A stretch of 45,870 nucleotides of DNA, taken from the IMG/VR virus record IMGVR_UViG_3300012931_000008. One strand, 5' to 3'. The notes under the pieces were generated by a model. It was not told the origin of the DNA, searched no databases, and was given only the letters and a program-made list of their open reading frames with translations. Source of the stretch: a virus. The position numbers were made by a program, and so were the translations under genes. Shown here piece after piece: positions 1 to 45,870 of the stretch (its first letter is position 1; each line of letters begins with the position of its first letter).

Positions 1-123
1 AGGCGTGAAAGGATGGATCTGACAAAAATTCTTTACAACGTTGTAAAGAATTTTCGTTTGGAAGCCAAAAAACGGCATTTTTTGCTTGTTTGGGGGCATT
101 GAAAGTGGGCCAATAGAACCGAT
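1..123. repeat. Terminal direct repeat, copy 1 (identical to 45748..45870)
   Basis: Read directly: aggcgtgaaaggatggatctgac...caatagaaccgat occurs at both ends. Confidence 0.95.
25..54. promoter_or_regulatory. 30-bp perfect palindrome aaaattctttacaac/gttgtaaagaatttt; function unknown (protein-binding site or AT-rich hairpin)
   Basis: The two 15-nt arms are exact reverse complements with no spacer. It starts 2 nt after the stop of ORF 45470..45769 and recurs at 45772..45801 inside the terminal repeat. Confidence 0.6.
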
Positions 124-153
124 TTAACAACTGAAAACTGAATAATCTTTGAA

Positions 154-193
154 AGCTGCTGGCGGCGGATAGGATCTGCCAGCAGCTTTTTTT
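154..193 (+). terminator. Rho-independent terminator
   Basis: GC-rich stem agctgctggc / gccagcagct with a 14-nt loop, followed by a T7 run. Confidence 0.75.
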
Positions 194-264
194 GTCCGCC
201 GCCAGCGAATCTTCATGTGCAAGAAAAGAAAACCGCGGCCGAGAAAATAGCTCGGTAAGATTTC

Positions 265-534
265 ATGGCGCTGGACAGTACCTCGACACTCGATGACGCC
301 CTCGGCCAGTATAACGATAACCTCGACTGGGATGGGGATGCAACTAAGGCCGGTTTAGCCTTAGCGGCCGTCCGCTGGATCCTCGTCAATCGTCCCCGCA
401 TCATCGCCACCAATAACCGCACGATCAACTTCGACGCTTTGGCCGACGAAAAAAAATGCCTCGAGGAGTTCATCGCACACGCCGGGACCAACGTCAATCG
501 CTGCTCCTTCACGCGGGGAGGGATGCTGACATGA
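265..534 (+). CDS. Head-tail joining protein, gpW-like (by position and weak motif similarity)
   Basis: An 89-aa ORF lying between the terminase block and the portal. Its stop overlaps the portal ATG (ATGA at 531-534). The C-terminal half resembles lambda W (..INFDALADEKKCLEEFI..). Confidence 0.45.
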   Translation: MALDSTSTLDDALGQYNDNLDWDGDATKAGLALAAVRWILVNRPRIIATNNRTINFDALADEKKCLEEFIAHAGTNVNRCSFTRGGMLT

Positions 535-2036
535 CGGTGCGAACGCCCAAACGCAGAACCAGCTCCGAACCGATCGCCGTCGATGGCCTTCGCCGCGTCT
601 ATGGCGCCTTGGGCTACCGCAGCGCCCGCATCGCCGCCTCCGAGGGCCGCAGCTATTCGGCCTACGCGGGTGAAACGCACGATGAGCGGGACCGCACCAA
701 GCTCGTCAACCAATCGCGGGACTTCATGCGCAACAACGCGATCTACAAGGGCATGATCGAGCGGATGGTCAGCTACATCGTCGGCAATGGTTTCGAGCTG
801 CAACTGACCGGGGCCGCCGACGGGACGATTAAAAAGGTCGAGGGACTCTGGCGGGCGTGGTTCGCCAAGCCGGAGATCCGCAACCTGCTCTCGGGGGCGG
901 AGGTCTCGAGGATGGAGTGCCGCGAGCTTCTCGTAGCCGGTGACATCGCCAACTTGAAAACCGATAAAGGCGTCCTCCAGCTCTTCGAGGCCGAGCAGAT
1001 CGACTCGAACCAGACCAAGAAAATTCCCAACGGGATCAAAAAAGACGACTTCGGCCGGCCGGTGGAATTTTCCTTGTGCCCCTGGGGCACGCACGGCATC
1101 GACAAAACGAAGGCCCAGCTCATCGCGGCGGAGAACATTCTTTTTCTGACCAATCCCGAGCGGCCCAGCAGCATTCGCGGTGTGCCCGCCTGCCAGAGTT
1201 CCTTCGCTATGCTGCACCGGATCAACGATGTCTGCGACAGCGAGGCCATCGCCTGGCAGCTCCTCTCGAGACTGGCCGTCTCGATCATCCGGGAACAGGG
1301 ACCCGAGCAGGCCTATACCGAATCCAAAGAGGACCCCAATAAAACAACCGAGGATTTGGAAGGGGACCTCGCCACGCGATTGACGGAGCTGGATTACGCC
1401 CTGATCTTTCACGGCAAGCCGGGCGAAACGGTTCAGGGCATCGAGCGCAATATCCCCGGCATGAATTTTTCTGAGTCGCTGCGGATGTTCCTGCGGCTCT
1501 TAGGTCTGCCCATCGGCTGCCCCCTGGAGCTGGTGCTCTTAGATTGGACCAAGAGCAATTACAGCCAGTCGCGGGCCGTGTTAGAGCAGGCGTTCGAGAA
1601 CTTCCTCTTCTGGCAGTACAAACTGCGTGACTTTTTCTACCAGCCGCTCCTGGATTGGAAGCTCTCAGCCTGGCAGAGCCAGGAAAGCGCTGTCGGCAAG
1701 AACAACAAGTTCGCAGCCAACTGGATCATGCCGACCTTCCCCTGGATCGACCAGCTCAAGGAGGTCCAGGCCTACGCCGAGAAGGTCGAGCGTGGCTTCA
1801 CGACGCACAGCCAGACCTGCAAATCCCTCAAGCTCGATCCCGATGAGGTCCTCGAGCAGCGGGAGGCCGAGATCCATAGCGCCATCGAGCGGTCCCAGCG
1901 CATCGAGAAAGAGACGGGCGTCGCCGTGCCCTGGCAGCACTTCGCGGGCCTCAAACCGCCGACCGCGGCGCCGATGAAGACCGATGAATCCGATTCCTCC
2001 GAAGCATCGGATAAAGAAAAAGAAGGAGATGAATAA
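531..2036 (+). CDS. Portal protein, lambda gpB family
   Basis: Motif SRDFMRNNAIYKGMIERMVSYIVGNGFELQ is typical of lambda-family portals. About 500 aa with an acidic C-terminus. The ATG at 531 is coupled to the upstream stop. Confidence 0.88.
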   Translation: MTVRTPKRRTSSEPIAVDGLRRVYGALGYRSARIAASEGRSYSAYAGETHDERDRTKLVNQSRDFMRNNAIYKGMIERMVSYIVGNGFELQLTGAADGTIKKVEGLWRAWFAKPEIRNLLSGAEVSRMECRELLVAGDIANLKTDKGVLQLFEAEQIDSNQTKKIPNGIKKDDFGRPVEFSLCPWGTHGIDKTKAQLIAAENILFLTNPERPSSIRGVPACQSSFAMLHRINDVCDSEAIAWQLLSRLAVSIIREQGPEQAYTESKEDPNKTTEDLEGDLATRLTELDYALIFHGKPGETVQGIERNIPGMNFSESLRMFLRLLGLPIGCPLELVLLDWTKSNYSQSRAVLEQAFENFLFWQYKLRDFFYQPLLDWKLSAWQSQESAVGKNNKFAANWIMPTFPWIDQLKEVQAYAEKVERGFTTHSQTCKSLKLDPDEVLEQREAEIHSAIERSQRIEKETGVAVPWQHFAGLKPPTAAPMKTDESDSSEASDKEKEGDE

Positions 2037-3616
2037 TGCCTTATCCCAACGAGCACAGCGCGCGATTGCAGGATCCGGGCCGATTCAATCCTGACACCTT
2101 TCGCCGCACGGATGATGGGACGATCTACGGTAAGATCAAGGTCCCCGCGACGGCGGCGGTGATCTGGGGCAAGCTCAAAGGCAAAGATAAACCGGCGGAT
2201 AATCCCATACCGCAGGCGATTCGTTTCCCAACGAAGAATTGGACCGCCGATCGGGCCCGCAAGTGGCTCAAGGATAACAACGTTAAATATATTCGCTTCG
2301 AGCCGGCCAGCGGCGGCAAGGAAAAGAGCCAGCAGGATGAAAACCAGCGAACGGCAACGATTCAAACTCTGCTGGCGCAATTGAGATCGCAGATGTGGGC
2401 AATGGAGGCGCATGCCCTGGAATCGCTCTTTGAAGCGATTGCCTCCCAGCAGACGATTCCACCGCCCAATGTGGCCATTGACGTAAAGCCGGCCGGCCTG
2501 AAGATCGATGGCTCGACGGCCATCATTCCGATCAAAGGCGTGCTGATGCGAGAGATCCCGGTTGCCTTGAGCTGGTGGGGCATTCAGGGCACCAGCTATA
2601 TCTGGATTCAGCAGCAGCTTAGCGAGGCCCTCGCCAGCGAGCAAATCAAGCAGATTCGTCTGGATATCGATTCGCCGGGAGGCACCGTTCCGGGCGTCGA
2701 TGAGACGGCCGAATTGATTCGGGCCGCCAGGGAACAAAAACCCATTGTGGCCGTTGTCGATGACTTATGCGCCTCGGCGGCTTATTGGCTCGCCAGTCAG
2801 GCCGAGCGAATCGAGGCGACAAAAAATTCCGAAGCGGGTTCCATCGGGGTTTTCAGCGTCTATTGGGATCTTTCGGCCCGCGCCAAAGAAATGGGCGTGA
2901 AAGTAATCGTTATCAAATCCGGTGAGCATAAAGCCATGGGCGTGCCTGGCGCCGAGATTAGCGAGACTCAGATTGCCGGCATTCAGCAAATCATCGACGG
3001 CATCGCCGAGAACTTCATCGCCGCCGTTGCCACTGGGCGCCAGCGCGCCAAGGAAGATGTCCGCATCTGGGCGACCGGCCAGCTCTGGTTAGCTGAGACG
3101 GCCAAGCAGCTCGGCGTCATCGACAAAGTGACATCGCTACAAATCAAAGTTCCTCAATCCAAGGAGAAAATCATGGACATGACCGATGAACAAATCAATG
3201 CGCAGATCGAGAAGAACCAATTGCGCGAAGCGGCCGAGAAAGAGCAGCGTGAGCGGCTCGGCCAATTGAAGGCGGCGTTCCCGGATGACCTGGCTTTCGC
3301 CGTCGATGCCTTCGAGAAGGGTTTGACCGTCGAGCAGGCCAAGGCCAACTACTGCGACGTCCTGCGCGAGAAGCTCAAAGACCAGGGCAAAAAGACCGGC
3401 GACAAGACGAGCGGCGCCCCGCCCATTGCCGAGAACAGCTCGGATGCAACGGCCCAGGGTGATTTTCTCGCTGAGGCCAGGCAGCTCGCCAAAGAAAAAG
3501 GCATCACGATGACGGCGGCGATGAAGCAGTTGAACCGCCGCAACCCGGGTCTGCACGCCGCCTTCGTGCAGCGCTGCGAAAGCGAAGGCAAGCGGATGTA
3601 CCAGGAAGCTTGCTGA
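2036..3616 (+). CDS. Prohead protease (S49/SppA-ClpP class, gpC-like) fused to a scaffold-like coiled-coil C-terminus
   Basis: DIDSPGGTV and CASAAYWLASQA are S49 motifs. A charged helical tail follows (EQINAQIEKNQLREAAEKEQRE). AAGGAG lies 7 nt upstream, and the TAATG overlaps the portal stop. Confidence 0.85.
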   Translation: MPYPNEHSARLQDPGRFNPDTFRRTDDGTIYGKIKVPATAAVIWGKLKGKDKPADNPIPQAIRFPTKNWTADRARKWLKDNNVKYIRFEPASGGKEKSQQDENQRTATIQTLLAQLRSQMWAMEAHALESLFEAIASQQTIPPPNVAIDVKPAGLKIDGSTAIIPIKGVLMREIPVALSWWGIQGTSYIWIQQQLSEALASEQIKQIRLDIDSPGGTVPGVDETAELIRAAREQKPIVAVVDDLCASAAYWLASQAERIEATKNSEAGSIGVFSVYWDLSARAKEMGVKVIVIKSGEHKAMGVPGAEISETQIAGIQQIIDGIAENFIAAVATGRQRAKEDVRIWATGQLWLAETAKQLGVIDKVTSLQIKVPQSKEKIMDMTDEQINAQIEKNQLREAAEKEQRERLGQLKAAFPDDLAFAVDAFEKGLTVEQAKANYCDVLREKLKDQGKKTGDKTSGAPPIAENSSDATAQGDFLAEARQLAKEKGITMTAAMKQLNRRNPGLHAAFVQRCESEGKRMYQEAC

Positions 3617-3621
3617 CAAAA

Positions 3622-3657
3622 GTCGGACAGGTCAGACGGGTCGGACAGGTCAGACAA
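3622..3657 (+). repeat. A-type array, 4 x 9 nt (GTCNGACNN)
   Basis: gtcggacag gtcagacgg gtcggacag gtcagacaa, with a degenerate fifth unit gctgacaaa at 3612. It ends 14 nt before ATG 3672. Confidence 0.9.
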
Positions 3658-3671
3658 AGTAAGGAGAATTT

Positions 3672-4091
3672 ATGACAACCTATTCCAATTCACCGAAGAC
3701 CTTCACGTCCGGCGCCGCCCTGGGCGTATTCTTGCGGGTCAAGATCGCCGGCGCCACGCGAAAGGCCTATCTGGCCGGGGCCAGCGATTACGGCGTCGGG
3801 ACGGTCCAGCAAGGCGTCGCCATCAATAAGGACGTCAGCATCCGGCTCTGGGATCACGGCGGCAGCCACAAGTGCGTGGCCTCCGGCGCTATCCTCGCCG
3901 GTCGCAAGGTCTATGCCGCCGCCTCCGGCAAGATCGCCGCGACGGGGACGCTGCTGATCGGCACAGCGCTCGATGCCGCCAGCGGTAACAACAGCGTGAT
4001 CGAGGTGCTGCCTCACCTGAACTATAAGCAATCGAGCAGCTCTTCCTCAAGTTCAAGTTCGAGCTCAAGCTCCTCTTCAAGCTCGAGCTAA
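3672..4091 (+). CDS. Head decoration / capsid cement protein paralog 1 (DUF2190-like), with a C-terminal tail of 19 Ser
   Basis: Occupies the gpD position between protease and capsid gene. Has RBS aaggaga. Paralogous to 4228..4617. The translation ends ...LNYKQ followed by 19 Ser. Confidence 0.6.
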   Translation: MTTYSNSPKTFTSGAALGVFLRVKIAGATRKAYLAGASDYGVGTVQQGVAINKDVSIRLWDHGGSHKCVASGAILAGRKVYAAASGKIAATGTLLIGTALDAASGNNSVIEVLPHLNYKQSSSSSSSSSSSSSSSSSSS

Positions 4092-4172
4092 TCGTCCAGC
4101 TCGTCGAGCAGCTCTTCGTCATCGAGCTCATCGTCCAGCTCGTCGAGCAGCTCCTCGTCATCGAGCAGCTAA
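4092..4172 (+). other. 26 in-frame Ser codons plus a second TAA immediately after the TAA stop of 3672..4091
   Basis: Read codon by codon from 4092: tcg tcc agc tcg tcg agc ... agc agc taa (4170-4172). Confidence 0.9.
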
Positions 4173-4227
4173 ATCGTCAATCTCCCGAAAGGGACGCCAT
4201 CAGGCGGAAAATTGAGAAAGGGATATT

Positions 4228-4617
4228 ATGACAACAATGGCCAACAGCCCGTTCACGTTGACGGCCGGGGCCGCCATTGCGGTGTTCCTGCGCGTCAAGG
4301 CCTACGGCCGGACCGGGTATCTCGCCGGGTCCTCTGACTACGGCGTCGGCACCGCCATCGAGGGCGTTGCCAGCGGCAAGATCGTGGCCGTGCGGCTCTG
4401 GGAGCATGGTGGCAGCCATAAGTGCGTCGCCTCCGGCGCGATCAGCGCCGGCGCTAAGGTCTATGCCGCCGCCTCCGGCAAGATCGCCGCCACGGGGACG
4501 CTCTTGATCGGGACGGCGCTCGATGCCGCCAGCGGCAATAACAGCGTGATTGAGGTGCTTCCGCACATCGGGCACACGCAGTCCTCATCGAGCAGCAGCA
4601 GCTCCTCGAGCAGTTAG
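4228..4617 (+). CDS. Head decoration / capsid cement protein paralog 2, with a C-terminal tail of 11 Ser
   Basis: Shares GGSHKCVASGAI..KVYAAASGKIAATGTLLIGTALDAASGNNSVIEVLPH with paralog 1. Ends in 11 Ser followed by TAG. Confidence 0.6.
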   Translation: MTTMANSPFTLTAGAAIAVFLRVKAYGRTGYLAGSSDYGVGTAIEGVASGKIVAVRLWEHGGSHKCVASGAISAGAKVYAAASGKIAATGTLLIGTALDAASGNNSVIEVLPHIGHTQSSSSSSSSSSS

Positions 4618-4630
4618 AAGAGTCCGAACG

Positions 4631-4669
4631 GGGCAATGAAAAAGAAACCCATACAGGGCAATGAAAAAG
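4631..4669 (+). repeat. 14-bp direct repeat gggcaatgaaaaag x2 (4631-4644 and 4656-4669) in the capsid-gene leader
   Basis: Read directly. The second copy overlaps RBS aaaggag of ATG 4680. Confidence 0.6.
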
Positions 4670-4679
4670 GAGTAAAACA

Positions 4680-5639
4680 ATGATTCAGAAATCAACCCAC
4701 GCGGTGCCGCGAATGGATTTGGGCGTCGCCTTTCACGAGTACACGATGAGCAAGGTGCGACTGATCGCCGACGCCGTCCTGCCCATCCTGGGCGTCGCCA
4801 AGGAAGCGGCCACGATGAGCGTCACCAAGCGCAAGAACCTGACGATCCCCGCGACCAAACACGCGAACGGGGCAACGTACAATCGCGTCGAGCTCTATAT
4901 GGACGATCTGGCCTACGCCTGCGTCGATCACGGTCTCGAAGGCCAGATCACGGACCGCGACCGCGAAAAGTACGCCAGTGACTTCGACGCCGAGGTTGAA
5001 AAGACCCAGGCGATCAAGACCAAGATGAAGCTGGCCAGAGAGAAGCGAGTTAAGGATCTTATCTTCAACACGACCACCTGGCCCAGCGGGACGGCCGCCC
5101 TCTATACGGACTATAGTTCCGCCCCTTGGGACGCCGCCGGCAGCAAGGTGATCAAACAACTCCAGACGGTCCGTGAACTGGTCCGGCTCAACTGCGGCGT
5201 CCCGGCGGATAGTCTCGTCATCAGCGAATCCTCCATGATCAACCTGATGAATAATACAGAGATTCTTGCCAAATTCCCCGGCGCCACGGCGATCACCGAG
5301 GCCATGCTGAGGGCGGCGATGGCGGCGATTTTAGGTATCCCGAACCTCATCGTCGGCCAGGCCGTCTATAACTCCGCTGATGAGGGCCAGGATTTTAGCG
5401 GCGCCGAGATCTGGCCGGATGATTATGCCATGGTCGCTGTTCTGGGCGCCGACGGCCTGCCGATGACGGAGCCCCAGCTTGGCCGCACGATTCTGTGGGA
5501 GAATTACACACCCGACATCGAATACATCGAGATGTACCGCGAAAACCAGACCAAGAGTGACATCATCAATGTCGAGCAGAGTATCGATGAGAAGGTCTTC
5601 GATGCCTACTTCGGCCATCTGATGAAGATCGATGCGTAA
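4680..5639 (+). CDS. Major capsid protein (gpE position, presumed HK97 fold)
   Basis: A 319-aa ORF after the protease and decoration genes with a strong RBS. The size and position are those of a major capsid gene. Confidence 0.75.
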   Translation: MIQKSTHAVPRMDLGVAFHEYTMSKVRLIADAVLPILGVAKEAATMSVTKRKNLTIPATKHANGATYNRVELYMDDLAYACVDHGLEGQITDRDREKYASDFDAEVEKTQAIKTKMKLAREKRVKDLIFNTTTWPSGTAALYTDYSSAPWDAAGSKVIKQLQTVRELVRLNCGVPADSLVISESSMINLMNNTEILAKFPGATAITEAMLRAAMAAILGIPNLIVGQAVYNSADEGQDFSGAEIWPDDYAMVAVLGADGLPMTEPQLGRTILWENYTPDIEYIEMYRENQTKSDIINVEQSIDEKVFDAYFGHLMKIDA

Positions 5640-5986
5640 TGAGCAGCGTCTTTGACGACACGCTGAAAGCGGCGGCGGATAGTTTTTTCCTGCTGCCGGA
5701 CGCGGAATGGCTGACGTACTTTCCGCGAAACGGGGCCAGCCGGCGGATCCGGGCCGTAGTGACGCGAAGCGAATGGCTGGGGCTGCCGGGCGTAGAAGGC
5801 GGTTCCCGGCCACCGATGGAGGTTCTGGTGAAAAATAACGCCGCCGCCGGCATTGATAGTGAGACGGTTGATACCGGCGGCGACAGGATTGAAGTGGCCC
5901 CGAACATCAACGAGCCGCCTGCGATGTTCCGGATCGTGGAGATTGTCAATCACGATGCGGGCCTGATGCTCCTGAAGGTGCAATGA
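5639..5986 (+). CDS. Head-tail joining protein, gpFII-like
   Basis: 115 aa. The N-terminus MSSVFDDTLKAAAD and C-terminus TGGDRIEV...FRIVEIVNHDAGLMLLKV parallel lambda FII. The TAATG is coupled to the capsid stop. Confidence 0.6.
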   Translation: MSSVFDDTLKAAADSFFLLPDAEWLTYFPRNGASRRIRAVVTRSEWLGLPGVEGGSRPPMEVLVKNNAAAGIDSETVDTGGDRIEVAPNINEPPAMFRIVEIVNHDAGLMLLKVQ

Positions 5987-6570
5987 TGATTGAGATTCGG
6001 TTCGATGAGCATAAGCTCCGCCAGGTCCAGCAGCAGCTTGCAGCGATCCCCAATGCGATGCCGAAGGTGATGAGCCGGGGCCTCAACCGCACGGCCACGC
6101 AGGCCCGAACCCTGACCAGCCGCCGGCTCTAGTCATCGACCGGGCTTCGCGTCCAGGATGTGCGGGATCGCATCGCCGTCGAGCGGGCCAGTTATAAGAA
6201 CTGGCGCTCGGCCATCCGTTTCCGCGCTGGCGGCTTGCCGATTGTCCGGTTCCCTCATGAGCAGACGGGCGAGGGCATCACCTGGCGTCCCTCTCGCAAT
6301 AAGACGATCCTGATCCGTCATGCGTTCCTGGCCACAATGCCGGCCAGCGGCCATAGGGGTGTGTTCCTTCGCGCTCGATACGCCAAGGGCCGCTTTATCT
6401 CGATGAAGGGCCGCAAGAAAGAGGCCATCTACGAGCAGAAGGTCCGGCTTCAGGATGTCTTTACCCAGAGCCAGGCGGAGATGGACCAAATCTATATTGA
6501 AAGTCTTGCCCGGCTTGAAAAGAATATCCACGACCAGGTGCAGTTGATTCTCAAACAGAGGGTCGCATGA
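5983..6570 (+). CDS. Tail completion protein, gpZ-like, interrupted by an in-frame TAG at 6130..6132
   Basis: ATG 5983 overlaps the upstream TGA. MMIEIRF..LNRTATQARTLTSRRL*SSTGLRVQDVRDRIAVERASYKN... is one frame (6160-5983=177). Joined, it parallels lambda Z (INRVASSAISQSASQVARETKVRRKLVKERARLKRA). Confidence 0.6.
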
Positions 6571-7034
6571 GCACGCCCGTCATTGAAGAGATCGCCGTCA
6601 AGCTCGTGGCTTTGATCAACCAGATCACTGTCGGCAACGGCTTCAACCAGACGCTGACCGCCGTTAGGCCCAAGCGGATCCACTTAGAGGGCGACATCAA
6701 TACAGATAAGACGGTGATCATCGAGCAAATGGATGGCACGGCGGCCCTGGACGCCAACGAGACGACCGTCTGGCACCAGGGCTTCGCCATTCAGGCTTTG
6801 GTCATCGATTCGGACGATGCGACGGAGGCGCTCGATACGCGGCTCAATCAGGTGGCGGCGGATATCATCAAGAAGCTGTTCACGGGCTCTAACAGCAATT
6901 TCGACGGCCTGGCCGACGGCATATTCCTTCAGGGAACCGAGCGGTTCATTGCCGACCCGCAATTGGCCGGCATCGCCGTCAATATCATCGTGCAACTGCC
7001 GTTCGATACGGCCGATCCCTACACTCAAAACTAA
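6567..7034 (+). CDS. Tail terminator / completion protein (gpU position)
   Basis: 155 aa, ATGA-coupled to gpZ-like, immediately upstream of the tube gene. Confidence 0.5.
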   Translation: MSTPVIEEIAVKLVALINQITVGNGFNQTLTAVRPKRIHLEGDINTDKTVIIEQMDGTAALDANETTVWHQGFAIQALVIDSDDATEALDTRLNQVAADIIKKLFTGSNSNFDGLADGIFLQGTERFIADPQLAGIAVNIIVQLPFDTADPYTQN

Positions 7035-7045
7035 GGAGAATCACC

Positions 7046-7468
7046 ATGGGAACGCTCTATGGCTGGACATTAACAGGCTCGATCAGCGGCATCTTAGGCA
7101 AGCTGACCAACGTCGATTACAACGGTCTGAATATCGATGAGATCGACGTCACCAATGCCGATTCGAGCGGTCAGTGGAACGAATACGAGGCGGGGTTCAA
7201 GGACCCGGGCGTTGTTTCGGCCACGCTGATTTTCACCGCCGCCCTCTACGAGACGCTGCTGGCCGCCTTCGGCGTTAGCCAGACCTGGACCTTTGAGAAA
7301 GACACGAAGGTCTTTACGGTGGCTGGCTACGTCCGAAACCCGAATGTGACGATGCCCCTGCGCAGTGCCTCGACGTGCGCCATTGAGATCCGCTGCAGCG
7401 GAGCGCCGAGCTTCAATTCGTCCAGCAGCTCCTCAAGCAGCTCCTCGAGCAGCTCGTCAAGCAGCTAA
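7046..7468 (+). CDS. Major tail tube protein with a C-terminal tail of 16 Ser
   Basis: IDEIDVTNADSSGQWNEYEAGFKDPGVVSATLIF matches the tail-tube (Phage_tail_2-like) signature. It lies before the G/GT chaperone genes. Confidence 0.7.
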   Translation: MGTLYGWTLTGSISGILGKLTNVDYNGLNIDEIDVTNADSSGQWNEYEAGFKDPGVVSATLIFTAALYETLLAAFGVSQTWTFEKDTKVFTVAGYVRNPNVTMPLRSASTCAIEIRCSGAPSFNSSSSSSSSSSSSSSSS

Positions 7469-7492
7469 AAATATCAATCGAAAGGATAGCTT

Positions 7493-7888
7493 ATGGCCGA
7501 CCAATGGGCGAACAAAGACGTTCTATTCAAACAGACCGTGCCGAAGGAGCGGTACACGATCGCGGGCGTGGGCGATGTCTGGATTCACGGCTTAACCTGC
7601 GGCCAGAAGGATGAATACGAGAACCAGGCCGTTAAGATCCTGGCCGGCAAACGGGAGGTCCGCATGGAGGACGCCCGGGCCTTGCTGCTCCTCTGGACCA
7701 TCCACGATCAGCATGGCAATCGTTTCTTCAGCGAGGAGGAGATGGGCAAGATCCGGACCATCCCAGCGGCGATCTCCGAACCGATGTACGAGAAGGCCCG
7801 GCGGCTCAGCCGCATGTCCGTCGAGGACGTGGAGGGTCTCGTAAAAAACTCCGTGACGATCCAGGGCGGCGACTCCGCTATCGAATAG
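7493..7888 (+). CDS. Tail assembly chaperone (gpG-like)
   Basis: Lies between the tube and tape measure genes and contains a slippery site near its 3' end. Confidence 0.75.
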   Translation: MADQWANKDVLFKQTVPKERYTIAGVGDVWIHGLTCGQKDEYENQAVKILAGKREVRMEDARALLLLWTIHDQHGNRFFSEEEMGKIRTIPAAISEPMYEKARRLSRMSVEDVEGLVKNSVTIQGGDSAIE

Positions 7889-8166
7889 CGGCGGCCCTGG
7901 GCTGGAGCAAGGCCCGCGTCGATGCCGAGCTCTCCGCCGAGGAAGAGATGGATTGGCGGTTGCTCGAAGGGATTGAGCCGTGGGGCGAGCGGCGGGCGGA
8001 CTACCGGGCGGCCCGCATCATCGAGGCCATCTACTTAGCCAACGGTTGCAAGCCGGATTTGAGGAAGATCATGGCGATGTTCAATTCGGATACCGATAGG
8101 CAAGACCTGGACGATGAGCAATCCGAGCAGGTCCTCGGACAAATCCCCAAAGGACGGGGGCAATAG
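7493..8166 (+). CDS. Tail assembly chaperone G-T fusion made by a -1 frameshift at 7843..7849
   Basis: After the slip the frame reads KKLRDDPGRRLRYRIAAALGWSKARVDAELSAEEEMDWRLLEG... with no stop. This arrangement upstream of the tape measure gene is conserved in long-tailed phages. Confidence 0.75.
7843..7849 (+). promoter_or_regulatory. -1 programmed frameshift slippery heptamer A AAA AAC
   Basis: The zero frame reads GTA AAA AAC (..LVKN..). The -1 frame is open from here to TAG 8164-8166. Confidence 0.8.
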
Positions 8167-8167
8167 C

Positions 8168-10195
8168 ATGGCCTTATCGACCACCGTAGGTGTTGAGTTT
8201 ATCGCCCGAAACCGTTCGGCGGCGGGCATTAGTGCCTTCAACAGCAGCCTGGGCACCACCACAATGTATCTTCGCCGTCTGATGACGGCCGCCCTGGCCG
8301 TCGGCGGCGTCTATGGCATCGGCTACATGATCAAGACCGAAATAGAGGCAATGCACACGACAATCAATCTCGCCGACCGTTTAGGCATGAGTACCGAAGC
8401 CCTGACGACCCTGCAGCACGCGGCCAAGATGACGGGCGTCGAGCAGGAACAATTAACCACGTCTCTTGATTTCTTCAATCGCACCCTGGGCGACGCCCAG
8501 AAGGGTTTGCCCTCAGCACAAAAAGCATTCACCGATTGGGGTATATCGTTAAAGGGCATGGCCGGCCTCAATCTGGACGAAAAGATTGGGATCGTCGCCG
8601 ACCAGATCAATAAGTTAGGCAGCGAATCGCAAAAAGCGGCCGCGAGGCAGGATCTTTTCGGCAAGGGCAGCCAAACCTTAGCGGGTTTATTCGCCGAAGG
8701 CAGCAAAGGAATAGCCGCCTACCGTCAGGAAACCGAAAAATTCGGCCTGATTCTCAAAGCTATCGATGCCAGTCAGGTAGAAGCGGCCGAAAAGGCGCTG
8801 ACTCGATTGAATGAGCTTTTTGGCGGCATACGGCGGCAGATAGTGATCGAGCTCGCCCCTTACATCGAGGCCGCCGCAAGCGCCTTTGTTAATTGGGCAA
8901 CCGCCGGCGAAGGCGTCGGGGCGAACGTTTCGCGAGCTTTTGAAATTGCTTCGCTTAGTGTGGTCGAGTTCGCTAATCAATTAGAAGCCATTCCCGCCAG
9001 ATACAATGAAATCATGGCAAGTATGATGCGCTTCAATGCCATGATGGAGAAAACGGCTATAGGAAGAGCTGGCGCGCTCGGGCGAAGAATTGTCGGAGGG
9101 GAAGATCCTGCTAAATTAGCTGCTGAATATGAAGCGAAAGCCGCTGAAGCTCGCGCCAGGGCACAAGCTAACCTTACAGGAGTCGAGCAATTCTACGCCG
9201 ATCTGAGAGCCAAAGCCCAGGAGCGGGCGGCAGCGTTGCCGCGGGAAGGGGCGCTCGACATTTCACCCAGCGCCCTCGAAAAGATTGCGGCAATGAAGCG
9301 ATACATCGCACAAACTAACGCCCCGGCCATGAGCGCCGAAGAAATGCGGGCTGTTGTCGAGCGCACGCGGGAGGCCATCGATTCGATCCGCCATATGGAT
9401 GATCTCACGCGGCAGGAGCGGATCGCCAATCTCAAGGCGTATGCCTCCGCCAACGCGGAAGAATTGGGCAAGGTTGCAGAAGCCAACCGGGCACTCAATG
9501 ATGAGATACTGGCCATCGAGCGGTCTCGCGTCGATGCGATGAAGGTCTATCAGGCCGAGTTGCGCGAGGACATGCAGAATATCAATCTCTACATTTCCGA
9601 GCGTTTCGCCGATACAGCCCGGAATATCGAAGGCTCGCTCTCCAACGCCTTCAACAGTATGATCGCCGACGGCGCCTCGTGGCGGGATGCGATGAGTCAG
9701 TTCTTTATCGACGTCGGGAATGCCTTCTCTCGCATGGCGGCGGACATGGTTGCCCGGGAGGCGGCGGCCCGTATCATCCAGCCGCTGATGGGGGGTTTGA
9801 TGGATATAGTCGGCGGCGGAGCGGGGACTGATATAGGCGGAGGCTATGCCGCCAAGTTGAACGCTGATTTAATAATGGCCGGTGAGGCACATACCGGTGG
9901 GAGAGTAGGGGCCTTGAATGCCCGGCGCTGGGTTGATACCTCGCTCTTCGAGAACGCCCCGCGCTTCCACGATTTGCGTCCGGGCGAGACGGCCGTGATT
10001 GCCCAGGATGATGAGGTGATCTCCCGCCCCGGACGCTCGCGGGCCGGCCAGCCTCCGAGCGTCGTGATCAATAATTACACCGGCCAGAAGTTCGAGAGTC
10101 AGGGTCCCTCCTTCGATGGCGAGCGGTGGGTGGTCGGGATCGTGGCGCAGAACATCAAACAGGGCGGTGGCCTCAAGAAAATGATCAGACGATAA
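8168..10195 (+). CDS. Tail tape measure protein
   Basis: 675 aa and Ala-rich helical. LGMSTEALTTLQHAAKMTGVEQEQL resembles the TP901-type tape measure core. It lies after G/GT. Confidence 0.85.
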   Translation: MALSTTVGVEFIARNRSAAGISAFNSSLGTTTMYLRRLMTAALAVGGVYGIGYMIKTEIEAMHTTINLADRLGMSTEALTTLQHAAKMTGVEQEQLTTSLDFFNRTLGDAQKGLPSAQKAFTDWGISLKGMAGLNLDEKIGIVADQINKLGSESQKAAARQDLFGKGSQTLAGLFAEGSKGIAAYRQETEKFGLILKAIDASQVEAAEKALTRLNELFGGIRRQIVIELAPYIEAAASAFVNWATAGEGVGANVSRAFEIASLSVVEFANQLEAIPARYNEIMASMMRFNAMMEKTAIGRAGALGRRIVGGEDPAKLAAEYEAKAAEARARAQANLTGVEQFYADLRAKAQERAAALPREGALDISPSALEKIAAMKRYIAQTNAPAMSAEEMRAVVERTREAIDSIRHMDDLTRQERIANLKAYASANAEELGKVAEANRALNDEILAIERSRVDAMKVYQAELREDMQNINLYISERFADTARNIEGSLSNAFNSMIADGASWRDAMSQFFIDVGNAFSRMAADMVAREAAARIIQPLMGGLMDIVGGGAGTDIGGGYAAKLNADLIMAGEAHTGGRVGALNARRWVDTSLFENAPRFHDLRPGETAVIAQDDEVISRPGRSRAGQPPSVVINNYTGQKFESQGPSFDGERWVVGIVAQNIKQGGGLKKMIRR

Positions 10196-10196
10196 T

Positions 10197-10661
10197 ATGG
10201 CGACCTTTCCGACATTAACCCGGGCTGTTTCGCATCGCGGATGGCAGGAATCCAAGCTCATCGATCCCACCATCCGGACGGAGTTCGTCTCAGGCGCGAT
10301 TGCGACACGGGCGAGATTCTCAGGGACGGTCCCGGTGCTCTATAAGGTGACCTATCATCATATCTCGCCGGCGGACAAAGTCTCGCTGGAGGCGTTCGAG
10401 GATTCAATCGACGTCGGCACGACCACGTTCAACTGGTATAACATCCTGACGTCCACGATGTGGACCATGCGCCTGCACTCGCCGATCCAGTTCGGCCTGG
10501 AGCCCAACTGCATCGATAAATATTATGCGCAGATCGAAATGTTCGGCTCGGCGGGATCTTCAAGCTCGTCGTCCATTTCGTCCTCATCCTCTTCCTCTTC
10601 CTCGTCGCTTTCGTCATCAAGTTTTTCATCGTCTTCTTCGTCTTCATCATCGAGTGCCTGA
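10197..10661 (+). CDS. Minor tail protein, gpM-like, with a 34-residue C-terminal tail (30 Ser)
   Basis: Lies after the tape measure gene. LEAFEDSIDVGTTTFNWYN parallels lambda M (LESFLEEHGGWKSFLWTPP). Confidence 0.55.
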   Translation: MATFPTLTRAVSHRGWQESKLIDPTIRTEFVSGAIATRARFSGTVPVLYKVTYHHISPADKVSLEAFEDSIDVGTTTFNWYNILTSTMWTMRLHSPIQFGLEPNCIDKYYAQIEMFGSAGSSSSSSISSSSSSSSSSLSSSSFSSSSSSSSSSA

Positions 10662-11290
10662 TGCCCGAATCAATTGATAAATACATCGCGATCGAAAAGA
10701 ACAAGCTCGCCGGCGGCGGGGCCTGGCTGTGGCTTCTGGACATAGATATTGAAGGCGAGGAAACGCTGCACTTTGTCAACAACATCGAGAACGTCACCTA
10801 CAGGGGCACGGTGTATTATAAATGCAATTTTCAGATGGCCGCCTACGACAAGTCCGAGCCCGGGCGGCTCTCGGAGGTCGAGCTCAGTATCAGTAACGCC
10901 GACCTGGTCGCTTATGTCCTGCCCTACGTCAATCAGTACGATGGTCTCGTCGGGGCGGCAATCGCACGAACGCCGGTCAACTCGAAGTACCTCGATATCG
11001 ATATGTCCTCCAAATCTGAGGAGTTCATCGTCATGGGCTGCTCGGCGGGCGAGGAATGGATCGCCTTCACTTTAGGCGCCCCCAGCCCGCTGAACAGGAA
11101 GTTTCCGGAGAAACGGTTTTTCGGCGCCTATTGCCGTTACGTCGGCAAGTTCAAGGGCATCGAGTGCGGCTACACCGGCGCCGAGACGGTGTGCAACGGC
11201 ACGCCCGAGGACTGTGAAGACAACAAATCGAATTTGGAGCGCTTCGGCGGCCAGCCGGGCCTGCGGAGCAAAACGGTGAGGTTTGCCTGA
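10661..11290 (+). CDS. Minor tail protein, gpL-like
   Basis: WLWLLDIDIEGE..LHFVNN, the CRYVGKFKGIECGYTG Cys motif and ERFGGQPGL parallel lambda L. Confidence 0.75.
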   Translation: MPESIDKYIAIEKNKLAGGGAWLWLLDIDIEGEETLHFVNNIENVTYRGTVYYKCNFQMAAYDKSEPGRLSEVELSISNADLVAYVLPYVNQYDGLVGAAIARTPVNSKYLDIDMSSKSEEFIVMGCSAGEEWIAFTLGAPSPLNRKFPEKRFFGAYCRYVGKFKGIECGYTGAETVCNGTPEDCEDNKSNLERFGGQPGLRSKTVRFA

Positions 11291-11715
11291 TGGATGTCCC
11301 CCGCGTTAAAGCCAAGCTCGATCTGAAAGACTTGATCGGACGGCCCTACAAGGCCGGCGGCCGGGGCCCGGCGGACTACGACTGCTGGGGCCTGTGCATG
11401 AGCATCGCCGAAAAGACCGGCGGCCGCCTGCCCGATCTGGATATTCCCCAGGACAATGACACGCGAGCTGAATTGGTCAACCGCCAGCAGGCGGGCCATT
11501 TCAAGAGGCTCGATGTCCCCGCCGCCGGGTGCCTGGTGCTCTTTCGGATCATCGATGACGCGGGCGCCATTAAATGGCATGTGGGCACCGTCCTGCCGGA
11601 TGCCCATCACTTTATCCACACGACCGAAAAGATGGGCGTCAATATCGCTGCCCTGGACCGCCAGCCCTGGAAACTGTTTGTCGAGGGCTTTTACATTTAT
11701 CAGCCCACGCCATGA
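11290..11715 (+). CDS. Tail tip protein, gpK-like, NlpC/P60 peptidase domain
   Basis: YDCWGL (catalytic Cys) and HVGTVL..HHFIHT (His residues). It sits in the gpK position. Confidence 0.7.
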   Translation: MDVPRVKAKLDLKDLIGRPYKAGGRGPADYDCWGLCMSIAEKTGGRLPDLDIPQDNDTRAELVNRQQAGHFKRLDVPAAGCLVLFRIIDDAGAIKWHVGTVLPDAHHFIHTTEKMGVNIAALDRQPWKLFVEGFYIYQPTP

Positions 11716-13925
11716 ATAAAGAATTGAAGATCATCGTTGTTCGCAATCCTTTGGACGTCCAGAGGGACCGGCTCATTGTCTCGGCGCCGTTCGCCGGCCA
11801 GGACCTCCGTGACATCCTGGCCCAGTACGCCGCCGATCTGGAGTGCGTCATCGTCCGGATCAACGGCGTCAAGCTGCCGGCCGTCGAGAAGGACCACTAC
11901 AATCAGACGCTTCGGCCGGGCGATGAGGTCCTTATCCTGCCCGCGGTCCATGATCCGGTCAGCGCCACCATTGCCGTCGTTGCCTGGTTGGGTGCAGCCG
12001 CCGTCGCTGCCGCACCATATCTCATATCCGCCGCCATCAACATCGGGATATCCATTGGGATCGCCTACCTGATCCGGGCCATCGGAGGCTCGCCTGATGA
12101 CGCGGACGTGGACAGCACCCCGTCCTATGGCTGGTCGCCCATTACGATTCAGAGGCAGGGCACGCCGGTCCCCAGGGCCTACGGCACCAACAAACAGCAC
12201 GGCAACATCATCGCCGGCTGGCGCTCGCCCTCCGGCGCCGATGAGACCCTGAGCCTGCTGTTGGCGTTCAACGAGGGACCCGACAGCGGCATCGTCCCCG
12301 ATACGATCTATGTGAACGGCCAGCCCATAGACAATTACGACTCGGTGATCACCTATGAGCGCAAAGGGCTGATGGAGCAATCCGCCATCTTTAGCGCGCT
12401 CAAATGCGAATATCAGCCGGAGCTGGAGGTGATTCACACCTCCGATGCTGGCGGTCCGGTCATCTGGACGACGCCGGACAACGATTTCAACTCGCTGGAG
12501 ATCGCCGTCAAGTACAGCGGTCACTATGTTCACCAGGATGGAGGAACCGAAACCCAAACCGTGGGTGTAAAGATCGAGATATCCGAGCACGGCGCCGAGG
12601 ATTGGTATACCCTGGCCAACGAGCTGCTGAACTGCGCCACGACGCCGCTGCAGAAGAACTACCTCTCGACCGGCACCTACACCGGTGGCGCCGCTGTTGC
12701 GATCACTAAGGGCACCCGCTGCGATATCCGGATCACCAAGACCAACGCCGGGCGGATCTGGGACGCGAATCGAAAGAGCCGGTATCTTTATCTCTCGACC
12801 GTCCGTGAGGTCATCGCCACGGCCTTCGAGTATCCGGGCTTGTCGCTGTTGGGGATATCGGCTATCGCCACCGAAGACCTCAGCGGGGCGATGGAGGTCT
12901 CCTGTATCCGCAAGGGCCGCATCGTCAACGTCTATAACGGCTCGATCTGGACGCTGCAATGGTCGGATAATCCCGCCTGGGTGATCTGGGATATCTTGAC
13001 CCGGCCGGTGATCTCGGGCGATGGCGGCGGCACCCCATACGCCATTGAGCGGTACGATGGCATCGATCCGGCCCGGCTGACGGCTTATCTCGATGAGTGG
13101 TATGAGGCGGCCGAATATTTCGATGATTCCATTTCGGACGGCAAAGGGGGCTACGAAAAACGCATCATCTTCAACGGCGTCTTCGACTTTCAAACCACCA
13201 TCTGGGACGCCGTGGATAAAGTCTGCGCGATAGCCCGCTGTGAGGTGCTGCGGATCGGCCGCAATTATACGATCTTAGTCGATAAGCCGGACGCCTCGAC
13301 CCCGGTCCAGTTGTTCAGCGCCGGCAATATCAAGCCGGGTACGTTTCGCCGCAACTACATCGACCTCAATGACCGGGCCGGTGAACTGGAAATAGACTAT
13401 CAGGATTTAGACCTCGACTACGAGATGACCCCGATGCTCCACGTGGACCAGGCCATCGATAGTCACGCGGTCAAGACCATCGAAGGATTCGGGATCACGC
13501 GGGCCTCGCAGGCCTGGCGGGCGATCTATTATGAGCTCGCCAAAAACCGAATCCTCAAGTACATGGTCGAGTTCGAGGCGGACATCGACGCCATCGCGTG
13601 CAAAAAAGGCGATATCGTGTTGGTGGTCGAGCCCTGGCGATTGGGCGGCCGCGTGGTCGCCAGCACCGCCGCCAACAAGGTGACGCTCGACGTGGCGCCG
13701 GCGCTCAGCGCCGCCGATACGATTGCCGTGCGGGTCAATCACCCCGATACGGGCGCTGAGACGGTCGAGACGCACACGGTCGCCTCCGTCGCCGGGGCGG
13801 TCGTGACGATCGCCGACACCTGGACGGTGAGGCCGAAAAAGGACGATCTCTACGCCTTCGGCCCGACGGCAACCATCCTGAAGAAATTCCGCGTGGTCGG
13901 GATCGTCGAGGGTTCGGAACTATGA
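11712..13925 (+). CDS. gpI-like tail assembly domain fused to a gpJ-like central tail fibre (N-terminal two thirds of J)
   Basis: A ubiquitin-like N-terminus is followed by a Gly/Ala hydrophobic segment. QGTPVPRAYG and NPAWVIWDILTRP (lambda J: NNMAWCLWDMLTHP) are present. It ends ...KKFRVVGIVEGSEL, inside the J motif LFRCVSIRENDDGTYAI. Confidence 0.8.
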   Translation: MNKELKIIVVRNPLDVQRDRLIVSAPFAGQDLRDILAQYAADLECVIVRINGVKLPAVEKDHYNQTLRPGDEVLILPAVHDPVSATIAVVAWLGAAAVAAAPYLISAAINIGISIGIAYLIRAIGGSPDDADVDSTPSYGWSPITIQRQGTPVPRAYGTNKQHGNIIAGWRSPSGADETLSLLLAFNEGPDSGIVPDTIYVNGQPIDNYDSVITYERKGLMEQSAIFSALKCEYQPELEVIHTSDAGGPVIWTTPDNDFNSLEIAVKYSGHYVHQDGGTETQTVGVKIEISEHGAEDWYTLANELLNCATTPLQKNYLSTGTYTGGAAVAITKGTRCDIRITKTNAGRIWDANRKSRYLYLSTVREVIATAFEYPGLSLLGISAIATEDLSGAMEVSCIRKGRIVNVYNGSIWTLQWSDNPAWVIWDILTRPVISGDGGGTPYAIERYDGIDPARLTAYLDEWYEAAEYFDDSISDGKGGYEKRIIFNGVFDFQTTIWDAVDKVCAIARCEVLRIGRNYTILVDKPDASTPVQLFSAGNIKPGTFRRNYIDLNDRAGELEIDYQDLDLDYEMTPMLHVDQAIDSHAVKTIEGFGITRASQAWRAIYYELAKNRILKYMVEFEADIDAIACKKGDIVLVVEPWRLGGRVVASTAANKVTLDVAPALSAADTIAVRVNHPDTGAETVETHTVASVAGAVVTIADTWTVRPKKDDLYAFGPTATILKKFRVVGIVEGSEL

Positions 13926-14185
13926 GCCGCAAGATTGTTCTGATCGAATACGACGAGGATATTTACGATGGCGATGATATGGAGCCGAACATCCAGGATC
14001 CCAATTTCTACAATGCCGACCAGGGCGGCGAGACGGCCGCCGCGGCCGCCGAGGCGCTCGAAAGCGAGCGCGTGGACGCCAAGATCGAGGTTCAGCTCTC
14101 GGACCTGCACAGTTACCTGATTGGAATATCGAGCAGCAGCTCCTCGAGTTCTTCAAGCAGCAGTTCCTCAAGTTCCGGGGCCTGA
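13922..14185 (+). CDS. 87-aa tail-tip protein: J-completing adaptor plus an Ala/Glu helix, ending in 16 Ser then GA
   Basis: ATGA overlap with J. The N-terminus SRKIVLIEYDEDIYDGDDMEP continues the J motif (TYAITAVQHVPEKEAIVD) and is duplicated at 14187. Confidence 0.6.
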   Translation: MSRKIVLIEYDEDIYDGDDMEPNIQDPNFYNADQGGETAAAAAEALESERVDAKIEVQLSDLHSYLIGISSSSSSSSSSSSSSSSGA

Positions 14186-14186
14186 T

Positions 14187-15713
14187 ATGCCGCGAAAACT
14201 TACACTAATCGAGTACGATGAAAACGTCTATGACGGCGACGACATGGAGCCCGCCATCCAGTTCAGGGACGCTGTGCCCTCCGTGACGGGTCAGAAACGC
14301 CAGGAGATCACGGATAAAGAATTAGAGACCGTCGATAACGTAGAGATTGCCCAGCGCATCGAGGACATGCGGGTCTATGCCCGGTACATATCGAGCTCAT
14401 CGAGCGCCAGCTCCTCGAGCGCGACGCCCAGCGAGGAGCTCTTCGAGCATCATGAGACCGGCGGCGATTCGTCTTACACCATCGGCCAGACCGGTTACGC
14501 CAATATCCTCGCCCAGACCTTCACGCCGGATATCGCCCACCGGATCAGCCGGGTCGAGTTAGAACTCTTCGATCAGCAGGGCAACGGCCTGACGGGTGAC
14601 ATAACCATCGAGATCAAGGCGACCGACGTCAATGGCCTGCCGACGGGATCGGCCCTGGCCAGCGGCACGATTGACTCAGCGGATCTCAATCCGGGCCACT
14701 ACTCTGACGTCTATAACGACATCTACCGATCAGGCACAGGAGGAACAAATTATCTGTATGAGGTCTGTTTTTCCCAGGATGGCCTGCACATGTACTCCAT
14801 CAGTTATAAGAGTAGCTGGGGTGCTTACGGCATTCATCATTATATTCTGTCCGTGGCCTGGGATATCACAACAGCCTCATTGTCCGAATCTCATGAGCTG
14901 GATGACTGGGGACATGGTTCGTATTACTTTTTCGCGTTCGATTATAGGGGAATTTTCCTCAAACCAGATGGTACGAGAATATACATCGTGGGCAATCATA
15001 CCGAATACGGAAGTTTCATTTGGCGGATAGATCTTGATGTACCTTATTATATAAGCTCGGCGACTCCTTTCATCTCAGAAGATTTATTTGCCACCGCACA
15101 ACAACATTCCTGCTGGTTTAACGATGATGGGACCCGACTCTTCACGGCGGATAATTTAAACGATGCCGTTTTTCAATACAATTTGTCCACACCCTGGGAT
15201 ATCACCAGTTTTTCATCGACGCCCAGTCAGAGTACGAGCGTTTCAGCCTATACCAATAATACTCGCGGCGTTGCCTTCAGTGCCGATGGTCTGAAGATGC
15301 AGGTTATCGATGCTCAGTACCACAAGATACTCTTCTGGAATCTATCGACGGCCTTCAATCTATCGGGTGAATCAAAGGATTCCTACGAAATGGACATCTC
15401 CGGCATCATGACAACGCCGAGCGGATGCTATACGAAAGGCAATGGGAATACCTTCTTTGTTTGCGACGGCAGTTTGTCTGCCCTGACAGTCTATCGTTTC
15501 GATCTGCCCGCCCTGCACGGCGACTGGCATGAGGCGGACTTGGGGCTGGGCGACGAACTCGCCGCCGCGACCCAATATGCCCTGTGCGCCAGCTACGCGA
15601 ATTACGAGGAAGGCGTTAGCGAGCCGGAGTGGGTCAACAACGCCGATGGCGACGATAACTACCCGGCCGGAACGCTGCTGCGGTATGACGGCAGCAACTG
15701 GTACGACTCCTGA
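14187..15713 (+). CDS. Tail fibre / receptor-binding protein: duplicated J-adaptor, short Ser tract, beta-propeller-like repeats
   Basis: The N-terminus is MPRKLTLIEYDENVYDGDDMEP, followed by SSSSSASSSS. Five repeats of F(S/N/K)xDG(T/L)(R/K/H)(M/I/L) and xWDIT follow. The segment is AT-richer than its neighbours. Confidence 0.6.
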   Translation: MPRKLTLIEYDENVYDGDDMEPAIQFRDAVPSVTGQKRQEITDKELETVDNVEIAQRIEDMRVYARYISSSSSASSSSATPSEELFEHHETGGDSSYTIGQTGYANILAQTFTPDIAHRISRVELELFDQQGNGLTGDITIEIKATDVNGLPTGSALASGTIDSADLNPGHYSDVYNDIYRSGTGGTNYLYEVCFSQDGLHMYSISYKSSWGAYGIHHYILSVAWDITTASLSESHELDDWGHGSYYFFAFDYRGIFLKPDGTRIYIVGNHTEYGSFIWRIDLDVPYYISSATPFISEDLFATAQQHSCWFNDDGTRLFTADNLNDAVFQYNLSTPWDITSFSSTPSQSTSVSAYTNNTRGVAFSADGLKMQVIDAQYHKILFWNLSTAFNLSGESKDSYEMDISGIMTTPSGCYTKGNGNTFFVCDGSLSALTVYRFDLPALHGDWHEADLGLGDELAAATQYALCASYANYEEGVSEPEWVNNADGDDNYPAGTLLRYDGSNWYDS

Positions 15714-15724
15714 GATTTGAGATT

Positions 15725-16435
15725 ATGGGTGAACAGCTTTACACACCGGGTCAATCAGGCAACTGGCAAGCGCCCTTTGCCGGCGAATGTCTCGTCGAAT
15801 GCTGGGGCGGCGGCGGCACGGGCGGCGGCGGGGCCAACGGCAACGGCACGGGCGGCGGCGGCGGCGCGGGAGGTCAATATGCAAAGAAGACCGTCACCGT
15901 CGTTAAGGGCCAGAACTATTACTATACCGTCGCGGCCGACCGGGCCGGGGTTGGCAAGGGCATCAACGGCAACGCGGGCTATACTACCTCTTTCGGTCCG
16001 ATTGCGAGTCCTTTGGTCCGTGCGATGGGCGGCGCGGGCGGCTTGGCCTACGATAACGGAGGTACAGGCGGCGCTGGCTCGACCACTAACGGCATCGGCG
16101 ATACGGTCTATGCCGGCGGCAATGGAGCGGATTCGGGCGTCGATTACGGAGGCGGCGGAGGCGGCGGAGCGGGTTCCACCGGCGCCGGCAATAGCGGCTC
16201 CGGTTCGACGGGCGGGACGGCCAAAGCAGATAACGGCGGCGCCGGCGGCAACGGATATTCCGGCAGCACGGGCGATGGCTCTCCAGGGGGTGATTACGGC
16301 GGCGGCGGAGGAGGGTCCACCAAGGCCGGGACCAGCGGCGGCGGCAACGGCGGGTATATGAAGATCACATGGGAAAACATCGCCGGCAGCAAATACGATT
16401 TGAATTTCCGAGAGTATGGCTATCGATTGGAGTAA
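15725..16435 (+). CDS. Glycine-rich tail-fibre-like protein
   Basis: ECWGGGGTGGGG...GGQYAKKTVTVVKGQNYYYTV is typical of the glycine-rich domain found in phage fibre proteins. Confidence 0.55.
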   Translation: MGEQLYTPGQSGNWQAPFAGECLVECWGGGGTGGGGANGNGTGGGGGAGGQYAKKTVTVVKGQNYYYTVAADRAGVGKGINGNAGYTTSFGPIASPLVRAMGGAGGLAYDNGGTGGAGSTTNGIGDTVYAGGNGADSGVDYGGGGGGGAGSTGAGNSGSGSTGGTAKADNGGAGGNGYSGSTGDGSPGGDYGGGGGGSTKAGTSGGGNGGYMKITWENIAGSKYDLNFREYGYRLE

Positions 16436-16438
16436 CGC

Positions 16439-16711
16439 ATGGACGTGAAGATTCTCATCACTGTGGCGGCCATTGTGGTCCCGATTATCGTGGGGCTTTT
16501 CTGGGGTCTCTATAGTCACAGCTCCAATACGGATCGTCATCCGGCCAAGAAGGACCTCGTCTTCAAAGACGTCTGCGAACCCAAGATGAAAGGCTTAGAG
16601 GATTGCATCGAGGCGAAATTGGATGGCTTTGAAAAATTGATGAAGCAGCATTTTGACAATCTCGAAAAACTGATTCGCAGCAACGGCGGACCGCCCCGCG
16701 TGCAAACCTGA
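16439..16711 (+). CDS. Small membrane protein (one N-terminal TM helix plus a coiled coil)
   Basis: The TM segment is ILITVAAIVVPIIVGLFWGLY. Function unknown. Confidence 0.5.
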   Translation: MDVKILITVAAIVVPIIVGLFWGLYSHSSNTDRHPAKKDLVFKDVCEPKMKGLEDCIEAKLDGFEKLMKQHFDNLEKLIRSNGGPPRVQT

Positions 16712-16724
16712 AAGATTGAATTCT

Positions 16725-17339
16725 ATGACTGAATCCCAGCCTCAATTTCCCGACCTCGAGACCTGGCGGCGGACAGTCGTCAAGCCGGGCGATCTGCCTC
16801 AATATCTGAGACAGGATTTCTACGATTATTACAAGAGCAAATTCGAGATTGCCCTATCCGCCCGGCCCCAAGTCATCTGTGAGATCGGGGTGCGGTGGGG
16901 CTATTCGGCCTTCAGCTTTTTGTGTGCAGCCTCTGCGGCCCATTATACGGGATTCGATATTGTGGACGGCACGCACGGTGGGGCCCGAGGGCTGGATACA
17001 TTCGATTATGTAAGGACTATGCTCAGCGGCCATTTCCCACAGGCCGTCATCGATCTTCGCCATGAGGATACCCGCAAGCTTCGCGACTTAGGCGGGCCTT
17101 ACGACTTGGTCCACGTGGACGGCGATCACAGCGAGGACGCCGCCTCTCACGATATCTGGATGGCCCTCCGGGCCTGCCGTCCGGGCGGGATGGTCCTGGT
17201 CGATGACTACAACTATATCGCCGGGGTGACAAGGGCGGCGGATTACATCCTGTCCGGCGCGCCCGAGCAGATAGCCCGCCATTGGACGCAGGATTCGCTG
17301 CGAGGTGAATTGATTCTAATCAAAGGGGATCCGAAATGA
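16725..17339 (+). CDS. Class I SAM-dependent methyltransferase 1 (Methyltransf_24 / sugar O-MT-like)
   Basis: VICEIGVRWGYS (SAM motif I) and DLVHVDGDHS..GGMVLVDDY. The first ATG is at 16725 and the ORF opens at TTG 16716. Confidence 0.7.
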   Translation: MTESQPQFPDLETWRRTVVKPGDLPQYLRQDFYDYYKSKFEIALSARPQVICEIGVRWGYSAFSFLCAASAAHYTGFDIVDGTHGGARGLDTFDYVRTMLSGHFPQAVIDLRHEDTRKLRDLGGPYDLVHVDGDHSEDAASHDIWMALRACRPGGMVLVDDYNYIAGVTRAADYILSGAPEQIARHWTQDSLRGELILIKGDPK

Positions 17340-17827
17340 TCAAACTGCGGCCCTCGATAGAGATTGTTCGCCATTGCTGCCCGGCCCCCGTCGCCGGCGC
17401 CGAGATCGGCGTTTTGGGCGGCGGCCACGCCGTCACTATGCTCCGCAATTTCCCTGAGCTGCGGATGCTTCATCTGGTCGATTCCTACGGCGGTATCAGC
17501 GAGCAGGACCCCAAGGTGATCGAGTTCAAGAATCGTTTCGCCCCCGAATCGCAGCGGATCCGCTGGCACATCCGCACGTCGCTGGACGCCTCCATTGAAT
17601 TTGCCGACGGCTCGCTGGATTTCGTCTATATCGACGCGAATCACCGCTATTTCGAAGTCGCCCGGGACATCCGGGCCTGGTGGCCCAAGGTCAAAGCGAC
17701 GGGCCTTTTGTGCGGACACGATTATTTCAGTCATGGCTCAGTAAAACAGGCCGTCGATGACTGGGCCAAAGAATTCAATCATTACATCTTTTCGACCGCA
17801 CCCGACTGGTGGTGCTTCAAGGAGTGA
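17336..17827 (+). CDS. Class I SAM-dependent methyltransferase 2
   Basis: GAEIGVLGGGHA and LDFVYIDANH..TGLLCGHDY. ATGA-coupled to the upstream gene. Confidence 0.65.
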   Translation: MIKLRPSIEIVRHCCPAPVAGAEIGVLGGGHAVTMLRNFPELRMLHLVDSYGGISEQDPKVIEFKNRFAPESQRIRWHIRTSLDASIEFADGSLDFVYIDANHRYFEVARDIRAWWPKVKATGLLCGHDYFSHGSVKQAVDDWAKEFNHYIFSTAPDWWCFKE

Positions 17828-17828
17828 C

Positions 17829-18437
17829 ATGGACATCGACTATAACCAGCTCATCAAGGACAGCAATAACCGCATCGCCGCCCTCGATTTGCAGCTCTTG
17901 GAGCGGGCCTGCGATCATTGCCGGGCAAAAACGATTCTGGAGATCGGCTCGGCCGACGGCGGCTCCTCGGTCATACTCGGCCTCAAGGCCAAAGAGCGCG
18001 GTGGGCATCTCTATTGCATCGAGCCTCAGCCGAAAGGTCGCATGAAGGCGAACATGACCGCCCATGATTTGGAGGGTGTTTACACCCTCATCGCTAAAGC
18101 GTCCCCATGGATCCAGTTCGAGGCCATACCGCCAATCGACCTATTGTTCATCGACGGTCGTCACGATCTTCGCTGGTGCCTGGTTGATTATCACTATTGG
18201 CAGCCGAAGGTCCGCGTCGGCGGCGTCATTGTCTTTCACGATACGAGCGGTCATTGCCAGGAAGACCGCCGCCAATCCGGCTACGGCCAGCCGGGCTATA
18301 AGCCTCTCGTGCAGCGGGCCATCGATATCATCCTGACGACGGACGCGCTGCGGATTGTCGGCATTTCAGAGACCCCCAACGGCGGGGCTATCGCCTTCGA
18401 GAAAACTGAATTCATCGAATCGAAAGGAACGCCATGA
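17829..18437 (+). CDS. Class I SAM-dependent methyltransferase 3
   Basis: ILEIGSADGGSS and LLFIDGRHD..GGVIVFHD. ATG 17829 lies 1 nt after the upstream stop. Confidence 0.65.
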   Translation: MDIDYNQLIKDSNNRIAALDLQLLERACDHCRAKTILEIGSADGGSSVILGLKAKERGGHLYCIEPQPKGRMKANMTAHDLEGVYTLIAKASPWIQFEAIPPIDLLFIDGRHDLRWCLVDYHYWQPKVRVGGVIVFHDTSGHCQEDRRQSGYGQPGYKPLVQRAIDIILTTDALRIVGISETPNGGAIAFEKTEFIESKGTP

Positions 18438-19315
18438 ATATCTTAGTCACCGGCGGGGCCGGCTTCATCGGCCGGCACGTTTGCGCCAATCTGATTGCCC
18501 GCGGCCACAAGGTCCTTGTCTATGATGTCGTCAAACCTGACTGGCCGGGCGTGATTCATACGAGCGGCTGTGTCCAGGATAAGAGCAAACTCTGGTCCGC
18601 CATCGAGATTGCCGACGCCGTGATGCACTTGGCCGGCGTCTTGGGCACGGCTGAGACCATCGAAGATCCACTCTTGCCGATCAACGTGAATATCACCGCG
18701 TCGGTGGACGTGTTCGAGGCCTGCCGAAGGTTCCACAAGCGGGCCTGCTATATCGCGGTGGGCAATCACTTTATGAACAATTCATACGCGATCACCAAGA
18801 CAACCGCCGAGCGTTTCGCCCTGATGTACAACAAAGAGCACGGGACAAAGATCGCCGTCGTGCGAGGCCTCAATGCTTATGGTCCCTACCAGAAGCATAA
18901 GCCCGTCCGCAAGGTCATCCCGAATTTCATCATCCCCGCCCTGCGAAATGACCCCATCATCATCTATGGCTCCGGCGAGCAGATCATGGACTTCATCTAC
19001 GTGGAGGACTTAGCGGAAATTTTGTGTCGGGCCTTGCTGGATGATCACGGCTGCTATGACCGCATCTTCGAGGCGGGCAGCGGCCATCGTATGACGATCA
19101 ACGAGGTCGCCGAGATAGTGATCCACCTGGCGAGATCATCATCGCGGATTGATCATCATGCTATGCGCGGCGGCGAGACGAACGATTCGATCGTGGTGGC
19201 GGACGTGCGGACGCTGGCGCCGTTGAAGTACTCCGTCGCCGGGATGATCGCATTGGAAGAGGGTCTGACCCGGACCATCGATTACTACCGAGAGCACCTG
19301 GAACTTTATCCATGA
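18434..19315 (+). CDS. NAD-dependent sugar epimerase/dehydratase (extended SDR)
   Basis: MNILVTGGAGFIGRHV (Rossmann GxxGxxG) and YAITKTTAE (YxxxK). ATGA-coupled. Confidence 0.8.
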   Translation: MNILVTGGAGFIGRHVCANLIARGHKVLVYDVVKPDWPGVIHTSGCVQDKSKLWSAIEIADAVMHLAGVLGTAETIEDPLLPINVNITASVDVFEACRRFHKRACYIAVGNHFMNNSYAITKTTAERFALMYNKEHGTKIAVVRGLNAYGPYQKHKPVRKVIPNFIIPALRNDPIIIYGSGEQIMDFIYVEDLAEILCRALLDDHGCYDRIFEAGSGHRMTINEVAEIVIHLARSSSRIDHHAMRGGETNDSIVVADVRTLAPLKYSVAGMIALEEGLTRTIDYYREHLELYP

Positions 19316-20031
19316 AACTTTTCTTTTTCACCTACGTGGATCGCAATCCCAAGTATCGGGCGGAGGCCGATATCCTGATTCGGTCCGGGCGGCGGTTCGG
19401 TCGGGACATTTATCTATTCGAGATCCCCGATGGTGCGATGTGGAACCGATACAAGGTCGATCTCTTGGCTGCTGAGCTACCCGCCGCTGACCGCTACATC
19501 TGCCTCGATAGCGATACGATCCTGACGGGCCCGGGCGATTGGGAGGCGGAGGATTGTCAGGGCGTGATGGATATCCTGTATTATTGCGATGAACATGAGC
19601 GGGACAAACATACGAAGGCCTTCATCCGCAATCACACCATCTGCCGTGGCGATCCGGGCGCCTACGACTGCGTTCTATCGCTGTGGCGACAATTCAATGA
19701 TCCGATCTGGCCGAACAGCGGCGTCGTGGTCCTCGATGCTGGAATCCGCCTGCCCTTTGCCGAGTGCTGGAAGCAGTGGATGGCCCAGATTGATAGCCAC
19801 TGTGATCGAGGCTATATCATCGGCGATGAAGCGCCCTGCATGTTCGCCCGGCACGAGTTCGGCCTTCCGCTGCTGCCGCCGCGATTCAACATCTGCTTGA
19901 AATGGCAACCCGTGCCGGCCGATGCCGTGCTCCTGCACGCCGACGGCAACGTCACGGGCGAAAAACGAATCCCTTACAATGAAGTTTTGGAAGATCTGAT
20001 CGCCTATGAGCGAACCGCAAAAGCCTTATGA
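19312..20031 (+). CDS. GT-A glycosyltransferase, GT8-like
   Basis: YICLDSDTI (DxD), NSGVVVLD and LLHADGNV resemble GT8 signatures. Confidence 0.6.
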   Translation: MKLFFFTYVDRNPKYRAEADILIRSGRRFGRDIYLFEIPDGAMWNRYKVDLLAAELPAADRYICLDSDTILTGPGDWEAEDCQGVMDILYYCDEHERDKHTKAFIRNHTICRGDPGAYDCVLSLWRQFNDPIWPNSGVVVLDAGIRLPFAECWKQWMAQIDSHCDRGYIIGDEAPCMFARHEFGLPLLPPRFNICLKWQPVPADAVLLHADGNVTGEKRIPYNEVLEDLIAYERTAKAL

Positions 20032-20782
20032 GATTTCAAATCTCGAATCTCAAATTATCTTCCCGCCCTGGTATGGTGAGTTGGGCTGGGAGGTGATGAC
20101 CTGGGCGCCCTTCTGCCGGCGGGCGGCCCAAGGCCATGAACGGGTAATCGTGACGACCTTCGATGGGATGGCTCCCTTATACGCCGACTTCGCCACCGAG
20201 TTTCGCTCGAATGGAGAGAGGGCCCGCTCGCTGACGTATCCCAAGCATTATCGCGTCAAGGGCCTCCATTACCGGTACGGCCGGCGCGAGAAGGCGGGGA
20301 CGTATTTCGACCTATTGATTCATGCCAGGGGCGTCGCCCGCAAGAGCAGTATCAATTATCGCTACTGGCCCCAGCTTGCGGACCTCATCGAGCGCAAGGG
20401 CTGGTCGGTGGCCTGGATCGGCGGGCCGAAGGATACCTGGCAGCCCGGCTGCGGTTTCGATCTGCGAGGCCTGGAGCTTCAAAAGCTGATGGACATTATC
20501 GCCGCCTCGAGGTTGGTCATAGGCGTCAGCTCGGGGATCATGCACTTAGCGGCCGCGTGCGGAACGGACTTACTCGTCTGGGGCGATCGCCGGACCTATT
20601 TCGGCGAGACGCTTGAGACGCGCTACAAGGCAACATGGAACCCGCACCAGGTCCGGGTCGGCTGGATTGACGCCGACAACTGGCAGCCGGAACCGCAGCG
20701 GATCATCGAAGAAATCGAAACAATAATCAATCAGACGGGTCAGACAGGTCGGACAGGTCAGACAATGAAAGGACAGCAATGA
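20006..20782 (+). CDS. GT-B glycosyltransferase, GT9 (heptosyltransferase)-like
   Basis: PPWYGELGWEVMTWAPF and LVIGVSSGIMHLAAACGTDLLVWG. The start is uncertain because the ORF overlaps the upstream gene and the F array. Confidence 0.55.
   Translation: MSEPQKPYEISNLESQIIFPPWYGELGWEVMTWAPFCRRAAQGHERVIVTTFDGMAPLYADFATEFRSNGERARSLTYPKHYRVKGLHYRYGRREKAGTYFDLLIHARGVARKSSINYRYWPQLADLIERKGWSVAWIGGPKDTWQPGCGFDLRGLELQKLMDIIAASRLVIGVSSGIMHLAAACGTDLLVWGDRRTYFGETLETRYKATWNPHQVRVGWIDADNWQPEPQRIIEEIETIINQTGQTGRTGQTMKGQQ
20032..20059 (+). repeat. F-type array, 4 x 7 nt (AATCNNN)
   Basis: gatttca aatctcg aatctca aattatc. It starts right after the TGA of the GT8-like gene. Confidence 0.6.
20730..20765 (+). 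repeat. A-type array, 4 x 9 nt
   Basis: atcagacgg gtcagacag gtcggacag gtcagacaa. Here it is read as QTGQTGRTGQT. It ends 13 nt before ATG 20779. Confidence 0.9.
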
Positions 20783-22647
20783 AAATTCTCTTGCGCAATA
20801 CCCAACCGCTCTTGGGCGACCGGCTGATGTTCACACCTTTAGTGCGGGATTTGAAAAAGGCCCATCCCGACTGGCGGATCGGCGTCGAATCGGCCGGGCC
20901 GGAGATCTGGCTGAATAATCCACACGTGGATTGCTCGATCAATGAGGCGAACGCCGACAAGATCTACGACGTCGGGCCGGGCAAGGTGACGCGGGGCAGT
21001 AAGACCAACGGCTTGCACATCACAGCAGCCTTCCGCTGCTCGCTGGAAGAGCAGTTAGGCGAGGCAATTGCCCAGGGTCCCTTCAAGCCGGACGTTTATC
21101 TTTCAGACGCTGAGAAGGCCCAGCGCATGATCGACGGCGACTATTGGGTGATCAATTGCGACACGGGGCCTTTCACCGCCAAGCGCTGGCCGTTAGAGCG
21201 ATTTCAGGCCGTGGTAAATGCATTGCCGGACCTGACGTTCGTTCAGGTCGGCTTAGGCAAGGACTGTCACGGCCGGCTCAAAGCCCCCAATGTCATCGAC
21301 CTGATCGACGGGACCAAGGTCCGCGAACTCTTCAGCCTGGTCTATCACGCCCATGGCTGCATCAGCCTGGTCAGTTCGCTCATGCACGTCGCTGCCGCCT
21401 TCGATAAGCCTTGCGTAGTGATCGCCGGCGGACGCGAGCCGCCGACCTTCGAACGGTACGCCTGGCATCGCTACATCGACAACGTCGGCTGCCTGCCCTG
21501 CTGCAAGATGCAGGCCTGCTGGCACAATGCGCTATCCGCCTGTAAGGACCATGATGACAATTACGCCCATTGCATGAGGCTCATAGAGGCCCCTGACGTC
21601 GTCTCAGCCGTGCGATCCTATTATCGGGGGGGAAGGCTCGAATCGCCCAGGTCTATCAAAGCGGCGGCCACGCTGCGGCCGTTGCTGCGTATCGTGGCGA
21701 AAGGCTCATTCTTAGGTGGGGCCGAGCGGTCCTGGACCACGATTGCCCGGCTTTTCGTCAAGAACAACTGGCGGGTCGAGATCTCGCCCCCCGATCCGCT
21801 GAATCCCGCCGTCGCCGCCCAACTGCCGCCGGAGGCCATCGTGACGAACCATCTCTCTCGCCCCTGCGATGTGCTGCTGTTCTATGCCTCGGATCTGGTG
21901 TTCAGCTTCGATGACCCCAAGTACGGCATCTTTGAGGAGCTGCGGTCCGGCCGCAAGGTCATGGCCCTGACCTATAAGATCGGCAAGGCGGGCGAGGTCC
22001 CCTGGACCAAAGGCTGGGACCGGTATCTCTTTCTCTCGACCGCGCTTCGGGACGGCTTTCAGGCGAAGGTTGGAAAGGCAGTGTTTTCAAGTTGCGTTCT
22101 CGCCCCCTGTGTGGACCTTGAACCGTTTCTGAGAATGTCCGACAAGTCAGACAGGTCCGACAAGTCCGACCAGATTCGATTAGTTCGCCATTCGAGCCAG
22201 GGCGATAAGAAGTACCCGATGAGCCTCTTGCAGATCATGGCCGAGACGAAGGCCCGGTATAACTTCATGCCTAAACCGGGCTTTTTGTCGGAGAGATCGG
22301 ACAAGTTAGACTGGTCCGATTGGTCCGACGACCCCGAGAAGGTCGCCGCCTTTCTTGCCTCCGGCAATTGCTTCTGGTACCTGCTCCCGGACGGCTACAC
22401 CGACCAGGGCCCGCGCGTGATCGTCGAGGCGATGGCCGCGGGCCTGCCGGTGATCGCCGAGAACCGCGACGGCGCCGCCGATCGCGTCACGCCGGAAACC
22501 GGATGGCTCATCGATCGGCATGAGGAGGCAATCGAAATAATCTCAAATCTCAAATCTGAGATTTTGATGGCGAAGGGCCGGGCCGCCCGCCAGCGGGCCA
22601 TCGAAGAATTCAAACCGCTAAAATGGTTCGAGGCCATCGTGAAATAA
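20779..22647 (+). CDS. Fusion glycosyltransferase: N-terminal GT9-like (with a Cys cluster) plus C-terminal GT4/GT1-like
   Basis: GDRLMFTPLVRDLKKAHPD and LVSSLMHVAAAFDKPCVVIAGGREP (GT9). Cys cluster CLPCCKMQACWHNALSACKDHDDNYAHC. VIVEAMAAGLPVIAENRDG (GT4). It carries A arrays in frame. Confidence 0.7.
   Translation: MKILLRNTQPLLGDRLMFTPLVRDLKKAHPDWRIGVESAGPEIWLNNPHVDCSINEANADKIYDVGPGKVTRGSKTNGLHITAAFRCSLEEQLGEAIAQGPFKPDVYLSDAEKAQRMIDGDYWVINCDTGPFTAKRWPLERFQAVVNALPDLTFVQVGLGKDCHGRLKAPNVIDLIDGTKVRELFSLVYHAHGCISLVSSLMHVAAAFDKPCVVIAGGREPPTFERYAWHRYIDNVGCLPCCKMQACWHNALSACKDHDDNYAHCMRLIEAPDVVSAVRSYYRGGRLESPRSIKAAATLRPLLRIVAKGSFLGGAERSWTTIARLFVKNNWRVEISPPDPLNPAVAAQLPPEAIVTNHLSRPCDVLLFYASDLVFSFDDPKYGIFEELRSGRKVMALTYKIGKAGEVPWTKGWDRYLFLSTALRDGFQAKVGKAVFSSCVLAPCVDLEPFLRMSDKSDRSDKSDQIRLVRHSSQGDKKYPMSLLQIMAETKARYNFMPKPGFLSERSDKLDWSDWSDDPEKVAAFLASGNCFWYLLPDGYTDQGPRVIVEAMAAGLPVIAENRDGAADRVTPETGWLIDRHEEAIEIISNLKSEILMAKGRAARQRAIEEFKPLKWFEAIVK
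22137..22172 (+). repeat. A-type array, 4 x 9 nt, inside the glycosyltransferase ORF
   Basis: gtccgacaa gtcagacag gtccgacaa gtccgacca, read as SDKSDRSDKSDQ and preceded directly by an in-frame ATG (22135). Confidence 0.9.
22296..22331 (+). repeat. Degenerate A-type array, 4 x 9 nt
   Basis: atcggacaa gttagactg gtccgattg gtccgacga, read as RSDKLDWSDWSDD. Confidence 0.6.
22539..22559 (+). repeat. F-type array, 3 x 7 nt
   Basis: aatctca aatctca aatctga, within the glycosyltransferase C-terminus. Confidence 0.55.
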
Positions 22648-25600
22648 ATGTCAACCACAGGGGCGAAATTTCCGACCGCATCGTCCACCACATCAGAGGC
22701 CCCCTACGATCATCTGACCTGGCAGACGCCGAACAACATCTTCGGCAACGAAGGCAACAACTGCTACATTGACGACAACGCCTTCGATAGCGGCATCGAA
22801 TCCTACATCCTCAAGGGCAAAGGTTTTGACTTTTCCGTCATCCCCGACAGCGCGACCATCGTCGGCGTCACCGTCAAGGTGGAAGCCCACTATACCACTG
22901 GCGCCGCCGGCATTGCCTTGGCCCAGCTCTTAGATACCAGCGGCGCCAAGGTGGGAACGAACCTCTGCTCGACGCCCAAACCAATCACTCAAACGACGCC
23001 GACCGTGATTACGATCGGCGCGGCGGACAATCTCTGGGGCAACGTCCTGACGCCTCAATGGGTGAAGGACCCCGATTTCGGCGTCGCGCTCGGGGTGATC
23101 CCGACGGGCAATAATTCCAATGTCTATATCGACTACGTCACGATGGAAGTGACCTACGCCGAATCCAGCTCCAGCTCCTCGAGCAGCAGCTCAAGTTCGA
23201 GCAGCAGCGAGTCGTCTTCCAGCTCTTCGCTAAGTTCGAGCAGCAGCGAATCGTCTTCCAGCTCATCTTCGTCTTCGAGCCAGTCGAGCAGCTCCTCTTC
23301 ACAGTCGAGCAGCTCGACAAGTTCCAGCTCTTCATCATCGAGCAGTTTTTCAGCGACGCCTTTGCCCGGTTTTCTCGTCACGGATGACATCACGAACTAT
23401 ATTAATCTCAACCATACGATACACCGAAAGCTGGTACGAACATCGAACGGGGATTTGCACTGTGTCTATTACCGTACCATTTCGGGATACAATCAAATCT
23501 GCTACGCCAAATCGACGGATGGCGGAGAAACATGGGCCGAGACACAACTAACTTCTGCCAATTATGGTCAGTCCAATCCAGCGATAGCAGTTGATTCGAA
23601 TGATGTTCTCCACGTCGTTTGGGAAGGCAAATCAGCCGGCAGCACCACCAACGCACAAATCCGCTACATGAAATACGACGGTTCGTGGAGCGGCATTACT
23701 GAATTGACCGACAGCACAAAGGGAGACGGCGCGCAAACCTATTGTGGCATCGCCGTCGATTCGAATGATTATCTTCACGTCTGCTGGGAAGGTAAACCGG
23801 AAGGTGGTTCTTATCACCAAATTCGCTATATCAAATTTACAGATTCATGGCAGACCATTGTAGATTTATCCTCTGAAACCTACGATCAGGGTGTTCCCAC
23901 TATTGGCGTCGCTCCCAATGATAATGTTCACGTATTCTGGGATGGCCAGAACGATGCGTCGCCAACCCATGTCCAAGTCCACCATCGTGTCTATACGGAT
24001 TCGTGGCAGGATATTGAAGACCTCACATCAAGTGAATGGAGTTCATACGAACCGCACTGTGCGTTTGATTCAAGCGGCAACGTGCATTTAGCTTATCAAA
24101 GTCAGGAAGAGACTGTATGGAATGTCAGATACCGGCTCTACAACGGCTCCTGGCAGGCCGAGGTGGATATAACAAGTGGAAGCATCTACGAGAACTCATC
24201 TATTACGATTGCTGTCGATGCTCAGGATGATATACACGTTGCTTGGAATGGTTATCACGCTGGTTCGTCGAGCACCTACCAAATCCGCTACCGCCTCTAT
24301 AACGGTTCCTGGCAGGCGATTCAAAACCTCACGGAATATTTACCCGAGCAGCGGGTGCCCAATCTGATCTGGGCCTATCATCCCATCATCGGCGGCGCCC
24401 GAACGAATCGCCCGGCGACGGGCTATGCCCTGATCTGGGCCAACGATAATTCAGAGATCCGCTATTTAGCCAGTGACGATCTAACCTGGGATCCGCCGAG
24501 TTCTTCATCGAGCTCCTCGGAATCTTCAAGCAGCAGCGAATCGAGTTCCAGCCAGTCGTCTTCCAGCTCGTCATCAAGCCAAAGCTCCAGCTCGTCGTCC
24601 TCGAGTTCGTCGCAGTCCAGCTCCAGCAGCTCGTCAAGCCTGAGCTCCAGTTCGTCCAGCAGCAGCGAATCGTCCTCAAGCTCATCGTCCTCGCTGAGCT
24701 CCAGTTCGAGCAGCAGCCTTTCGTCCAGCTCATCATCCAGCAGCCTTTCCAGCAGTTCGTCCAGCAGCTCGCTGTCGTCCAGCTCATCGTCATCGAGCCT
24801 TTCGTCCAGCTCATCATCGAGCGAAAGCTCCAGCTCTTCGAGCAGCTCAAGCTCCGAATCGATTTCATCGTCCAGCAGCTCGCTTTCGTCAAGCTCATCG
24901 TCATCGAGCCAAAGTTCCAGCTCTTCGAGCAGCTCAAGTTCCGAGTCGAGTTCATCGTCCAGCAGCTCGCTTTCGTCAAGCTCATCGTCATCGAGCCTAT
25001 CGTCCAGTTCGTCATCGAGCCAAAGTTCCAGCTCTTCGAGCAGCTCAAGTTCCGAGTCGAGTTCATCGTCCAGCAGCTCGCTTTCGTCAAGCTCATCGTC
25101 ATCGAGCCAGTCGAGCAGCAGCAGCCAATCGAGTTCCAGCCAGTCGTCTTCAAGCCAATCGTCTTCAAGCCAATCGTCTTCAAGCTCGCAGTCGTCATCG
25201 AGCCAGTCGAGCAGCAGCAGCCAATCGAGTTCCAGCCAGTCGTCTTCCAGCTCGCAATCGTCATCGAGCCAGTCGAGCAGCAGCAGCCAATCGAGTTCCA
25301 GCCAATCGTCTTCCAGCTCGCAATCGTCATCGAGCCAGTCGAGCAGCAGCAGCCAATCGAGTTCCAGCCAGTCGTCTTCAAGCTCGCAATCGTCATCGAG
25401 CCAGTCGAGCAGCAGCAGCCAATCGAGTTCCAGCCAATCGTCTTCAAGCTCGCAATCGTCATCGAGCCAATCGAGCAGCAGCAGCCAATCGAGTTCCAGC
25501 CAGTCGTCTTCAAGCTCGCAATCGTCATCGAGCCAGTCGAGCAGCAGCAGCGAGTCGTCTTCCAGCCAATCGTCTTCCAGCTCGCAGTCGTCATCGAGCC

Positions 25601-26112
25601 AGTCCAGCAGCAGCAGCCAATCAAGTTCGAGCCAGTCGTCCAGCAGCAGCGAATCGTTTTCCAGCCAGTCGTCTTCCAGCCAATCGTCCTCTTCCAGCTC
25701 GATCTCACTATCTTCATCGAGCGAATCCTCGAGCACCTCCTCCTCCTCGAGCAGCTATGGCCTATCACCCAATACGGCGGACCGGGCCTTAATGGCGGCG
25801 GGATTCGGCGTTCAGGAGAGTCTATCGGCGGCGACGATCACCTATCTGGCTCGCGGCGGCGGCTCTCGCTCGATTAAGGCGATTGTGGAATACGTGGGCG
25901 CTCAGCCGCTCGACGGTCTAAAAGGCGGCTCGCGGCCACACGTGGAGCTGCTCGTTCGCAATCACGCGACGTTAGGCATCTTATCGAAGGAGATTGACAC
26001 CGGCGGTGATAAGGTCCAGGTCCCGCTGCGGATGGGCCGCTCGGTGCGGACCGTTCGGATCGTGAAAATTATAGCCCAGGACCGGGCCATGCTGCGGCTC
26101 GCCGCCTGGTAA
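22648..26112 (+). CDS. 1154-aa serine-rich virion appendage protein: unknown N-domain, Ser linker, six-bladed BNR-like propeller, ~420-aa Ser tract, gpFII-like C-domain
   Basis: Asp-box STDGGETW. Six repeats of the (I/C)A(V/F)D(S/A)xDxxH(V/L)xW(E/N/D)G type. The C-terminal 110 aa align with ORF 5639..5986 (GGSRPHVELLVRNHA..IDTGGDKVQV..VRIVKIIAQDRAMLRL vs GGSRPPMEVLVKNNA..VDTGGDRIEV..FRIVEIVNHDAGLMLL). Confidence 0.75.
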   Translation: MSTTGAKFPTASSTTSEAPYDHLTWQTPNNIFGNEGNNCYIDDNAFDSGIESYILKGKGFDFSVIPDSATIVGVTVKVEAHYTTGAAGIALAQLLDTSGAKVGTNLCSTPKPITQTTPTVITIGAADNLWGNVLTPQWVKDPDFGVALGVIPTGNNSNVYIDYVTMEVTYAESSSSSSSSSSSSSSSESSSSSSLSSSSSESSSSSSSSSSQSSSSSSQSSSSTSSSSSSSSSFSATPLPGFLVTDDITNYINLNHTIHRKLVRTSNGDLHCVYYRTISGYNQICYAKSTDGGETWAETQLTSANYGQSNPAIAVDSNDVLHVVWEGKSAGSTTNAQIRYMKYDGSWSGITELTDSTKGDGAQTYCGIAVDSNDYLHVCWEGKPEGGSYHQIRYIKFTDSWQTIVDLSSETYDQGVPTIGVAPNDNVHVFWDGQNDASPTHVQVHHRVYTDSWQDIEDLTSSEWSSYEPHCAFDSSGNVHLAYQSQEETVWNVRYRLYNGSWQAEVDITSGSIYENSSITIAVDAQDDIHVAWNGYHAGSSSTYQIRYRLYNGSWQAIQNLTEYLPEQRVPNLIWAYHPIIGGARTNRPATGYALIWANDNSEIRYLASDDLTWDPPSSSSSSSESSSSSESSSSQSSSSSSSSQSSSSSSSSSSQSSSSSSSSLSSSSSSSSESSSSSSSSLSSSSSSSLSSSSSSSSLSSSSSSSSLSSSSSSSSLSSSSSSSESSSSSSSSSSESISSSSSSLSSSSSSSSQSSSSSSSSSSESSSSSSSSLSSSSSSSSLSSSSSSSQSSSSSSSSSSESSSSSSSSLSSSSSSSSQSSSSSQSSSSQSSSSQSSSSQSSSSSQSSSSQSSSSSQSSSSQSSSSSQSSSSQSSSSSQSSSSQSSSSSQSSSSQSSSSSQSSSSQSSSSSQSSSSQSSSSSQSSSSQSSSSSQSSSSQSSSSSQSSSSQSSSSSQSSSSQSSSSSESSSSQSSSSSQSSSSQSSSSSQSSSSQSSSSSESFSSQSSSSQSSSSSSISLSSSSESSSTSSSSSSYGLSPNTADRALMAAGFGVQESLSAATITYLARGGGSRSIKAIVEYVGAQPLDGLKGGSRPHVELLVRNHATLGILSKEIDTGGDKVQVPLRMGRSVRTVRIVKIIAQDRAMLRLAAW
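23161..23345 (+). repeat. Ser-codon tract 1 of the giant ORF (about 60 codons)
   Basis: Mixed AGC/TCN codons with occasional E, L, Q and T. Confidence 0.85.
24499..25754 (+). repeat. About 1.26 kb of Ser-codon tandem repeats, including about 7-8 copies of a 66-nt unit (about 25110-25640)
   Basis: The unit is cagtcgagcagcagcagc caatcgagttccagc cagtcgtcttccagctcg caatcgtcatcgagc (QSSSSS QSSSS QSSSSS QSSSS). Successive 60-nt lines shift by 6 nt. Confidence 0.85.
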
Positions 26113-26131
26113 GCGGCGGGCGTCCTTTCGG

Positions 26132-26172
26132 CCCCCGCGCTGTCGTATCGCCCGATAGCCGCGGGGGTTTTT
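26132..26172. terminator. Bidirectional rho-independent terminator at the convergence of the late operon and the minus-strand genes
   Basis: Stem cccccgcg / cgcggggg, followed by TTTTT on the + strand. Confidence 0.75.
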
Positions 26173-26178
26173 ATTTAG

Positions 26179-26205
26179 CCACAGAGGACACAGAGAGCAC
26201 AGAGA
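26179..26205 (+). repeat. E-type array, 3 x 9 nt (CCACAGAGG variant of the B type)
   Basis: ccacagagg acacagaga gcacagaga. Confidence 0.85.
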
Positions 26206-26206
26206 A

Positions 26207-26368
26207 TTATTCTCTCTTGGTCTTGTTATTCAAATCTCGCAATTGCTCCCAGATCTGCTGAAGAAGCAGGATTTGCTCATTCACGCGAAACAGCCAACGC
26301 ATACCGATGATGTAAATCAGGGTGAACAAACTGGCTCCGCCGATCAAAAGGACGAACCATGTATCCAT
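26207..26368 (-). CDS. 53-aa membrane protein (not in the supplied ORF track, which lists ORFs of 60 aa or more)
   Basis: Minus strand: GAAGGAGAGG, then 4 nt, then ATG. Translation MDTWFVLLIGGASLFTLIYIIGMRWLFRVNEQILLLQQIWEQLRDLNNKTKRE, then TAA. Confidence 0.55.
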   Translation of the reverse strand: MDTWFVLLIGGASLFTLIYIIGMRWLFRVNEQILLLQQIWEQLRDLNNKTKRE

Positions 26369-26379
26369 TTTCCTCTCCT

Positions 26380-26838
26380 TCAACTGGCTGTTTTTTGTTT
26401 CCTTCGGTGAGTTTCCCCGCCAGGAGGACCAAGTGCTTTGCGCAGACTCTCAAGCTCTCGTTTTTCTTCAGCGCTCGGGATTTTATACGTGATAAAATGC
26501 TTTATCTTGGCCGTCAGCTCGTTTATGGGTTCTGTTCTCATCGCCGCCTTGTCTTCGGACCGGCCAATCTGCAGTTCATCCAACAGTCTCAACAGTATAG
26601 CACGTATTTTTTCTTGCTCGGGATTGCGCTCAACCTCTTTGCCGACGGCCCTGGCCATATAATATTCCCTCGTTTCCGCTGAGGAATCTTGCAAGGCCAT
26701 CACGCCAGCCGATAGAATACGCTTCAGATTTCCCGATCTGGCCACCAGTTCGGCCGCTACCGGCTTGGCAAATTCCTCTAAATCATCAATGCGCGTCGCC
26801 ATAAATCTGAATTTTCTGAAAAATATTTGAGCTTGCAA
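26380..26838 (-). CDS. Hypothetical protein; candidate lysogeny/regulatory gene by position only
   Basis: One of only two minus-strand genes, divergent from the early region. An alternative ATG start lies at 26802. No HTH motif recognised. Confidence 0.45.
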   Translation of the reverse strand: MQAQIFFRKFRFMATRIDDLEEFAKPVAAELVARSGNLKRILSAGVMALQDSSAETREYYMARAVGKEVERNPEQEKIRAILLRLLDELQIGRSEDKAAMRTEPINELTAKIKHFITYKIPSAEEKRELESLRKALGPPGGETHRRKQKTAS

Positions 26839-26854
26839 GTCTCGTATAAATAAG

Positions 26855-26871
26855 CATTTACGTAGTAAATG
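26855..26871. promoter_or_regulatory. Operator-like palindrome catttac-gta-gtaaatg
   Basis: 7-bp inverted arms with a 3-nt spacer in the divergent control region. A second near-palindrome, tacaaaattgta, follows. Confidence 0.4.
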
Positions 26872-26892
26872 TATTTTTCGTACAAAATTGTA

Positions 26893-26921
26893 TTGACGAA
26901 ATCCACGCCTCAGTCGATATT
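26893..26921 (+). promoter_or_regulatory. Candidate rightward early promoter
   Basis: TTGACG, then 17 nt, then GATATT. Confidence 0.3.
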
Positions 26922-27060
26922 ACTGATAGAAATGAATAAGGAGTTACCGTATGCGACAGAGCAATCTGATGAACCTCAAGCATGGCCCTCAAGCGCCGAT
27001 ACTTCCCGATGCTCTGTCGCAGGATGTCATCCTTAGTGTCGGCGCTGTTTTTTCTTTTGA

Positions 27061-27096
27061 CCACAAAGACCACGAAGGGCACGAGGGGCACGAAGC
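27061..27096 (+). repeat. B-type array, 4 x 9 nt (CACGAAGNN)
   Basis: ccacaaaga ccacgaagg gcacgaggg gcacgaagc. Confidence 0.85.
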
Positions 27097-27102
27097 CGGA
27101 TC

Positions 27103-27130
27103 GATGAACGATGAACGACGATCGATGAGC
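27103..27130 (+). repeat. H-type array, 4 x 7 nt (GATGAAC)
   Basis: gatgaac gatgaac gacgatc gatgagc. Confidence 0.7.
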
Positions 27131-27222
27131 TGTTTGGGCCTCCTTACCCGGCCATGGTCCGGGTCTTTTCATCGCCCGGATTGTAGCATAAGTGGAGCGG
27201 TGTTGTCAACAATAAATTTTCA

Positions 27223-27249
27223 CCACGAAGGGCAAGGGATTACGAATAA
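27223..27249 (+). repeat. Degenerate B-type array
   Basis: ccacgaagg gcaagggat tacgaataa. Confidence 0.5.
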
Positions 27250-27257
27250 CGGTTTAA

Positions 27258-27285
27258 CCACGAAGGGCACGAAGGGGCACGAAGA
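27258..27285 (+). repeat. B-type array, 3 units
   Basis: ccacgaagg gcacgaagg (g)gcacgaaga. Confidence 0.85.
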
Positions 27286-27290
27286 TGAAC

Positions 27291-27325
27291 AATCTTAAAT
27301 CACAAATCACAAATCTTAGATCCAA
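27291..27325 (+). repeat. F-type array, 5 x 7 nt
   Basis: aatctta aatcaca aatcaca aatctta gatccaa. It ends 18 nt before ATG 27344. Confidence 0.75.
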
Positions 27326-27343
27326 GTCGGGAGGTCAAGCCTG

Positions 27344-27673
27344 ATGGTTGCTTTTGCCGAACATAAACTCCCCGCGGCCCTCGACATCGCCATGACCTTA
27401 GAGGCGGATCTCTACAGGGTCTGCAGGATGGACGGTCTGGCAGCCGCCTGCATCGACAGATACTGGCCGGCGATGACGGCTGATCAAATCGCTGAGATCA
27501 TGATGAACACCTTTGCCTCTGAGTTGCTTCCGTCAATCGACAGTCCATCGGCGGAGTTTAATGCCATCGCCAAAGCGGCCTTCAGGACAGCCCCCAAACG
27601 CGCCATAGACGATACGCTCGCTCAAACGTGCCGAACCGCGAAAGGTACAAAGGAACACGAAGATGAGCAATAA
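27344..27673 (+). CDS. Hypothetical protein (first early gene)
   Basis: RBS gggagg lies 11 nt upstream. The C-terminus runs through a B array (AKGTKEHEDEQ). Confidence 0.55.
   Translation: MVAFAEHKLPAALDIAMTLEADLYRVCRMDGLAAACIDRYWPAMTADQIAEIMMNTFASELLPSIDSPSAEFNAIAKAAFRTAPKRAIDDTLAQTCRTAKGTKEHEDEQ
27637..27663 (+). repeat. Degenerate B-type array overlapping a start codon
   Basis: cgcgaaagg tacaaagga acacgaag-ATG. Confidence 0.5.
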
Positions 27674-28067
27674 TCCCTCGACAATCCGCGAACGCAGAAC
27701 GCAGCACGCACAACGCGGCACGCCCAAGAGCTGGCATCATCGCATGGCCCGCCTCATCGTCGGTGATTACCGGCCGGCCTGCATGGCTTCCGGATGCCCG
27801 AAAGCATACGGCGTCGCCCGCGCTGCCACGTTGGTCTGCGAATGGGACCAAGACCAGAACGGCCGAATGGTTAGCCGCCAGAGGCTGTACTGCAATGAGC
27901 ACGGTTCGCATTTCGCCGGGATTCATAGAATCTATTTGGCTGACCTGCCGCAGGCGAAGCTCTCGGAACTCGAGCAGGCCGACCGCAGCGGCTGGCGATA
28001 CAGCGATGATCTCACCACGAAGGGCACGAAGGAGCACGAAGAGGAGGCATTCAATGTCACCCGATAA
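27663..28067 (+). CDS. Hypothetical Cys/His-containing protein
   Basis: A 134-aa ORF. The N-terminus crosses a G array and the C-terminus crosses a B array (TTKGTKEHEEE). Confidence 0.5.
   Translation: MSNNPSTIRERRTQHAQRGTPKSWHHRMARLIVGDYRPACMASGCPKAYGVARAATLVCEWDQDQNGRMVSRQRLYCNEHGSHFAGIHRIYLADLPQAKLSELEQADRSGWRYSDDLTTKGTKEHEEEAFNVTR
27690..27724 (+). repeat. G-type array, 5 x 7 nt (NNACGCN)
   Basis: gaacgca gaacgca gcacgca caacgcg gcacgcc, 27 nt downstream of ATG 27663. Confidence 0.75.
28015..28041 (+). repeat. B-type array, 3 x 9 nt
   Basis: ccacgaagg gcacgaagg agcacgaag, followed by aggagg and ATG 28054. Confidence 0.9.
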
Positions 28068-28395
28068 ACCCGCCACAATTATTCTCGATGAGAGCCTGAT
28101 GCGAAAAGCCCCGCCGCTCATCGAGCTGGAGGCCCTGGCGGGCAAGGCGGTGGCGCTGCTGGCTTGCCGCAAGGAGGCGGTCTCGGCGACGATCTTCCGC
28201 AAGCCAGCGGGCAAGTCATATTGGGTCAGCTTGATGGATACCGGCCGAAAGATAATCGCCCTTATGGAGCTGAGGCCCCAGACCCCGGTGGTGGATTTCG
28301 AGATCGTCAATCGGGCGGTGAGTGACTTGGTTGTTTACCCACGAAGGGCACGAAGAGCACGAAGGAGCACGAATGAAGACATCTTTGATCGATAG
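28054..28395 (+). CDS. Hypothetical protein
   Basis: GAGGAGG lies 6 nt upstream of the ATG. The C-terminal tail reads a B array as PRRARRARRS. Confidence 0.55.
   Translation: MSPDKPATIILDESLMRKAPPLIELEALAGKAVALLACRKEAVSATIFRKPAGKSYWVSLMDTGRKIIALMELRPQTPVVDFEIVNRAVSDLVVYPRRARRARRSTNEDIFDR
28339..28374 (+). repeat. B-type array, 4 x 9 nt, overlapping a start codon
   Basis: ccacgaagg gcacgaaga gcacgaagg agcacga-ATG (28373). Confidence 0.9.
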
Positions 28396-28543
28396 AACTA
28401 AAATAGTGACCCTTCGAAACGGGAAGAAAAAACGAGTAAATCTCTTTGATTACAATATGGCCTATGCAGCGGATGGATACGTTCAACTTACAGATGATAG
28501 CTGGATCAAGGCGAGATTACTTAAGGCTTTAAATAGTCAATAG
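28373..28543 (+). CDS. Hypothetical small protein (56 aa)
   Basis: AAGGAG lies inside the B array, 5 nt upstream. The stop TAG lies inside a D array. Confidence 0.5.
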   Translation: MKTSLIDRTKIVTLRNGKKKRVNLFDYNMAYAADGYVQLTDDSWIKARLLKALNSQ

Positions 28544-28565
28544 TAAATAGTCAATCGTCAATGGC
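28531..28565 (+). repeat. D-type array, 5 x 7 nt (CAATAGT)
   Basis: aaatagt caatagt aaatagt caatcgt caatggc. TAG at 28534, 28541 and 28548 covers all three frames. Confidence 0.85.
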
Positions 28566-28700
28566 GGCTCCGCCGCTGGGTTCTTTGACAAGTTAAGACG
28601 GGTTTGTAGCTCAGTTGACAGGGCGCCTTCTTTTTGATAGGCTGCCGCGAACCTTGGATGACGAGGTTTGTGGCTAACCCTTGGAAAGGAGGTGGTGGCC

Positions 28701-29699
28701 ATGATTACAGCCACATCCCTGGTTCAGACTTTTTTGAGTGAGCATGTTCTGTTTTTAGCCGAAAGCACACTCGAGACGATCGAGCGGGCGTTCCGTTACT
28801 TCGTTCGCGCGGTGGGCAATCGGCGGATCGACCGGATCGAGCCGGCCGATGGCGAGGCGTACAAGGCCTGGCATTTGAGGACCAGCCGCAGCAAGACGAC
28901 GGCGAACATCCATTTGCGCAGCGTCAATTGGGTGCTCAATTGGGCCGTCGATCCGAAGAAGTTTCTGGCGGTCAACCCGCTGGCTCGGATCAAGCAGTTC
29001 CGCATCACCCGCAACCCGATTCGCATCTATGAGCCGCACCAGGTCGAGCGGATGATGCGCTTTGCTCCTAACGATCGATGGCGGGCGATTCTGCTGAGTG
29101 CCTATCAGACGGGTCTTCGTCGCGGTGAGCTGCTGAATCTGACGCGCGACAACGTTCGCGGCGGCCACATCTACGTCGAGCCCAAGCGCAGCACGCGGCA
29201 GACCTGGCCCTGGGAGCCGAAGGATAAAGAGATCCGTCAGGTCCCGATTACGCCCGAGCTCGATGCGATGCTTGCTGCCTTGCCCGGTTACTATGTTCTG
29301 CTGGATCCGCAGCAGGTCAGTCGGTTGCTCGGACTGCAGAGGCTCGGTTTGCTCAGGCATCGGCAGCGAAAGTGCCCGCAGGAGAATTTCCGCCGGACGT
29401 TTGTGGCGATCCAGCGGCGGGCCTTCGGCCGACAGATCGGCAACTTTCATCAGTTGCGAAAGACCTTCACGACAATGATGTGTACCGGTCTGCCTGACTA
29501 TCAGGTGATGCAATTGACCGGCCACAGCAGTCTCAAAACGATGACTTATTACCTGGCGAGCAGGCAGTCGGACGACCAGATCGTGCGCCAAATCGCCTCG
29601 CAGGGGCTAAAAAAAGGGTCTCCGGCGATACCAGAGACCCAGCCACACCCGCTGTGTCGCGGGCAAAGCGATTGGGCGATACAGGACTTGAACCTGTGA
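28701..29699 (+). CDS. int: Tyrosine recombinase / phage integrase
   Basis: AAGGAGG lies upstream of ATG 28701. Motifs LSAYQTGLRRGELLNL (Arg I), HQLRKTF (HxxR) and LTGHSSLKTMTYY (His-Tyr). The 3' tail runs into a tRNA fragment. Confidence 0.9.
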   Translation: MITATSLVQTFLSEHVLFLAESTLETIERAFRYFVRAVGNRRIDRIEPADGEAYKAWHLRTSRSKTTANIHLRSVNWVLNWAVDPKKFLAVNPLARIKQFRITRNPIRIYEPHQVERMMRFAPNDRWRAILLSAYQTGLRRGELLNLTRDNVRGGHIYVEPKRSTRQTWPWEPKDKEIRQVPITPELDAMLAALPGYYVLLDPQQVSRLLGLQRLGLLRHRQRKCPQENFRRTFVAIQRRAFGRQIGNFHQLRKTFTTMMCTGLPDYQVMQLTGHSSLKTMTYYLASRQSDDQIVRQIASQGLKKGSPAIPETQPHPLCRGQSDWAIQDLNL

Positions 29700-29724
29700 C
29701 TTCCTGCGTGTAAGGCAGAAGTCC
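29673..29724 (-). other. 3' half of a tRNA gene (anticodon arm to acceptor end; anticodon loop CTTACAC = UAC, Val-like); candidate attP core
   Basis: The minus strand reads GGACTTCTGCCTTACACGCAGGAAGTCACAGGTTCAAGTCCTGTATCGCCCA. T arm ACAGG-TTCAAGT-CCTGT. No matching 5' acceptor GGGCGAT lies upstream. Confidence 0.6.
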
Positions 29725-29900
29725 AAAAAAGACGGTAATGAGTCATCTAATTTAACCAGCTACAAACCTCCTTTCCAAGGTATGCCGGGGGGAACGTTCT
29801 TCTGTTTATGTTCACTTCTCATCCTCCCGGCTGGCATTATTTTCCATACCCTCCTCGTTTCGCAGCGCCGGCCTTGGGTTCCGGGCCGGCCTGCATTTAT

Positions 29901-29973
29901 CGCGGCGAAGAGCAACCGGACGCTCACCTGGCTCATAACCAGGAGGTTGAAGGTTCGAATCCTTCCGCCGCAA
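29901..29973 (+). tRNA. tRNA-Met(CAU), initiator-like (C1-A72 mismatch); no encoded CCA
   Basis: Hand-folded: CGCGGCG-AA-GAGC-AACCGGAC-GCTC-A-CCTGG-CTCATAA-CCAGG-AGGTT-GAAGG-TTCGAAT-CCTTC-CGCCGCA-A. It parallels E. coli tRNA-fMet (CGCGGGG...CUCAUAA...). Confidence 0.8.
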
Positions 29974-30100
29974 TAGGCGCAAGCGATCAGAGCTTGCAAT
30001 TACTGGCCCCAGCCGGCGGTGGGCGAAAACACCGGCCTTTGAAACCTTCATGACCCGGCGCCGCAGCGGGTGATCTGCGGCAGATTTAAGAAAATGTTCA

Positions 30101-30118
30101 CCACGAAGAACACGAAGG
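30101..30118 (+). repeat. B-type array, 2 units, followed by 2 F units
   Basis: ccacgaaga acacgaagg, then ag caatcga aaatcac. Confidence 0.7.
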
Positions 30119-30224
30119 AGCAATCGAAAATCACTTACACCAGGTAACAGGCGCTGAATCGCAACGTGTTGGAGGCGGTAGAGGAATCCGGAAGGATCGG
30201 GACGGCGCCTGAACCTTTTGAAGG

Positions 30225-30275
30225 GAACCGCAGGTGAACGCAGGTGAACGCAGATGAACGCAGATGAACGCAGAT
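30225..30275 (+). repeat. C-type array, 5 x 10 nt (GAACGCAGAT)
   Basis: gaaccgcaggt gaacgcaggt gaacgcagat gaacgcagat gaacgcagat. It ends 19 nt before ATG 30295. Confidence 0.9.
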
Positions 30276-30294
30276 ACAGACAGGAGATAGAAGA

Positions 30295-30447
30295 ATGGAA
30301 CAATTGAACGAATGTTACCAGGAGCAAGAGCGAAAGAACGACGAGCTGATCGTGACGATGGCCTGGGCCCTGGCCTTCGGCTTCGGCCTGGGCGTGCTGT
30401 ATGGCGCCGCCCGGCTGGTCATCGCCGCCGCTCAATGGATTTTCTAA
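30295..30447 (+). CDS. 50-aa membrane protein (below the ORF-track size cut-off)
   Basis: aggagatagaaga-ATG. Translation MEQLNECYQEQERKNDELIVTMAWALAFGFGLGVLYGAARLVIAAAQWIF. The stop is followed by a CCACGAAG unit. Confidence 0.5.
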   Translation: MEQLNECYQEQERKNDELIVTMAWALAFGFGLGVLYGAARLVIAAAQWIF

Positions 30448-30505
30448 CCACGAAGAGCTGGGTAGAGACGCCTTGACCGGCCTTGACTGAAAAGGAGAAT
30501 GAAGA

Positions 30506-30655
30506 ATGCATGAATGTCCTGATTGTGGGCAGATGTGTTGCTGTAACGGCGATATCGATGACATCGATTCGGGGCCTTGGCGCGGTTGTGAACATTATAA
30601 AACGGCAGACTGTGACCATGATGATGACTTCGATGATGAGGACTATTACCCATGA
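30506..30655 (+). CDS. 49-aa Cys- and Asp-rich protein
   Basis: aaaggagaatgaaga-ATG. Translation MHECPDCGQMCCCNGDIDDIDSGPWRGCEHYKTADCDHDDDFDDEDYYP. Confidence 0.45.
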   Translation: MHECPDCGQMCCCNGDIDDIDSGPWRGCEHYKTADCDHDDDFDDEDYYP

Positions 30656-30699
30656 CTGATCGCGAATACAAAGAGTATGAATGGGCTGGGTCGAATCGA

Positions 30700-30737
30700 A
30701 AATAGTCAATAGTCAATAGTCAATAGTCAATAGTAAA
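30700..30737 (+). repeat. D-type array, 5-6 x 7 nt
   Basis: aaatagt followed by caatagt x4. Five TAGs cover all three frames. It ends 7 nt before ATG 30745. Confidence 0.9.
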
Positions 30738-30744
30738 TCCAAAG

Positions 30745-30942
30745 ATGTCCTGGCTTGAATGTTTTTATCTGATGCAAAGCTGCGGCGGCGATCTGAGTCG
30801 CGTGGATGGCTCGGAAATCGCGCGGGCGACGGCCAAAGGGCACGGCGATGCCGAGAGCCAGATTCGGATCGCCAAGGCGTATTACAACAATCCAGATCGA
30901 AAGGAAGCAGACAATGGGCAAAGCCAGTGGAACTTCGGGTAA
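30745..30942 (+). CDS. Hypothetical 65-aa protein
   Basis: An ORF directly after the D array. Its coding status is uncertain. Confidence 0.35.
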   Translation: MSWLECFYLMQSCGGDLSRVDGSEIARATAKGHGDAESQIRIAKAYYNNPDRKEADNGQSQWNFG

Positions 30943-31327
30943 GCGGGGGCGAGGCCGGCTGAAAGGATCGGGCAAAAGACAAACCAGTGAATCAATCGAA
31001 GGCGAGCAGTTGTCGCTGATCGACGTGGGGCCGGAGAATCTTAAAGAGATCATGCCCTGGGCGAGGCGATATAACGCGGCGATGCACGAGCGGCTGGCCG
31101 CGCTTCAGAAAGAGTGTGAGGCTAAGGAAAAGATCCTTGCCTTAGTGAAGGAGGCCAAGTTGTCCCGCCTGCCTGACGGTTCGATCCGATTCAAATGCCA
31201 GGGCATGACTATCTCCGTAACGCCTCGGGATGAAGTGATTCAGATCAAGGAAGATAAACCGGAAAAAGAGGATGGCAAAGGCAACGGCATGGCGGCGACG
31301 GTCGCGGCCACCGAGAAGGAAGATTAG
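30914..31327 (+). CDS. Hypothetical basic/coiled-coil protein
   Basis: aaggaag lies 6 nt upstream of ATG 30914. Translation MGKASGTSGKRGRGRLKG... Confidence 0.5.
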   Translation: MGKASGTSGKRGRGRLKGSGKRQTSESIEGEQLSLIDVGPENLKEIMPWARRYNAAMHERLAALQKECEAKEKILALVKEAKLSRLPDGSIRFKCQGMTISVTPRDEVIQIKEDKPEKEDGKGNGMAATVAATEKED

Positions 31328-31367
31328 CCACAAGAAAGAGATGATAGCCGTTGGTTCATTGTTTATC

Positions 31368-31395
31368 GATGAACTACAAACGAACAACTCACAAC
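31368..31395 (+). repeat. H-type array, 4 x 7 nt
   Basis: gatgaac tacaaac gaacaac tcacaac. The 13-mer atcgatgaactac is shared with 36093. Confidence 0.65.
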
Positions 31396-31414
31396 TGTAT
31401 TGAAAGGAGTCATC

Positions 31415-32197
31415 ATGGCATGGAAAGACTGGTTTGCACAATCGGGAAAGGTCGCCACAGCGGTGAGCGGCAAGAAGACGCATCTGACGGTCATAGCGGC
31501 GCTGGCCCTGGCCTTCATGGAGGCGTTCGGGATCTGGAAGCCCCCGGAATGGGTCTGGCTGATCTTGGGTGCCGCGGGCGTCGGGTTCCTGCGGGTGGGT
31601 GTCAAGAACACCAAGACGTCAATCGAACAAATGATTAAGGAGATTGAAATGAAAAAGTTAGTGATCATCTTAGCGGCCCTGCTGGCGATGTTCATGGGCA
31701 GCGCGGCAAGGGCCAATGGCCTGACCCTATGGGGGCTGACGGAGCAGGACCTCGGCAGCACGCAAAGGGCGATCTCCGCCCGCGCCGGCTATCAGTATGG
31801 GTTCATCGAGCCATTCATCGGCTCGACGTGGCGGCCGGATTATGACGTCAAGGCAGGACAGGTTAAGCCGCCGCAGGTCCTTTCCTTCGGCACGCTCATC
31901 CACGCCAGGGACCTGCTCGACCCCAATAATCCGCTGCCCTGGATACCGGACTTGCTGCTCACCTTTATCCCGGAGGACTTCGTGGCCCAGCCCTATCTCG
32001 GCGCTCAGGGGACCTGGAATTTCTTCGACAAGGATGCTGGATTCTACGGTCCCATTGTCGGCATCCTGGCCAAGACACAGGCGGAGAGTAAGGCATCGTT
32101 TGTGGCCGAGGCGCAATGGAACAAGAATTTTGACGACCTCAACGCCCTCCCTGACAAGTTCCGCCTAAACCTGGGCTTTCGGTTCTATTTCCCCTGA
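31415..32197 (+). CDS. Long form: two-TM holin-like N-terminus fused in frame to a secreted beta-barrel-like protein
   Basis: AAAGGAG lies 5 nt upstream of ATG 31415. TM segments HLTVIAALALAFMEAFGIW and WVWLILGAAGVGFL. Confidence 0.45.
   Translation: MAWKDWFAQSGKVATAVSGKKTHLTVIAALALAFMEAFGIWKPPEWVWLILGAAGVGFLRVGVKNTKTSIEQMIKEIEMKKLVIILAALLAMFMGSAARANGLTLWGLTEQDLGSTQRAISARAGYQYGFIEPFIGSTWRPDYDVKAGQVKPPQVLSFGTLIHARDLLDPNNPLPWIPDLLLTFIPEDFVAQPYLGAQGTWNFFDKDAGFYGPIVGILAKTQAESKASFVAEAQWNKNFDDLNALPDKFRLNLGFRFYFP
31649..32197 (+). CDS. Short form: signal-peptide-bearing outer-membrane beta-barrel-like protein (Lom/Ail-like in size)
   Basis: An internal AAGGAG (31637-31642) is followed by 6 nt and ATG. 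MKKLVIILAALLAMFMGSAARA/NG. The C-terminus is LNLGFRFYFP. Confidence 0.55.
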   Translation: MKKLVIILAALLAMFMGSAARANGLTLWGLTEQDLGSTQRAISARAGYQYGFIEPFIGSTWRPDYDVKAGQVKPPQVLSFGTLIHARDLLDPNNPLPWIPDLLLTFIPEDFVAQPYLGAQGTWNFFDKDAGFYGPIVGILAKTQAESKASFVAEAQWNKNFDDLNALPDKFRLNLGFRFYFP

Positions 32198-32203
32198 AAG
32201 CAG

Positions 32204-32386
32204 ATGAGCGATTGGCGAGACTACGCGGACTCAGCGCAAAGGATTCTTACCGGCGACCAGATCGAGGCTTTCGTCCAGGCGAAAAGCGCGGTTCTCAAAT
32301 GGGACCAGGAAAACCCCGATGAGCTTTTCTATGCGGGCGCCGTTTACGGCGCCTGCAAGGTCCTGCAGACGCAGGCTAAAGGATGA
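32204..32386 (+). CDS. Hypothetical 60-aa protein
   Basis: ORF only. Confidence 0.4.
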   Translation: MSDWRDYADSAQRILTGDQIEAFVQAKSAVLKWDQENPDELFYAGAVYGACKVLQTQAKG

Positions 32387-32510
32387 TCCTGACCAGGCAT
32401 CTTCCAGTGGCCGATGAGAAAAATGTCCCTCCGCGCAAGCCCGCCGGTCCCTCTGGCGGGCAAGCCCTGGCCGCTTGATGAAACGGTCGGCGGCCGGGGC
32501 GATTTGTGAA

Positions 32511-32537
32511 CCACGAAGGGCACGAAGAACACGAAGG
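32511..32537 (+). repeat. B-type array, 3 x 9 nt
   Basis: ccacgaagg gcacgaaga acacgaagg, upstream of ATG 32550. Confidence 0.9.
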
Positions 32538-32549
32538 AGTTTACAAAGC

Positions 32550-33410
32550 ATGGACGCGGCAAAACAGTCTGACAGGTCAGATAGGTCGGACGGGTCAGAC
32601 AAAAAATTAACCGGCACGCGCGAGTGGGCGGCGGCGACGACCAATATCCAGACCGGCTGCGAGCATGACTGCCGGTACTGCTATGCGCGGTACGATGCGG
32701 TAACGCGGCGTAAGCGATGCACCCGCGAGCAATGGCGAGTGCCTTTGATCCACGCCGATCGGCTCGATGCCCGCTACCGGTTGCTGCCAGGCCCCGTCAT
32801 GTTCCCCTCAACCCACGACATCACGGCAAACAACATCAGCGAGTGCCTGGTCGTGATTAAGAAGCTCTTAGAGGCGGGCAATGAGCTGCTCATCGTCAGT
32901 AAGCCCACCCTTGAATGTGTGCAGCTCCTCTGTGAGGTCCTGCGGCCCTGGCAGCGGCGGATCACATTTCGCTTCACCATCGGCTCGATGAGCGATGAGA
33001 TTCTCTCCTTCTGGGAGCCGGGGGCGCCGAGCTTCGAGTCGCGGTTCAAGAGCCTCACGTGCGCTTACTTCGCCGGCTACCGCACGAGCGTCTCCTGCGA
33101 GCCATACTTGGATGGCTTTCCGCAGCATGTTTATCACGCCTGCCGCGATTACTTGGTTGATAGTTTTTGGATCGGCAAGCTGCGCAATTGGGCCAGCCGG
33201 GTCGATCTATCGGGTGCCACGACCGAGGAGATCAAGCTCTACGTCGAACCACTCAAGGCCGCCCAACGTGACGGGTTTGTGCGGGGCCTGGTCCGAATAC
33301 TCGACGGCCGCAAATTCATTCGCTGGAAAGACAGCATCCGCGAAGTCATCGAAAAGGAACCGCAGATGAACGCAGATGAACGCAGATCCACGAAGGACAC
33401 AGAGCAATGA
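32550..33410 (+). CDS. Radical SAM enzyme (CX3CX2C), SplB/COG1533-like
   Basis: TGCEHDCRYCYARY. The ATG follows a B array. The N-terminus crosses an A array and the C-terminus crosses a C array. Confidence 0.65.
   Translation: MDAAKQSDRSDRSDGSDKKLTGTREWAAATTNIQTGCEHDCRYCYARYDAVTRRKRCTREQWRVPLIHADRLDARYRLLPGPVMFPSTHDITANNISECLVVIKKLLEAGNELLIVSKPTLECVQLLCEVLRPWQRRITFRFTIGSMSDEILSFWEPGAPSFESRFKSLTCAYFAGYRTSVSCEPYLDGFPQHVYHACRDYLVDSFWIGKLRNWASRVDLSGATTEEIKLYVEPLKAAQRDGFVRGLVRILDGRKFIRWKDSIREVIEKEPQMNADERRSTKDTEQ
32567..32602 (+). repeat. A-type array, 4 x 9 nt
   Basis: gtctgacag gtcagatag gtcggacgg gtcagacaa, read as SDRSDRSDGSDK, 17 nt after ATG 32550. Confidence 0.9.
33357..33405 (+). repeat. 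Composite array: C x3, then B x1, then E x1
   Basis: gaaccgcagat gaacgcagat gaacgcagat ccacgaagg acacagagc, then a-ATG 33407. Confidence 0.9.
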
Positions 33411-34732
33411 GTTTGAATATTGGGTCCATCTCGATACCGGTCAACGCCGCCACGAAGACCTTTGCTCTTTTGGGAAAGCGCGGCGGCGGCAAGAGCTATA
33501 CGGGCGGGGTCATGGCGGAAGAGTTTTTCGCCAACAATATCCCGTTCATTGTCTTCGATCCGATCGACGTCTGGTGGGGCCTGCGGCTGGCAGCGGACGG
33601 CAAGAGCCAGGGATTGCCGGTGGTCGTTTTCGGCGTTAAGCACGCCGATATACCCCTGGACCGGGATATGGGCCGGCGGATCGCCCAGGCCGTCGTTAAA
33701 GAGAATATCTCCTGCGTGATTTCGACCTTCGGTCTTCCCAAGAAGGCTCAGCGGTATTTGATTGCCGAGTTCGCCGATGAGATTCTCACCATCAACAATT
33801 CCCCGAGGCATATCTTCATCGAGGAGGCCCATGAATACGTTCCGCAGCGGGTCATGGGGGCCATGGGTACGGTATTCAACGCCGTCAGCAATCTGGTGGT
33901 GATGGGCCGCAACCGGGGCCTGGGCGTCACACTACTCAATCAGCGGGCCGCGACGATCAATAAAGACGTGCTCACGCAGCTCGATACGCTGTTTGCCATG
34001 CGCTCCGTAGGTCCGCAGGATCGCAAAGCCTTGAACGATTGGGTCGAGGCCCATGCCGCCCAGGGAGATTTCGAGGCGTTTATCAAGAGTCTGCCTTCAC
34101 TGCCGACCGGCGAAGCGTGGATATGGTCCCCTGAGTTTTTGAACATCTTCAAACGGGTACAAATCCGAAAGCGAGAGACGTTTCATCCGGACCGCGAAAA
34201 GCTCGGGCCGCGAGTTGAAATGCCTGAGCTAAGCCGGATCGATATTCAGTCCTTCATCGAGCAGTTCAACAAGTCTCTTCCCAGCAAGACTCCTAAGCAG
34301 ATGGAGAAAGTGCAAAAAGACACAGCCGTAACGGAAAGACGATCTTACAATGAGAGCTACGTTAATCAACTCCGCAATGACTACGAGAGCAGACTGATCA
34401 CTGCCGAATCAGAAGTTCGCCGGCTCAATCAAGTGCTCAGCAATATACGGAACCTGATCGACATCAACGGCGACCCTTCGAGTGCAGCCCTTGCCGGCGT
34501 CGTGAATAGTGGCGCTGTAGCCTTGTGGCAGAGCAAGCTGGGCGGCGGAGCGGCGAGGATTTTCAAGTTATTGGCTGAGCACCCCGGCAAGACATTCACG
34601 CGAACGCAGATCGGCTTGGCTGTCGGTCTCCAAAGTTCCAGTGGTTCATTCGGTAACTGTCTATCGAAGCTCAGGGTCAATAAGCTGATCGTCAAGGATG
34701 GTGACCAATTCAAATTGAATCCGGATCTCTGA
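33407..34732 (+). CDS. HerA/FtsK-like P-loop ATPase (DUF87-like) with a C-terminal winged-helix domain
   Basis: Walker A LLGKRGGGKS and Walker B HIFIEEAHEY. The C-terminus FTRTQIGLAVGLQSSSGSFGNCLSKLRVNKLI looks like a wHTH. Confidence 0.65.
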   Translation: MSLNIGSISIPVNAATKTFALLGKRGGGKSYTGGVMAEEFFANNIPFIVFDPIDVWWGLRLAADGKSQGLPVVVFGVKHADIPLDRDMGRRIAQAVVKENISCVISTFGLPKKAQRYLIAEFADEILTINNSPRHIFIEEAHEYVPQRVMGAMGTVFNAVSNLVVMGRNRGLGVTLLNQRAATINKDVLTQLDTLFAMRSVGPQDRKALNDWVEAHAAQGDFEAFIKSLPSLPTGEAWIWSPEFLNIFKRVQIRKRETFHPDREKLGPRVEMPELSRIDIQSFIEQFNKSLPSKTPKQMEKVQKDTAVTERRSYNESYVNQLRNDYESRLITAESEVRRLNQVLSNIRNLIDINGDPSSAALAGVVNSGAVALWQSKLGGGAARIFKLLAEHPGKTFTRTQIGLAVGLQSSSGSFGNCLSKLRVNKLIVKDGDQFKLNPDL

Positions 34733-34737
34733 AAGCT

Positions 34738-34941
34738 GTGATCAAGAAAAATAGTCAATCCCAGCAGGAACATCGCTGCATGGAGCATCCGGAGCGGATT
34801 GCCTGCGTCGTTATTTTCGGTAGGCGGCCCCTATGCTGGGAGTGTTATTTGGGCCATGAAGAATTTCTCCTTAAATTCGGACCGGACGATGCCGAGCGGT
34901 TCTATCAGCCGGGCGGACCCGGCTACGCCGGGGAATCGTAA
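34738..34941 (+). CDS. Hypothetical Cys-containing small protein
   Basis: GTG start. An alternative ATG lies at 34780. Confidence 0.35.
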   Translation: MIKKNSQSQQEHRCMEHPERIACVVIFGRRPLCWECYLGHEEFLLKFGPDDAERFYQPGGPGYAGES

Positions 34942-34968
34942 CCACGAAGGGCATAAATGAACACGAAG
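34942..34968 (+). repeat. B-type array with the start codon inside it
   Basis: TAA-ccacgaagg gcataaATG aacacgaag. Confidence 0.8.
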
Positions 34969-35199
34969 CAAGGCAAACACCTGACGCTGGAAGAACAGGC
35001 GATAAGGTTTATCGAGAAGTTGGACGCGATTTCAGGTCGGCCGCCGGATATGAAGCCCCTGATTATCGAAGGACAGACGCTGTGTCTGTTTCTCTATCTC
35101 GAAAAGCTATCCAACGGCCACATCAATTTCGATGGGACGCGAACCACGAAGGGCACGAAGAACACGAAGGATGAAAGATCATGGAGGATGGACCAATAA
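34957..35199 (+). CDS. Hypothetical 80-aa protein
   Basis: An ORF between two B arrays. Its tail reads TTKGTKNTKDE. Confidence 0.45.
   Translation: MNTKQGKHLTLEEQAIRFIEKLDAISGRPPDMKPLIIEGQTLCLFLYLEKLSNGHINFDGTRTTKGTKNTKDERSWRMDQ
35144..35170 (+). repeat. B-type array, 3 x 9 nt
   Basis: ccacgaagg gcacgaaga acacgaagg, 10 nt before ATG 35181. Confidence 0.9.
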
Positions 35200-35750
35200 T
35201 AAACTGTCAGCGATGCGGGGCGGCATGTAAGGTCGATCCAGTCCCAGGGTCCAAGGCAACCATGCTCAAACGGGGCAAGGACGCGAAAGGATTGTGCATC
35301 AATTGCGCCGCCCATGATTGGCTGCGAAATACCTATCCCGTGAATTTGTTGCTGGCCCGATCGGGTCCGAAGGGGCTTGCTTTGCCTCATATCCAGGAGC
35401 AATTCGCCGGCCTGATGAAGATGGCTAATTCGGACGCCCGGGCCGATGAGATTAACTGGCAGCGGATCATCGACAACTGGGAGCTGCCCTTCCCGAACAA
35501 GGTCAAAAGGACCGCCGAGAATCCGGCAGATCAGGAGGAGCTTGACCGAGAAGCCGAGCGGCACCGCCGACAGATCGAGGGCGAGCAAAAGGAATTGAAG
35601 GACCCGGCGAAACGCGAAAGAGAAAAGGAAGAAGCTGTTCGTAATTTTCTAAAGGCCGTCGGTTCGCCCAATGCGGATAAGCCGATGAGGATCAGGGAGG
35701 ATTTAGGCAACGTGGCTATCTTTATGGATAACGACGATGCACGAGAGTGA
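35181..35750 (+). CDS. Hypothetical protein with an N-terminal CxxC...CxxC zinc-ribbon-like motif
   Basis: INCQRCGAAC...GLCINCAAHDW. Confidence 0.5.
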   Translation: MEDGPIINCQRCGAACKVDPVPGSKATMLKRGKDAKGLCINCAAHDWLRNTYPVNLLLARSGPKGLALPHIQEQFAGLMKMANSDARADEINWQRIIDNWELPFPNKVKRTAENPADQEELDREAERHRRQIEGEQKELKDPAKREREKEEAVRNFLKAVGSPNADKPMRIREDLGNVAIFMDNDDARE

Positions 35751-36114
35751 GCAAATCTATAAGCAGATCATTGCCACGGGCCGCGAATGGAAAGGCTGTG
35801 AGCAGTGCGGCCGGCGGTTCGAGATGGGTGAAATCATCACGGCCATGCAGATATACAGCGGCATGGTGGTTTACTGGGAGTGCAGCGACTGCACGGAGGA
35901 ATGGTTCGGCCCTTACGATGACGAGCTCAAACTCCAGCCGCCGCCTCCGCCGCCGGAATTTGTACTGATCTCAATGAATCCCCAGACAAAGACGCTCGAG
36001 ATGTTTGATGGTCAGACCGTATCGCCGCTGGCGAATCTGAACCACGAAGGGCACGAAGGGACACGGAGCAAATGGTCAATCGTTCATCGTTCATCGATGA
36101 ACTACGAACCATGA
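35737..36114 (+). CDS. Hypothetical zinc-ribbon protein
   Basis: CEQCGRRF...WECSDCTEEW. The tail crosses a B array (NHEGHEGTRS). Confidence 0.5.
   Translation: MHESEQIYKQIIATGREWKGCEQCGRRFEMGEIITAMQIYSGMVVYWECSDCTEEWFGPYDDELKLQPPPPPPEFVLISMNPQTKTLEMFDGQTVSPLANLNHEGHEGTRSKWSIVHRSSMNYEP
36042..36068 (+). repeat. B-type array, 3 x 9 nt
   Basis: ccacgaagg gcacgaagg gacacggag, 3 nt before ATG 36072. Confidence 0.85.
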
Positions 36115-36506
36115 ACCATAAACAGTTTAGCTTTGAGAATCTGCGTCAGACGACTCGGACACCTCTGACAAGTCCGGCACTCTTACCCAATCCCTCGGTG
36201 CCCGTTGAGATCCGCCCGCGGCTCAAGCGCCAGGCGGCGGCGATCCTTGCAGCGCTCAAGCGTGGGCCGTTATGGACCAACGATCTACGCTCGATGGTCG
36301 CTCAGTACAACGCCCGGATCAAGGAGATACGGGTGTATCTTCGGGAATTCGGGGAGACTATAGATATGACGGCCAGGGGCCGGGACGGGAATAATCGCTT
36401 CGAGATTCGCCTCTTCGCCGGCAGCCGCTACGAGGCCGAGCTGATGAAAAAGCAGAGCAAAACAATTAAGTCCGACAGGTCAGACAAGTCGGACCGGTCA
36501 GACTAA
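36072..36506 (+). CDS. Hypothetical protein (possible wHTH)
   Basis: An alternative ATGA-coupled start lies at 36111. The C-terminus reads an A array as KSDRSDKSDRSD. Confidence 0.5.
   Translation: MVNRSSFIDELRTMNHKQFSFENLRQTTRTPLTSPALLPNPSVPVEIRPRLKRQAAAILAALKRGPLWTNDLRSMVAQYNARIKEIRVYLREFGETIDMTARGRDGNNRFEIRLFAGSRYEAELMKKQSKTIKSDRSDKSDRSD
36082..36123 (+). repeat. H-type array in both orientations, including the 14-bp palindrome gttcatcgatgaac
   Basis: gttcatc gttcatc gatgaac tacgaac catgaac cataaac. Confidence 0.75.
36470..36505 (+). repeat. A-type array, 4 x 9 nt
   Basis: gtccgacag gtcagacaa gtcggaccg gtcagacta. It ends 22 nt before ATG 36528. Confidence 0.9.
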
Positions 36507-36527
36507 ATCAACGAAAGGAAGCAGAAC

Positions 36528-38213
36528 ATGAAGAAGGAAAAATCGAAGGCCATGGCGAAAGGGCAACTCGTTTTTATCGAGCTCAAGAAAATAACCATCA
36601 CGAAGGGGTACAACCCGAGGCAAATCGACGTCAAGAGTCCTCATTTCCTGGACCTGGTGGAGAGCGTCAAGGCCCAGGGTGTGATTGTGCCCGTTCACGT
36701 GCGAAAAACCGGCGACCCGGCCGGCCCCTATGAGCTGCTGGCCGGCGAGCGGCGGTACCGGGCGGCAAGCCAAGCGGAATTGAAGCAGATCCCTGCCATC
36801 AATCACGGGCCGATCAGCGACGAGCAGGCCTTTGAGATCACCTTCGTCGAGAACTTCGCCCGCGAGGACCTCACGACGCTTGAGCAGGGCCGGGCCGTGG
36901 GGTTTCTGCTGGAGCGGTACAAGGGCGATTATACCGCCGTCGCCAGCAAATTAGGCAAGGCTGAATCATGGGTCAGGATGCGTCATGCCATCGAAACGAA
37001 CCTCAGCGAGGAATGGAAGAACGCAACCGCTGAGGGCTGCCGGCTGGAGCATTTCACGGCGGCGCACCTGGCCCTGGTGGCTCGCTTTCCTGCCAACGTG
37101 CAGGCAAACATTCTCAACGAGATTGGCTACCGAAAGGAGATGAGCGTTAAAGGTCTGGCTGCGATCGTGGCCGACATGCTGAGGCTAATCCGCAAGGCCC
37201 CCTTCGATACGGCCAAATGTGCCAAATGCACCAAGCGCAGCGATGCCCAGCCTCAGCTCTGGATGGACCGCGAGACGCAGAAAGTCGGCACGGGCGACCG
37301 CTGCCTCGATATCAAGTGCTGGGCGCGCAAGGAGCACGCGGCCCGCAAAGAGAAGCTCGCCGAGCTGCAGGCCAAATATCCGGGCCTGGTTAGCATCTGT
37401 ACGAAGGACTATCTCTGGGGCGAGGAAGCCAGGAAAGCCCAATCGAGCTATGGCAAATATCTGTCCAAACACGATTATGAGATGTGCAAAAAGAGCGACG
37501 CCAAAGCGGTACCGGCCGTCATCGTCAACGGCAAAGGCGCCGGCAATATCCAGTACATCAAGATCAAGCATCCGGATTCGCCGGCTGCGCAGAAGGCCAG
37601 CCATAGGACGCTCAAGGACCTCCGCAAGGATCTGACTGAACGTCGCTGGCTCGAGGCGATCCGCCGCATGTGCGAGCAGATCGGGAAAGTGCCGTTCGAC
37701 CAGATCATGGGCAAAGACGGCATGAGAGTTATCGTTTGGATGGCCGCGCTCTATGGGACGGGGGATGGAACCTTCGGTGCTGAACGCACATCGCTATTGA
37801 AGGAATTCGACAAAGGAGCTGGTGAGAGTGCGGCGGTGCCTCTGCGGATTATCTGGGAGTGCATCAGCCAGCAAATGGACTATATCGCCGACAGCATCGG
37901 CGCCGACCAGCGGGAAGGCGGCGTAATAGCCAAGCTCTTCAGCCTGGACTTGGACGCCGAATATAAGAAGGTCTGCCAGGATCCGGAATTCGCGGAGCCG
38001 ACTGAATGGAAGAATCTCAACGCCGATGGGACGCCGAAAAGCCAGAAGACAGGAGACGGAAAACAGAAGGCAGAAGAGAAGGGCAAGAAGGCAAAGAGCG
38101 AAAAGCAAACATGCCGGGAGTGCGGGTGCACGGAGGACAATGCCTGCATGACGGACGGCGAGCCGTGTCACTGGGTCGAGAAGGATTTATGCTCAGCGTG
38201 CGATCGTCAATAG
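36528..38213 (+). CDS. ParB/Srx N-terminal-domain protein with a C-terminal Cys-rich module
   Basis: GVIVPVHVRK...YELLAGERRYRAA is the ParB box. The C-terminus is CRECGCTEDNACMTDGEPCHWVEKDLCSAC. Confidence 0.75.
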   Translation: MKKEKSKAMAKGQLVFIELKKITITKGYNPRQIDVKSPHFLDLVESVKAQGVIVPVHVRKTGDPAGPYELLAGERRYRAASQAELKQIPAINHGPISDEQAFEITFVENFAREDLTTLEQGRAVGFLLERYKGDYTAVASKLGKAESWVRMRHAIETNLSEEWKNATAEGCRLEHFTAAHLALVARFPANVQANILNEIGYRKEMSVKGLAAIVADMLRLIRKAPFDTAKCAKCTKRSDAQPQLWMDRETQKVGTGDRCLDIKCWARKEHAARKEKLAELQAKYPGLVSICTKDYLWGEEARKAQSSYGKYLSKHDYEMCKKSDAKAVPAVIVNGKGAGNIQYIKIKHPDSPAAQKASHRTLKDLRKDLTERRWLEAIRRMCEQIGKVPFDQIMGKDGMRVIVWMAALYGTGDGTFGAERTSLLKEFDKGAGESAAVPLRIIWECISQQMDYIADSIGADQREGGVIAKLFSLDLDAEYKKVCQDPEFAEPTEWKNLNADGTPKSQKTGDGKQKAEEKGKKAKSEKQTCRECGCTEDNACMTDGEPCHWVEKDLCSACDRQ

Positions 38214-38235
38214 TCAATAGCGAATAGTCAATCTT
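38201..38235 (+). repeat. D-type array, 5 x 7 nt
   Basis: cgatcgt caatagt caatagc gaatagt caatctt. TAG at 38211, 38218 and 38225 covers all three frames. Confidence 0.85.
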
Positions 38236-38249
38236 GAACAGGTGGCTTT

Positions 38250-39437
38250 GTGACTAAGACACGCAGGACGCAGAACGCATCACGCAGTACGAAAAAGGTC
38301 TGGCGGATATTCCATTTCGATCAGCGGTACGAAATGCCGGAGGACATGAAGAGTAATCGCAAGAGCGGCCTTAATTATACCAAGCGGTTTGTTGGCACCA
38401 ATGGCGGCGATGAGGCCGTCGGCTATCAGCAGCAGATGGGAATGGTCTGCAACGGGGATGGCGAGCAAGCGTGTTTCCTGGAAGGTTTATATGGCAAGCT
38501 GGTCACTATGGCAGCCGCCTTGTCGCGGGCGAAGCGAGGATATCTGTTAGACGCCGACGATCAGCCGCTCTCGTCGGCACAGATCGCCAAGCTGCTCAAT
38601 ATCAAGTCACCGACCATGCGGAAGATGATCGCCCGCTTCGAGGCAGTACGGCTCTTAGAAAAGGTTGAGATGCCGGAATTCGACCTATCGAAGAATGAGC
38701 CACCACCGCCGGCTGATGAGGGGGGCAAAGGCAAGAAGGCTGGACGGCGCCAAGTTTCCGGAAATTTGCGGAAATTTCCCGAAAAATCGGGGAAAAAAGA
38801 AAAGCCTTTAAAAGAACCTAAACCTAAACCTAAACAAGAAAGCCTAACGGGTTTAAACGGGAAACTACAAAAGAGCGCAACCCTAACGGGTTGCTTAAAA
38901 GAAGAGCAGAGCACAATAGAGCAAGGCAAGCCACATCGCAACATAGCACAGCACATAAGCCGAGACCCGGAAAAACCCGAGAACCCGAAGGAATCCGAAG
39001 CTGGGGAGGCGGCGAAGCACATCATGCCAACCCCTCCCCGCTCGGTTCACCGCGATGATCCGCAACCTATCGGGCGGATCATCGCTGATCGCTTGCCTGA
39101 GCATTGGCAGGATGCGGACGCTGAGGCCTTTGGCTGGGAGATTGTCGAGGCCCTGGGCCTGCCGGAGGATCGGCACAACATGGAGATACGCTCGCAATGG
39201 GGTGAGTTTGCCAAGTGGTGGTGTAAGGTCAAGCACGCCGCTCCTGCTATGATGCTGCCTGAGCTGCGCTCAACGGCAATCAGGAAAGCGGTTTGGATAT
39301 ACGCTGGTCCCAAGAAGCCCAAAAATGTTCGCAACCCACCGGCTTTGTGGAACAACATCATGGCGAAAGAGCTGCTGCATCACGGGATCAGACTGCCTCC
39401 TGCCCGGGCTTCGCCTTTGAAACATGCAAGGATATGA
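38250..39437 (+). CDS. Putative replication initiator / DNA-binding protein (HTH)
   Basis: GTG start. LSSAQIAKLLNIKSPTMRKMIARFE looks like an HTH. A Lys/Pro-rich linker follows. It lies before an AT-rich gap. Confidence 0.45.
   Translation: MTKTRRTQNASRSTKKVWRIFHFDQRYEMPEDMKSNRKSGLNYTKRFVGTNGGDEAVGYQQQMGMVCNGDGEQACFLEGLYGKLVTMAAALSRAKRGYLLDADDQPLSSAQIAKLLNIKSPTMRKMIARFEAVRLLEKVEMPEFDLSKNEPPPPADEGGKGKKAGRRQVSGNLRKFPEKSGKKEKPLKEPKPKPKQESLTGLNGKLQKSATLTGCLKEEQSTIEQGKPHRNIAQHISRDPEKPENPKESEAGEAAKHIMPTPPRSVHRDDPQPIGRIIADRLPEHWQDADAEAFGWEIVEALGLPEDRHNMEIRSQWGEFAKWWCKVKHAAPAMMLPELRSTAIRKAVWIYAGPKKPKNVRNPPALWNNIMAKELLHHGIRLPPARASPLKHARI
38259..38293 (+). repeat. G-type array, 5 x 7 nt
   Basis: acacgca ggacgca gaacgca tcacgca gtacgaa, 9 nt after GTG 38250. 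Confidence 0.8.
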
Positions 39438-39710
39438 GTGCATGTAAAGCCATGTAAGTTCGATGGTTGCAAAAATTTCAGAAGCCTTAGCATAGAGACG
39501 CGGCGATGTGTGATGAAGGAATTAGAAGATTTAACTGGTTGTCTTACAAGAACTTATATCACGGGTCCTTCCTGGCGTATAGCGCTCAGCGGATAAAAAA
39601 CATGCGGATTAGGGATGGGTTTGATTTTTTTTTATCGGGTTTACATACGTAACGTTTTGCAAATACAGCAGTTAGAAAGCTCATGGGGGACATAGTGACA
39701 TCAAGATTTA
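39438..39710. other. AT-rich non-coding gap (candidate origin or promoter region)
   Basis: No ORF of 60 aa or more. A T9 run is present. catgtaa occurs twice. A hand count of one 60-nt line (39601-39660) gives 23 G+C. Confidence 0.4.
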
Positions 39711-40022
39711 ATGATTGCAACCAATTCAAACGCGACCGATTACAGCGATCCGCGATACGCGGCAGAGATGGAGACATGCGGCCCGGATTTTGATGCCGAC
39801 GTATGGCGCCTGGAGCGGGCCGCATGGATCAGCGAATGTCGAATCGAATTGTTTCGTCGGCTCGGCGCCAAGGTGTCCAGGCATCGCGTGCTTTGGTGGC
39901 CCGCCGGGTGCATCGGCTTGTTCGGTCCGCAGCGGCGGAATCTCTCGCGGTTGCGATACTTCGCCGGCGTTCCGAGCCATCATCGCGGCCGGCACTGGAA
40001 TCGTAAAAGGAGATCGATATGA
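39711..40022 (+). CDS. Hypothetical protein
   Basis: Chosen among four overlapping ORFs because its stop is ATGA-coupled to the next gene. Confidence 0.35.
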   Translation: MIATNSNATDYSDPRYAAEMETCGPDFDADVWRLERAAWISECRIELFRRLGAKVSRHRVLWWPAGCIGLFGPQRRNLSRLRYFAGVPSHHRGRHWNRKRRSI

Positions 40023-40231
40023 GTGACAGCCGAAGCACGCCACGCGAAACGCCGAACACTGAACGCAGTACGCTTTTGGGCATTGAGCTGCCGTTCGACT
40101 GGTGTCTGGTGAAAGGTGAAATGCTCCGCCGCCTACAGACGGACCTCCACGAAGCACAGCAGACCGCAGCGCTGCGGCTGCGGATCTGCGCGAATCTTCA
40201 AAGGCAACTTTTGCGGAAGGATGAACGATGA
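40019..40231 (+). CDS. Hypothetical 70-aa protein
   Basis: ATGA-coupled at both ends. Confidence 0.45.
   Translation: MSDSRSTPRETPNTERSTLLGIELPFDWCLVKGEMLRRLQTDLHEAQQTAALRLRICANLQRQLLRKDER
40035..40076 (+). repeat. G-type array, about 6 x 7 nt (ACGC phased every 7 nt)
   Basis: gcacgcc acgcgaa acgccga acactga acgcagt acgcttt, 16 nt after ATG 40019. Confidence 0.65.
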
Positions 40232-40947
40232 ACACTGAGGAGCATGGAACGACAGTAGCTTATTTGAGACGACGGATTGCTGAGGCTCAGAGGACGGTGA
40301 AGGTCTTTACCGAAAGCCTCGTGCTGCTCGAGGGTGTACCGGTCGTATCGTTGCCGGAAGAAATAATCCCTCCCGGTCCGGTAGCGTCGCTGGAGCAAAG
40401 GGCTGCCGATGCCGCCAGGGACGCCGAGAAATTGCGCAACCAAAGCAAGGCCGCTCGGCGGGCCGGCGGCAAGGCTGGCAAGAAACTGGAAAGGAACGCG
40501 CGCCGAGGGCCGAAAAAATCTTTTTCGACTTATATGGGCGTCTATAACGGCGGCCGCACCGCGGATGGCCGGCAGCGCTATTTGTCTTCCTTTTACAAAG
40601 ATGGCAAGAACAAGTATCTGGGCACATTCCATATCGAGGAAGAGGCCGCGGCGGCCGTTGCTCAAGCCCGGGGCGACAAAGCTGAAGCCCGGCGCCTTTA
40701 TCAGATTGCCCGCCAGAAGCAAATCGATCTCGCCGAATCGCAACGTCTTGACTATATGGGCCGCCGCAAGCAAGCAGATGCCCCCGAGCAGAAAGAGAAT
40801 AATCCCGACCGGAGCGCATCGCGCCGGCCGGTGGCCCAGGCGAAGGTCGTCTATCGCTGTAAGCGATGCAACCTGACGTTCAAGACCAAGCCGAAGCTGT
40901 GCGAGCAATGTCACAGCGGGGAGTTCATCGAGGAGCCCCAGGAGTGA
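40228..40947 (+). CDS. AP2-domain DNA-binding protein with a C-terminal zinc ribbon
   Basis: STYMGVYNGGRTADGRQRYLSSFYKDGKNKYLGTFHIEEEAAAAVAQA matches the AP2/ERF pattern. The zinc ribbon is CKRCN...CEQCH. Confidence 0.7.
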   Translation: MNTEEHGTTVAYLRRRIAEAQRTVKVFTESLVLLEGVPVVSLPEEIIPPGPVASLEQRAADAARDAEKLRNQSKAARRAGGKAGKKLERNARRGPKKSFSTYMGVYNGGRTADGRQRYLSSFYKDGKNKYLGTFHIEEEAAAAVAQARGDKAEARRLYQIARQKQIDLAESQRLDYMGRRKQADAPEQKENNPDRSASRRPVAQAKVVYRCKRCNLTFKTKPKLCEQCHSGEFIEEPQE

Positions 40948-40948
40948 A

Positions 40949-40975
40949 CCACGAAGGGCACGAAGAGCAACAAGG
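40949..40975 (+). repeat. B-type array, 3 x 9 nt
   Basis: TGA-a-ccacgaagg gcacgaaga gcaacaagg. Confidence 0.85.
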
Positions 40976-40990
40976 ATGGGAAGATAGACC

Positions 40991-41332
40991 ATGAGTTATT
41001 GGATAACCCTGAAGAATGCTGGCTTAGTCGTTGACACGGATACGATTCGTCAAGAAGGAGGAACGTACGTCTTCGGTGGCCAAACAGAAGCTGAATTGAA
41101 TGTGACCTACAACTATGCCCGCCATTTTGATTTCAGACAGCTTGATGGGATGAAGGCGGTCGAAGCCATGCCCATACTCAAAGAGGCGATAGATAAACTC
41201 AAGGATGACATGGTAGATGATTATTGGAAGCCTACCGAAGGAAACGTCAAACGGGCAGTCACCACGCTTTATGAATTTGCTCGATATAGCGTCGAACACA
41301 AAATGCTCGGCGCTGAATTTGAAGTCCATTGA
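40991..41332 (+). CDS. Hypothetical protein
   Basis: A 113-aa ORF between B arrays. The segment is AT-richer. Confidence 0.5.
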   Translation: MSYWITLKNAGLVVDTDTIRQEGGTYVFGGQTEAELNVTYNYARHFDFRQLDGMKAVEAMPILKEAIDKLKDDMVDDYWKPTEGNVKRAVTTLYEFARYSVEHKMLGAEFEVH

Positions 41333-41359
41333 TATGATTTTTAGTCTTCGTCGTTTTCA

Positions 41360-41386
41360 CCACGAAGGACACGAAGGGACACGAAA
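41360..41386 (+). repeat. B-type array, 3 x 9 nt
   Basis: ccacgaagg acacgaagg gacacgaaa, 11 nt before ATG 41398. Confidence 0.9.
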
Positions 41387-41397
41387 GACGATAAACG

Positions 41398-41757
41398 ATG
41401 GATGAACGAAAAATGATCCAAATGACCGCCGCGATGGAAGGGCAGGCTACGGTCATCAAGAACTTAGGCCGCAAGCATAAGGTCTCAGAGATGGAACTCA
41501 TCTGCCTGTGCAACTTCGCCAACTTAGGCCTCCTGGAGGTTTTCCGTGAGTTAGAAGGGCAGACTGGATATAAGGCCAGCCTGGAGATCGACCAGCTCAG
41601 AGAATCCATTCGACGGACCTTTGCGACCAAACAAAATCCCGATGGCCTGGCCCGGCTCGCCCAGAGCTGCACGGCCATCCTCTGCGAGCATCATCTGTCA
41701 CAATGGATTATCGGTTTAGACGATCAGCCGGAGGAAACCGCAGATGAACGCCGATGA
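41398..41757 (+). CDS. Hypothetical protein
   Basis: A 119-aa ORF. Its stop lies inside a C array. Confidence 0.5.
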   Translation: MDERKMIQMTAAMEGQATVIKNLGRKHKVSEMELICLCNFANLGLLEVFRELEGQTGYKASLEIDQLRESIRRTFATKQNPDGLARLAQSCTAILCEHHLSQWIIGLDDQPEETADERR

Positions 41758-41765
41758 ACGCTGAT
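41735..41765 (+). repeat. C-type array, 3 x 10 nt
   Basis: aaaccgcagat gaacgccgat gaacgctgat, followed by aatctgtga aatctgtgg. Confidence 0.8.
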
Positions 41766-41778
41766 TGCTGAGTAATCT

Positions 41779-42813
41779 GTGAAATCTGTGGCCAAGAAAA
41801 CGCAAAACGCAAAACGCAAAACGCACAACGCCGCGAAGCTCAGCGAAGCGGCAGCGCAGCGTCTGGGCTTCGCCTGCAAGGACATCGCCCAGGCGGACGC
41901 GGCGGCGGGGATCCGGCCGAACCTGGCCAAGTATCTCGGCCGGCATCCGCGATTGCGGGTCGCCTTCGAGCGCGGTCGATTTCTGGCGAACCTCAAGGCC
42001 CTGGCGGGCGTGGTGGCGACGGTCTCGGAGGCAGCGCACAAGCTGGGCCTTGTTTCCGGAGAGGCCCTGCGCGAAATCTTAGACAACGACGCCGAGGCGG
42101 CGGATATTTGGAGCCAGACCAGGCTCGATACGATCATCCAGGCCCGACAGGCCCTGCTGACGGCGGCCAAGGAGGGCAACCAGACGGCCATTCGGGCAGT
42201 CGAAAATTATCTGCGAGAGGAAAAGCAGGCCACCGGCCCCTCCATGGACCAGATGCACCTTTCGCAAAAGGAGATCTGCGATCTATTCTCCGTCAGCCGG
42301 GTGACGTTAGGCGAATGGCAAAGTAAACAAGGCCTGCCCCGCAACGTCGATAAGACGTACAACCTGGCCGATATGATCCGCTGGTTCGGCGAGTTCATCA
42401 GCCGCAAACAGGGCGGCCGCATCCTGCCGGCCGACAAGCTCCGCGACTTGAAGGCCGAAGAGAAGGCCATCGACTTAGCCGAGCGCCGCGGGCGGCTCCG
42501 TGATATCGAGGAGGTCATCAGCGGCCTGGCCGTCCGCTGGCAGCGGATCGTCGGGGCATTCCGCTACAAGCGAAGGGAGCTCGCCATGATGGTCCACGGC
42601 CAGACCGTCGAGCGGATCGAGGACGCCCTGGGCCGCTTCTTCGAGGACATCCAGCGAAGCTGGTGTGAGAAGCTGCCGGAGTTCGTGGATGTGCCGCCTG
42701 AGGCGGAGGGCAAGCTCAATGAGTTTCTCGAGCTGATGGTCAAAAAGATAGCCACAGAGGACACAGAGGACACAGAGAAAGGAAGCACACATGAATATAA
42801 AAAGAATATGTGA
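41779..42813 (+). CDS. terS: Terminase small subunit, Nu1-like, with an N-terminal extension
   Basis: LSQKEICDLFSVSRVTLGEWQSKQGLP..YNLADMIRWF and KAEEKAIDLAERRGRL parallel lambda Nu1. It lies upstream of the large terminase. Confidence 0.6.
   Translation: MKSVAKKTQNAKRKTHNAAKLSEAAAQRLGFACKDIAQADAAAGIRPNLAKYLGRHPRLRVAFERGRFLANLKALAGVVATVSEAAHKLGLVSGEALREILDNDAEAADIWSQTRLDTIIQARQALLTAAKEGNQTAIRAVENYLREEKQATGPSMDQMHLSQKEICDLFSVSRVTLGEWQSKQGLPRNVDKTYNLADMIRWFGEFISRKQGGRILPADKLRDLKAEEKAIDLAERRGRLRDIEEVISGLAVRWQRIVGAFRYKRRELAMMVHGQTVERIEDALGRFFEDIQRSWCEKLPEFVDVPPEAEGKLNEFLELMVKKIATEDTEDTEKGSTHEYKKNM
41797..41833 (+). repeat. G-type array, 5 x 7 nt
   Basis: aaaacgc repeated (aaacgca x4, then caacgcc), 18 nt after GTG 41779. 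Confidence 0.8.
42752..42778 (+). repeat. E-type array, 3 x 9 nt
   Basis: ccacagagg acacagagg acacagaga, followed by aaggaag and ATG 42791. Confidence 0.9.
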
Positions 42814-43240
42814 AGATTGCGTATTTTACGAAAAAAACGGGGCGACGAGCATAGCGATTTGTAGACGGTATGCGCCGCGGGCCCAGACTCGTTTGGATTT
42901 TGATGGTGTTAATCCAGATAACCCTCATTGGTCTGGGGAAGTGACTTGGCCAGCCGTTGAAGGGGATAGGGATTGGTGTGGCGAATTTGAATCAAGACAA
43001 GATAATAGTTGCGAATTGCCACTAGCGCTGTTGAGCAGCCATATACGGAGATTTCTACGCATAAGGGAAAAGAAGGGTAAGCCCATACGGACCGTTGAGC
43101 AGCTTCTATCATTAACCACAGTCGAAATATTGAGAGAGAATACGATAGGAGTGCAGACTCTTTATCAAATTGAACAACTGCAGAAAAAATTGCGTGGGAA
43201 ATTTGGTTCCAAAAGAGAACCCCTCAAGGCGGATATATAA
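42791..43240 (+). CDS. Hypothetical protein with a C-terminal helix-hairpin-helix resembling the RNA polymerase alpha CTD
   Basis: LSSHIRRFLRIREKKGKPIRTVEQLLSLTTVEILRENTIGVQTLYQIEQL. The gene is AT-richer and sits between terS and terL. Confidence 0.4.
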   Translation: MNIKRICEDCVFYEKNGATSIAICRRYAPRAQTRLDFDGVNPDNPHWSGEVTWPAVEGDRDWCGEFESRQDNSCELPLALLSSHIRRFLRIREKKGKPIRTVEQLLSLTTVEILRENTIGVQTLYQIEQLQKKLRGKFGSKREPLKADI

Positions 43241-43259
43241 GGATCCCTTGCGATAAAAG

Positions 43260-45212
43260 ATGATCCAAACAATCATAAATCATAAATCAGAAATCCGACG
43301 GCTTCACGTTCTGCCCCTGCAGGATGAGGAGCTGGATATCCTTCGTCCGCGCCAGCGGCCGCCGCTGATCGAGTGGCTGGAGAATAACTATATCCTGGAA
43401 GGGGGCACGGCGGCGATCGAGGGTCCGTGGAGCCGGGAATACACGCCCTATTTCGTGGAGCCCGCCGAGTGGCTCAGCGATTCCACGACGAGGGAGCTCT
43501 GGATACGGGCGTGCAGCCAGGGCGGCAAGACCACCTTTGGCACCGGGTTCGTCGGTTATATCGCGGCGGTGTCTCCCGGTCCGACGCTGCTCATCATGCC
43601 GACCAAACCCGATGTCCAGAACCGAGTCGAGGCCCGGATCCGCCCGATGTTCCGGGCGAATGAGGACCTGCTTCGCCACGTCCGGGGCCGCGAGCGCAAT
43701 ATCTACATCGGCAAGCAGACCGTCATGGACCACATGAATCTCTACATCGGCTGGCCTACGACGGCGCAGGCCCTGGCCGATAAGCCGGTCTGCTACATCG
43801 AGGCCGATGAGGTCGGTAAATTCCCCGCCTTCGTTGGCCCGGAAGCTGACCCCATCTCGCTGATGCGCAAGCGCCAGCGGTGGTTCAAGGGCCGCTCAAA
43901 GCTCCTGGCGATGAGCACTCCCGTCACGATGGATGATCTGGAGGATCAGAATTGGAAACGGGGCGATTGCTGCGAGCTGTGGGTGCCGTGCGCGCACTGC
44001 GGCCAGTGGCATCAGTTAGGCTGGTTTCGAGGCGAGAATGAGTACAACGTCGTCATTGAAAAGACCACTAAAGGTGATTGGTACAGCGAAGGGACCTACG
44101 CCCGGGGCCTGCACTGCTGGTACGAGTGCCCGCATTGTCACGCCCATTGGACCGAGGACGATCGCTGGAAGGCGGTGCAGGCGGGCAAGTGGGTGCCCGG
44201 CAGCTTGGCACTCGATGCAAGAGGTAACCTGGTCGGTCAACTTCTTCCCATGACGTATCGTTCGATTCGGATCCACGCCCTCATGCTGCACCCGATGGTC
44301 GAGACGGTTTCCGGATTAGTGGCCGAATTTGTCACGGCGGTCAAGGCGCGGGCCGCCGGCAATATCCAGCCCTACAAGGATTTCTGGAATAGCCAGCTCG
44401 CCCGCCCCTGGCAGGAAAAAAAGGCGATCACCGAGATCGAGGTCCTCAATCGCCACGTTGGCTCCTATCCGAAGGGCAAGGTCCCGCCCGGCGTCCAGAT
44501 GGCGACCGCCGGCATCGATGTACAATTGGATCATTGCTATATCGCCGTCTTAGGCTGGGGATATTTGGGCCAGTGGTGGAGCCTCTTCGAGGAGCGGATT
44601 GAGACAGGGCCGACGGACCGCTTAGAGAATCTTAAAAAACTGGAACCGTATCTTGCCATGCGCTTCGAGCTTTTGGAGGACCCCTCGCTTGTCATGCGGA
44701 TAGCGCTCGCCGCCATCGATCGCCAATATAACAGCGAGACGGTCGATGCCTTCTGCTGCCACTATGCCGGGATGCTGCCGATCATCCCCGTCATGGGCGA
44801 TGACCGGTTGAATAAGCAGCCCTGGCGGGTCGGGGCCGCCGCCGGCGGGCGATTGAAGCGGTACGATCTGAATGTCACGATGTACAAGGATGCCCTCTAT
44901 CGCGGCTATTTTGAGGCCATCGCCGCCGGGCCGGGCTACGGTCATCTTCACCGCGAAACCGAGTATTGGGTCTTGGAGCAGTTGACCAGTGAGACCAAAG
45001 AGATCGAGCGGCACGGCGAGCGGATCGTCTGGATCGGCTGGAAGCAGAAACCCGGCCGGGCGAACCATCTGTGGGATTGCAGCGTCTATGCCCGGGCGGC
45101 GGCGGAGATCCGGGGACTCTGGACCTTGGCCGACCCATCGGCGCCCAAACAGGAAGCGCCGAAGCCGCCCGGCCGACCGGTGGGTCGAAGACCGATCAGG
45201 ACGAAATACTAA
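43260..45212 (+). CDS. terL: Terminase large subunit, gpA family
   Basis: 650 aa. P-loop ACSQGGKTT. The size and the N-terminal ATPase plus C-terminal nuclease layout fit lambda gpA-type terminases. Confidence 0.85.
   Translation: MIQTIINHKSEIRRLHVLPLQDEELDILRPRQRPPLIEWLENNYILEGGTAAIEGPWSREYTPYFVEPAEWLSDSTTRELWIRACSQGGKTTFGTGFVGYIAAVSPGPTLLIMPTKPDVQNRVEARIRPMFRANEDLLRHVRGRERNIYIGKQTVMDHMNLYIGWPTTAQALADKPVCYIEADEVGKFPAFVGPEADPISLMRKRQRWFKGRSKLLAMSTPVTMDDLEDQNWKRGDCCELWVPCAHCGQWHQLGWFRGENEYNVVIEKTTKGDWYSEGTYARGLHCWYECPHCHAHWTEDDRWKAVQAGKWVPGSLALDARGNLVGQLLPMTYRSIRIHALMLHPMVETVSGLVAEFVTAVKARAAGNIQPYKDFWNSQLARPWQEKKAITEIEVLNRHVGSYPKGKVPPGVQMATAGIDVQLDHCYIAVLGWGYLGQWWSLFEERIETGPTDRLENLKKLEPYLAMRFELLEDPSLVMRIALAAIDRQYNSETVDAFCCHYAGMLPIIPVMGDDRLNKQPWRVGAAAGGRLKRYDLNVTMYKDALYRGYFEAIAAGPGYGHLHRETEYWVLEQLTSETKEIERHGERIVWIGWKQKPGRANHLWDCSVYARAAAEIRGLWTLADPSAPKQEAPKPPGRPVGRRPIRTKY
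43271..43298 (+). repeat. F-type array, 4 x 7 nt, inside the terL N-terminus
   Basis: aatcata aatcata aatcaga aatccga. TAA occurs in both non-coding frames. Confidence 0.75.
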
Positions 45213-45239
45213 CCACGAAGAACACGAAGAGACATGAAG
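45213..45239 (+). repeat. B-type array, 3 x 9 nt
   Basis: TAA-ccacgaaga acacgaaga gacatgaag. Confidence 0.85.
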
Positions 45240-45241
45240 TA

Positions 45242-45262
45242 AATCGAAAATCATAAATCATA
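45242..45262 (+). repeat. F-type array, 3 x 7 nt
   Basis: aatcgaa aatcata aatcata, followed by aggag and ATG 45274. Confidence 0.75.
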
Positions 45263-45273
45263 AGGAGTTCATT

Positions 45274-45567
45274 ATGAGTAAGAAGGATCAGTACAGTTTC
45301 CCGACCGTAAGCGTATGCCCGCGGTGCCGGGGGACCCAAACGCGGGCCGTCTCGACGCAGGGCCGGATCCAGTACCGCGTCTGTCAAGCGCCTGTATGCC
45401 GGCATCGGTACACGGTGACGGGGACGCTCGTAAAAATAAGCAAATCGAAAGAACGAAAGGAGCAAAACAATGGCCAAAAAACAAACAAGTCAGACCAGTC
45501 CGACAGGTCAGACAAGTCCGATCAATCTGTTGGCGAAGTATCCGGAGCTGCGCGACAAATTGATTGA
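45274..45567 (+). CDS. Zinc-ribbon protein
   Basis: AAGGAG lies 6 nt upstream. CPRCRG...CQAPVCRHRY. The 3' end overlaps the next gene and an A array, so the true stop and extent are uncertain. Confidence 0.5.
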   Translation: MSKKDQYSFPTVSVCPRCRGTQTRAVSTQGRIQYRVCQAPVCRHRYTVTGTLVKISKSKERKEQNNGQKTNKSDQSDRSDKSDQSVGEVSGAARQID

Positions 45568-45769
45568 AGCGCTTGGCACGGAGCACTTCATGGTGACGGT
45601 GCACTGCCAGCTCGTCAAACCGGGCACGCCTGGAGACTTGCAGCACTACCTCTTTCAATGCGCCTATCCGCCCGGCGATATCGTCGGCTCGCTCAAGCAT
45701 ATAGCGACCGTGCACGCGGCCAAAACCAACCCGGCGGCGGACGTCTCAGGCGTGAAAGGATGGATCTGA
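45470..45769 (+). CDS. Hypothetical protein; its last codons lie in the terminal repeat
   Basis: aaaggag lies 8 nt upstream. The N-terminus reads an A array as QTSQTSPTGQTSP. Confidence 0.5.
   Translation: MAKKQTSQTSPTGQTSPINLLAKYPELRDKLIEALGTEHFMVTVHCQLVKPGTPGDLQHYLFQCAYPPGDIVGSLKHIATVHAAKTNPAADVSGVKGWI
45489..45524 (+). repeat. A-type array, 4 x 9 nt
   Basis: gtcagacca gtccgacag gtcagacaa gtccgatca, 19 nt after ATG 45470. Confidence 0.9.
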
Positions 45770-45870
45770 CAAAAATTCTTTACAACGTTGTAAAGAATTT
45801 TCGTTTGGAAGCCAAAAAACGGCATTTTTTGCTTGTTTGGGGGCATTGAAAGTGGGCCAATAGAACCGAT
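45748..45870. repeat. Terminal direct repeat, copy 2 (identical to 1..123)
   Basis: Exact identity with the window start. Confidence 0.95.

Follow-up and report, generated by a model that had tools for sequence, protein, structure and literature searches.

GTC/GAC Tandem Arrays at the Gene Boundaries of a Lambda-Like Phage: A Fast-Turnover Repeat Possibly Read by a Dimeric Factor

Prokaryotic genomes contain long simple-sequence repeats (LSSRs) with units of 5–11 nt (Mrazek et al. 2007, as summarised in PMC4679880), and intergenic tandem repeats have been noted in Planctomycetota (PMC9426551). Among described repeats of this kind, the TAACTGA heptamers of Beggiatoaceae, Cyanobacteria, and Bacteroidetes lie just upstream of start codons (MacGregor 2015, PMC4679880). 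The operators of FadR and LldR provide a dimeric precedent for the recognition of the sequence GTCnGAC (PMC9329746, PMC10272880). Here we analyze tandem arrays of a 9-nt unit, GTCNGACNN, in the window, i.e., the whole stretch of 45,870 nt of the virus recorded in IMG/VR as IMGVR_UViG_3300012931_000008. A preliminary description of this DNA knew of no element of this sort; the kind is in fact described, as LSSRs and as TAACTGA heptamers, and a literature search by the exact array sequence returned only primers. The phage is temperate and of the lambda-like siphovirus lineage. A DNA search of the phage collection gave no match to it and its TerL is at most 26% identical to that of any cultured phage; hence, no annotated relative was usable.

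The window contains six clean arrays of four units and two degenerate ones, which makes eight loci. A search with a three-unit pattern at up to three mismatches finds 18 overlapping matches, each of them reported on the + strand, where shuffled sequences predict 0.02. With four to five head-to-tail units of 9 nt at eight loci, the arrays qualify as long simple-sequence repeats (head-to-tail units of 1–11 nt, longer than expected by chance). The arrays listed initially are real and six of the seven are clean copies of 36 nt, but the degenerate one given at 22296 consists of five units (22287–22331), and an eighth, degenerate locus at 36145–36180 had been missed.

All eight lie on the + strand. 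Array 1 (3622–3657; units GTCGGACAG GTCAGACGG GTCGGACAG GTCAGACAA) is intergenic: it begins 5 nt past the TGA stop of an S49 protease ORF (2036–3616) and ends 14 nt upstream of the ATG of the decoration/cement gene (3672–4091). Array 2 (20730–20765), the first of whose four units reads ATC, forms the C-terminal tail (NQTGQTGRTGQT) of a GT9-like ORF (20006–20782), with 13 nt from its end to the ATG at 20779. Array 3 (22137–22172), four units read as SDKSDRSDKSDQ, and the five-unit degenerate array (22287–22331), read as SERSDKLDWSDWSDD, both lie in ORF 20779–22647, in the linker that joins its GT9 and GT1 domains. Array 3 is not at a real start: the ATG at 22135, initially taken for one, is an in-frame internal codon of this 622-aa two-domain glycosyltransferase ORF, and it is not a start because the orthologue is continuous over residues 2–620. 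Array 4 (32567–32602), four units read as SDRSDRSDGSDK, begins 14 nt past the ATG (32550) of a radical-SAM-like ORF and is preceded by a CACGAAG-type array and a Shine-Dalgarno sequence. The second degenerate array (36145–36180), four units with four core mismatches, is near the N-terminus of ORF 36072–36506. Array 5 (36470–36505), four units read as KSDRSDKSDRSD and then a stop, the TAA being within the last spacer, ends 22 nt upstream of the ATG of a ParB_N-domain ORF (36528–38213). Array 6 (45489–45524), four units read as QTSPTGQTSPI, begins 16 nt past the ATG (45470) of a 99-aa gene between terminase and portal. The array-to-ATG distances given in the preliminary description are correct to within 1 nt.

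When aligned, the arrays share an A-rich lead-in and a position-specific unit pattern, approximately (GTC-S-GAC-AG, GTC-A-GAC-RR) twice. That the loci are dispersed copies of one cassette of ~45 nt, made of the lead-in and four imperfect 9-nt units, is well supported. The GTC and GAC core positions are intact in 141 of 144 cases, whereas 31 of 72 are non-consensus at N4, N8, and N9 (Fisher p = 2e-14); in a hand count made unit by unit, departures from the position-specific consensus affect ~2% of core positions and ~29% of free ones. One would expect a simple tandem repeat to decay uniformly over its positions, and this is not observed (3/144 changes in the core against 31/72 at free positions). 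The pattern is that expected of a binding array for a dimeric protein, with a conserved dyad-symmetric core, a free centre, free spacers, and fixed phasing. Position 9 is a purine in 24/24 units, while position 8 is A in 16/24 and C in 4/24. The core GTCNGAC is its own reverse complement, with 27 matches on each strand of the window. The strand specificity claimed at first therefore holds for the asymmetric spacers but not for the palindromic core, and the strand sense rests on the spacers only.

The 9-nt unit amounts to three codons, and two of its sense frames are stop-free and hydrophilic. The arrays might thus be selected as peptides, namely flexible S-D-(K/R) or G-x-T (collagen-like) linkers or tails. 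Four of them (22137, 22287, 32567, and 36470) are translated as S-D-x, the one at 3622 stays in phase with the protease frame as S-D-x beyond the TGA stop, and N4 is the synonymous site of the TCN serine codon; many matches elsewhere are long in-frame G-x-T or S-D-x repeats within large ORFs. Yet the arrays at 20730 and 45489 are read in the other frame, as Q-T-G/S, and the one at 3622 is untranslated, all as first described; orthologues lack these peptides, and four triplets are too short for a collagen helix. Moreover, 23/24 units retain G1, which in the S-D-x frame is the third position of codon x. A collagen-like or Ser-Asp repeat would use one frame and vary at degenerate codon positions; many of the unrelated database matches belong to this class, and the arrays of the window do not. 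Frame usage has already largely refuted selection on the peptide, which is extremely unlikely. The earlier proposal that conservation acts at the nucleotide and not the protein level is borne out by the core, by G1, and by the non-coding copy, which is perfect.

The arrays spread by copying within the genome. Those at 3622 and 20730 share 88% over 43 nt including flank, and the last 2.5 units and the 3′ flank of array 2 are nearly identical to array 1. Arrays of the window also resemble each other more than external arrays do (at free positions, identity of 0.47 versus 0.37, p = 0.02). They seem to grow by 9-nt duplication: the locus 22287–22331 contains a tandem duplication (TGGTCCGAT TGGTCCGAC) where the orthologue has a single TGGTCCGAC. 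Finally, they are quickly gained, lost, and swapped for other repeat families. The closest relative (~80% nucleotide identity) has no pair of adjacent units in 36.5 kb, and its orthologous junctions have AATTGTC/AATCGTC heptamers or other repeats in place of the arrays. This is the case of the protease/decoration junction of array 1, where it has AATTGTC heptamers, and of the site of array 2, where it has three other repeat families. Array 3 is absent from the glycosyltransferase orthologue, the site of array 6 is ordinary coding sequence in the orthologue (NEELKKEAAA), and the first ~20 codons of the 45470 gene have been replaced as a block. TerL-clade relatives all have different 7–10-nt repeats at these positions. 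The arrays have not been conserved along with the genes they adjoin. Distant relatives found via the protease have no such arrays and are too distant to inform; a query of IMG/VR with the ParB-like protein gave no matches, and a metagenome scan gave no contigs beyond those already found. A ParB/parS link, considered for the array at 36470 that precedes the ParB_N gene, was rejected, as relatives with the same gene have other repeats there.

The 9-nt duplication at 22287–22331, the presence or absence of arrays among close relatives, and the many repeat families interchangeable at one junction all suit functionless filler, i.e., slippage-born repeats homogenised by ectopic conversion and tolerated only at gene boundaries, with no reader. 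So does the tendency of adjacent units to differ mainly by transitions at N (GA/AG and TC/CT exceed GC/CG and AT/TA). Polymorphic intergenic tandem repeats are known in Planctomycetota (PMC9426551), and repeats whose unit length is divisible by three are known from within coding regions (Mrazek 2007, as cited in PMC4679880). But neutral decay would strike core and free positions alike, when 2% and 29–43% are observed, and conversion would homogenise the free positions too. The same core recurs across phyla with heterogeneous free positions, and three near-identical assemblies of this phage, a small sample, have no indel or copy-number variation at any array. We consider mere filler unlikely.

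The preliminary description also suggested a role as recombination linker. On this reading, shared short boundary sequences would give microhomology for the exchange of modules between phages. In the early region almost every junction does have a repeat, among them the points where homology with the closest relative begins or breaks off (26176, 30431, and 41833). A repeat vocabulary (CACGAAG.., CACAGAGGA, CGCAGATGAA, AAATCAT) is common to phages with only 60–70% TerL identity, and the block replacement in the 45470 gene points the same way. However, with repeats at almost all junctions, coincidence with mosaic edges is to be expected, and both flanks of the arrays are orthologous, syntenic, and of similar identity, so that no exchange is seen there. 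Chromosomal copies past housekeeping genes (see following) would also be left unexplained. We regard this role as very unlikely.

The arrays are one among at least five families of 7–10-nt tandem units found at gene junctions in this phage lineage. Overall, 35 of the 51 short-period arrays are in gaps or within 60 nt of a gene end, and 30 of these 35 boundary repeats are purine-rich. A predicted start is found within 25 nt of five of the clean arrays, out of six (p = 5e-5 under random placement). Three arrays precede a start that has its own Shine-Dalgarno sequence and end 13–22 nt from it, two follow a start, and two are internal. Because the unit amounts to three codons with two stop-free, hydrophilic frames, arrays can persist between genes, within ~20 codons of either end of an ORF, and in an interdomain linker. 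Where genes are tightly packed and nearly all on one strand, tolerated arrays therefore end up adjoining starts. Their adjacency to start codons is thus for the most part a side effect of compactness and of this one-strand layout.

The (GTCNGACNN)n family is not confined to phages. Among phage contigs unrelated to the window, L047 has an array at the same protease/decoration junction, and L033/L059, L050, L069, L065, and L044 have arrays at gene junctions; in L012 the arrays are in the opposite orientation to the window. Arrays are also found in chromosomes of Verrucomicrobiota, Lentisphaerota, Planctomycetota, Bacteroidales, and others, where they follow housekeeping genes; of the first 80 matches listed, the PVC group accounts for 39 and Bacteroidales for 17. 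This distribution suggests that the host may belong to the PVC group. A first, crude test for a Shine-Dalgarno sequence and a start downstream of arrays in other genomes gave 5 versus 5 and 6 versus 7, swamped by coding repeats, and was replaced by position tests based on gene calls. For CACGAAG arrays in the same crude test, a GTG within the reverse motif acts as a false start. The gene calls in these other loci are home-made; a check of 30 ORFs, which comprised nearly all of the larger calls, gave Pfam support on the called strand for 29. By these calls, 33 bacterial arrays are close to a stop and 9 to a start, 22 are in convergent and 6 in divergent gaps, and orientation relative to transcription is unbiased (20 versus 19). 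A read-through tail was considered for the post-stop arrays and rejected, since they have no preference for the S-D-x phase (8/40).

These distributions bear on the proposal that the array acts in mRNA, ~15 nt on either side of the AUG, to raise or gate initiation of the adjacent cistron, either as a structure-poor, purine-rich landing zone or as a site for S1, a cold-shock protein, or a RegA-like protein. In the window, five of the six arrays are 14–24 nt from an AUG, on one side or the other. The earlier observation that arrays adjoin starts extends to several other phages: the order stop, array, Shine-Dalgarno, start is found in L044, L047, L033, and L069, and start followed by array in L065 and in the portal gene of L044. 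Leaders bearing repeats fold more weakly than those without (means of -9.8 to -10.0 versus -15.2 kcal/mol), orthologous junctions retain some repeat despite the change of family, and a precedent has been proposed for TAACTGA repeats (PMC4679880). Against this, bacterial arrays lie close to stops, are more frequent in convergent than in divergent gaps, and have no preferred orientation, those of L012 are antisense relative to the window, and two arrays of the window are in an interdomain linker, far from any start. The arrays themselves do not fold more weakly than shuffled sequence (z from -0.1 to -2.2), and a generic spacer role leaves the strict conservation of GTC/GAC unexplained. Hence, the notion of a start-codon-specific, strand-specific signal is largely undone by the bacterial copies, and an initiation element is improbable, if not negligibly so.

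A more structural alternative is an RNA hairpin, where unit 1 would pair with unit 4 and unit 2 with unit 3, the imperfect stem stabilising, processing, or terminating transcripts. The six arrays share one predicted fold in which GUC and GAC are paired and N/NN unpaired, matching the conservation pattern. The three core changes are two wobble-compatible C-to-U and one at the terminal pair, and complementary flanks of at least 7 bp enclose 11% of the non-coding arrays from bacteria, versus 2.6% in shuffles. Yet fold z-scores are unremarkable in four of the six arrays, facing N positions are complementary in 24% of cases versus 39% by chance (1/12 pairs in the window, as read from the N patterns), and the spacers lack co-variation. 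There is also no T-run downstream of the arrays and no Rfam match at them. Neither the fold scores, nor the facing N positions, nor Rfam thus place the arrays in a structured-RNA family, and a hairpin is highly improbable. The sole Rfam match in the window is a tRNA. No promoter-like and no sense-strand terminator-like sites were found at the arrays of the window, and among bacterial loci a T-rich tail follows only 4 of the 42 arrays lying just past a stop. The readings as RNA hairpin, intrinsic terminator, or sigma-70 promoter were rejected or found unsupported, as was that of an antisense terminator made of the array and, on the other strand, the T-run from the A-rich lead-in. Other conceivable readings would be footprints of transposon target-site duplication (9 bp at a symmetric target, as with IS10), GTC sites for primase, Chi-like sites, and decoys for restriction enzymes.

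We tentatively favour, at somewhat less than an even chance, the view that the arrays are a fast-turnover boundary repeat of the known LSSR class whose palindromic core is read by a putative, probably dimeric factor. The two parts of this view differ in strength. The identity of the arrays as a tandem-repeat cassette, one of at least five boundary families and not specific to phages, is very probable; the reading of the palindrome by a dimeric factor is possible but doubtful. Under this model the GTC/GAC triplets would be under purifying selection at the nucleotide level, with fixed 9-bp phasing, in either orientation, and in coding and non-coding DNA. Such selection would imply that something reads the interrupted palindrome, most likely a dimeric nucleic-acid-binding protein that might occupy the array cooperatively. 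The array would then be a mark of the gene boundary and not a start-codon signal. Winged-helix dimers of the FadR/LldR type read TGGTCnGACCA in this manner, and ribbon-helix-helix proteins coat arrays with a pitch of 7–8 bp (the omega heptads, the 8-bp boxes of MetJ).

Several observations count against a dimeric reader. It would have to be common to several phyla; operators usually lie at promoters, not past stop codons; and the nearest relative is without these arrays, so that any function must be dispensable or generic. The flanks of the arrays do not complete the FadR-type 17-bp palindrome, and a 9-bp pitch would make the footprints of a typical winged-helix dimer overlap. Among the small and neighbouring ORFs of the phage, matches to DNA-binding families are restricted to weak MarR-like and ParB_N ones, none of them from the small ORFs. 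A symmetric reader also leaves unexplained the one-strand orientation in the window (8/8), which has to be attributed to the way the arrays were copied, to what coding sequence tolerates, and to a sense strand generally rich in purines. Among the roles first proposed, the evidence favours the binding site, weakens the initiation modulator in general, and gives no direct support to the recombination linker.

A broader version of the binding-site view, which we regard as rather unlikely, is that of a widespread, orientation-independent boundary element of GTCNGAC cores at nine-base phasing, with REP-like placement but made of direct repeats, read by a putative, broadly distributed protein of the PVC group and Bacteroidota. 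The phage families (GTCNGACNN, CACGAAGRR, CGCAGATGAA, AATCNNN, and others) would then constitute a code at cistron junctions, each with its own factor, and this code would set the expression or processing of single cistrons and be quickly rewritten between related phages.

If the core is truly read by a factor, the arrays would be a simple, portable gene-boundary signal common to poorly studied phyla (Verrucomicrobiota, Lentisphaerota, Planctomycetota, and Bacteroidales) and their phages. The swaps of repeat families at identical junctions of sister phages would then be a natural experiment on operon-internal rewiring. If the arrays are only tolerated filler, an unusually patterned decay, with a fixed palindromic core and a free centre and spacer, still needs explaining. 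In either case they add spurious S-D-x or Q-T-G tails and heads to predicted proteins, can mislead the calling of start codons, and may act as a host-lineage marker for uncultured phages.

How do the arrays compare with known systems? TAACTGA repeats also occur in two to six tandem copies in many intergenic regions and occasionally within ORFs, near starts, mostly in one orientation per genome, in distant phyla, and with a suspected binding protein. Their units are 7-nt, identical, and non-palindromic, and overlap the ribosome-binding site, whereas the arrays analyzed here have a 9-nt unit with a palindromic core, lie 14–24 nt from the AUG with a separate Shine-Dalgarno sequence, and are elsewhere stop-proximal and orientation-free. 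The SAS/ESAS elements of Cluster K mycobacteriophages (PMC3203893) are likewise dispersed in one orientation at gene starts and in short gaps, and the protein-bound stoperators of Cluster A phages (PMC9283540) also have many dispersed copies in one orientation. However, SAS is a single 13-bp asymmetric motif with AGGAG, located 3–7 bp from the start, which is conserved at the orthologous genes throughout the cluster and does not occur in the host, while the arrays are tandem, lack AGGAG, and are absent from the closest relative and abundant in bacterial genomes. The operators of the GntR-family proteins FadR and LldR (aaCTGGTCnGACCaGtt, AAnTGGTCnGACCAnTT) establish GTCnGAC as a proven target of a dimeric fold (PMC9329746, PMC10272880). 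Of their 17-bp TGGTCnGACCA palindrome only GTCnGAC is shared, position 8 being C in just 4/24 units; the arrays differ in their 9-bp pitch and non-promoter location, and the phage yielded no protein of this kind. Cooperative binding to short tandem boxes is itself an established architecture. REP/BIME elements are imperfect palindromic units of 20–40 bp with a GTAG/CGTC tag, linked to the RAYT transposase. Their extragenic, 3′-end placement in either orientation is that of the bacterial arrays, which are found past stops and in convergent gaps, can reach many copies in one genome, and are in some cases enclosed by stems or inverted repeats; the arrays differ in being direct 9-nt repeats without a visible tag and in occurring also inside coding regions. 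With LSSRs and the planctomycetal repeats they share short head-to-tail units, mostly intergenic, a patchy phylogeny, and what may be growth by unit duplication, and, with LSSRs as summarised in PMC4679880, the entry of multiple-of-three units into coding regions. Their units differ in being imperfect by pattern and in having an interrupted palindrome as core, with four units in every clean array here; it is this pattern of six fixed and three free positions, and the palindromic core, that set them apart within the known LSSR class.

The A arrays are real: searching the window with a three-unit pattern that tolerates up to three mismatches, we obtain 18 overlapping matches where 0.02 would be expected. 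Six loci are clean arrays of four 9-nt units with the core GTCNGAC. The preliminary description had listed these and one degenerate array, all of which are confirmed; the degenerate array proves to have five units (22287-22331), and a further degenerate locus at 36145 had been overlooked. Its reading frames and distances to ATG codons are borne out. The proposal that arrays always adjoin a start codon holds for five of the six clean arrays, which have a predicted start within 25 nt (p = 5e-5 against random placement). It fails for the ATG at 22135, which is a codon within a two-domain glycosyltransferase gene; the orthologue runs through without a break. Strand specificity survives only in the spacer, where position 9 is a purine in 24 of 24 units, because GTCNGAC reads the same on both strands. 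After the TGA-C that closes the protease ORF, the array keeps the S-D-x phase (3614-3660), which fits either a former C-terminal tail truncated by the stop or stop-codon read-through.

The arrays are carried by a complete, circularly assembled phage genome (bases 1-123 recur at 45748-45870) with 57% GC and nearly all genes on the + strand. The head module is lambda-like, with a portal, small terminase (41779-42813), large terminase (TerL, 43260-45212), S49 protease (2036-3616), decoration protein (3672-4091), and capsid (4680-5639). An integrase (28701-29699) adjoins a tRNA-Met, and hence the phage is temperate. No close relative was found among cultured phages; a near-identical genome occurs in two ENA assemblies (99.98% identity over the compared stretches). 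Two decoration/cement-like genes (3768-4016 and 4318-4566, 249 nt at 81% identity) represent a tandem gene duplication. A 1154-aa ORF 3′ of the glycosyltransferases (22648-26112) contains long internal repeats, with periods of 33/66 nt at 25087-25737 and 87/111 nt at 24757-25109, which create long shadow ORFs on the opposite strand. The 446 nt without genes between the two terminase genes (42814-43259) are a candidate cos region with HNH-assisted cleavage, an HNH endonuclease gene (40297-40947) lying just 5′ of the packaging genes.

Conservation within the arrays is patterned. Over 24 units, the GTC and GAC triplets show 3 changes in 144 positions, whereas the free positions (centre and spacer) show 31 non-consensus bases in 72 (Fisher p = 2e-14). 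This contrast is not an artefact of the N in the search pattern, because divergence as at the free positions would make intact cores vanishingly rare. Selection on protein cannot explain it either, since two copies are read in a different frame, another is not translated at all, and G1 is kept despite falling at the wobble site of codon x where the reading is S-D-x. Hence, conservation acts at the nucleotide level, as had been claimed, and a peptide feature, for which the translated copies might speak, is excluded as a general account and very improbable. Alignment shows the window arrays to be mutually related: an A-rich lead-in, a centre alternating as S-A-S-A, and a terminal AA spacer are common to them. 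Arrays 3622 and 20730 are 88% identical across 43 nt, a stretch that takes in the flank as far as the Shine-Dalgarno sequence, and free positions are more alike among window arrays (0.47) than with external ones (0.37, p = 0.02).

All six window arrays are predicted to fold back on themselves, with GUC and GAC paired and the free positions unpaired, as an RNA hairpin might. Their fold z-scores (−0.1 to −2.2) do not stand out, opposite N positions could pair in 24% of cases versus 39% by chance, the spacers are all purine, and no Rfam family matches the arrays; a hairpin is thus quite improbable. No promoter-like or sense-strand terminator-like site coincides with the arrays, and no T-run lies 3′ of them. 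Predicted folding is weaker in leaders that contain a repeat of any family than in repeat-free ones (about −10 vs −15 kcal/mol), which would be compatible with a role in holding initiation regions open. An element of the initiation region, to which start adjacency also points, is nevertheless rather unlikely. A 36-nt insertion, stop-free and hydrophilic in two frames, would be tolerated only at gene boundaries, and in a packed one-strand genome each boundary would adjoin a start; start adjacency in the window therefore probably arises mainly from these two circumstances.

The A arrays are one repeat family of several in the window. Tandem Repeats Finder yields 51 merged arrays of 6-11-nt period, of which 35 are intergenic or no more than 60 nt from a gene end, 30 of these being purine-rich on the sense strand. 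Further families are CACGAAG+RR(R), CGCAGATGAA, and the heptamers AATAGTC and AAATCAN. The first forms ten clusters of at least two units, plus another array at 27071. Its arrays, two or three copies of CACGAAG with 2-3 purines, lie on the + strand at 27071, 27259, 28016, 28340, 30102, 32512, 35145, 36043, 40950, 41361, and 45214; they often begin at a stop codon (TGA/TAA-CCACGAAG) and extend into the Shine-Dalgarno sequence of the following gene. The + strand contains 37 copies of CACGAAG and the − strand 2, and the exact 17-mer CCACGAAGGGCACGAAG is present in 91 stretches of IMG/VR contigs. Arrays of the decamer CGCAGATGAA lie directly 5′ of start codons (30229-30275, 33361-33387, 41739-41765), and the unit is also found 3′ of TerL in a relative with 69% TerL identity (contig L385, 11913-11942). 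The heptamer arrays are at 28532-28562, 30701-30738, 38206-38232, 27297-27315, and 45240-45263; AAATCAN matches WATCACW, the heptad to which the pSM19035 omega repressor binds. A 395-aa ORF with weak MarR/winged-helix matches contains three palindromic decamers in tandem, TTTCCGGAAA (38755-38784), which are kept in two distant relatives (L384 5345-5375, L385 2525-2543). They look like origin iterons within an initiator gene, as in lambda O.

In the closest relative, IMGVR_UViG_3300031949_000082 (TerL 87% identical in amino acids; nucleotide identity about 77-80%), the late genes are collinear, and no adjacent A-unit pairs occur in 36.5 kb. Its protease/decoration junction has AATTGTCAATTGTCAAT, and its GT9/GT junction has CACGAATGAA-type, ATGGAYA, and AATCGTC repeats consecutively, the CACGAATGAA-type repeat being translated as a C-terminal tail. 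The counterpart of the 99-aa gene has ordinary coding sequence at its N-terminus, and no repeat occupies the site equivalent to 22137. At the 22287 site TGGTCCGAC occurs once in the relative, whereas in the window 9 nt are duplicated and the neighbours resemble the motif more closely. The relative's dominant family is the heptamer AATTGTC/AATCGTC, at no fewer than 13 sites. More distant clade members have each other 7-10-nt repeats at the same places, with a partly shared vocabulary, and the only one with an A array (L349) has five units 7 nt 5′ of the TerL start. As the repeats differ at shared junctions, repeat presence is conserved and repeat identity is not. Functionless filler would turn over in this way, yet given the patterned core it is a doubtful account. 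TerL codons 4-12 are encoded by AATCNNN heptads in most clade members examined (window 43271-43295; also L347, L348, L356, and L384). The core is fixed, three positions are free, and each heptad shifts the frame; this is a nucleotide-level element inside the TerL N-terminus. The early region of about 11 kb (30431-41833) contains the 395-aa ORF together with radical-SAM-like, HerA-like, and ParB_N genes. Comparison with contigs L362/L347 shows that the closest relative lacks this region and has a different module; homology edges adjoin short repeats at 26176, 30431, and 41833.

Unrelated phages, too, have heterogeneous arrays where genes meet. The three-unit pattern saturates the viral-contig scan, so match counts are lower bounds, and many matches are in-frame collagen-like G-x-T or S-D-x repeats within long ORFs, which are distinct from the junction arrays. 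In contig L047 (protease identity 37%) the array lies in the S49 protease/decoration gap, the same junction as 3622; in L033/L059 it lies at the protease 3′ end, with the next ATG 31 nt on. Others lie 12 nt past a stop, probably that of the capsid gene (L050), 14 nt 5′ of an ATG (L069), or 8 nt past one (L065). L044 has the order stop-array-SD-GTG, and also an array at the portal N-terminus. The HK97-type module of L012 has its portal/protease and protease/capsid gaps filled by arrays, which run opposite in orientation to those of the window.

Among bacterial chromosomes, with one genome for each species, the scan is saturated by matches to the four-unit pattern, so taxon counts are indicative only: among the first 80 genome matches listed, 39 are Verrucomicrobiota, Lentisphaerota, Planctomycetota, or Kiritimatiellia and 17 Bacteroidales. 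Genes outside the window are our own codon-model calls; 29 of 30 called ORFs checked, nearly all of the larger ones, have Pfam domains on the called strand. Coding arrays make up 52 of 141 in these loci, most others being intergenic. Among non-coding arrays with a gene end within 60 nt, 33 are nearest to a stop and 9 to a start, and 22 arrays are in convergent versus 6 in divergent gaps. In bacterial loci the arrays show no preference for one orientation over the other with respect to the neighbouring gene (20 vs 19 after stops, 10 vs 7 before starts), and no S-D-x phase preference was found after stops. The genes 5′ of the arrays are ordinary (purD, pheS, aroA, aroE, parB, a DbpA-type helicase, transporters). 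About 11% of arrays sit between flanks complementary over 7 bp or more, versus 2.6% in shuffles. In Prevotella ihumii, the array lies within 23-bp perfect terminal inverted repeats (L279 2700-2850; L240), like a miniature transposable element. In Lentisphaerae SIG83 (L262 700-1600), it lies in a repeated element of about 200 nt, one paralogous copy of which has a different 10-nt repeat instead. Hence, in some bacteria the array forms the inner part of a larger repeated element. A recombination linker, as once suggested, is improbable.

It is well supported that A arrays are fast-turning-over, imperfect nonamer tandem repeats at gene boundaries. They belong to the known class of long simple-sequence repeats, and are nearest in behaviour to the TAACTGA repeats of Beggiatoaceae (PMC4679880) and the intergenic repeats of Planctomycetota (PMC9426551). 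What is unusual in them is the patterned conservation, an interrupted palindrome fixed at 9-bp pitch with centre and spacer free, which holds in either orientation, coding or non-coding. Judged from sequence, such conservation is what marks a site recognised by a factor with two-fold symmetry. Because of this symmetry, and because GTCnGAC is the proven core of the FadR and LldR operators (PMC9329746, PMC10272880), a candidate array of binding sites for a putative dimeric protein is tentatively the most likely mechanism.

Follow-up and report, generated by a model that had tools for sequence, protein, structure and literature searches.

Comparative evidence for a candidate virion O-glycosylation cassette and its proposed poly-serine acceptor tags in an uncultured lambda-like siphophage

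Our analysis did reveal comparative evidence for a phage-encoded virion O-glycosylation system in an uncultured, lambda-like temperate siphophage (IMG/VR record IMGVR_UViG_3300012931_000008; the window, i.e. the whole stretch of DNA analysed, comprises 45,870 nucleotides). A cassette of seven genes (16725-22647), located within the late structural operon, encodes three methyltransferases, a nucleotide-sugar-modifying enzyme and three glycosyltransferases, among them a fusion of a GT9 and a GT4 domain that represents the system's conserved core enzyme. Since this fusion and serine tails on virion proteins come and go together across related and unrelated phages, the phage most likely sugar-coats itself. 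We consider it likely that the cassette glycosylates the virion and that the poly-Ser tracts serve it as acceptor tags, bearing in mind that all evidence is comparative, that glycosylation itself is inferred, and that no glycan has been observed.

The cassette is flanked by gpJ and fibre genes on one side and by the gene of a 1154-amino-acid protein with 40% serine immediately downstream. All seven open reading frames lie on the plus strand at the positions assigned to them in a preliminary description of this DNA, and the tight coupling by ATGA overlaps described there was found at the junctions of methyltransferases 1 and 2, methyltransferase 3 and the SDR enzyme, the SDR and GT-A enzymes, and the small GT9 enzyme and the fusion; the junction between methyltransferases 2 and 3 reads TGACATG and that between the fusion and the giant serine-rich protein TAAATG. 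No terminator had been noted before position 26132, and a real hairpin (CCCCCGCG...CGCGGGGG, then TTTTTATTT) is found at 26133-26178 (plus strand), at the end of the late operon. This intrinsic terminator, read by eye and not picked up by a consensus terminator scan, is the only one of the cassette operon and is situated 3' of the serine-rich gene. An integrase gene (28668-29699) with an adjoining tRNA-Met indicates that the phage is temperate, and the hosts of these phages appear to be diderm bacteria of the Planctomycetota-Verrucomicrobiota group.

All three methyltransferases matched the class I SAM-dependent family Methyltransf_24 (PF13578) well above its curated Pfam cut-off of 26.3 bits, namely methyltransferase 1 (16725-17339, plus strand, 55.9 bits), methyltransferase 2 (17336-17827, plus strand, 48.4 bits) and methyltransferase 3 (17829-18437, plus strand, 71.2 bits). 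Their initial assignment to class I therefore holds, whereas their portrayal as paralogues needs the correction that they share only 25-29% pairwise identity. The reading frame of methyltransferase 1 opens at TTG 16716 with ATG 16725 as the likely start, and that of methyltransferase 3 opens at 17757 with a likely start at ATG 17829, 2 nt past the methyltransferase 2 stop. Methyltransferase 3, for which the closest solved structures are family-3 O-methyltransferases, is the one kept most widely across related loci. The following gene (18434-19315, plus strand) encodes an extended-SDR, NAD-dependent nucleotide-sugar epimerase/dehydratase (Pfam Epimerase, 135 bits), in which both motifs named beforehand could be located, GGAGFIG at residues 7-13 and YxxxK as YAITK at residues 118-122. 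Its top PDB matches were UDP-glucose 4-epimerase, UDP-GlcA decarboxylase and dTDP-glucose dehydratase, and it remained below every NCBIfam equivalog cut-off, including that of HldD. It is the only step of sugar-nucleotide synthesis that is encoded, a point against the proposed system.

The product of the next gene (19312-20031, plus strand) had no Pfam, NCBIfam or PDB sequence match, profile searches included. Its AlphaFold (AF2) model (pLDDT 96) predicts a retaining GT-A fold, with GT6, the UGGT/GT24 catalytic domain and PBCV-1 A64R as Foldseek neighbours (TM about 0.5-0.6), and the DxD motif (D66-x-D68), N135 and H209 were invariant in an alignment of homologues. The enzyme had been called a GT8-like GT-A enzyme; structure prediction alone confirmed the GT-A fold, and membership in GT8 was not established. 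None of its 43 homologues carried a Pfam domain, and the enzyme belongs to an orphan family that is restricted to these phages.

The two remaining genes had been described as a GT9-like enzyme and a GT9+GT4 fusion, and both exceeded the curated Pfam cut-offs (22 bits for Glyco_transf_9, 26.4 bits for Glycos_transf_1). The small GT9-family glycosyltransferase (20006-20782, plus strand, 258 amino acids; PF01075, 34.8 bits) failed the NCBIfam heptosyltransferase cut-offs and was present in 15 of 42 loci with the fusion. The fusion itself (20779-22647, plus strand; PF01075 with 33.7 bits, PF00534 with 31.1 bits) consists of a GT9 domain with a Cys4 knuckle (approximately residues 1-290) and a GT4 domain (approximately residues 300-622). 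Its AF2 model (pLDDT 94, pTM 0.90) begins with a Rossmann strand and lacks the N-terminal beta-barrel of TibC. Foldseek searches returned BshA and PimB' for the GT4 half and TibC as the top GT9 structural match for the GT9 half (rmsd 4.8 Å vs 8.6 Å for WaaF). All four iron-finger cysteines of TibC (C339, C342, C358 and C370; PMC4358343) align with cysteines of the fusion; three of these (C241, C247 and C265) never vary and the fourth, C255, hardly does. A 'GD' motif at D14 occupies the position of the TibC catalytic Asp D110. The comparison of TibC/AAH with WaaC/WaaF suggested in the preliminary description thus gave a divided answer, with the best structural match and the cysteines in favour of TibC, the missing beta-barrel against it and the family profile slightly in favour of WaaF (E 5.9e-5, vs 3e-3 for TibC). 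The domain reached neither NCBIfam cut-off (22 bits vs a cut-off of 200 for TIGR04414), and by sequence it is not separable from LPS heptosyltransferases.

We identified 311 homologues of the fusion (E<=0.001). No relatives were detectable in 50,697 GenBank phage records, actinobacteriophages included, and only five loci with real relatives were found among 185,579 cellular species genomes. Longer homologues in related phages are triple fusions of GT9, O-methyltransferase and GT4 domains, and in one protein, from locus L020, the GT-A enzyme is joined to a C-terminal domain that resembles a methyltransferase by the class I sequence motifs visible in the alignment. These natural fusions tie the enzymes into one pathway and support the earlier proposal that the sugars are methylated.

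Because GT9 is classically the family of LPS heptosyltransferases and the profile match is slightly better for WaaF, it has to be considered whether the cassette alters the LPS core, O-antigen or another envelope glycan of the host and blocks superinfection, with the poly-Ser tails being unrelated. A temperate lifestyle does not exclude such a lysogenic conversion, and the likely hosts are diderm. Seroconverting prophage cassettes (gtrABC, Oac) include membrane proteins, are found near att/int and are expressed from the prophage. The present cassette is likewise carried by temperate phages and encodes glycosyltransferases, but none of its seven proteins has a transmembrane segment, which indicates soluble enzymes, and neither a flippase nor a bactoprenol-linked component is included. 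Furthermore, it is located in the late structural operon, away from the integrase and att site, and is translationally coupled to the serine-rich protein; the fusion is almost missing from cellular genomes; and the cassette co-occurs with Ser-tailed virion proteins even in unrelated phages. We therefore regard lysogenic conversion as quite improbable. The preliminary description had named the phage's own poly-Ser tails rather than host LPS as the target, and the co-occurrence, which recurs in unrelated structural modules, supports this on comparative grounds.

Poly-Ser tracts were found on seven virion-module proteins. The runs are encoded by a mixture of all six serine codons, indicating selection at the level of the protein rather than a trinucleotide repeat artefact. 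On the head, cement/decoration protein A (3672-4091, plus strand; Phage_cement_2, 25.4 bits; phrog_673) carries a 19-Ser C-terminal tail (residues 121-139), and its paralogue, protein B (4228-4617, plus strand; phrog_673), one of 11 Ser (residues 119-129). All orthologues of protein A from cassette-bearing relatives are tailed. The tail tube protein (7046-7468, plus strand), whose gene lies between those of the neck and of the tail assembly chaperone and which shows a weak match to lambda-like tail tube proteins (26.4 bits vs a cut-off of 28.4), ends in 16 Ser (residues 125-140), and Ser tails were present in 11 of 11 orthologues found. The tail-tip protein at the gpM position (10197-10661, plus strand), between tape measure and gpL, has a 35-residue Ser-rich C-terminal tail that is absent from the gpM orthologues of cassette-less relatives. 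An 87-amino-acid protein (13922-14185, plus strand) combines a 16-Ser tail with an N-terminal module that it shares with the fibre-like protein encoded next (14187-15713, plus strand; cross-match with p530, E 2.5e-13). The latter contains a short internal Ser linker (approximately residues 90-101 of the reading frame, which opens at 14121).

The giant protein (22648-26112, plus strand), whose gene starts 1 nt past the fusion stop, is composed of an N-terminal domain, a poly-Ser tract (171-236), a BNR-like domain (BNR_2 match weak, 25.5 bits and under the cut-off), a second poly-Ser tract (617-1037) and a C-terminal domain. The C-terminus is 41% identical (BLASTP E 4e-20) to the 115-amino-acid product, without a Pfam or PHROG match, of a gene beside the major capsid protein gene (5639-5986, plus strand), and domains of this type are candidates for virion anchoring. 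This giant protein is presumed to be the main acceptor. The position of its gene, together with the large Ser-rich proteins that many related loci encode immediately 3' of the fusion, might also mean that it alone is glycosylated, as in serine-rich-repeat adhesin systems, with the short tails serving as unmodified flexible or hydrophilic bristles. We consider this unlikely, since the link to the cassette is just as tight for the short tails as for the large proteins and since loci exist, such as L016 (tail on the major head protein) and L026, in which the fetched stretch contains only C-terminal Ser tails of structural proteins.

Co-occurrence across phages, put forward beforehand as a test, was positive. 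Proteins with a stretch of 10 residues that includes 8 or more Ser were present within 10 kb of the fusion in 40 of 47 contigs (36/42 from IMG/VR and 4/5 genome contigs), and in none of 21 controls without the fusion (386 kb; Fisher p = 6e-12). Among relatives anchored on gpJ, tails occurred in 12/12 cassette-positive and 0/10 cassette-negative loci (p = 1.5e-6). A strong tract was missing from the fetched stretch of seven fusion loci (L002, L017, L018, L030, L039, L041 and L091), some of which run off the end of their contig, and the tails of L017 and L018 are merely short ones (...VEVSSSSSA). The counts are not phylogenetically independent and were not corrected for phylogeny, which would allow poly-Ser to be shared merely by descent, through lineage or host range, while the cassette makes glycosylated DNA bases, as GT-B enzymes do in some phages, or a soluble or capsule-like polysaccharide. 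We give very little credence to such an absence of a functional link: those phage ORFs that were scanned yielded neither a hydroxymethylase nor another enzyme of base modification, fusion and tails are also associated in phages with unrelated virion modules (where a major head protein, a baseplate wedge, a structural protein and a tail protein carry the tails), and there is a clean break between close relatives, as a phage with a gpJ 50% identical to that of the window has neither cassette nor tails and a tailless gpM.

Virion glycosylation has been described before in mycobacteriophages (Freeman et al. 2023, Cell Host Microbe 31:1216, as cited in PMC12582341 and PMC13313380), where phage-encoded glycosyltransferases and a methyltransferase are taken to decorate virion proteins. 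In a subset of mycobacteriophages, the acceptors are extensions at the C-termini of capsid and tail-tube subunits. A writer cassette and C-terminal acceptor extensions on surface proteins are common to both systems. However, the present one involves a GT9-GT4 enzyme with a Cys4 knuckle and an orphan GT-A enzyme, homopolymeric Ser runs instead of mixed extensions, many more tagged proteins (cement, tube, gpM, gpJ, fibres, major capsid protein and baseplate, in different phages) and hosts that appear to be Planctomycetota and Verrucomicrobiota rather than Actinobacteria, and its glycosylation is predicted without experimental proof. TibC/AAH have a GT-B, GT9-like core by which numerous serines of a single protein substrate are hyper-O-glycosylated (PMC4358343). 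The fusion shares this core and the aligned cysteines but carries a GT4 domain and no beta-barrel, and its proposed acceptors are disordered poly-Ser tracts rather than a beta-helix. Serine-rich-repeat adhesins of Gram-positive bacteria are glycosylated by GtfA/GtfB and offer a parallel, namely a surface fibre protein with Ser-rich tracts of great length that is encoded next to dedicated GT-B enzymes, GT4-type included. Here, in contrast, there is no accessory Sec system, the location is the virion rather than the cell wall, and the tracts are nearly pure Ser instead of SASESAS-type repeats; GtfA was not among the top Foldseek matches of the fusion. PBCV-1, a chlorovirus and thus a eukaryotic virus with N-linked glycans, encodes the GT-A enzyme A64R (PDB 2p6w), which acts on the virus's own capsid protein, but its similarity to the cassette GT-A enzyme is at the fold level only (TM about 0.5, 11% identity).

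We propose that late in infection the seven soluble enzymes would be produced alongside the structural proteins. The SDR enzyme would tailor a host nucleotide sugar, the identity of which is inferred only, and the GT9 domain of the fusion (GT-B, with a TibC-like Cys4 knuckle and D14), inferred to be the initiating enzyme, would start O-glycosylation on serines. These inferred acceptors would be situated in the C-terminal tails of cement, tail tube, gpM and tip proteins and in the long tracts of the 1154-amino-acid protein. The GT4 half, the small GT9 and the GT-A enzyme may then extend or branch the glycan, and the three O-methyltransferases may cap its sugars, which would result in a mucin-like methylated glycan coat over head, tail and tip. 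If this is true, the coat might provide shielding, colloidal stability or adhesion, a role that is likewise inferred, and the system would add a variant to the virion glycosylation known from mycobacteriophages.

Our analysis identified the window as practically the entire genome of a temperate lambda-like siphophage. Its head genes encode the large terminase (gpA type, 43260-45212), the portal, a ClpP-like protease, the major capsid protein and two paralogous cement/decoration proteins, and its tail genes encode the neck, the tube, a chaperone, the tape measure, tip proteins resembling gpM/L/K/J, and fibre-like proteins. These are followed by a cassette of seven coupled enzyme genes (16725-22647), a Ser-rich protein, an integrase with an adjacent tRNA-Met, and early genes resembling ParB and HerA. 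We identified no lysis genes in the window and found no close phage in GenBank, where terminase identity was at most 26% to any record. A 236-aa Gly-rich protein (15725-16435, GGGGTGGGGANGNGTGGGGGAGG...) without family match is encoded after the fibre-like gene and ahead of the cassette, with homologues only in two related loci (L001 and L028). It is followed, directly upstream of the cassette, by a 90-aa protein (16439-16711) that has no family matches and whose N-terminus forms a strong transmembrane helix (Kyte-Doolittle 2.68). Near the integrase and tRNA-Met we noted tandem 9-mers (27058-28383 and 30098-30122) in six clusters of two or three copies, with a consensus of approximately GGCACGAAG (e.g. 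CACGAAGGGCACGAAGGAGCACGAAGA). They are located mostly near the 3′ ends of small plus strand ORFs, three clusters recur at intervals of about 378 nt, and the repeats could be iterons or operators. An early-region ORF adjoining the HerA-like ATPase (32475-33410) matched Radical_SAM only weakly, at 20.7 bits against a cut-off of 29.5.

The preliminary description, based on the sequence alone, had proposed a glycan-synthesis cassette in the late operon. All seven of its plus strand ORFs are present as placed there, and for six of them the proposed enzyme class was borne out by Pfam matches above curated cut-offs. Specifically, these are three Methyltransf_24 class I methyltransferases (16716/16725-17339, 17336-17827 and 17757/17829-18437), an extended-SDR, NAD-dependent epimerase/dehydratase (18434-19315, with GGAGFIG and YAITK motifs), a small GT9 enzyme (20006-20782) and a GT9+GT4 fusion (20779-22647). 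The fifth gene (19312-20031) encodes a GT-A enzyme recognized by predicted structure and a DxD motif. The methyltransferases are paralogous as suggested, but only distantly so (25-29% identity). Genes are joined by ATGA overlaps or gaps of 1-2 nt, the ATG of a 1154-aa Ser-rich gene directly follows the fusion stop, and a hairpin with a T-run is located at 26133-26178 as terminator. The cassette is found inside the late operon, 6 kb from the integrase, and transmembrane segments were detected in none of its seven enzymes. Both this position and the lack of membrane components speak against the alternative that the cassette serves lysogenic conversion of host LPS. They also set it apart from seroconverting prophage cassettes, which contain membrane-embedded parts and lie near att/int.

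The SDR enzyme is generic (GalE-, UXS- or RmlB-like) and not a heptose epimerase. Assigning it as ADP-heptose 6-epimerase (HldD) would have linked the system to heptose; this was rejected with 62.6 bits for TIGR02197 (cut-off 274.6) and higher scores for GalE-, UXS- and RmlB-type enzymes. The identity of the GT-A enzyme could be resolved only by structure prediction because sequence and profile searches gave nothing: there were no matches in Pfam, NCBIfam or PDB, family profile included, and none of 43 homologues contained a Pfam domain. The AlphaFold/AF2 model from 39 sequences (pLDDT 96) is that of a retaining GT-A fold. In Foldseek it comes closest to the blood-group transferases of GT6, the catalytic domain of UGGT and A64R, the capsid glycosyltransferase of chlorovirus PBCV-1 (E ~1e-5, TM 0.5-0.6), and D66-x-D68 is invariant in the family. 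Of the earlier reading as a GT8-like GT-A enzyme with a DSD motif, fold and DxD can be retained. Membership in GT8 is not established, with no sequence match in the searches above and none of the top 50 Foldseek entries described as GT8.

For the fusion, AlphaFold gave a confident model (pLDDT 94, pTM 0.90) with two GT-B modules. The C-terminal half matches PF00534 (Glycos_transf_1, 31.1 bits, cut-off 26.4) and, in Foldseek, BshA, PimB′ and other GT4 enzymes (E 1e-9 to 1e-12). The N-terminal half, which we infer to be the initiating enzyme, matches PF01075 (33.7 bits). Its best GT9 structural match is TibC (4rap; Foldseek E 2e-9, rmsd 4.8 Å over 309 columns, 19% identity), with WaaF at E 1.2e-8 and rmsd 8.6 Å. 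TibC has an iron finger formed by C339, C342, C358 and C370 (PMC4358343). All four lie opposite fusion cysteines in a phmmer alignment, and among 79 homologues of the fusion C241, C247 and C265 never vary, with C255 conserved in at least 90%. As far as alignment can tell, this Cys4 feature is met, with no data on a bound metal or on three-dimensional geometry. The N-terminal beta-barrel of TibC (residues 1-97), which is required for activity, is absent; the fusion has no room for it because the AF2 model opens directly with a Rossmann strand-helix-strand (E2-7, H12-28, E33-38). The fusion family profile scored WaaF slightly above TibC (5.9e-5 vs 3e-3), which does not separate TibC-like from WaaC/WaaF-like enzymes by sequence, and TIGR04414 reached 22.2 bits, below its cut-off of 200. 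LPS heptosyltransferase equivalogs (WaaC/WaaF/WaaQ) also remained below cut-off, both for the fusion (best TIGR02195, 30.4 bits, cut-off 134.6) and for the small GT9 enzyme (24.9 bits, cut-off 185.3), and the late-operon location of the fusion gene is not an LPS-core locus setting. Membership in the BAHT family (TibC/AAH) fails on two of four testable features. Since WaaF outscores TibC by profile, the NCBIfam cut-offs are missed and the barrel is absent, we regard the GT9 domain as a separate GT9 clade with one derived feature common to protein-heptosylating enzymes, and not a member of the TibC/AAH family. Unstudied "uncultured Caudovirales" proteins in BFVD, annotated as RfaF or Aah/TibC, resemble the fusion.

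Naturally occurring domain fusions were observed in related loci. Fusion homologues of 880-975 aa (L021-L040, e.g. L021:9800-12598) contain an extra domain between the GT9 and GT4 halves. Pfam did not detect any domain in this insert, and an HMM comparison gave only a weak match to the window methyltransferases; the insert profile retrieved class I O-methyltransferases from PDB (3ntv at 8.5e-7, 3r3h, family-3 OMTs), which identified an O-methyltransferase fold. PDB 6G7D, presumably a mannoside O-methyltransferase, plays no part in this evidence. The long forms also have an N-terminal Cys-rich stretch (MKCLICG...). In another locus the GT-A enzyme carries a C-terminal methyltransferase-like domain (L020:13368-14552; class I, Methyltransf_24-like motifs in the alignment). 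Such fusions link the enzyme activities in one pathway.

Poly-Ser tracts, which we infer to be the acceptors, occur in seven virion-module proteins of the window, all encoded on the plus strand. C-terminal tails of 19, 11 and 16 Ser are found on cement protein A (3672-4091), cement protein B (4228-4617) and the tail tube (7046-7468), and a Ser-rich tail of 35 residues on the protein in gpM position (10197-10661). An 87-aa protein (13922-14185) carries 16 Ser, a fibre-like protein (14187-15713) has a short internal Ser linker, and the 1154-aa giant protein (22648-26112), with 40% Ser overall, contains tracts of 66 and 421 residues. The major capsid protein of this phage has no Ser tail. The runs draw on a mixture of all six Ser codons, so selection acts on the amino acid and not on a DNA repeat; a trinucleotide-repeat artefact or a wrong reading frame is ruled out by the same mixed codon usage. 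C-termini of lambda gpD and gpV are surface-exposed, as known from phage display, and this agrees with where the tags are placed here. The C-terminal 90 residues of the giant protein (25828-26100) are paralogous to the product of a 115-aa gene neighbouring that of the major capsid protein (5639-5986; 41% identity, E 4e-20), which suggests a putative common domain for attachment or anchoring to the virion. Homologues of this domain also follow Ser tracts in two related loci (L003 and L095). The middle of the giant protein gave a weak BNR-like match below cut-off. The 87-aa and fibre-like proteins have a common N-terminal module (M.RK..LIEYDE..YDGDDMEP), and the former consists only of this module and its Ser tail.

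The preliminary description had proposed that the cassette decorates the phage's own Ser tails and had named their co-occurrence across related phages as a check. Poly-Ser proteins, defined by a 10-residue stretch with 8 or more Ser, were searched within 10 kb of the fusion. Metagenomic data contained 311 fusion homologues at E<=0.001; many of their contigs are about 40 kb long, and a few are binned as Planctomycetota. Of 42 IMG/VR contigs with the fusion 36 encoded poly-Ser proteins; among the six others, two (L017, L018) encode Ser/Cys-rich proteins and short tails of the form ...VEVSSSSSA, and one (L002) ends at the contig edge. Among 185,579 species represented by one genome each, real fusion relatives occurred at only five loci: one from Phycisphaerae, three from Verrucomicrobiota MAGs and one fragment. 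They lie on phage-like or MAG contigs, and poly-Ser proteins accompany four of them. Eleven weak GT4-only matches in bacteria of the candidate phyla radiation (CPR) had none. In total, the check was met by 40/47 fusion loci compared to 0/21 controls (386 kb; p = 6e-12, without correction for phylogeny). The near absence of the fusion from cellular genomes and its co-occurrence with Ser-tailed virion proteins add to the evidence against lysogenic conversion, which we consider unlikely. A chromosome record labelled as archaeal (L095; CP070751.1, "Thermoplasmata archaeon" MAG, 3670468-3690896) contains a fragment that shares 57% identity with the last 144 residues of the fusion, adjoining a 273-aa Ser-rich protein with the domain encoded at 5639-5986. 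This fragment may be a prophage remnant, or mis-binned or misassembled sequence.

Loci anchored on gpJ and chosen regardless of the cassette showed the same split: Ser tails were present in 12/12 evaluable cassette-bearing loci and in 0/10 loci without cassette, for which 4-9 kb of sequence downstream of gpJ was available (Fisher p = 1.5e-6; ~1e-5 with near-identical loci collapsed). Orthologues of gpM in cassette-less phages stop at the folded domain, whereas the same gpM-type proteins in the cassette clade have 20-60 additional serines. Two loci without cassette or gpM tail (L048/L049) encode a gpJ 50% identical to that of the window, closer than in some cassette-bearing relatives. No locus was found in which Ser tails were present and the cassette region was empty. 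The element constant across loci is the fusion; methyltransferases, SDR, GT-A enzyme and small GT9 enzyme vary. One could suppose that only the large Ser-rich protein is glycosylated, a narrower form of the same idea, which is doubtful given that short tails follow the cassette equally well. That there is no functional link, or that DNA is the glycosylated target, appears very improbable, and no supporting genes were found among the scanned ORFs.

Fusion-bearing phages without a lambda-like gpJ carry Ser tails on four different kinds of virion protein, so that the association of tail and fusion is not tied to one lineage. Two of the four belong to the head, a major head protein in L016 (phrog_283) and a structural protein in L026 (phrog_587); the others are a subunit of the baseplate wedge in L024 (phrog_6) and a tail protein in L009. 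Ser-tailed proteins lie 2-3.5 kb upstream of the fusion in seven more distant phages (L021, L023, L026, L027, L029, L038, L040). Their tails, of up to about 170 residues, are not pure Ser and show periodic Cys-Arg or Cys punctuation (SSSSSSCRSSSSSS...), many ending in ...QAVA, ...ANP or ...ATA.

On this comparative evidence alone, without glycan data, we regard it as probable that the cassette O-glycosylates poly-Ser tags on virions and methylates the sugars, the nature of which is inferred as well. The enzymes would be made late in the cytoplasm, alongside the structural proteins, and would O-glycosylate the tags and methylate the added sugars. The assembled head (via its cement proteins), tail tube and tip would then bear a mucin-like glycan coat, and the giant protein may act as a long glycosylated tether presenting its BNR-like domain. 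In different phages, Ser runs are found on cement, tube, tip, gpJ, major capsid and baseplate proteins. We lean slightly towards a wider interpretation as a horizontally mobile "tag-and-coat" system, in which a C-terminal poly-Ser run alone makes any virion protein a glycan carrier. One writer, GT9(Cys4)-(O-methyltransferase)-GT4, would recognize homopolymeric Ser, and the outcome would be a dense methylated mucin-like glycocalyx on many uncultured environmental phages of Planctomycetota/Verrucomicrobiota.

To our knowledge phage-encoded glycosylation of phage virions has been demonstrated only in actinobacteriophages, and this demonstration is reportedly recent. Closest in logic is the virion glycosylation of mycobacteriophages reported by Freeman et al. 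2023, as cited in later papers, with phage-encoded glycosyltransferases and C-terminal acceptor extensions on surface virion proteins, both of which are present here. According to the fusion search of GenBank phages, the enzymes of the window are unrelated; a homopolymeric run of Ser would serve as acceptor tag, and Planctomycetota and Verrucomicrobiota are the likely hosts. Neither tblastn of the fusion against 50,697 GenBank phage records (E<=1e-5) nor blastn of the cassette DNA against GenBank phages gave a match, and therefore no cultured relative is available for comparison. Closest in mechanism is TibC/AAH. Literature searches found no prior description of poly-Ser-tailed or serine-rich virion proteins, or of GT9/heptosyltransferases acting on phage particles.

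The reading as virion glycosylation is well supported by comparative evidence, in the absence of experimental data; what stands out is an unrelated enzyme set paired with a very simple candidate acceptor, a run of Ser, in several unrelated phage architectures. If the wider "tag-and-coat" interpretation holds, no widespread system of virion glycosylation would have been described before outside actinobacteriophages, and nature would provide a portable glyco-tag. If the reading as virion glycosylation is right, a second, structurally distinct GT9 enzyme on protein serines would be added beside TibC/AAH. The "poly-Ser tag plus GT9-GT4 writer" would also be a compact tool for site-directed O-glycosylation of displayed proteins. 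The biological role is inferred; on the same premise, sugar coats of phage particles would be far commoner in nature than thought, which would matter for how stable particles are, how they adhere to mucus or biofilm matrix, how hosts are recognized, and for immune or protease shielding.

Follow-up and report, generated by a model that had tools for sequence, protein, structure and literature searches.

The B- and E-type arrays found in the window (the whole stretch of 45,870 nt analysed here) represent a repeat element, about 30-40 nt long, that is not phage-specific, the same unit recurring in over 118 IMG/VR stretches and over 120 genome stretches that span many phyla. Indeed, among the four hypotheses raised in the preliminary description, a host-genome-wide junction signal is the best supported, given that an identical element is dispersed in bacterial chromosomes. 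Within the phage, the arrays are most likely ready-made ribosome-binding spacers. Sequence comparisons suggest, tentatively, that a widespread repeat element may have been co-opted there as an intercistronic spacer carrying a ribosome-binding site, a scenario that we regard as quite possible, if short of probable.

The arrays were confirmed as real and non-random when enrichment was checked against shuffled sequence. CACGAAG occurs 39 times in the whole window, versus 6.05 +/- 2.74 in shuffles (maximum 17); the main set comprises 36 copies on the + strand, all within 27,071-45,229, and the only others are at 7303 (+), 3562 (-) and 31978 (-). B-type tandem pairs (CACGAAG-N2-3-CACGAAG) number 15, with none in 100 shuffles, and all 15 are on the + strand, as had been described. 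Four E-type pairs (CACAGAG-N2-3-CACAGAG), also absent from shuffles, were found at 26180 and 42753. Every locus previously listed exists, that at 27637 proving to be one perfect unit after degenerate AAAGG units. The reported threefold repetition holds at eight loci, whereas six carry two units and three carry one; degenerate additional units are present at some loci. The element consists of an A-rich stretch, followed by TTT(C/A)AC and, in most cases, three cores of 7 nt set at a spacing of 9, occasionally 10, nt; the core is CACGAAG, with the variants CACAGAG, CACGGAG and CACAAAG. The 2-3-nt spacers are free in sequence, but purine-rich. Only solo copies are present in the phage, all in sense orientation on the coding strand, with neither a promoter match nor a stem-loop in the window arrays. 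The element lacks stop codons in all frames, so that upstream reading frames run through the arrays. Heptamer arrays of AAATCAC, AATAGTC and GAACGCA also occur in the window, adjoining B arrays.

The phage appears to be temperate and lambda-like, with a genome of 45.7 kb in which the arrays would fill most non-overlapping junctions of the right arm, among lysogeny, replication and packaging genes. Its divergent, repressor-like control region uses different, 18-nt repeats of its own. All arrays described below are on the + strand. An E array (CACAGAG x3, lead-in TTTAGC) at 26180-26204 lies directly 3' of the hairpin and T run terminator (26132-26173) of the 1154-aa tail-fibre gene, with no + strand gene downstream. 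The leader after the rightward promoter carries CACAAAG-CACGAAG-CACGAGG-CACGAAG (27062-27095), with a T run on its 5' side and an ATG at 27104. One perfect and one degenerate unit with lead-in TTTTCAC are found at 27224-27239, and three B units with lead-in TTAAC (27259-27284) abut ATG 27285 of a 19-codon ORF, whose stop overlaps ATG 27344. The single unit at 27656-27662 forms the 7-nt spacer between AAAGGAA and ATG 27663. Three B units at 28016-28041, within the 3' end of ORF 27663-28067, are followed by GAGGAGG and ATG 28054; three more (plus CACGAAT) at 28340-28364, within the 3' end of ORF 28054-28395, give AAGGAG to ATG 28373. Two B units at 30102-30117, about 130 nt past a tRNA-Met gene, have no nearby start codon, and this array and that at 26180 are without a gene to serve in the window. 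A single unit (30449-30455) stands immediately 3' of a TAA stop.

Further along, three B units with lead-in TGAAC (32512-32536) give GAAGGAG to ATG 32550 of a radical-SAM-like gene, in a 31-nt module identical to that at 35141. One B and one E unit at 33389-33404, within the 3' end of ORF 32550-33410, have CGCAGATGAA x2.7 on their 5' side and ATG 33407 of a HerA-like ATPase gene 2 nt on. The single unit at 34943-34949, immediately 3' of a TAA stop, places GAAGGG 4-6 nt ahead of ATG 34957; a second unit (34962-34968) is inside the ORF that starts there, and three B units at 35145-35169, within the 3' end of the same ORF (34957-35199), give GAAGGA to ATG 35181. Two CACGAAG units and CACGGAG (36043-36068), within the 3' end of ORF 35737-36114, end 3 nt ahead of ATG 36072. 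Two B units at 40950-40965 lie immediately 3' of the TGA of an HNH-endonuclease gene (40228-40947), 25 nt before the next ATG (40991), and two CACGAAG units plus CACGAAA with lead-in TTTTCAC (41361-41386) precede candidate starts at 41398 and 41413. The E array CACAGAGGA x3 (42753-42777), within the 3' end of a TerS-domain ORF (41779-42813), is followed by AAAGGAAG and ATG 42791. Finally, two CACGAAG units plus CATGAAG (45214-45239), immediately 3' of the TerL stop, are followed by the mini-ORF ATGAAGTAA, the heptads AAATCGA/AAATCAT (45240-45263), AAGGAG and ATG 45274.

The arrays had been assigned to the early half only, a label that is wrong because four of them (40949, 41360, 42752 and 45213) sit in the HNH/TerS-like/TerL packaging module. 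The description of most arrays as beginning 0-2 nt past the upstream stop codon was borne out at about six loci (27258, 30448, 32511, 34942, 40949 and 45213), but at about six other junctions (28015, 28339, 33388, 35144, 36042 and 42752) the upstream ORF covers the array with its 3' end and has a stop that overlaps the next ATG or comes after it, an arrangement counted at about 6-7 junctions. Ten loci end 0-13 nt before an ATG, within the 0-15 nt originally given, while three end 25-34 nt before it.

A role as a ribosome standby or re-initiation platform, as previously hypothesized, is supported for this phage: the best anti-SD duplex (-4 to -18) overlaps the array for 10 of the 13 array-preceded genes, and ORFs read through to the next start. 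Mean duplex energy was -7.6 kcal/mol for array-preceded genes versus -6.1 for other genes, and mean pairing of single units was -5.4 versus -1.5 for random 9-mers, all with the 16S tail of the host assumed to be CACCUCCUUUCU. In genes lacking arrays, the site is an ordinary AAAGGAG located about 6-8 nt ahead of the ATG. The predicted unpaired probability was 0.55 for arrays, 0.40 for random windows and 0.51 for other ribosome-binding regions.

On a polycistronic mRNA, each copy would constitute a U-free, weakly structured, purine-rich spacer, whose units GAAGGA, GAAGGG and AAGGAG would base-pair with the 16S rRNA 3' end and serve as the Shine-Dalgarno site of the next gene, with further SD-like sites upstream, one per 9-nt step. 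With all three frames free of stop codons, the element would often be read through by ribosomes arriving from upstream, which would stop at or just beyond the next start codon, and this may keep both genes translationally coupled. Since it appears at and disappears from junctions as a module, the element would be best seen as a portable spacer bearing a ribosome-binding site, probably drawn from the repeat repertoire of the host lineage, and not as a phage-specific regulatory site. SD pairing accounts for GAAGG, but leaves the invariant CAC, the constant number of three units and the lead-in unexplained; together with the cross-phyla identity of the core, these features look more like the site of a specific binder.

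Close relatives gain or lose arrays at the same junctions, and more distant relatives are without them. Relative L040, with tail genes 74-80% identical to those of the window phage, has TAAC-(CACGAAG)x3-(AAATCAT)x3-ATG at a junction that is an ATGA overlap in the window; this composite matches that at 45210-45273 of the window. The ATG behind one of the L040 composites is without an SD in the 15 nt next to it, and another ATG is abutted by an E array in antisense orientation. Relative L007 retains the array after TerL, there ahead of an extra gene of about 165 aa, at whose position the window has the mini-ORF ATGAAGTAA. At the three junctions comparable with L007 and L040, 3/3 differences are at arrays. 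Absence from relatives with conserved genes, which the preliminary description had counted against its readings, was found among relatives of the ATPase gene (48-79% identity), indicating that arrays track lineage and not gene module.

The element fills intergenic regions of many uncultivated phages, including unrelated ones with a GC content of 47-70%, and its core is common to at least 8 phyla. Isolate matches included Desulfobacter vibrioformis and four Herpetosiphon species, one of them H. aurantiacus (Herpetosiphon aurantiacus DSM 785, complete genome); the element is also carried on megabase-sized contigs from long-read MAGs of Acidobacteriota. No true array was found in cultured phages or plasmids, and neither a matching Rfam family nor a published description of the element was found. 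Viral and cellular arrays alike repeat every 9 nt, with conserved cores and variable spacers, and most often have exactly three units (150 of 260 in viruses and 122 of 205 in cellular genomes). The arrays are a defined element. A slippage microsatellite is argued against by these features, the conserved 5' boundary (the first unit is almost always CCACGAAG) and the zero array indels among three assemblies of the phage.

In chromosomes, the element is an interspersed intergenic repeat, mostly arranged as a pair of copies that face inward, 11-200 nt from each other, in spacers with a gene reading into them, beside housekeeping genes. Inward-facing pairs, with the conserved lead-in on the outer side, outnumber back-to-back pairs 106 to 7, and only 1 of 31 pairs lies in a divergent promoter region, versus 16% of background spacers (P ~0.035, binomial). 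The arms keep their own purine-rich spacers, which are not complementary to the other arm: spacers are identical in 15% (11% by permutation), yet their lengths are in register in 87% (versus 64%). The 137 flanking ORFs are ordinary housekeeping genes (178 Pfam families), with no gene family enriched; transposases, RAYTs and integrases are all missing from the 25 commonest families. No autonomous partner was found between distant pairs, and the examples inspected showed no target-site duplication. Solo arrays share one orientation within contigs more often than expected (89 of 105, versus 74). With gene calls outside the window made by ORF/GC3 heuristics, solo arrays between co-directional genes of other phage contigs were 11 sense versus 18 antisense (antisense at junctions of L051 and L086, for instance), and no start-codon peak was found just 3' of sense arrays (468 arrays), which argues against a ribosome platform as the role of the whole repeat family.

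The paired form recalls a selfish, MITE- or REPIN-like miniature mobile element with the arrays as its arms, which would survive only at harmless insertion sites, namely transcribed spacers and gene junctions; the phage copies would be passengers and their SD use incidental. The inward-facing excess, with the lead-in outside as in terminal inverted repeats, the lineage-level sub-families with shared loops, the presence or absence of arrays at orthologous junctions of close relatives, the scarcity of pairs in divergent promoter regions and the lack of a fixed family-wide relation to start codons agree with this origin. We nevertheless consider it rather unlikely, given the negative searches for target-site duplications, mobility genes and an autonomous partner described above, the single orientation of fourteen solo arrays in the window, which the decay of hairpin elements does not predict, and the identity of the core across phyla, whereas REPINs diverge with their RAYT. 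The conserved core would suit a cross-phyla, sequence-specific RNA- or DNA-binding factor that acts on intercistronic regions and might bind a single array as a trimer and an inverted pair as a hexamer; the phage sites would use or titrate this factor, their SD-like content being secondary. Near-invariant 7-nt cores among 2-3-nt spacers, loops and lead-ins that drift by lineage, the three-unit mode, the number of phyla sharing one core, the arms in register despite their own spacers and the co-orientation of solo arrays point to such a factor. However, no candidate protein has emerged, the neighbours of arrays show no enriched gene family, spacings of 9 or 10 nt are both tolerated, both orientations relative to genes occur, and the absence of the element from cultured phages and plasmids implies that model organisms would have to lack the factor, whose existence we consider unlikely.

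The other readings are less probable still. Microhomology linkers, short sequences common to the phages of one host pool that would allow cassette swapping like PeSL, gain weak support from the gene insertion or deletion behind the TerL array (L007) with the mini-ORF in its place, the two junction insertions in L040, and the composite of B array and AAATCAT heptads at different junctions of related phages. Against them, only three junctions are comparable, no gene family recurs behind arrays in different contexts as a cassette would, chromosomal copies between housekeeping genes are left unexplained, and the benefit of shuffling is a weak selective force for invariant cores; we find this explanation improbable. 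A polar DNA signal, such as a Chi-like site halting the host exonuclease or a sequence that guides or blocks a translocase or polymerase, would account for the common direction of solo copies on a phage genome. Co-orientation within contigs is strong and holds for arrays sense or antisense to genes, and the motifs are purine-rich 7-8-mers, resembling in composition the guide sequences of FtsK and SpoIIIE. Yet Chi and KOPS also lie outside intergenic DNA and form no triplets with a lead-in, the inward-facing excess is given no reason, and genome and gene co-orientation are inseparable in contigs of co-directional genes, all of which renders such a signal very improbable. Finally, stoperator-like operators of a phage-encoded early regulator, repressor or antiterminator would fit the single strand, the junctions outside the structural arm and the presence of a repressor-like divergent control region. 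That region, however, is built on a different repeat, arrays occur in the packaging module and in the tail operon of a relative, and the element lies between housekeeping genes in chromosomes of many phyla and in unrelated phages of widely differing GC content, so that this previously proposed role is extremely improbable and close to refuted.

The portable spacer with a ribosome-binding site that we favour can be set against several known systems. The stoperators of cluster A mycobacteriophages are, like the arrays, asymmetric, with many intergenic sites in one orientation to transcription, but they are phage-specific, single 13-bp sites bound by the phage's own repressor, whereas the element is found in the chromosomes of many phyla. 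The short tandemly repeated repetitive (STRR) heptamers of heterocystous cyanobacteria share with the element short units in few tandem copies, dispersed intergenic positions and several unit families per genome; their units have other sequences and were described for one cyanobacterial group. To our knowledge, STRRs have not been reported with a fixed three-unit architecture and lead-in, nor in phages. The term STRR is used in PMC2670836 and PMC4046671.

REP/BIME sequences and REPINs (PMC3733652, PMC3116915) are, like the element, short, high-copy and extragenic, often arranged as inverted doublets 20-100 bp apart that could form a hairpin, located between co-directional or convergent genes, and also found as singletons. 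Nevertheless, a REP consists of a single palindrome of 20-40 bp, bears a GTAG or CGTC tag and diverges with its RAYT per lineage, whereas an arm of the element is a tandem direct repeat without internal palindrome or tag, its core is the same across phyla and no RAYT was seen nearby. PeSL cassettes of T4-type phages (PMC2839356, PMC4122927) likewise place conserved short motifs at gene boundaries in the plastic part of the genome, coinciding with insertions, deletions and replacements between close relatives, but they combine a sigma-70 promoter with a terminator stem-loop and are phage-specific, in contrast to arrays without a promoter match. The SAS/ESAS of cluster K mycobacteriophages, which are contrasted with stoperators in the same work (PMC3203893), are also short asymmetric repeats in one orientation, limited to the right, non-structural half of the genome in a temperate siphovirus and located a few nt ahead of start codons, with an SD core, conserved positions unable to pair with 16S rRNA and, sometimes, the upstream stop codon within the repeat. 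Their role in translation initiation is a proposal, as yet unproven (PMC3203893). SAS is a single 13-bp unit, GGGATAGGAGCCC, specific to a single phage cluster and not found in the genome of the host (PMC3203893), whereas the arrays are tandem triplets of an element shared by the chromosomes of many phyla and by unrelated phages.

CACGAAG, the heptamer at the core of the tandem B arrays, is present in 39 copies in the window, compared with 6.05 +/- 2.74 in dinucleotide-preserving shuffles; 36 of them map to the + strand, from 27,071 to 45,229. Fifteen pairs of cores at 2-3 nt spacing were found, all on the + strand, whereas 100 shuffles gave none; likewise, four such pairs of the CACAGAG core of the E arrays were detected at 26180 and 42753, with none in shuffles. 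The enrichment and strand bias for which the preliminary description had proposed a comparison with shuffled sequence were thus borne out, and all 17 loci that it listed are present. Its reading of the arrays as three units at each junction held for eight of these loci, but six carry two units and three carry one, and degenerate extra units (CACGAGG, CACGGAG, CACGAAA, CATGAAG) were found at several arrays. The unit period is 9 nt (n=19) or 10 nt (n=3), the spacers are variable and purine-rich (GG, GA, AA, AG, GGG, GAG), and TTCAC, TGAAC or TAAC leads into the first unit. Since the arrays lack T, all of their sense frames are free of stop codons, as is their complement. All are solo in form (14 solo arrays, no inverted pairs). 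Their supposed restriction to the early half did not hold, as the arrays at 40949, 41360, 42752 and 45213 sit in the packaging module; the right arm with its spacer-separated genes is the accurate description of where they occur. B and E arrays are absent from the portal-to-tail-fibre operon, in which gene junctions overlap.

A 123-nt direct repeat at the window ends (1-123 and 45748-45870) and a match to a 45,813-bp metagenome contig with 3-4 SNPs and zero indels indicate that the window represents an entire phage genome (~45.7 kb), circularly closed or terminally redundant. The phage is lambda-like, with a gpA-type TerL (43260-45212), a lambda-family portal, an S49 protease, and gpZ-like and tail-T-like genes. 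It also encodes an integrase (28668-29699) adjoined by a tRNA-Met(CAT) (29900-29974), a HerA-like ATPase, a ParB-like protein, an HNH endonuclease (40228-40947) and a TerS-domain protein (41779-42813). No close relative was found among cultured phages by megablast of 20 kb, nor were relatives found by way of the ParB-like protein. Read from its sequence, the tRNA bears initiator hallmarks, with A11:U24 and a C1xA72 mismatch, but only two of the three G:C pairs of the anticodon stem; it may be an initiator-like tRNA encoded by the phage. A tail-fibre-like ORF (1154 aa) contains large tandem repeats at 24700-25700, with periods of 66, 87, 111 and 132 nt and a Ser/Gln-rich reading on the + strand; two long ORFs are also open on the - strand (24386-25768 and 24462-25736). 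The divergent control region (26839-27210) carries the 18-nt repeat TTTACGTA..AAATGTAT twice at 26857-26894, a rightward promoter-like TTGACG-17-GATATT at 26893, and a strong leftward TTGACA-18-TACAAT site (27209-27180) aimed at a 152-aa minus-strand ORF, in a layout like that of lambda P_RE. The rightward leader contains two terminator-like hairpins, one ending near 27058 and the other at 27146-27164.

In array-free genes of the window, a standard AAAGGAG lies 6-8 nt ahead of the ATG, indicating that the host initiates translation by Shine-Dalgarno (SD) pairing. Taking CACCUCCUUUCU as the assumed host 16S tail, the strongest duplex between -4 and -18 overlaps the array in 10 of the 13 array-preceded genes, and the mean duplex energy is -7.6 kcal/mol in array-preceded genes vs -6.1 in 33 other genes. 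One unit together with its spacer gives -5.4 on average, compared with -1.5 for random 9-mers. Arrays have a predicted unpaired probability of 0.55, higher than the 0.40 of random windows and the 0.51 of other ribosome-binding regions. At ten loci the array lies 0-13 nt from the ATG, and at approximately seven junctions the upstream ORF crosses the stop-free array to end on or past the next ATG, a predicted layout with the geometry of translational coupling. For this phage, these features are consistent with the ribosome platforms hypothesized in the preliminary description. The best-supported reading is that a widespread repeat element would have been co-opted here as a portable intercistronic spacer bearing an SD sequence; the identity of the element is nearly certain, and the function proposed for it is moderately supported.

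The junctions of two close relatives differ from those of the window. In L007 (85% identity from TerL to portal), the array is kept 3' of the TerL stop and is followed by an extra gene of ~165 aa and then by a different heptad array. The window has no gene at this site, only a mini-ORF, ATGAAGTAA (45235-45243), between the B array and AAATCAT heptads; the L007 gene begins ATGAAAGTG at the position of this mini-ORF, which may be a remnant left by the deletion of a gene. In L040 (74-80% identity over the tail genes), TAAC-(CACGAAG)x3-(AAATCAT)x3-AACC-ATG, the same composite as at window 45210-45273, occupies the position of an ATGA overlap in the window (13922). L040 also has, where the window reads TGAtATG, a ~130-nt insert containing antisense CTCTGTG units and repeats resembling CGCAGATGAA. 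These differences indicate that arrays have been gained or lost as modules at orthologous junctions, a relative's structural operon included. An array was missing at the ATPase junction of 99 phage loci with a HerA-like ATPase (48-79% aa identity, GC 29-57%), which are too distant to count as close relatives and were used for this negative result only. Among them, the L242/L272 and L277 lineage abounds in arrays of other types (CACAGAG and CACGGATTAA). The lack of an array at the same junction in ATPase relatives suggests that the arrays follow lineage, presumably host lineage, rather than gene module.

The element extends far beyond this phage. IMG/VR and the species-representative genomes (596 Gb) were searched with the 17-mer CCACGAAGRRCACGAAG; for both collections, the abundance and taxonomic range given here are minimum values, and not unbiased ones. 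At least 118 IMG/VR stretches carry the element, many with 4-20 cores and with GC contents of 47-70%, as do at least 120 stretches of the species-representative genomes. By our own arithmetic, ~280 chance matches to the 17-mer are expected in 596 Gb, so that noise may underlie lone two-unit matches within GC-rich coding DNA; it does not explain most genome matches, in which the full architecture is present. On the 5' side, the matched arrays are A-rich at -14 to -8 and continue with T (42%), T (59%), T (59%), C (47%) or A (34%), A (84%) and C (93%), and a third unit is found in ~60% of them, although the search did not demand it. Isolate carriers include Herpetosiphon aurantiacus DSM 785 (complete genome), three other Herpetosiphon species and Desulfobacter vibrioformis DSM 8776, and long-read carriers include megabase contigs of Acidobacteriota MAGs. 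Further MAG carriers belong to Planctomycetota, Verrucomicrobiota, other Chloroflexota, Desulfobacterota, Binatia, Nitrospirota and Lentisphaerota, as well as to some Gamma- and Betaproteobacteria and some Bacteroidales. Lineage sub-families can be recognized by a TTGATC lead-in in Herpetosiphon, a third spacer TTN in Acidobacteriota, and TTCGGA...TCCGAA loops in Binatia and "delta" MAGs. Of the four hypotheses in the preliminary description, a host-genome-wide junction signal is the best supported, the same element being found in chromosomes of many phyla. By contrast, 50,697 cultured-phage records and 72,556 plasmids yielded only partial chance matches, mostly within annotated genes, and no true array. 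In Rfam 15, only tRNA reached the gathering score for the window and ten array-rich loci. Full-text search with six versions of the sequence, in a coverage that leaves out most subscription journals, retrieved no paper on the element, and concept searches likewise gave no description in the literature covered.

Three is the modal unit number in both viral (150 of 260) and cellular arrays (122 of 205), which argues for a defined element and not an open-ended microsatellite. Each arm is a direct tandem repeat of a non-palindromic 7-mer whose outer end is A-rich and then reads TTT[C/A]AC; GTAG and CGTC do not appear in the position matrix. The usual cellular form, also found in some phages, consists of two arrays placed face-to-face, 11-200 nt apart (106 pairs, compared with 7 back-to-back). 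The arms of a pair have their cores in common and in register, with equal spacer lengths at 87% of positions vs 64% under permutation, but the spacer sequences are not complementary (15% identical vs 11% expected) and transition mismatches show no bias to one strand (20 hairpins vs 17.9 expected). Thus, each arm appears to be an array in its own right and not the mere complement of its partner. Selection for an RNA helix was accordingly discarded, and no RNA-level covariation is claimed. Genes flanking the pairs are co-directional in 24 cases, convergent in 6 and divergent in 1, with 2 pairs inside ORFs, against a background of 262 co-directional, 106 convergent and 68 divergent spacers; the near-absence of pairs between divergent genes indicates that they occupy spacers entered by a reading gene. 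The 137 flanking ORFs are ordinary metabolic or housekeeping genes spread over 178 Pfam families.

Several known signals were considered and set aside. An intrinsic terminator does not fit as a general role, with TTT beside the stem in only ~30% of arms and a TTTT run in 10-13%, and neither does a promoter, given the 7 back-to-back vs 106 face-to-face pairs and sigma-70 scan matches (26-31 kb) that fall off the arrays. By reading of the sequence, spacing does not match the sigma-54 or ECF consensus, GGA is not conserved in the spacers as CsrA sites would have it, and integron attC, Hfq ARN repeats, G-quadruplex, DnaA boxes, parS and MuA end sites fit poorly.

Solo arrays are also co-oriented within other phage contigs (89 of 105 on the majority strand vs 74 expected). 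With gene calls outside the window made by our own ORF/GC3 heuristics, they are sense to genes in the compared stretches L074, L093 and L058, and antisense in L051 and L086, still exactly at junctions; between co-directional genes, 11 are sense and 18 antisense. That the arrays are a polar DNA signal, which would explain the shared orientation of solo copies along a phage genome, is very improbable. A refined distance test revealed no start-codon pile-up after the sense end in 468 arrays; with naive ORFs, start-codon distance is uninformative, as random positions score equally high. Adjacency to an upstream stop was rejected as a trait of the family, the commonest lead-ins, TTCAC and CTCAC, holding no stop; an ORF of at least 60 codons ends within 14 nt of only 15% of arrays, compared with 5% of random positions. 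Nor does SD pairing account for the invariance of CAC, the constant number of three units, the conservation of the lead-in or a core that is identical across phyla. The same breadth makes it hardly credible that the arrays are operators of a phage regulator. Recombination linkers, proposed in the preliminary description as promoters of module shuffling, gain from the coincidence of all three junction differences with L007 and L040, a small sample, with arrays, but no recurrent cassette genes lie behind the arrays beyond syntenic relatives and spurious ORFs, and this account is distinctly unlikely.

A selfish element of MITE/REPIN type, with passenger copies in the phage, is possible, though well short of probable. 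MITEs have terminal inverted repeats, target-site duplications and a related autonomous IS element, and REPINs have a cognate single-copy RAYT transposase in the genome. The paired architecture resembles terminal inverted repeats; no target-site duplication is visible in the examples read, no consistent small ORF or transposase lies between distant array pairs, and transposase, integrase and Y1 transposase are not among the commonest families of the flanking ORFs. It is doubtful, if conceivable, that the arrays are sites for a conserved factor not yet described. In its specific form, a rather improbable one, the triple CACGAAG would be the recognition site of a cross-phylum factor, the inverted pairs its chromosomal form, and phages would plug in via co-oriented solo sites. 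Such a factor, perhaps a trimeric or hexameric RNA- or DNA-binding protein, would act on intra-operon spacers in Acidobacteriota, Chloroflexota, Planctomycetota, Verrucomicrobiota, Desulfobacterota and others; if so, a widespread layer of operon-level control would have been missed since it is absent from model organisms. The SD-bearing spacer, the selfish element and the conserved factor are not mutually exclusive.

Other short tandem-repeat families share the window junctions (GTCAGACAG, AATAGTC/AAATCAC, CGCAGATGAA and GAACGCA); arrays with a period of 6-11 number 40 in all, a density of 8.7 per 10 kb. A second 9-nt family, GTCAGACAG/GTCGGACAG, is repeated two to four times directly 5' of ribosome-binding sites in both genome arms (3622-3656, 20731-20764, 22137-22170, 36468-36503, 45485-45521), and L007 differs from the window by one 9-nt unit of it at 45488-45496. 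At least 118 IMG/VR stretches match the pattern GTCRGACAR x2, in which pairs ~100 nt apart recur. Heptamer (AAATCAC, AATAGTC, AAATCAT) and decamer (CGCAGATGAA) arrays, located at 27297-27315, 28532-28562, 30701-30738, 38206-38232, 43271-43295 and 45240-45263 and also at 30229-30275, 33361-33387 and 41739-41765, often immediately adjoin B arrays on either side. The heptad type is not constant at one junction between close relatives (AAATCAT in the window, CAATAGT in L007). Intergenic DNA assembled from repeated modules was found in L073 (IMGVR_UViG_3300038701_003367), in the order B array, GC-rich hairpin, CACAGAGGG/CGCAGAGGG array and second hairpin, and in L058, in the order B array, hairpin CCCCCGGTG..CACCGGGGG and AGCCGAC heptads. 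A Bacteroidales MAG (JAISWE010000169.1; L195, 5243-5833) carries seven tandem hairpin copies of ~85 nt apiece, with CACGAAG x3 in the 5' arm and CTTTGTG x3 in the 3' arm; all mismatches are G.U on one strand, with a predicted folding energy of -39 kcal/mol on that strand vs -20 on the opposite one.

REP, REPIN, MITE and STRR repeats are held to be lineage-specific, and SAS (start-associated sequences), PeSL cassettes and stoperators phage-specific. The array element contradicts both expectations, since isolates and MAGs from at least eight phyla, and many of their phages, share one 7-nt core arranged in a constant three-unit layout. This breadth, together with the absence of a prior description in the literature covered, points to either an overlooked conserved cellular partner or an unusually promiscuous miniature mobile element, and cultivable carriers such as H. 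aurantiacus DSM 785 and D. vibrioformis permit direct testing. For phage biology, the window offers a concrete case of putative ribosome-binding spacers built from the repeat repertoire of a host lineage, and the element may serve as a new sequence handle tying uncultivated phages to host lineages. For annotation, stop-free arrays account for the recurrent spurious peptides HEGHEG, TKDTKD and FVSFVV and for read-through C-terminal tails.

Among known systems, the nearest precedent for short tandem units dispersed in intergenic DNA is the STRR family of cyanobacteria. Stoperators are bound by the phage's own repressor and are phage-specific, whereas the array element is chromosomal and cross-phylum. 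The cellular pairs resemble REP/BIME elements in being extragenic, dispersed, located in spacers with a gene reading in, and doublet in form. In a REPIN, the hairpin unit that replicates consists of two inverted copies with a short spacer between them; cellular genomes and some phages contain 106 inward-facing pairs with spacer lengths in register, and the window has 14 solo arrays and no pair. REP/BIME sequences carry a GTAG or CGTC tetranucleotide at one end (PMC3733652); unlike these and REPINs, the array pairs have neither this tag nor the defining imperfect palindrome of 20-40 bp, and do not diverge by lineage. PeSL, the regulatory cassettes of T4-type phages, join a sigma-70-like promoter to a terminator stem-loop (PMC2839356, PMC4122927); the arrays share with them the coincidence with insertion/deletion boundaries between close relatives (3/3, a small sample), but those of the window lack a promoter match, an inverted partner and terminator content. 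Each SAS of the cluster K mycobacteriophages is a single 13-mer that the host genome lacks (PMC3203893), and SAS are cluster-specific, in contrast to an element found in at least 118 IMG/VR and at least 120 genome stretches of many phyla. Nor are the arrays conserved ahead of the same gene families in related phages, as ATPase relatives at 48-79% identity lack the array at that junction; one junction is kept in L007. Thus, the array element belongs with the interspersed intergenic repeats, yet departs from each known family in at least one defining trait. In the window phage, with one orientation, confinement to the right arm, a distance of 3-7 bp from starts and an SD core with extra conserved bases, the arrays appear to work most like SAS.
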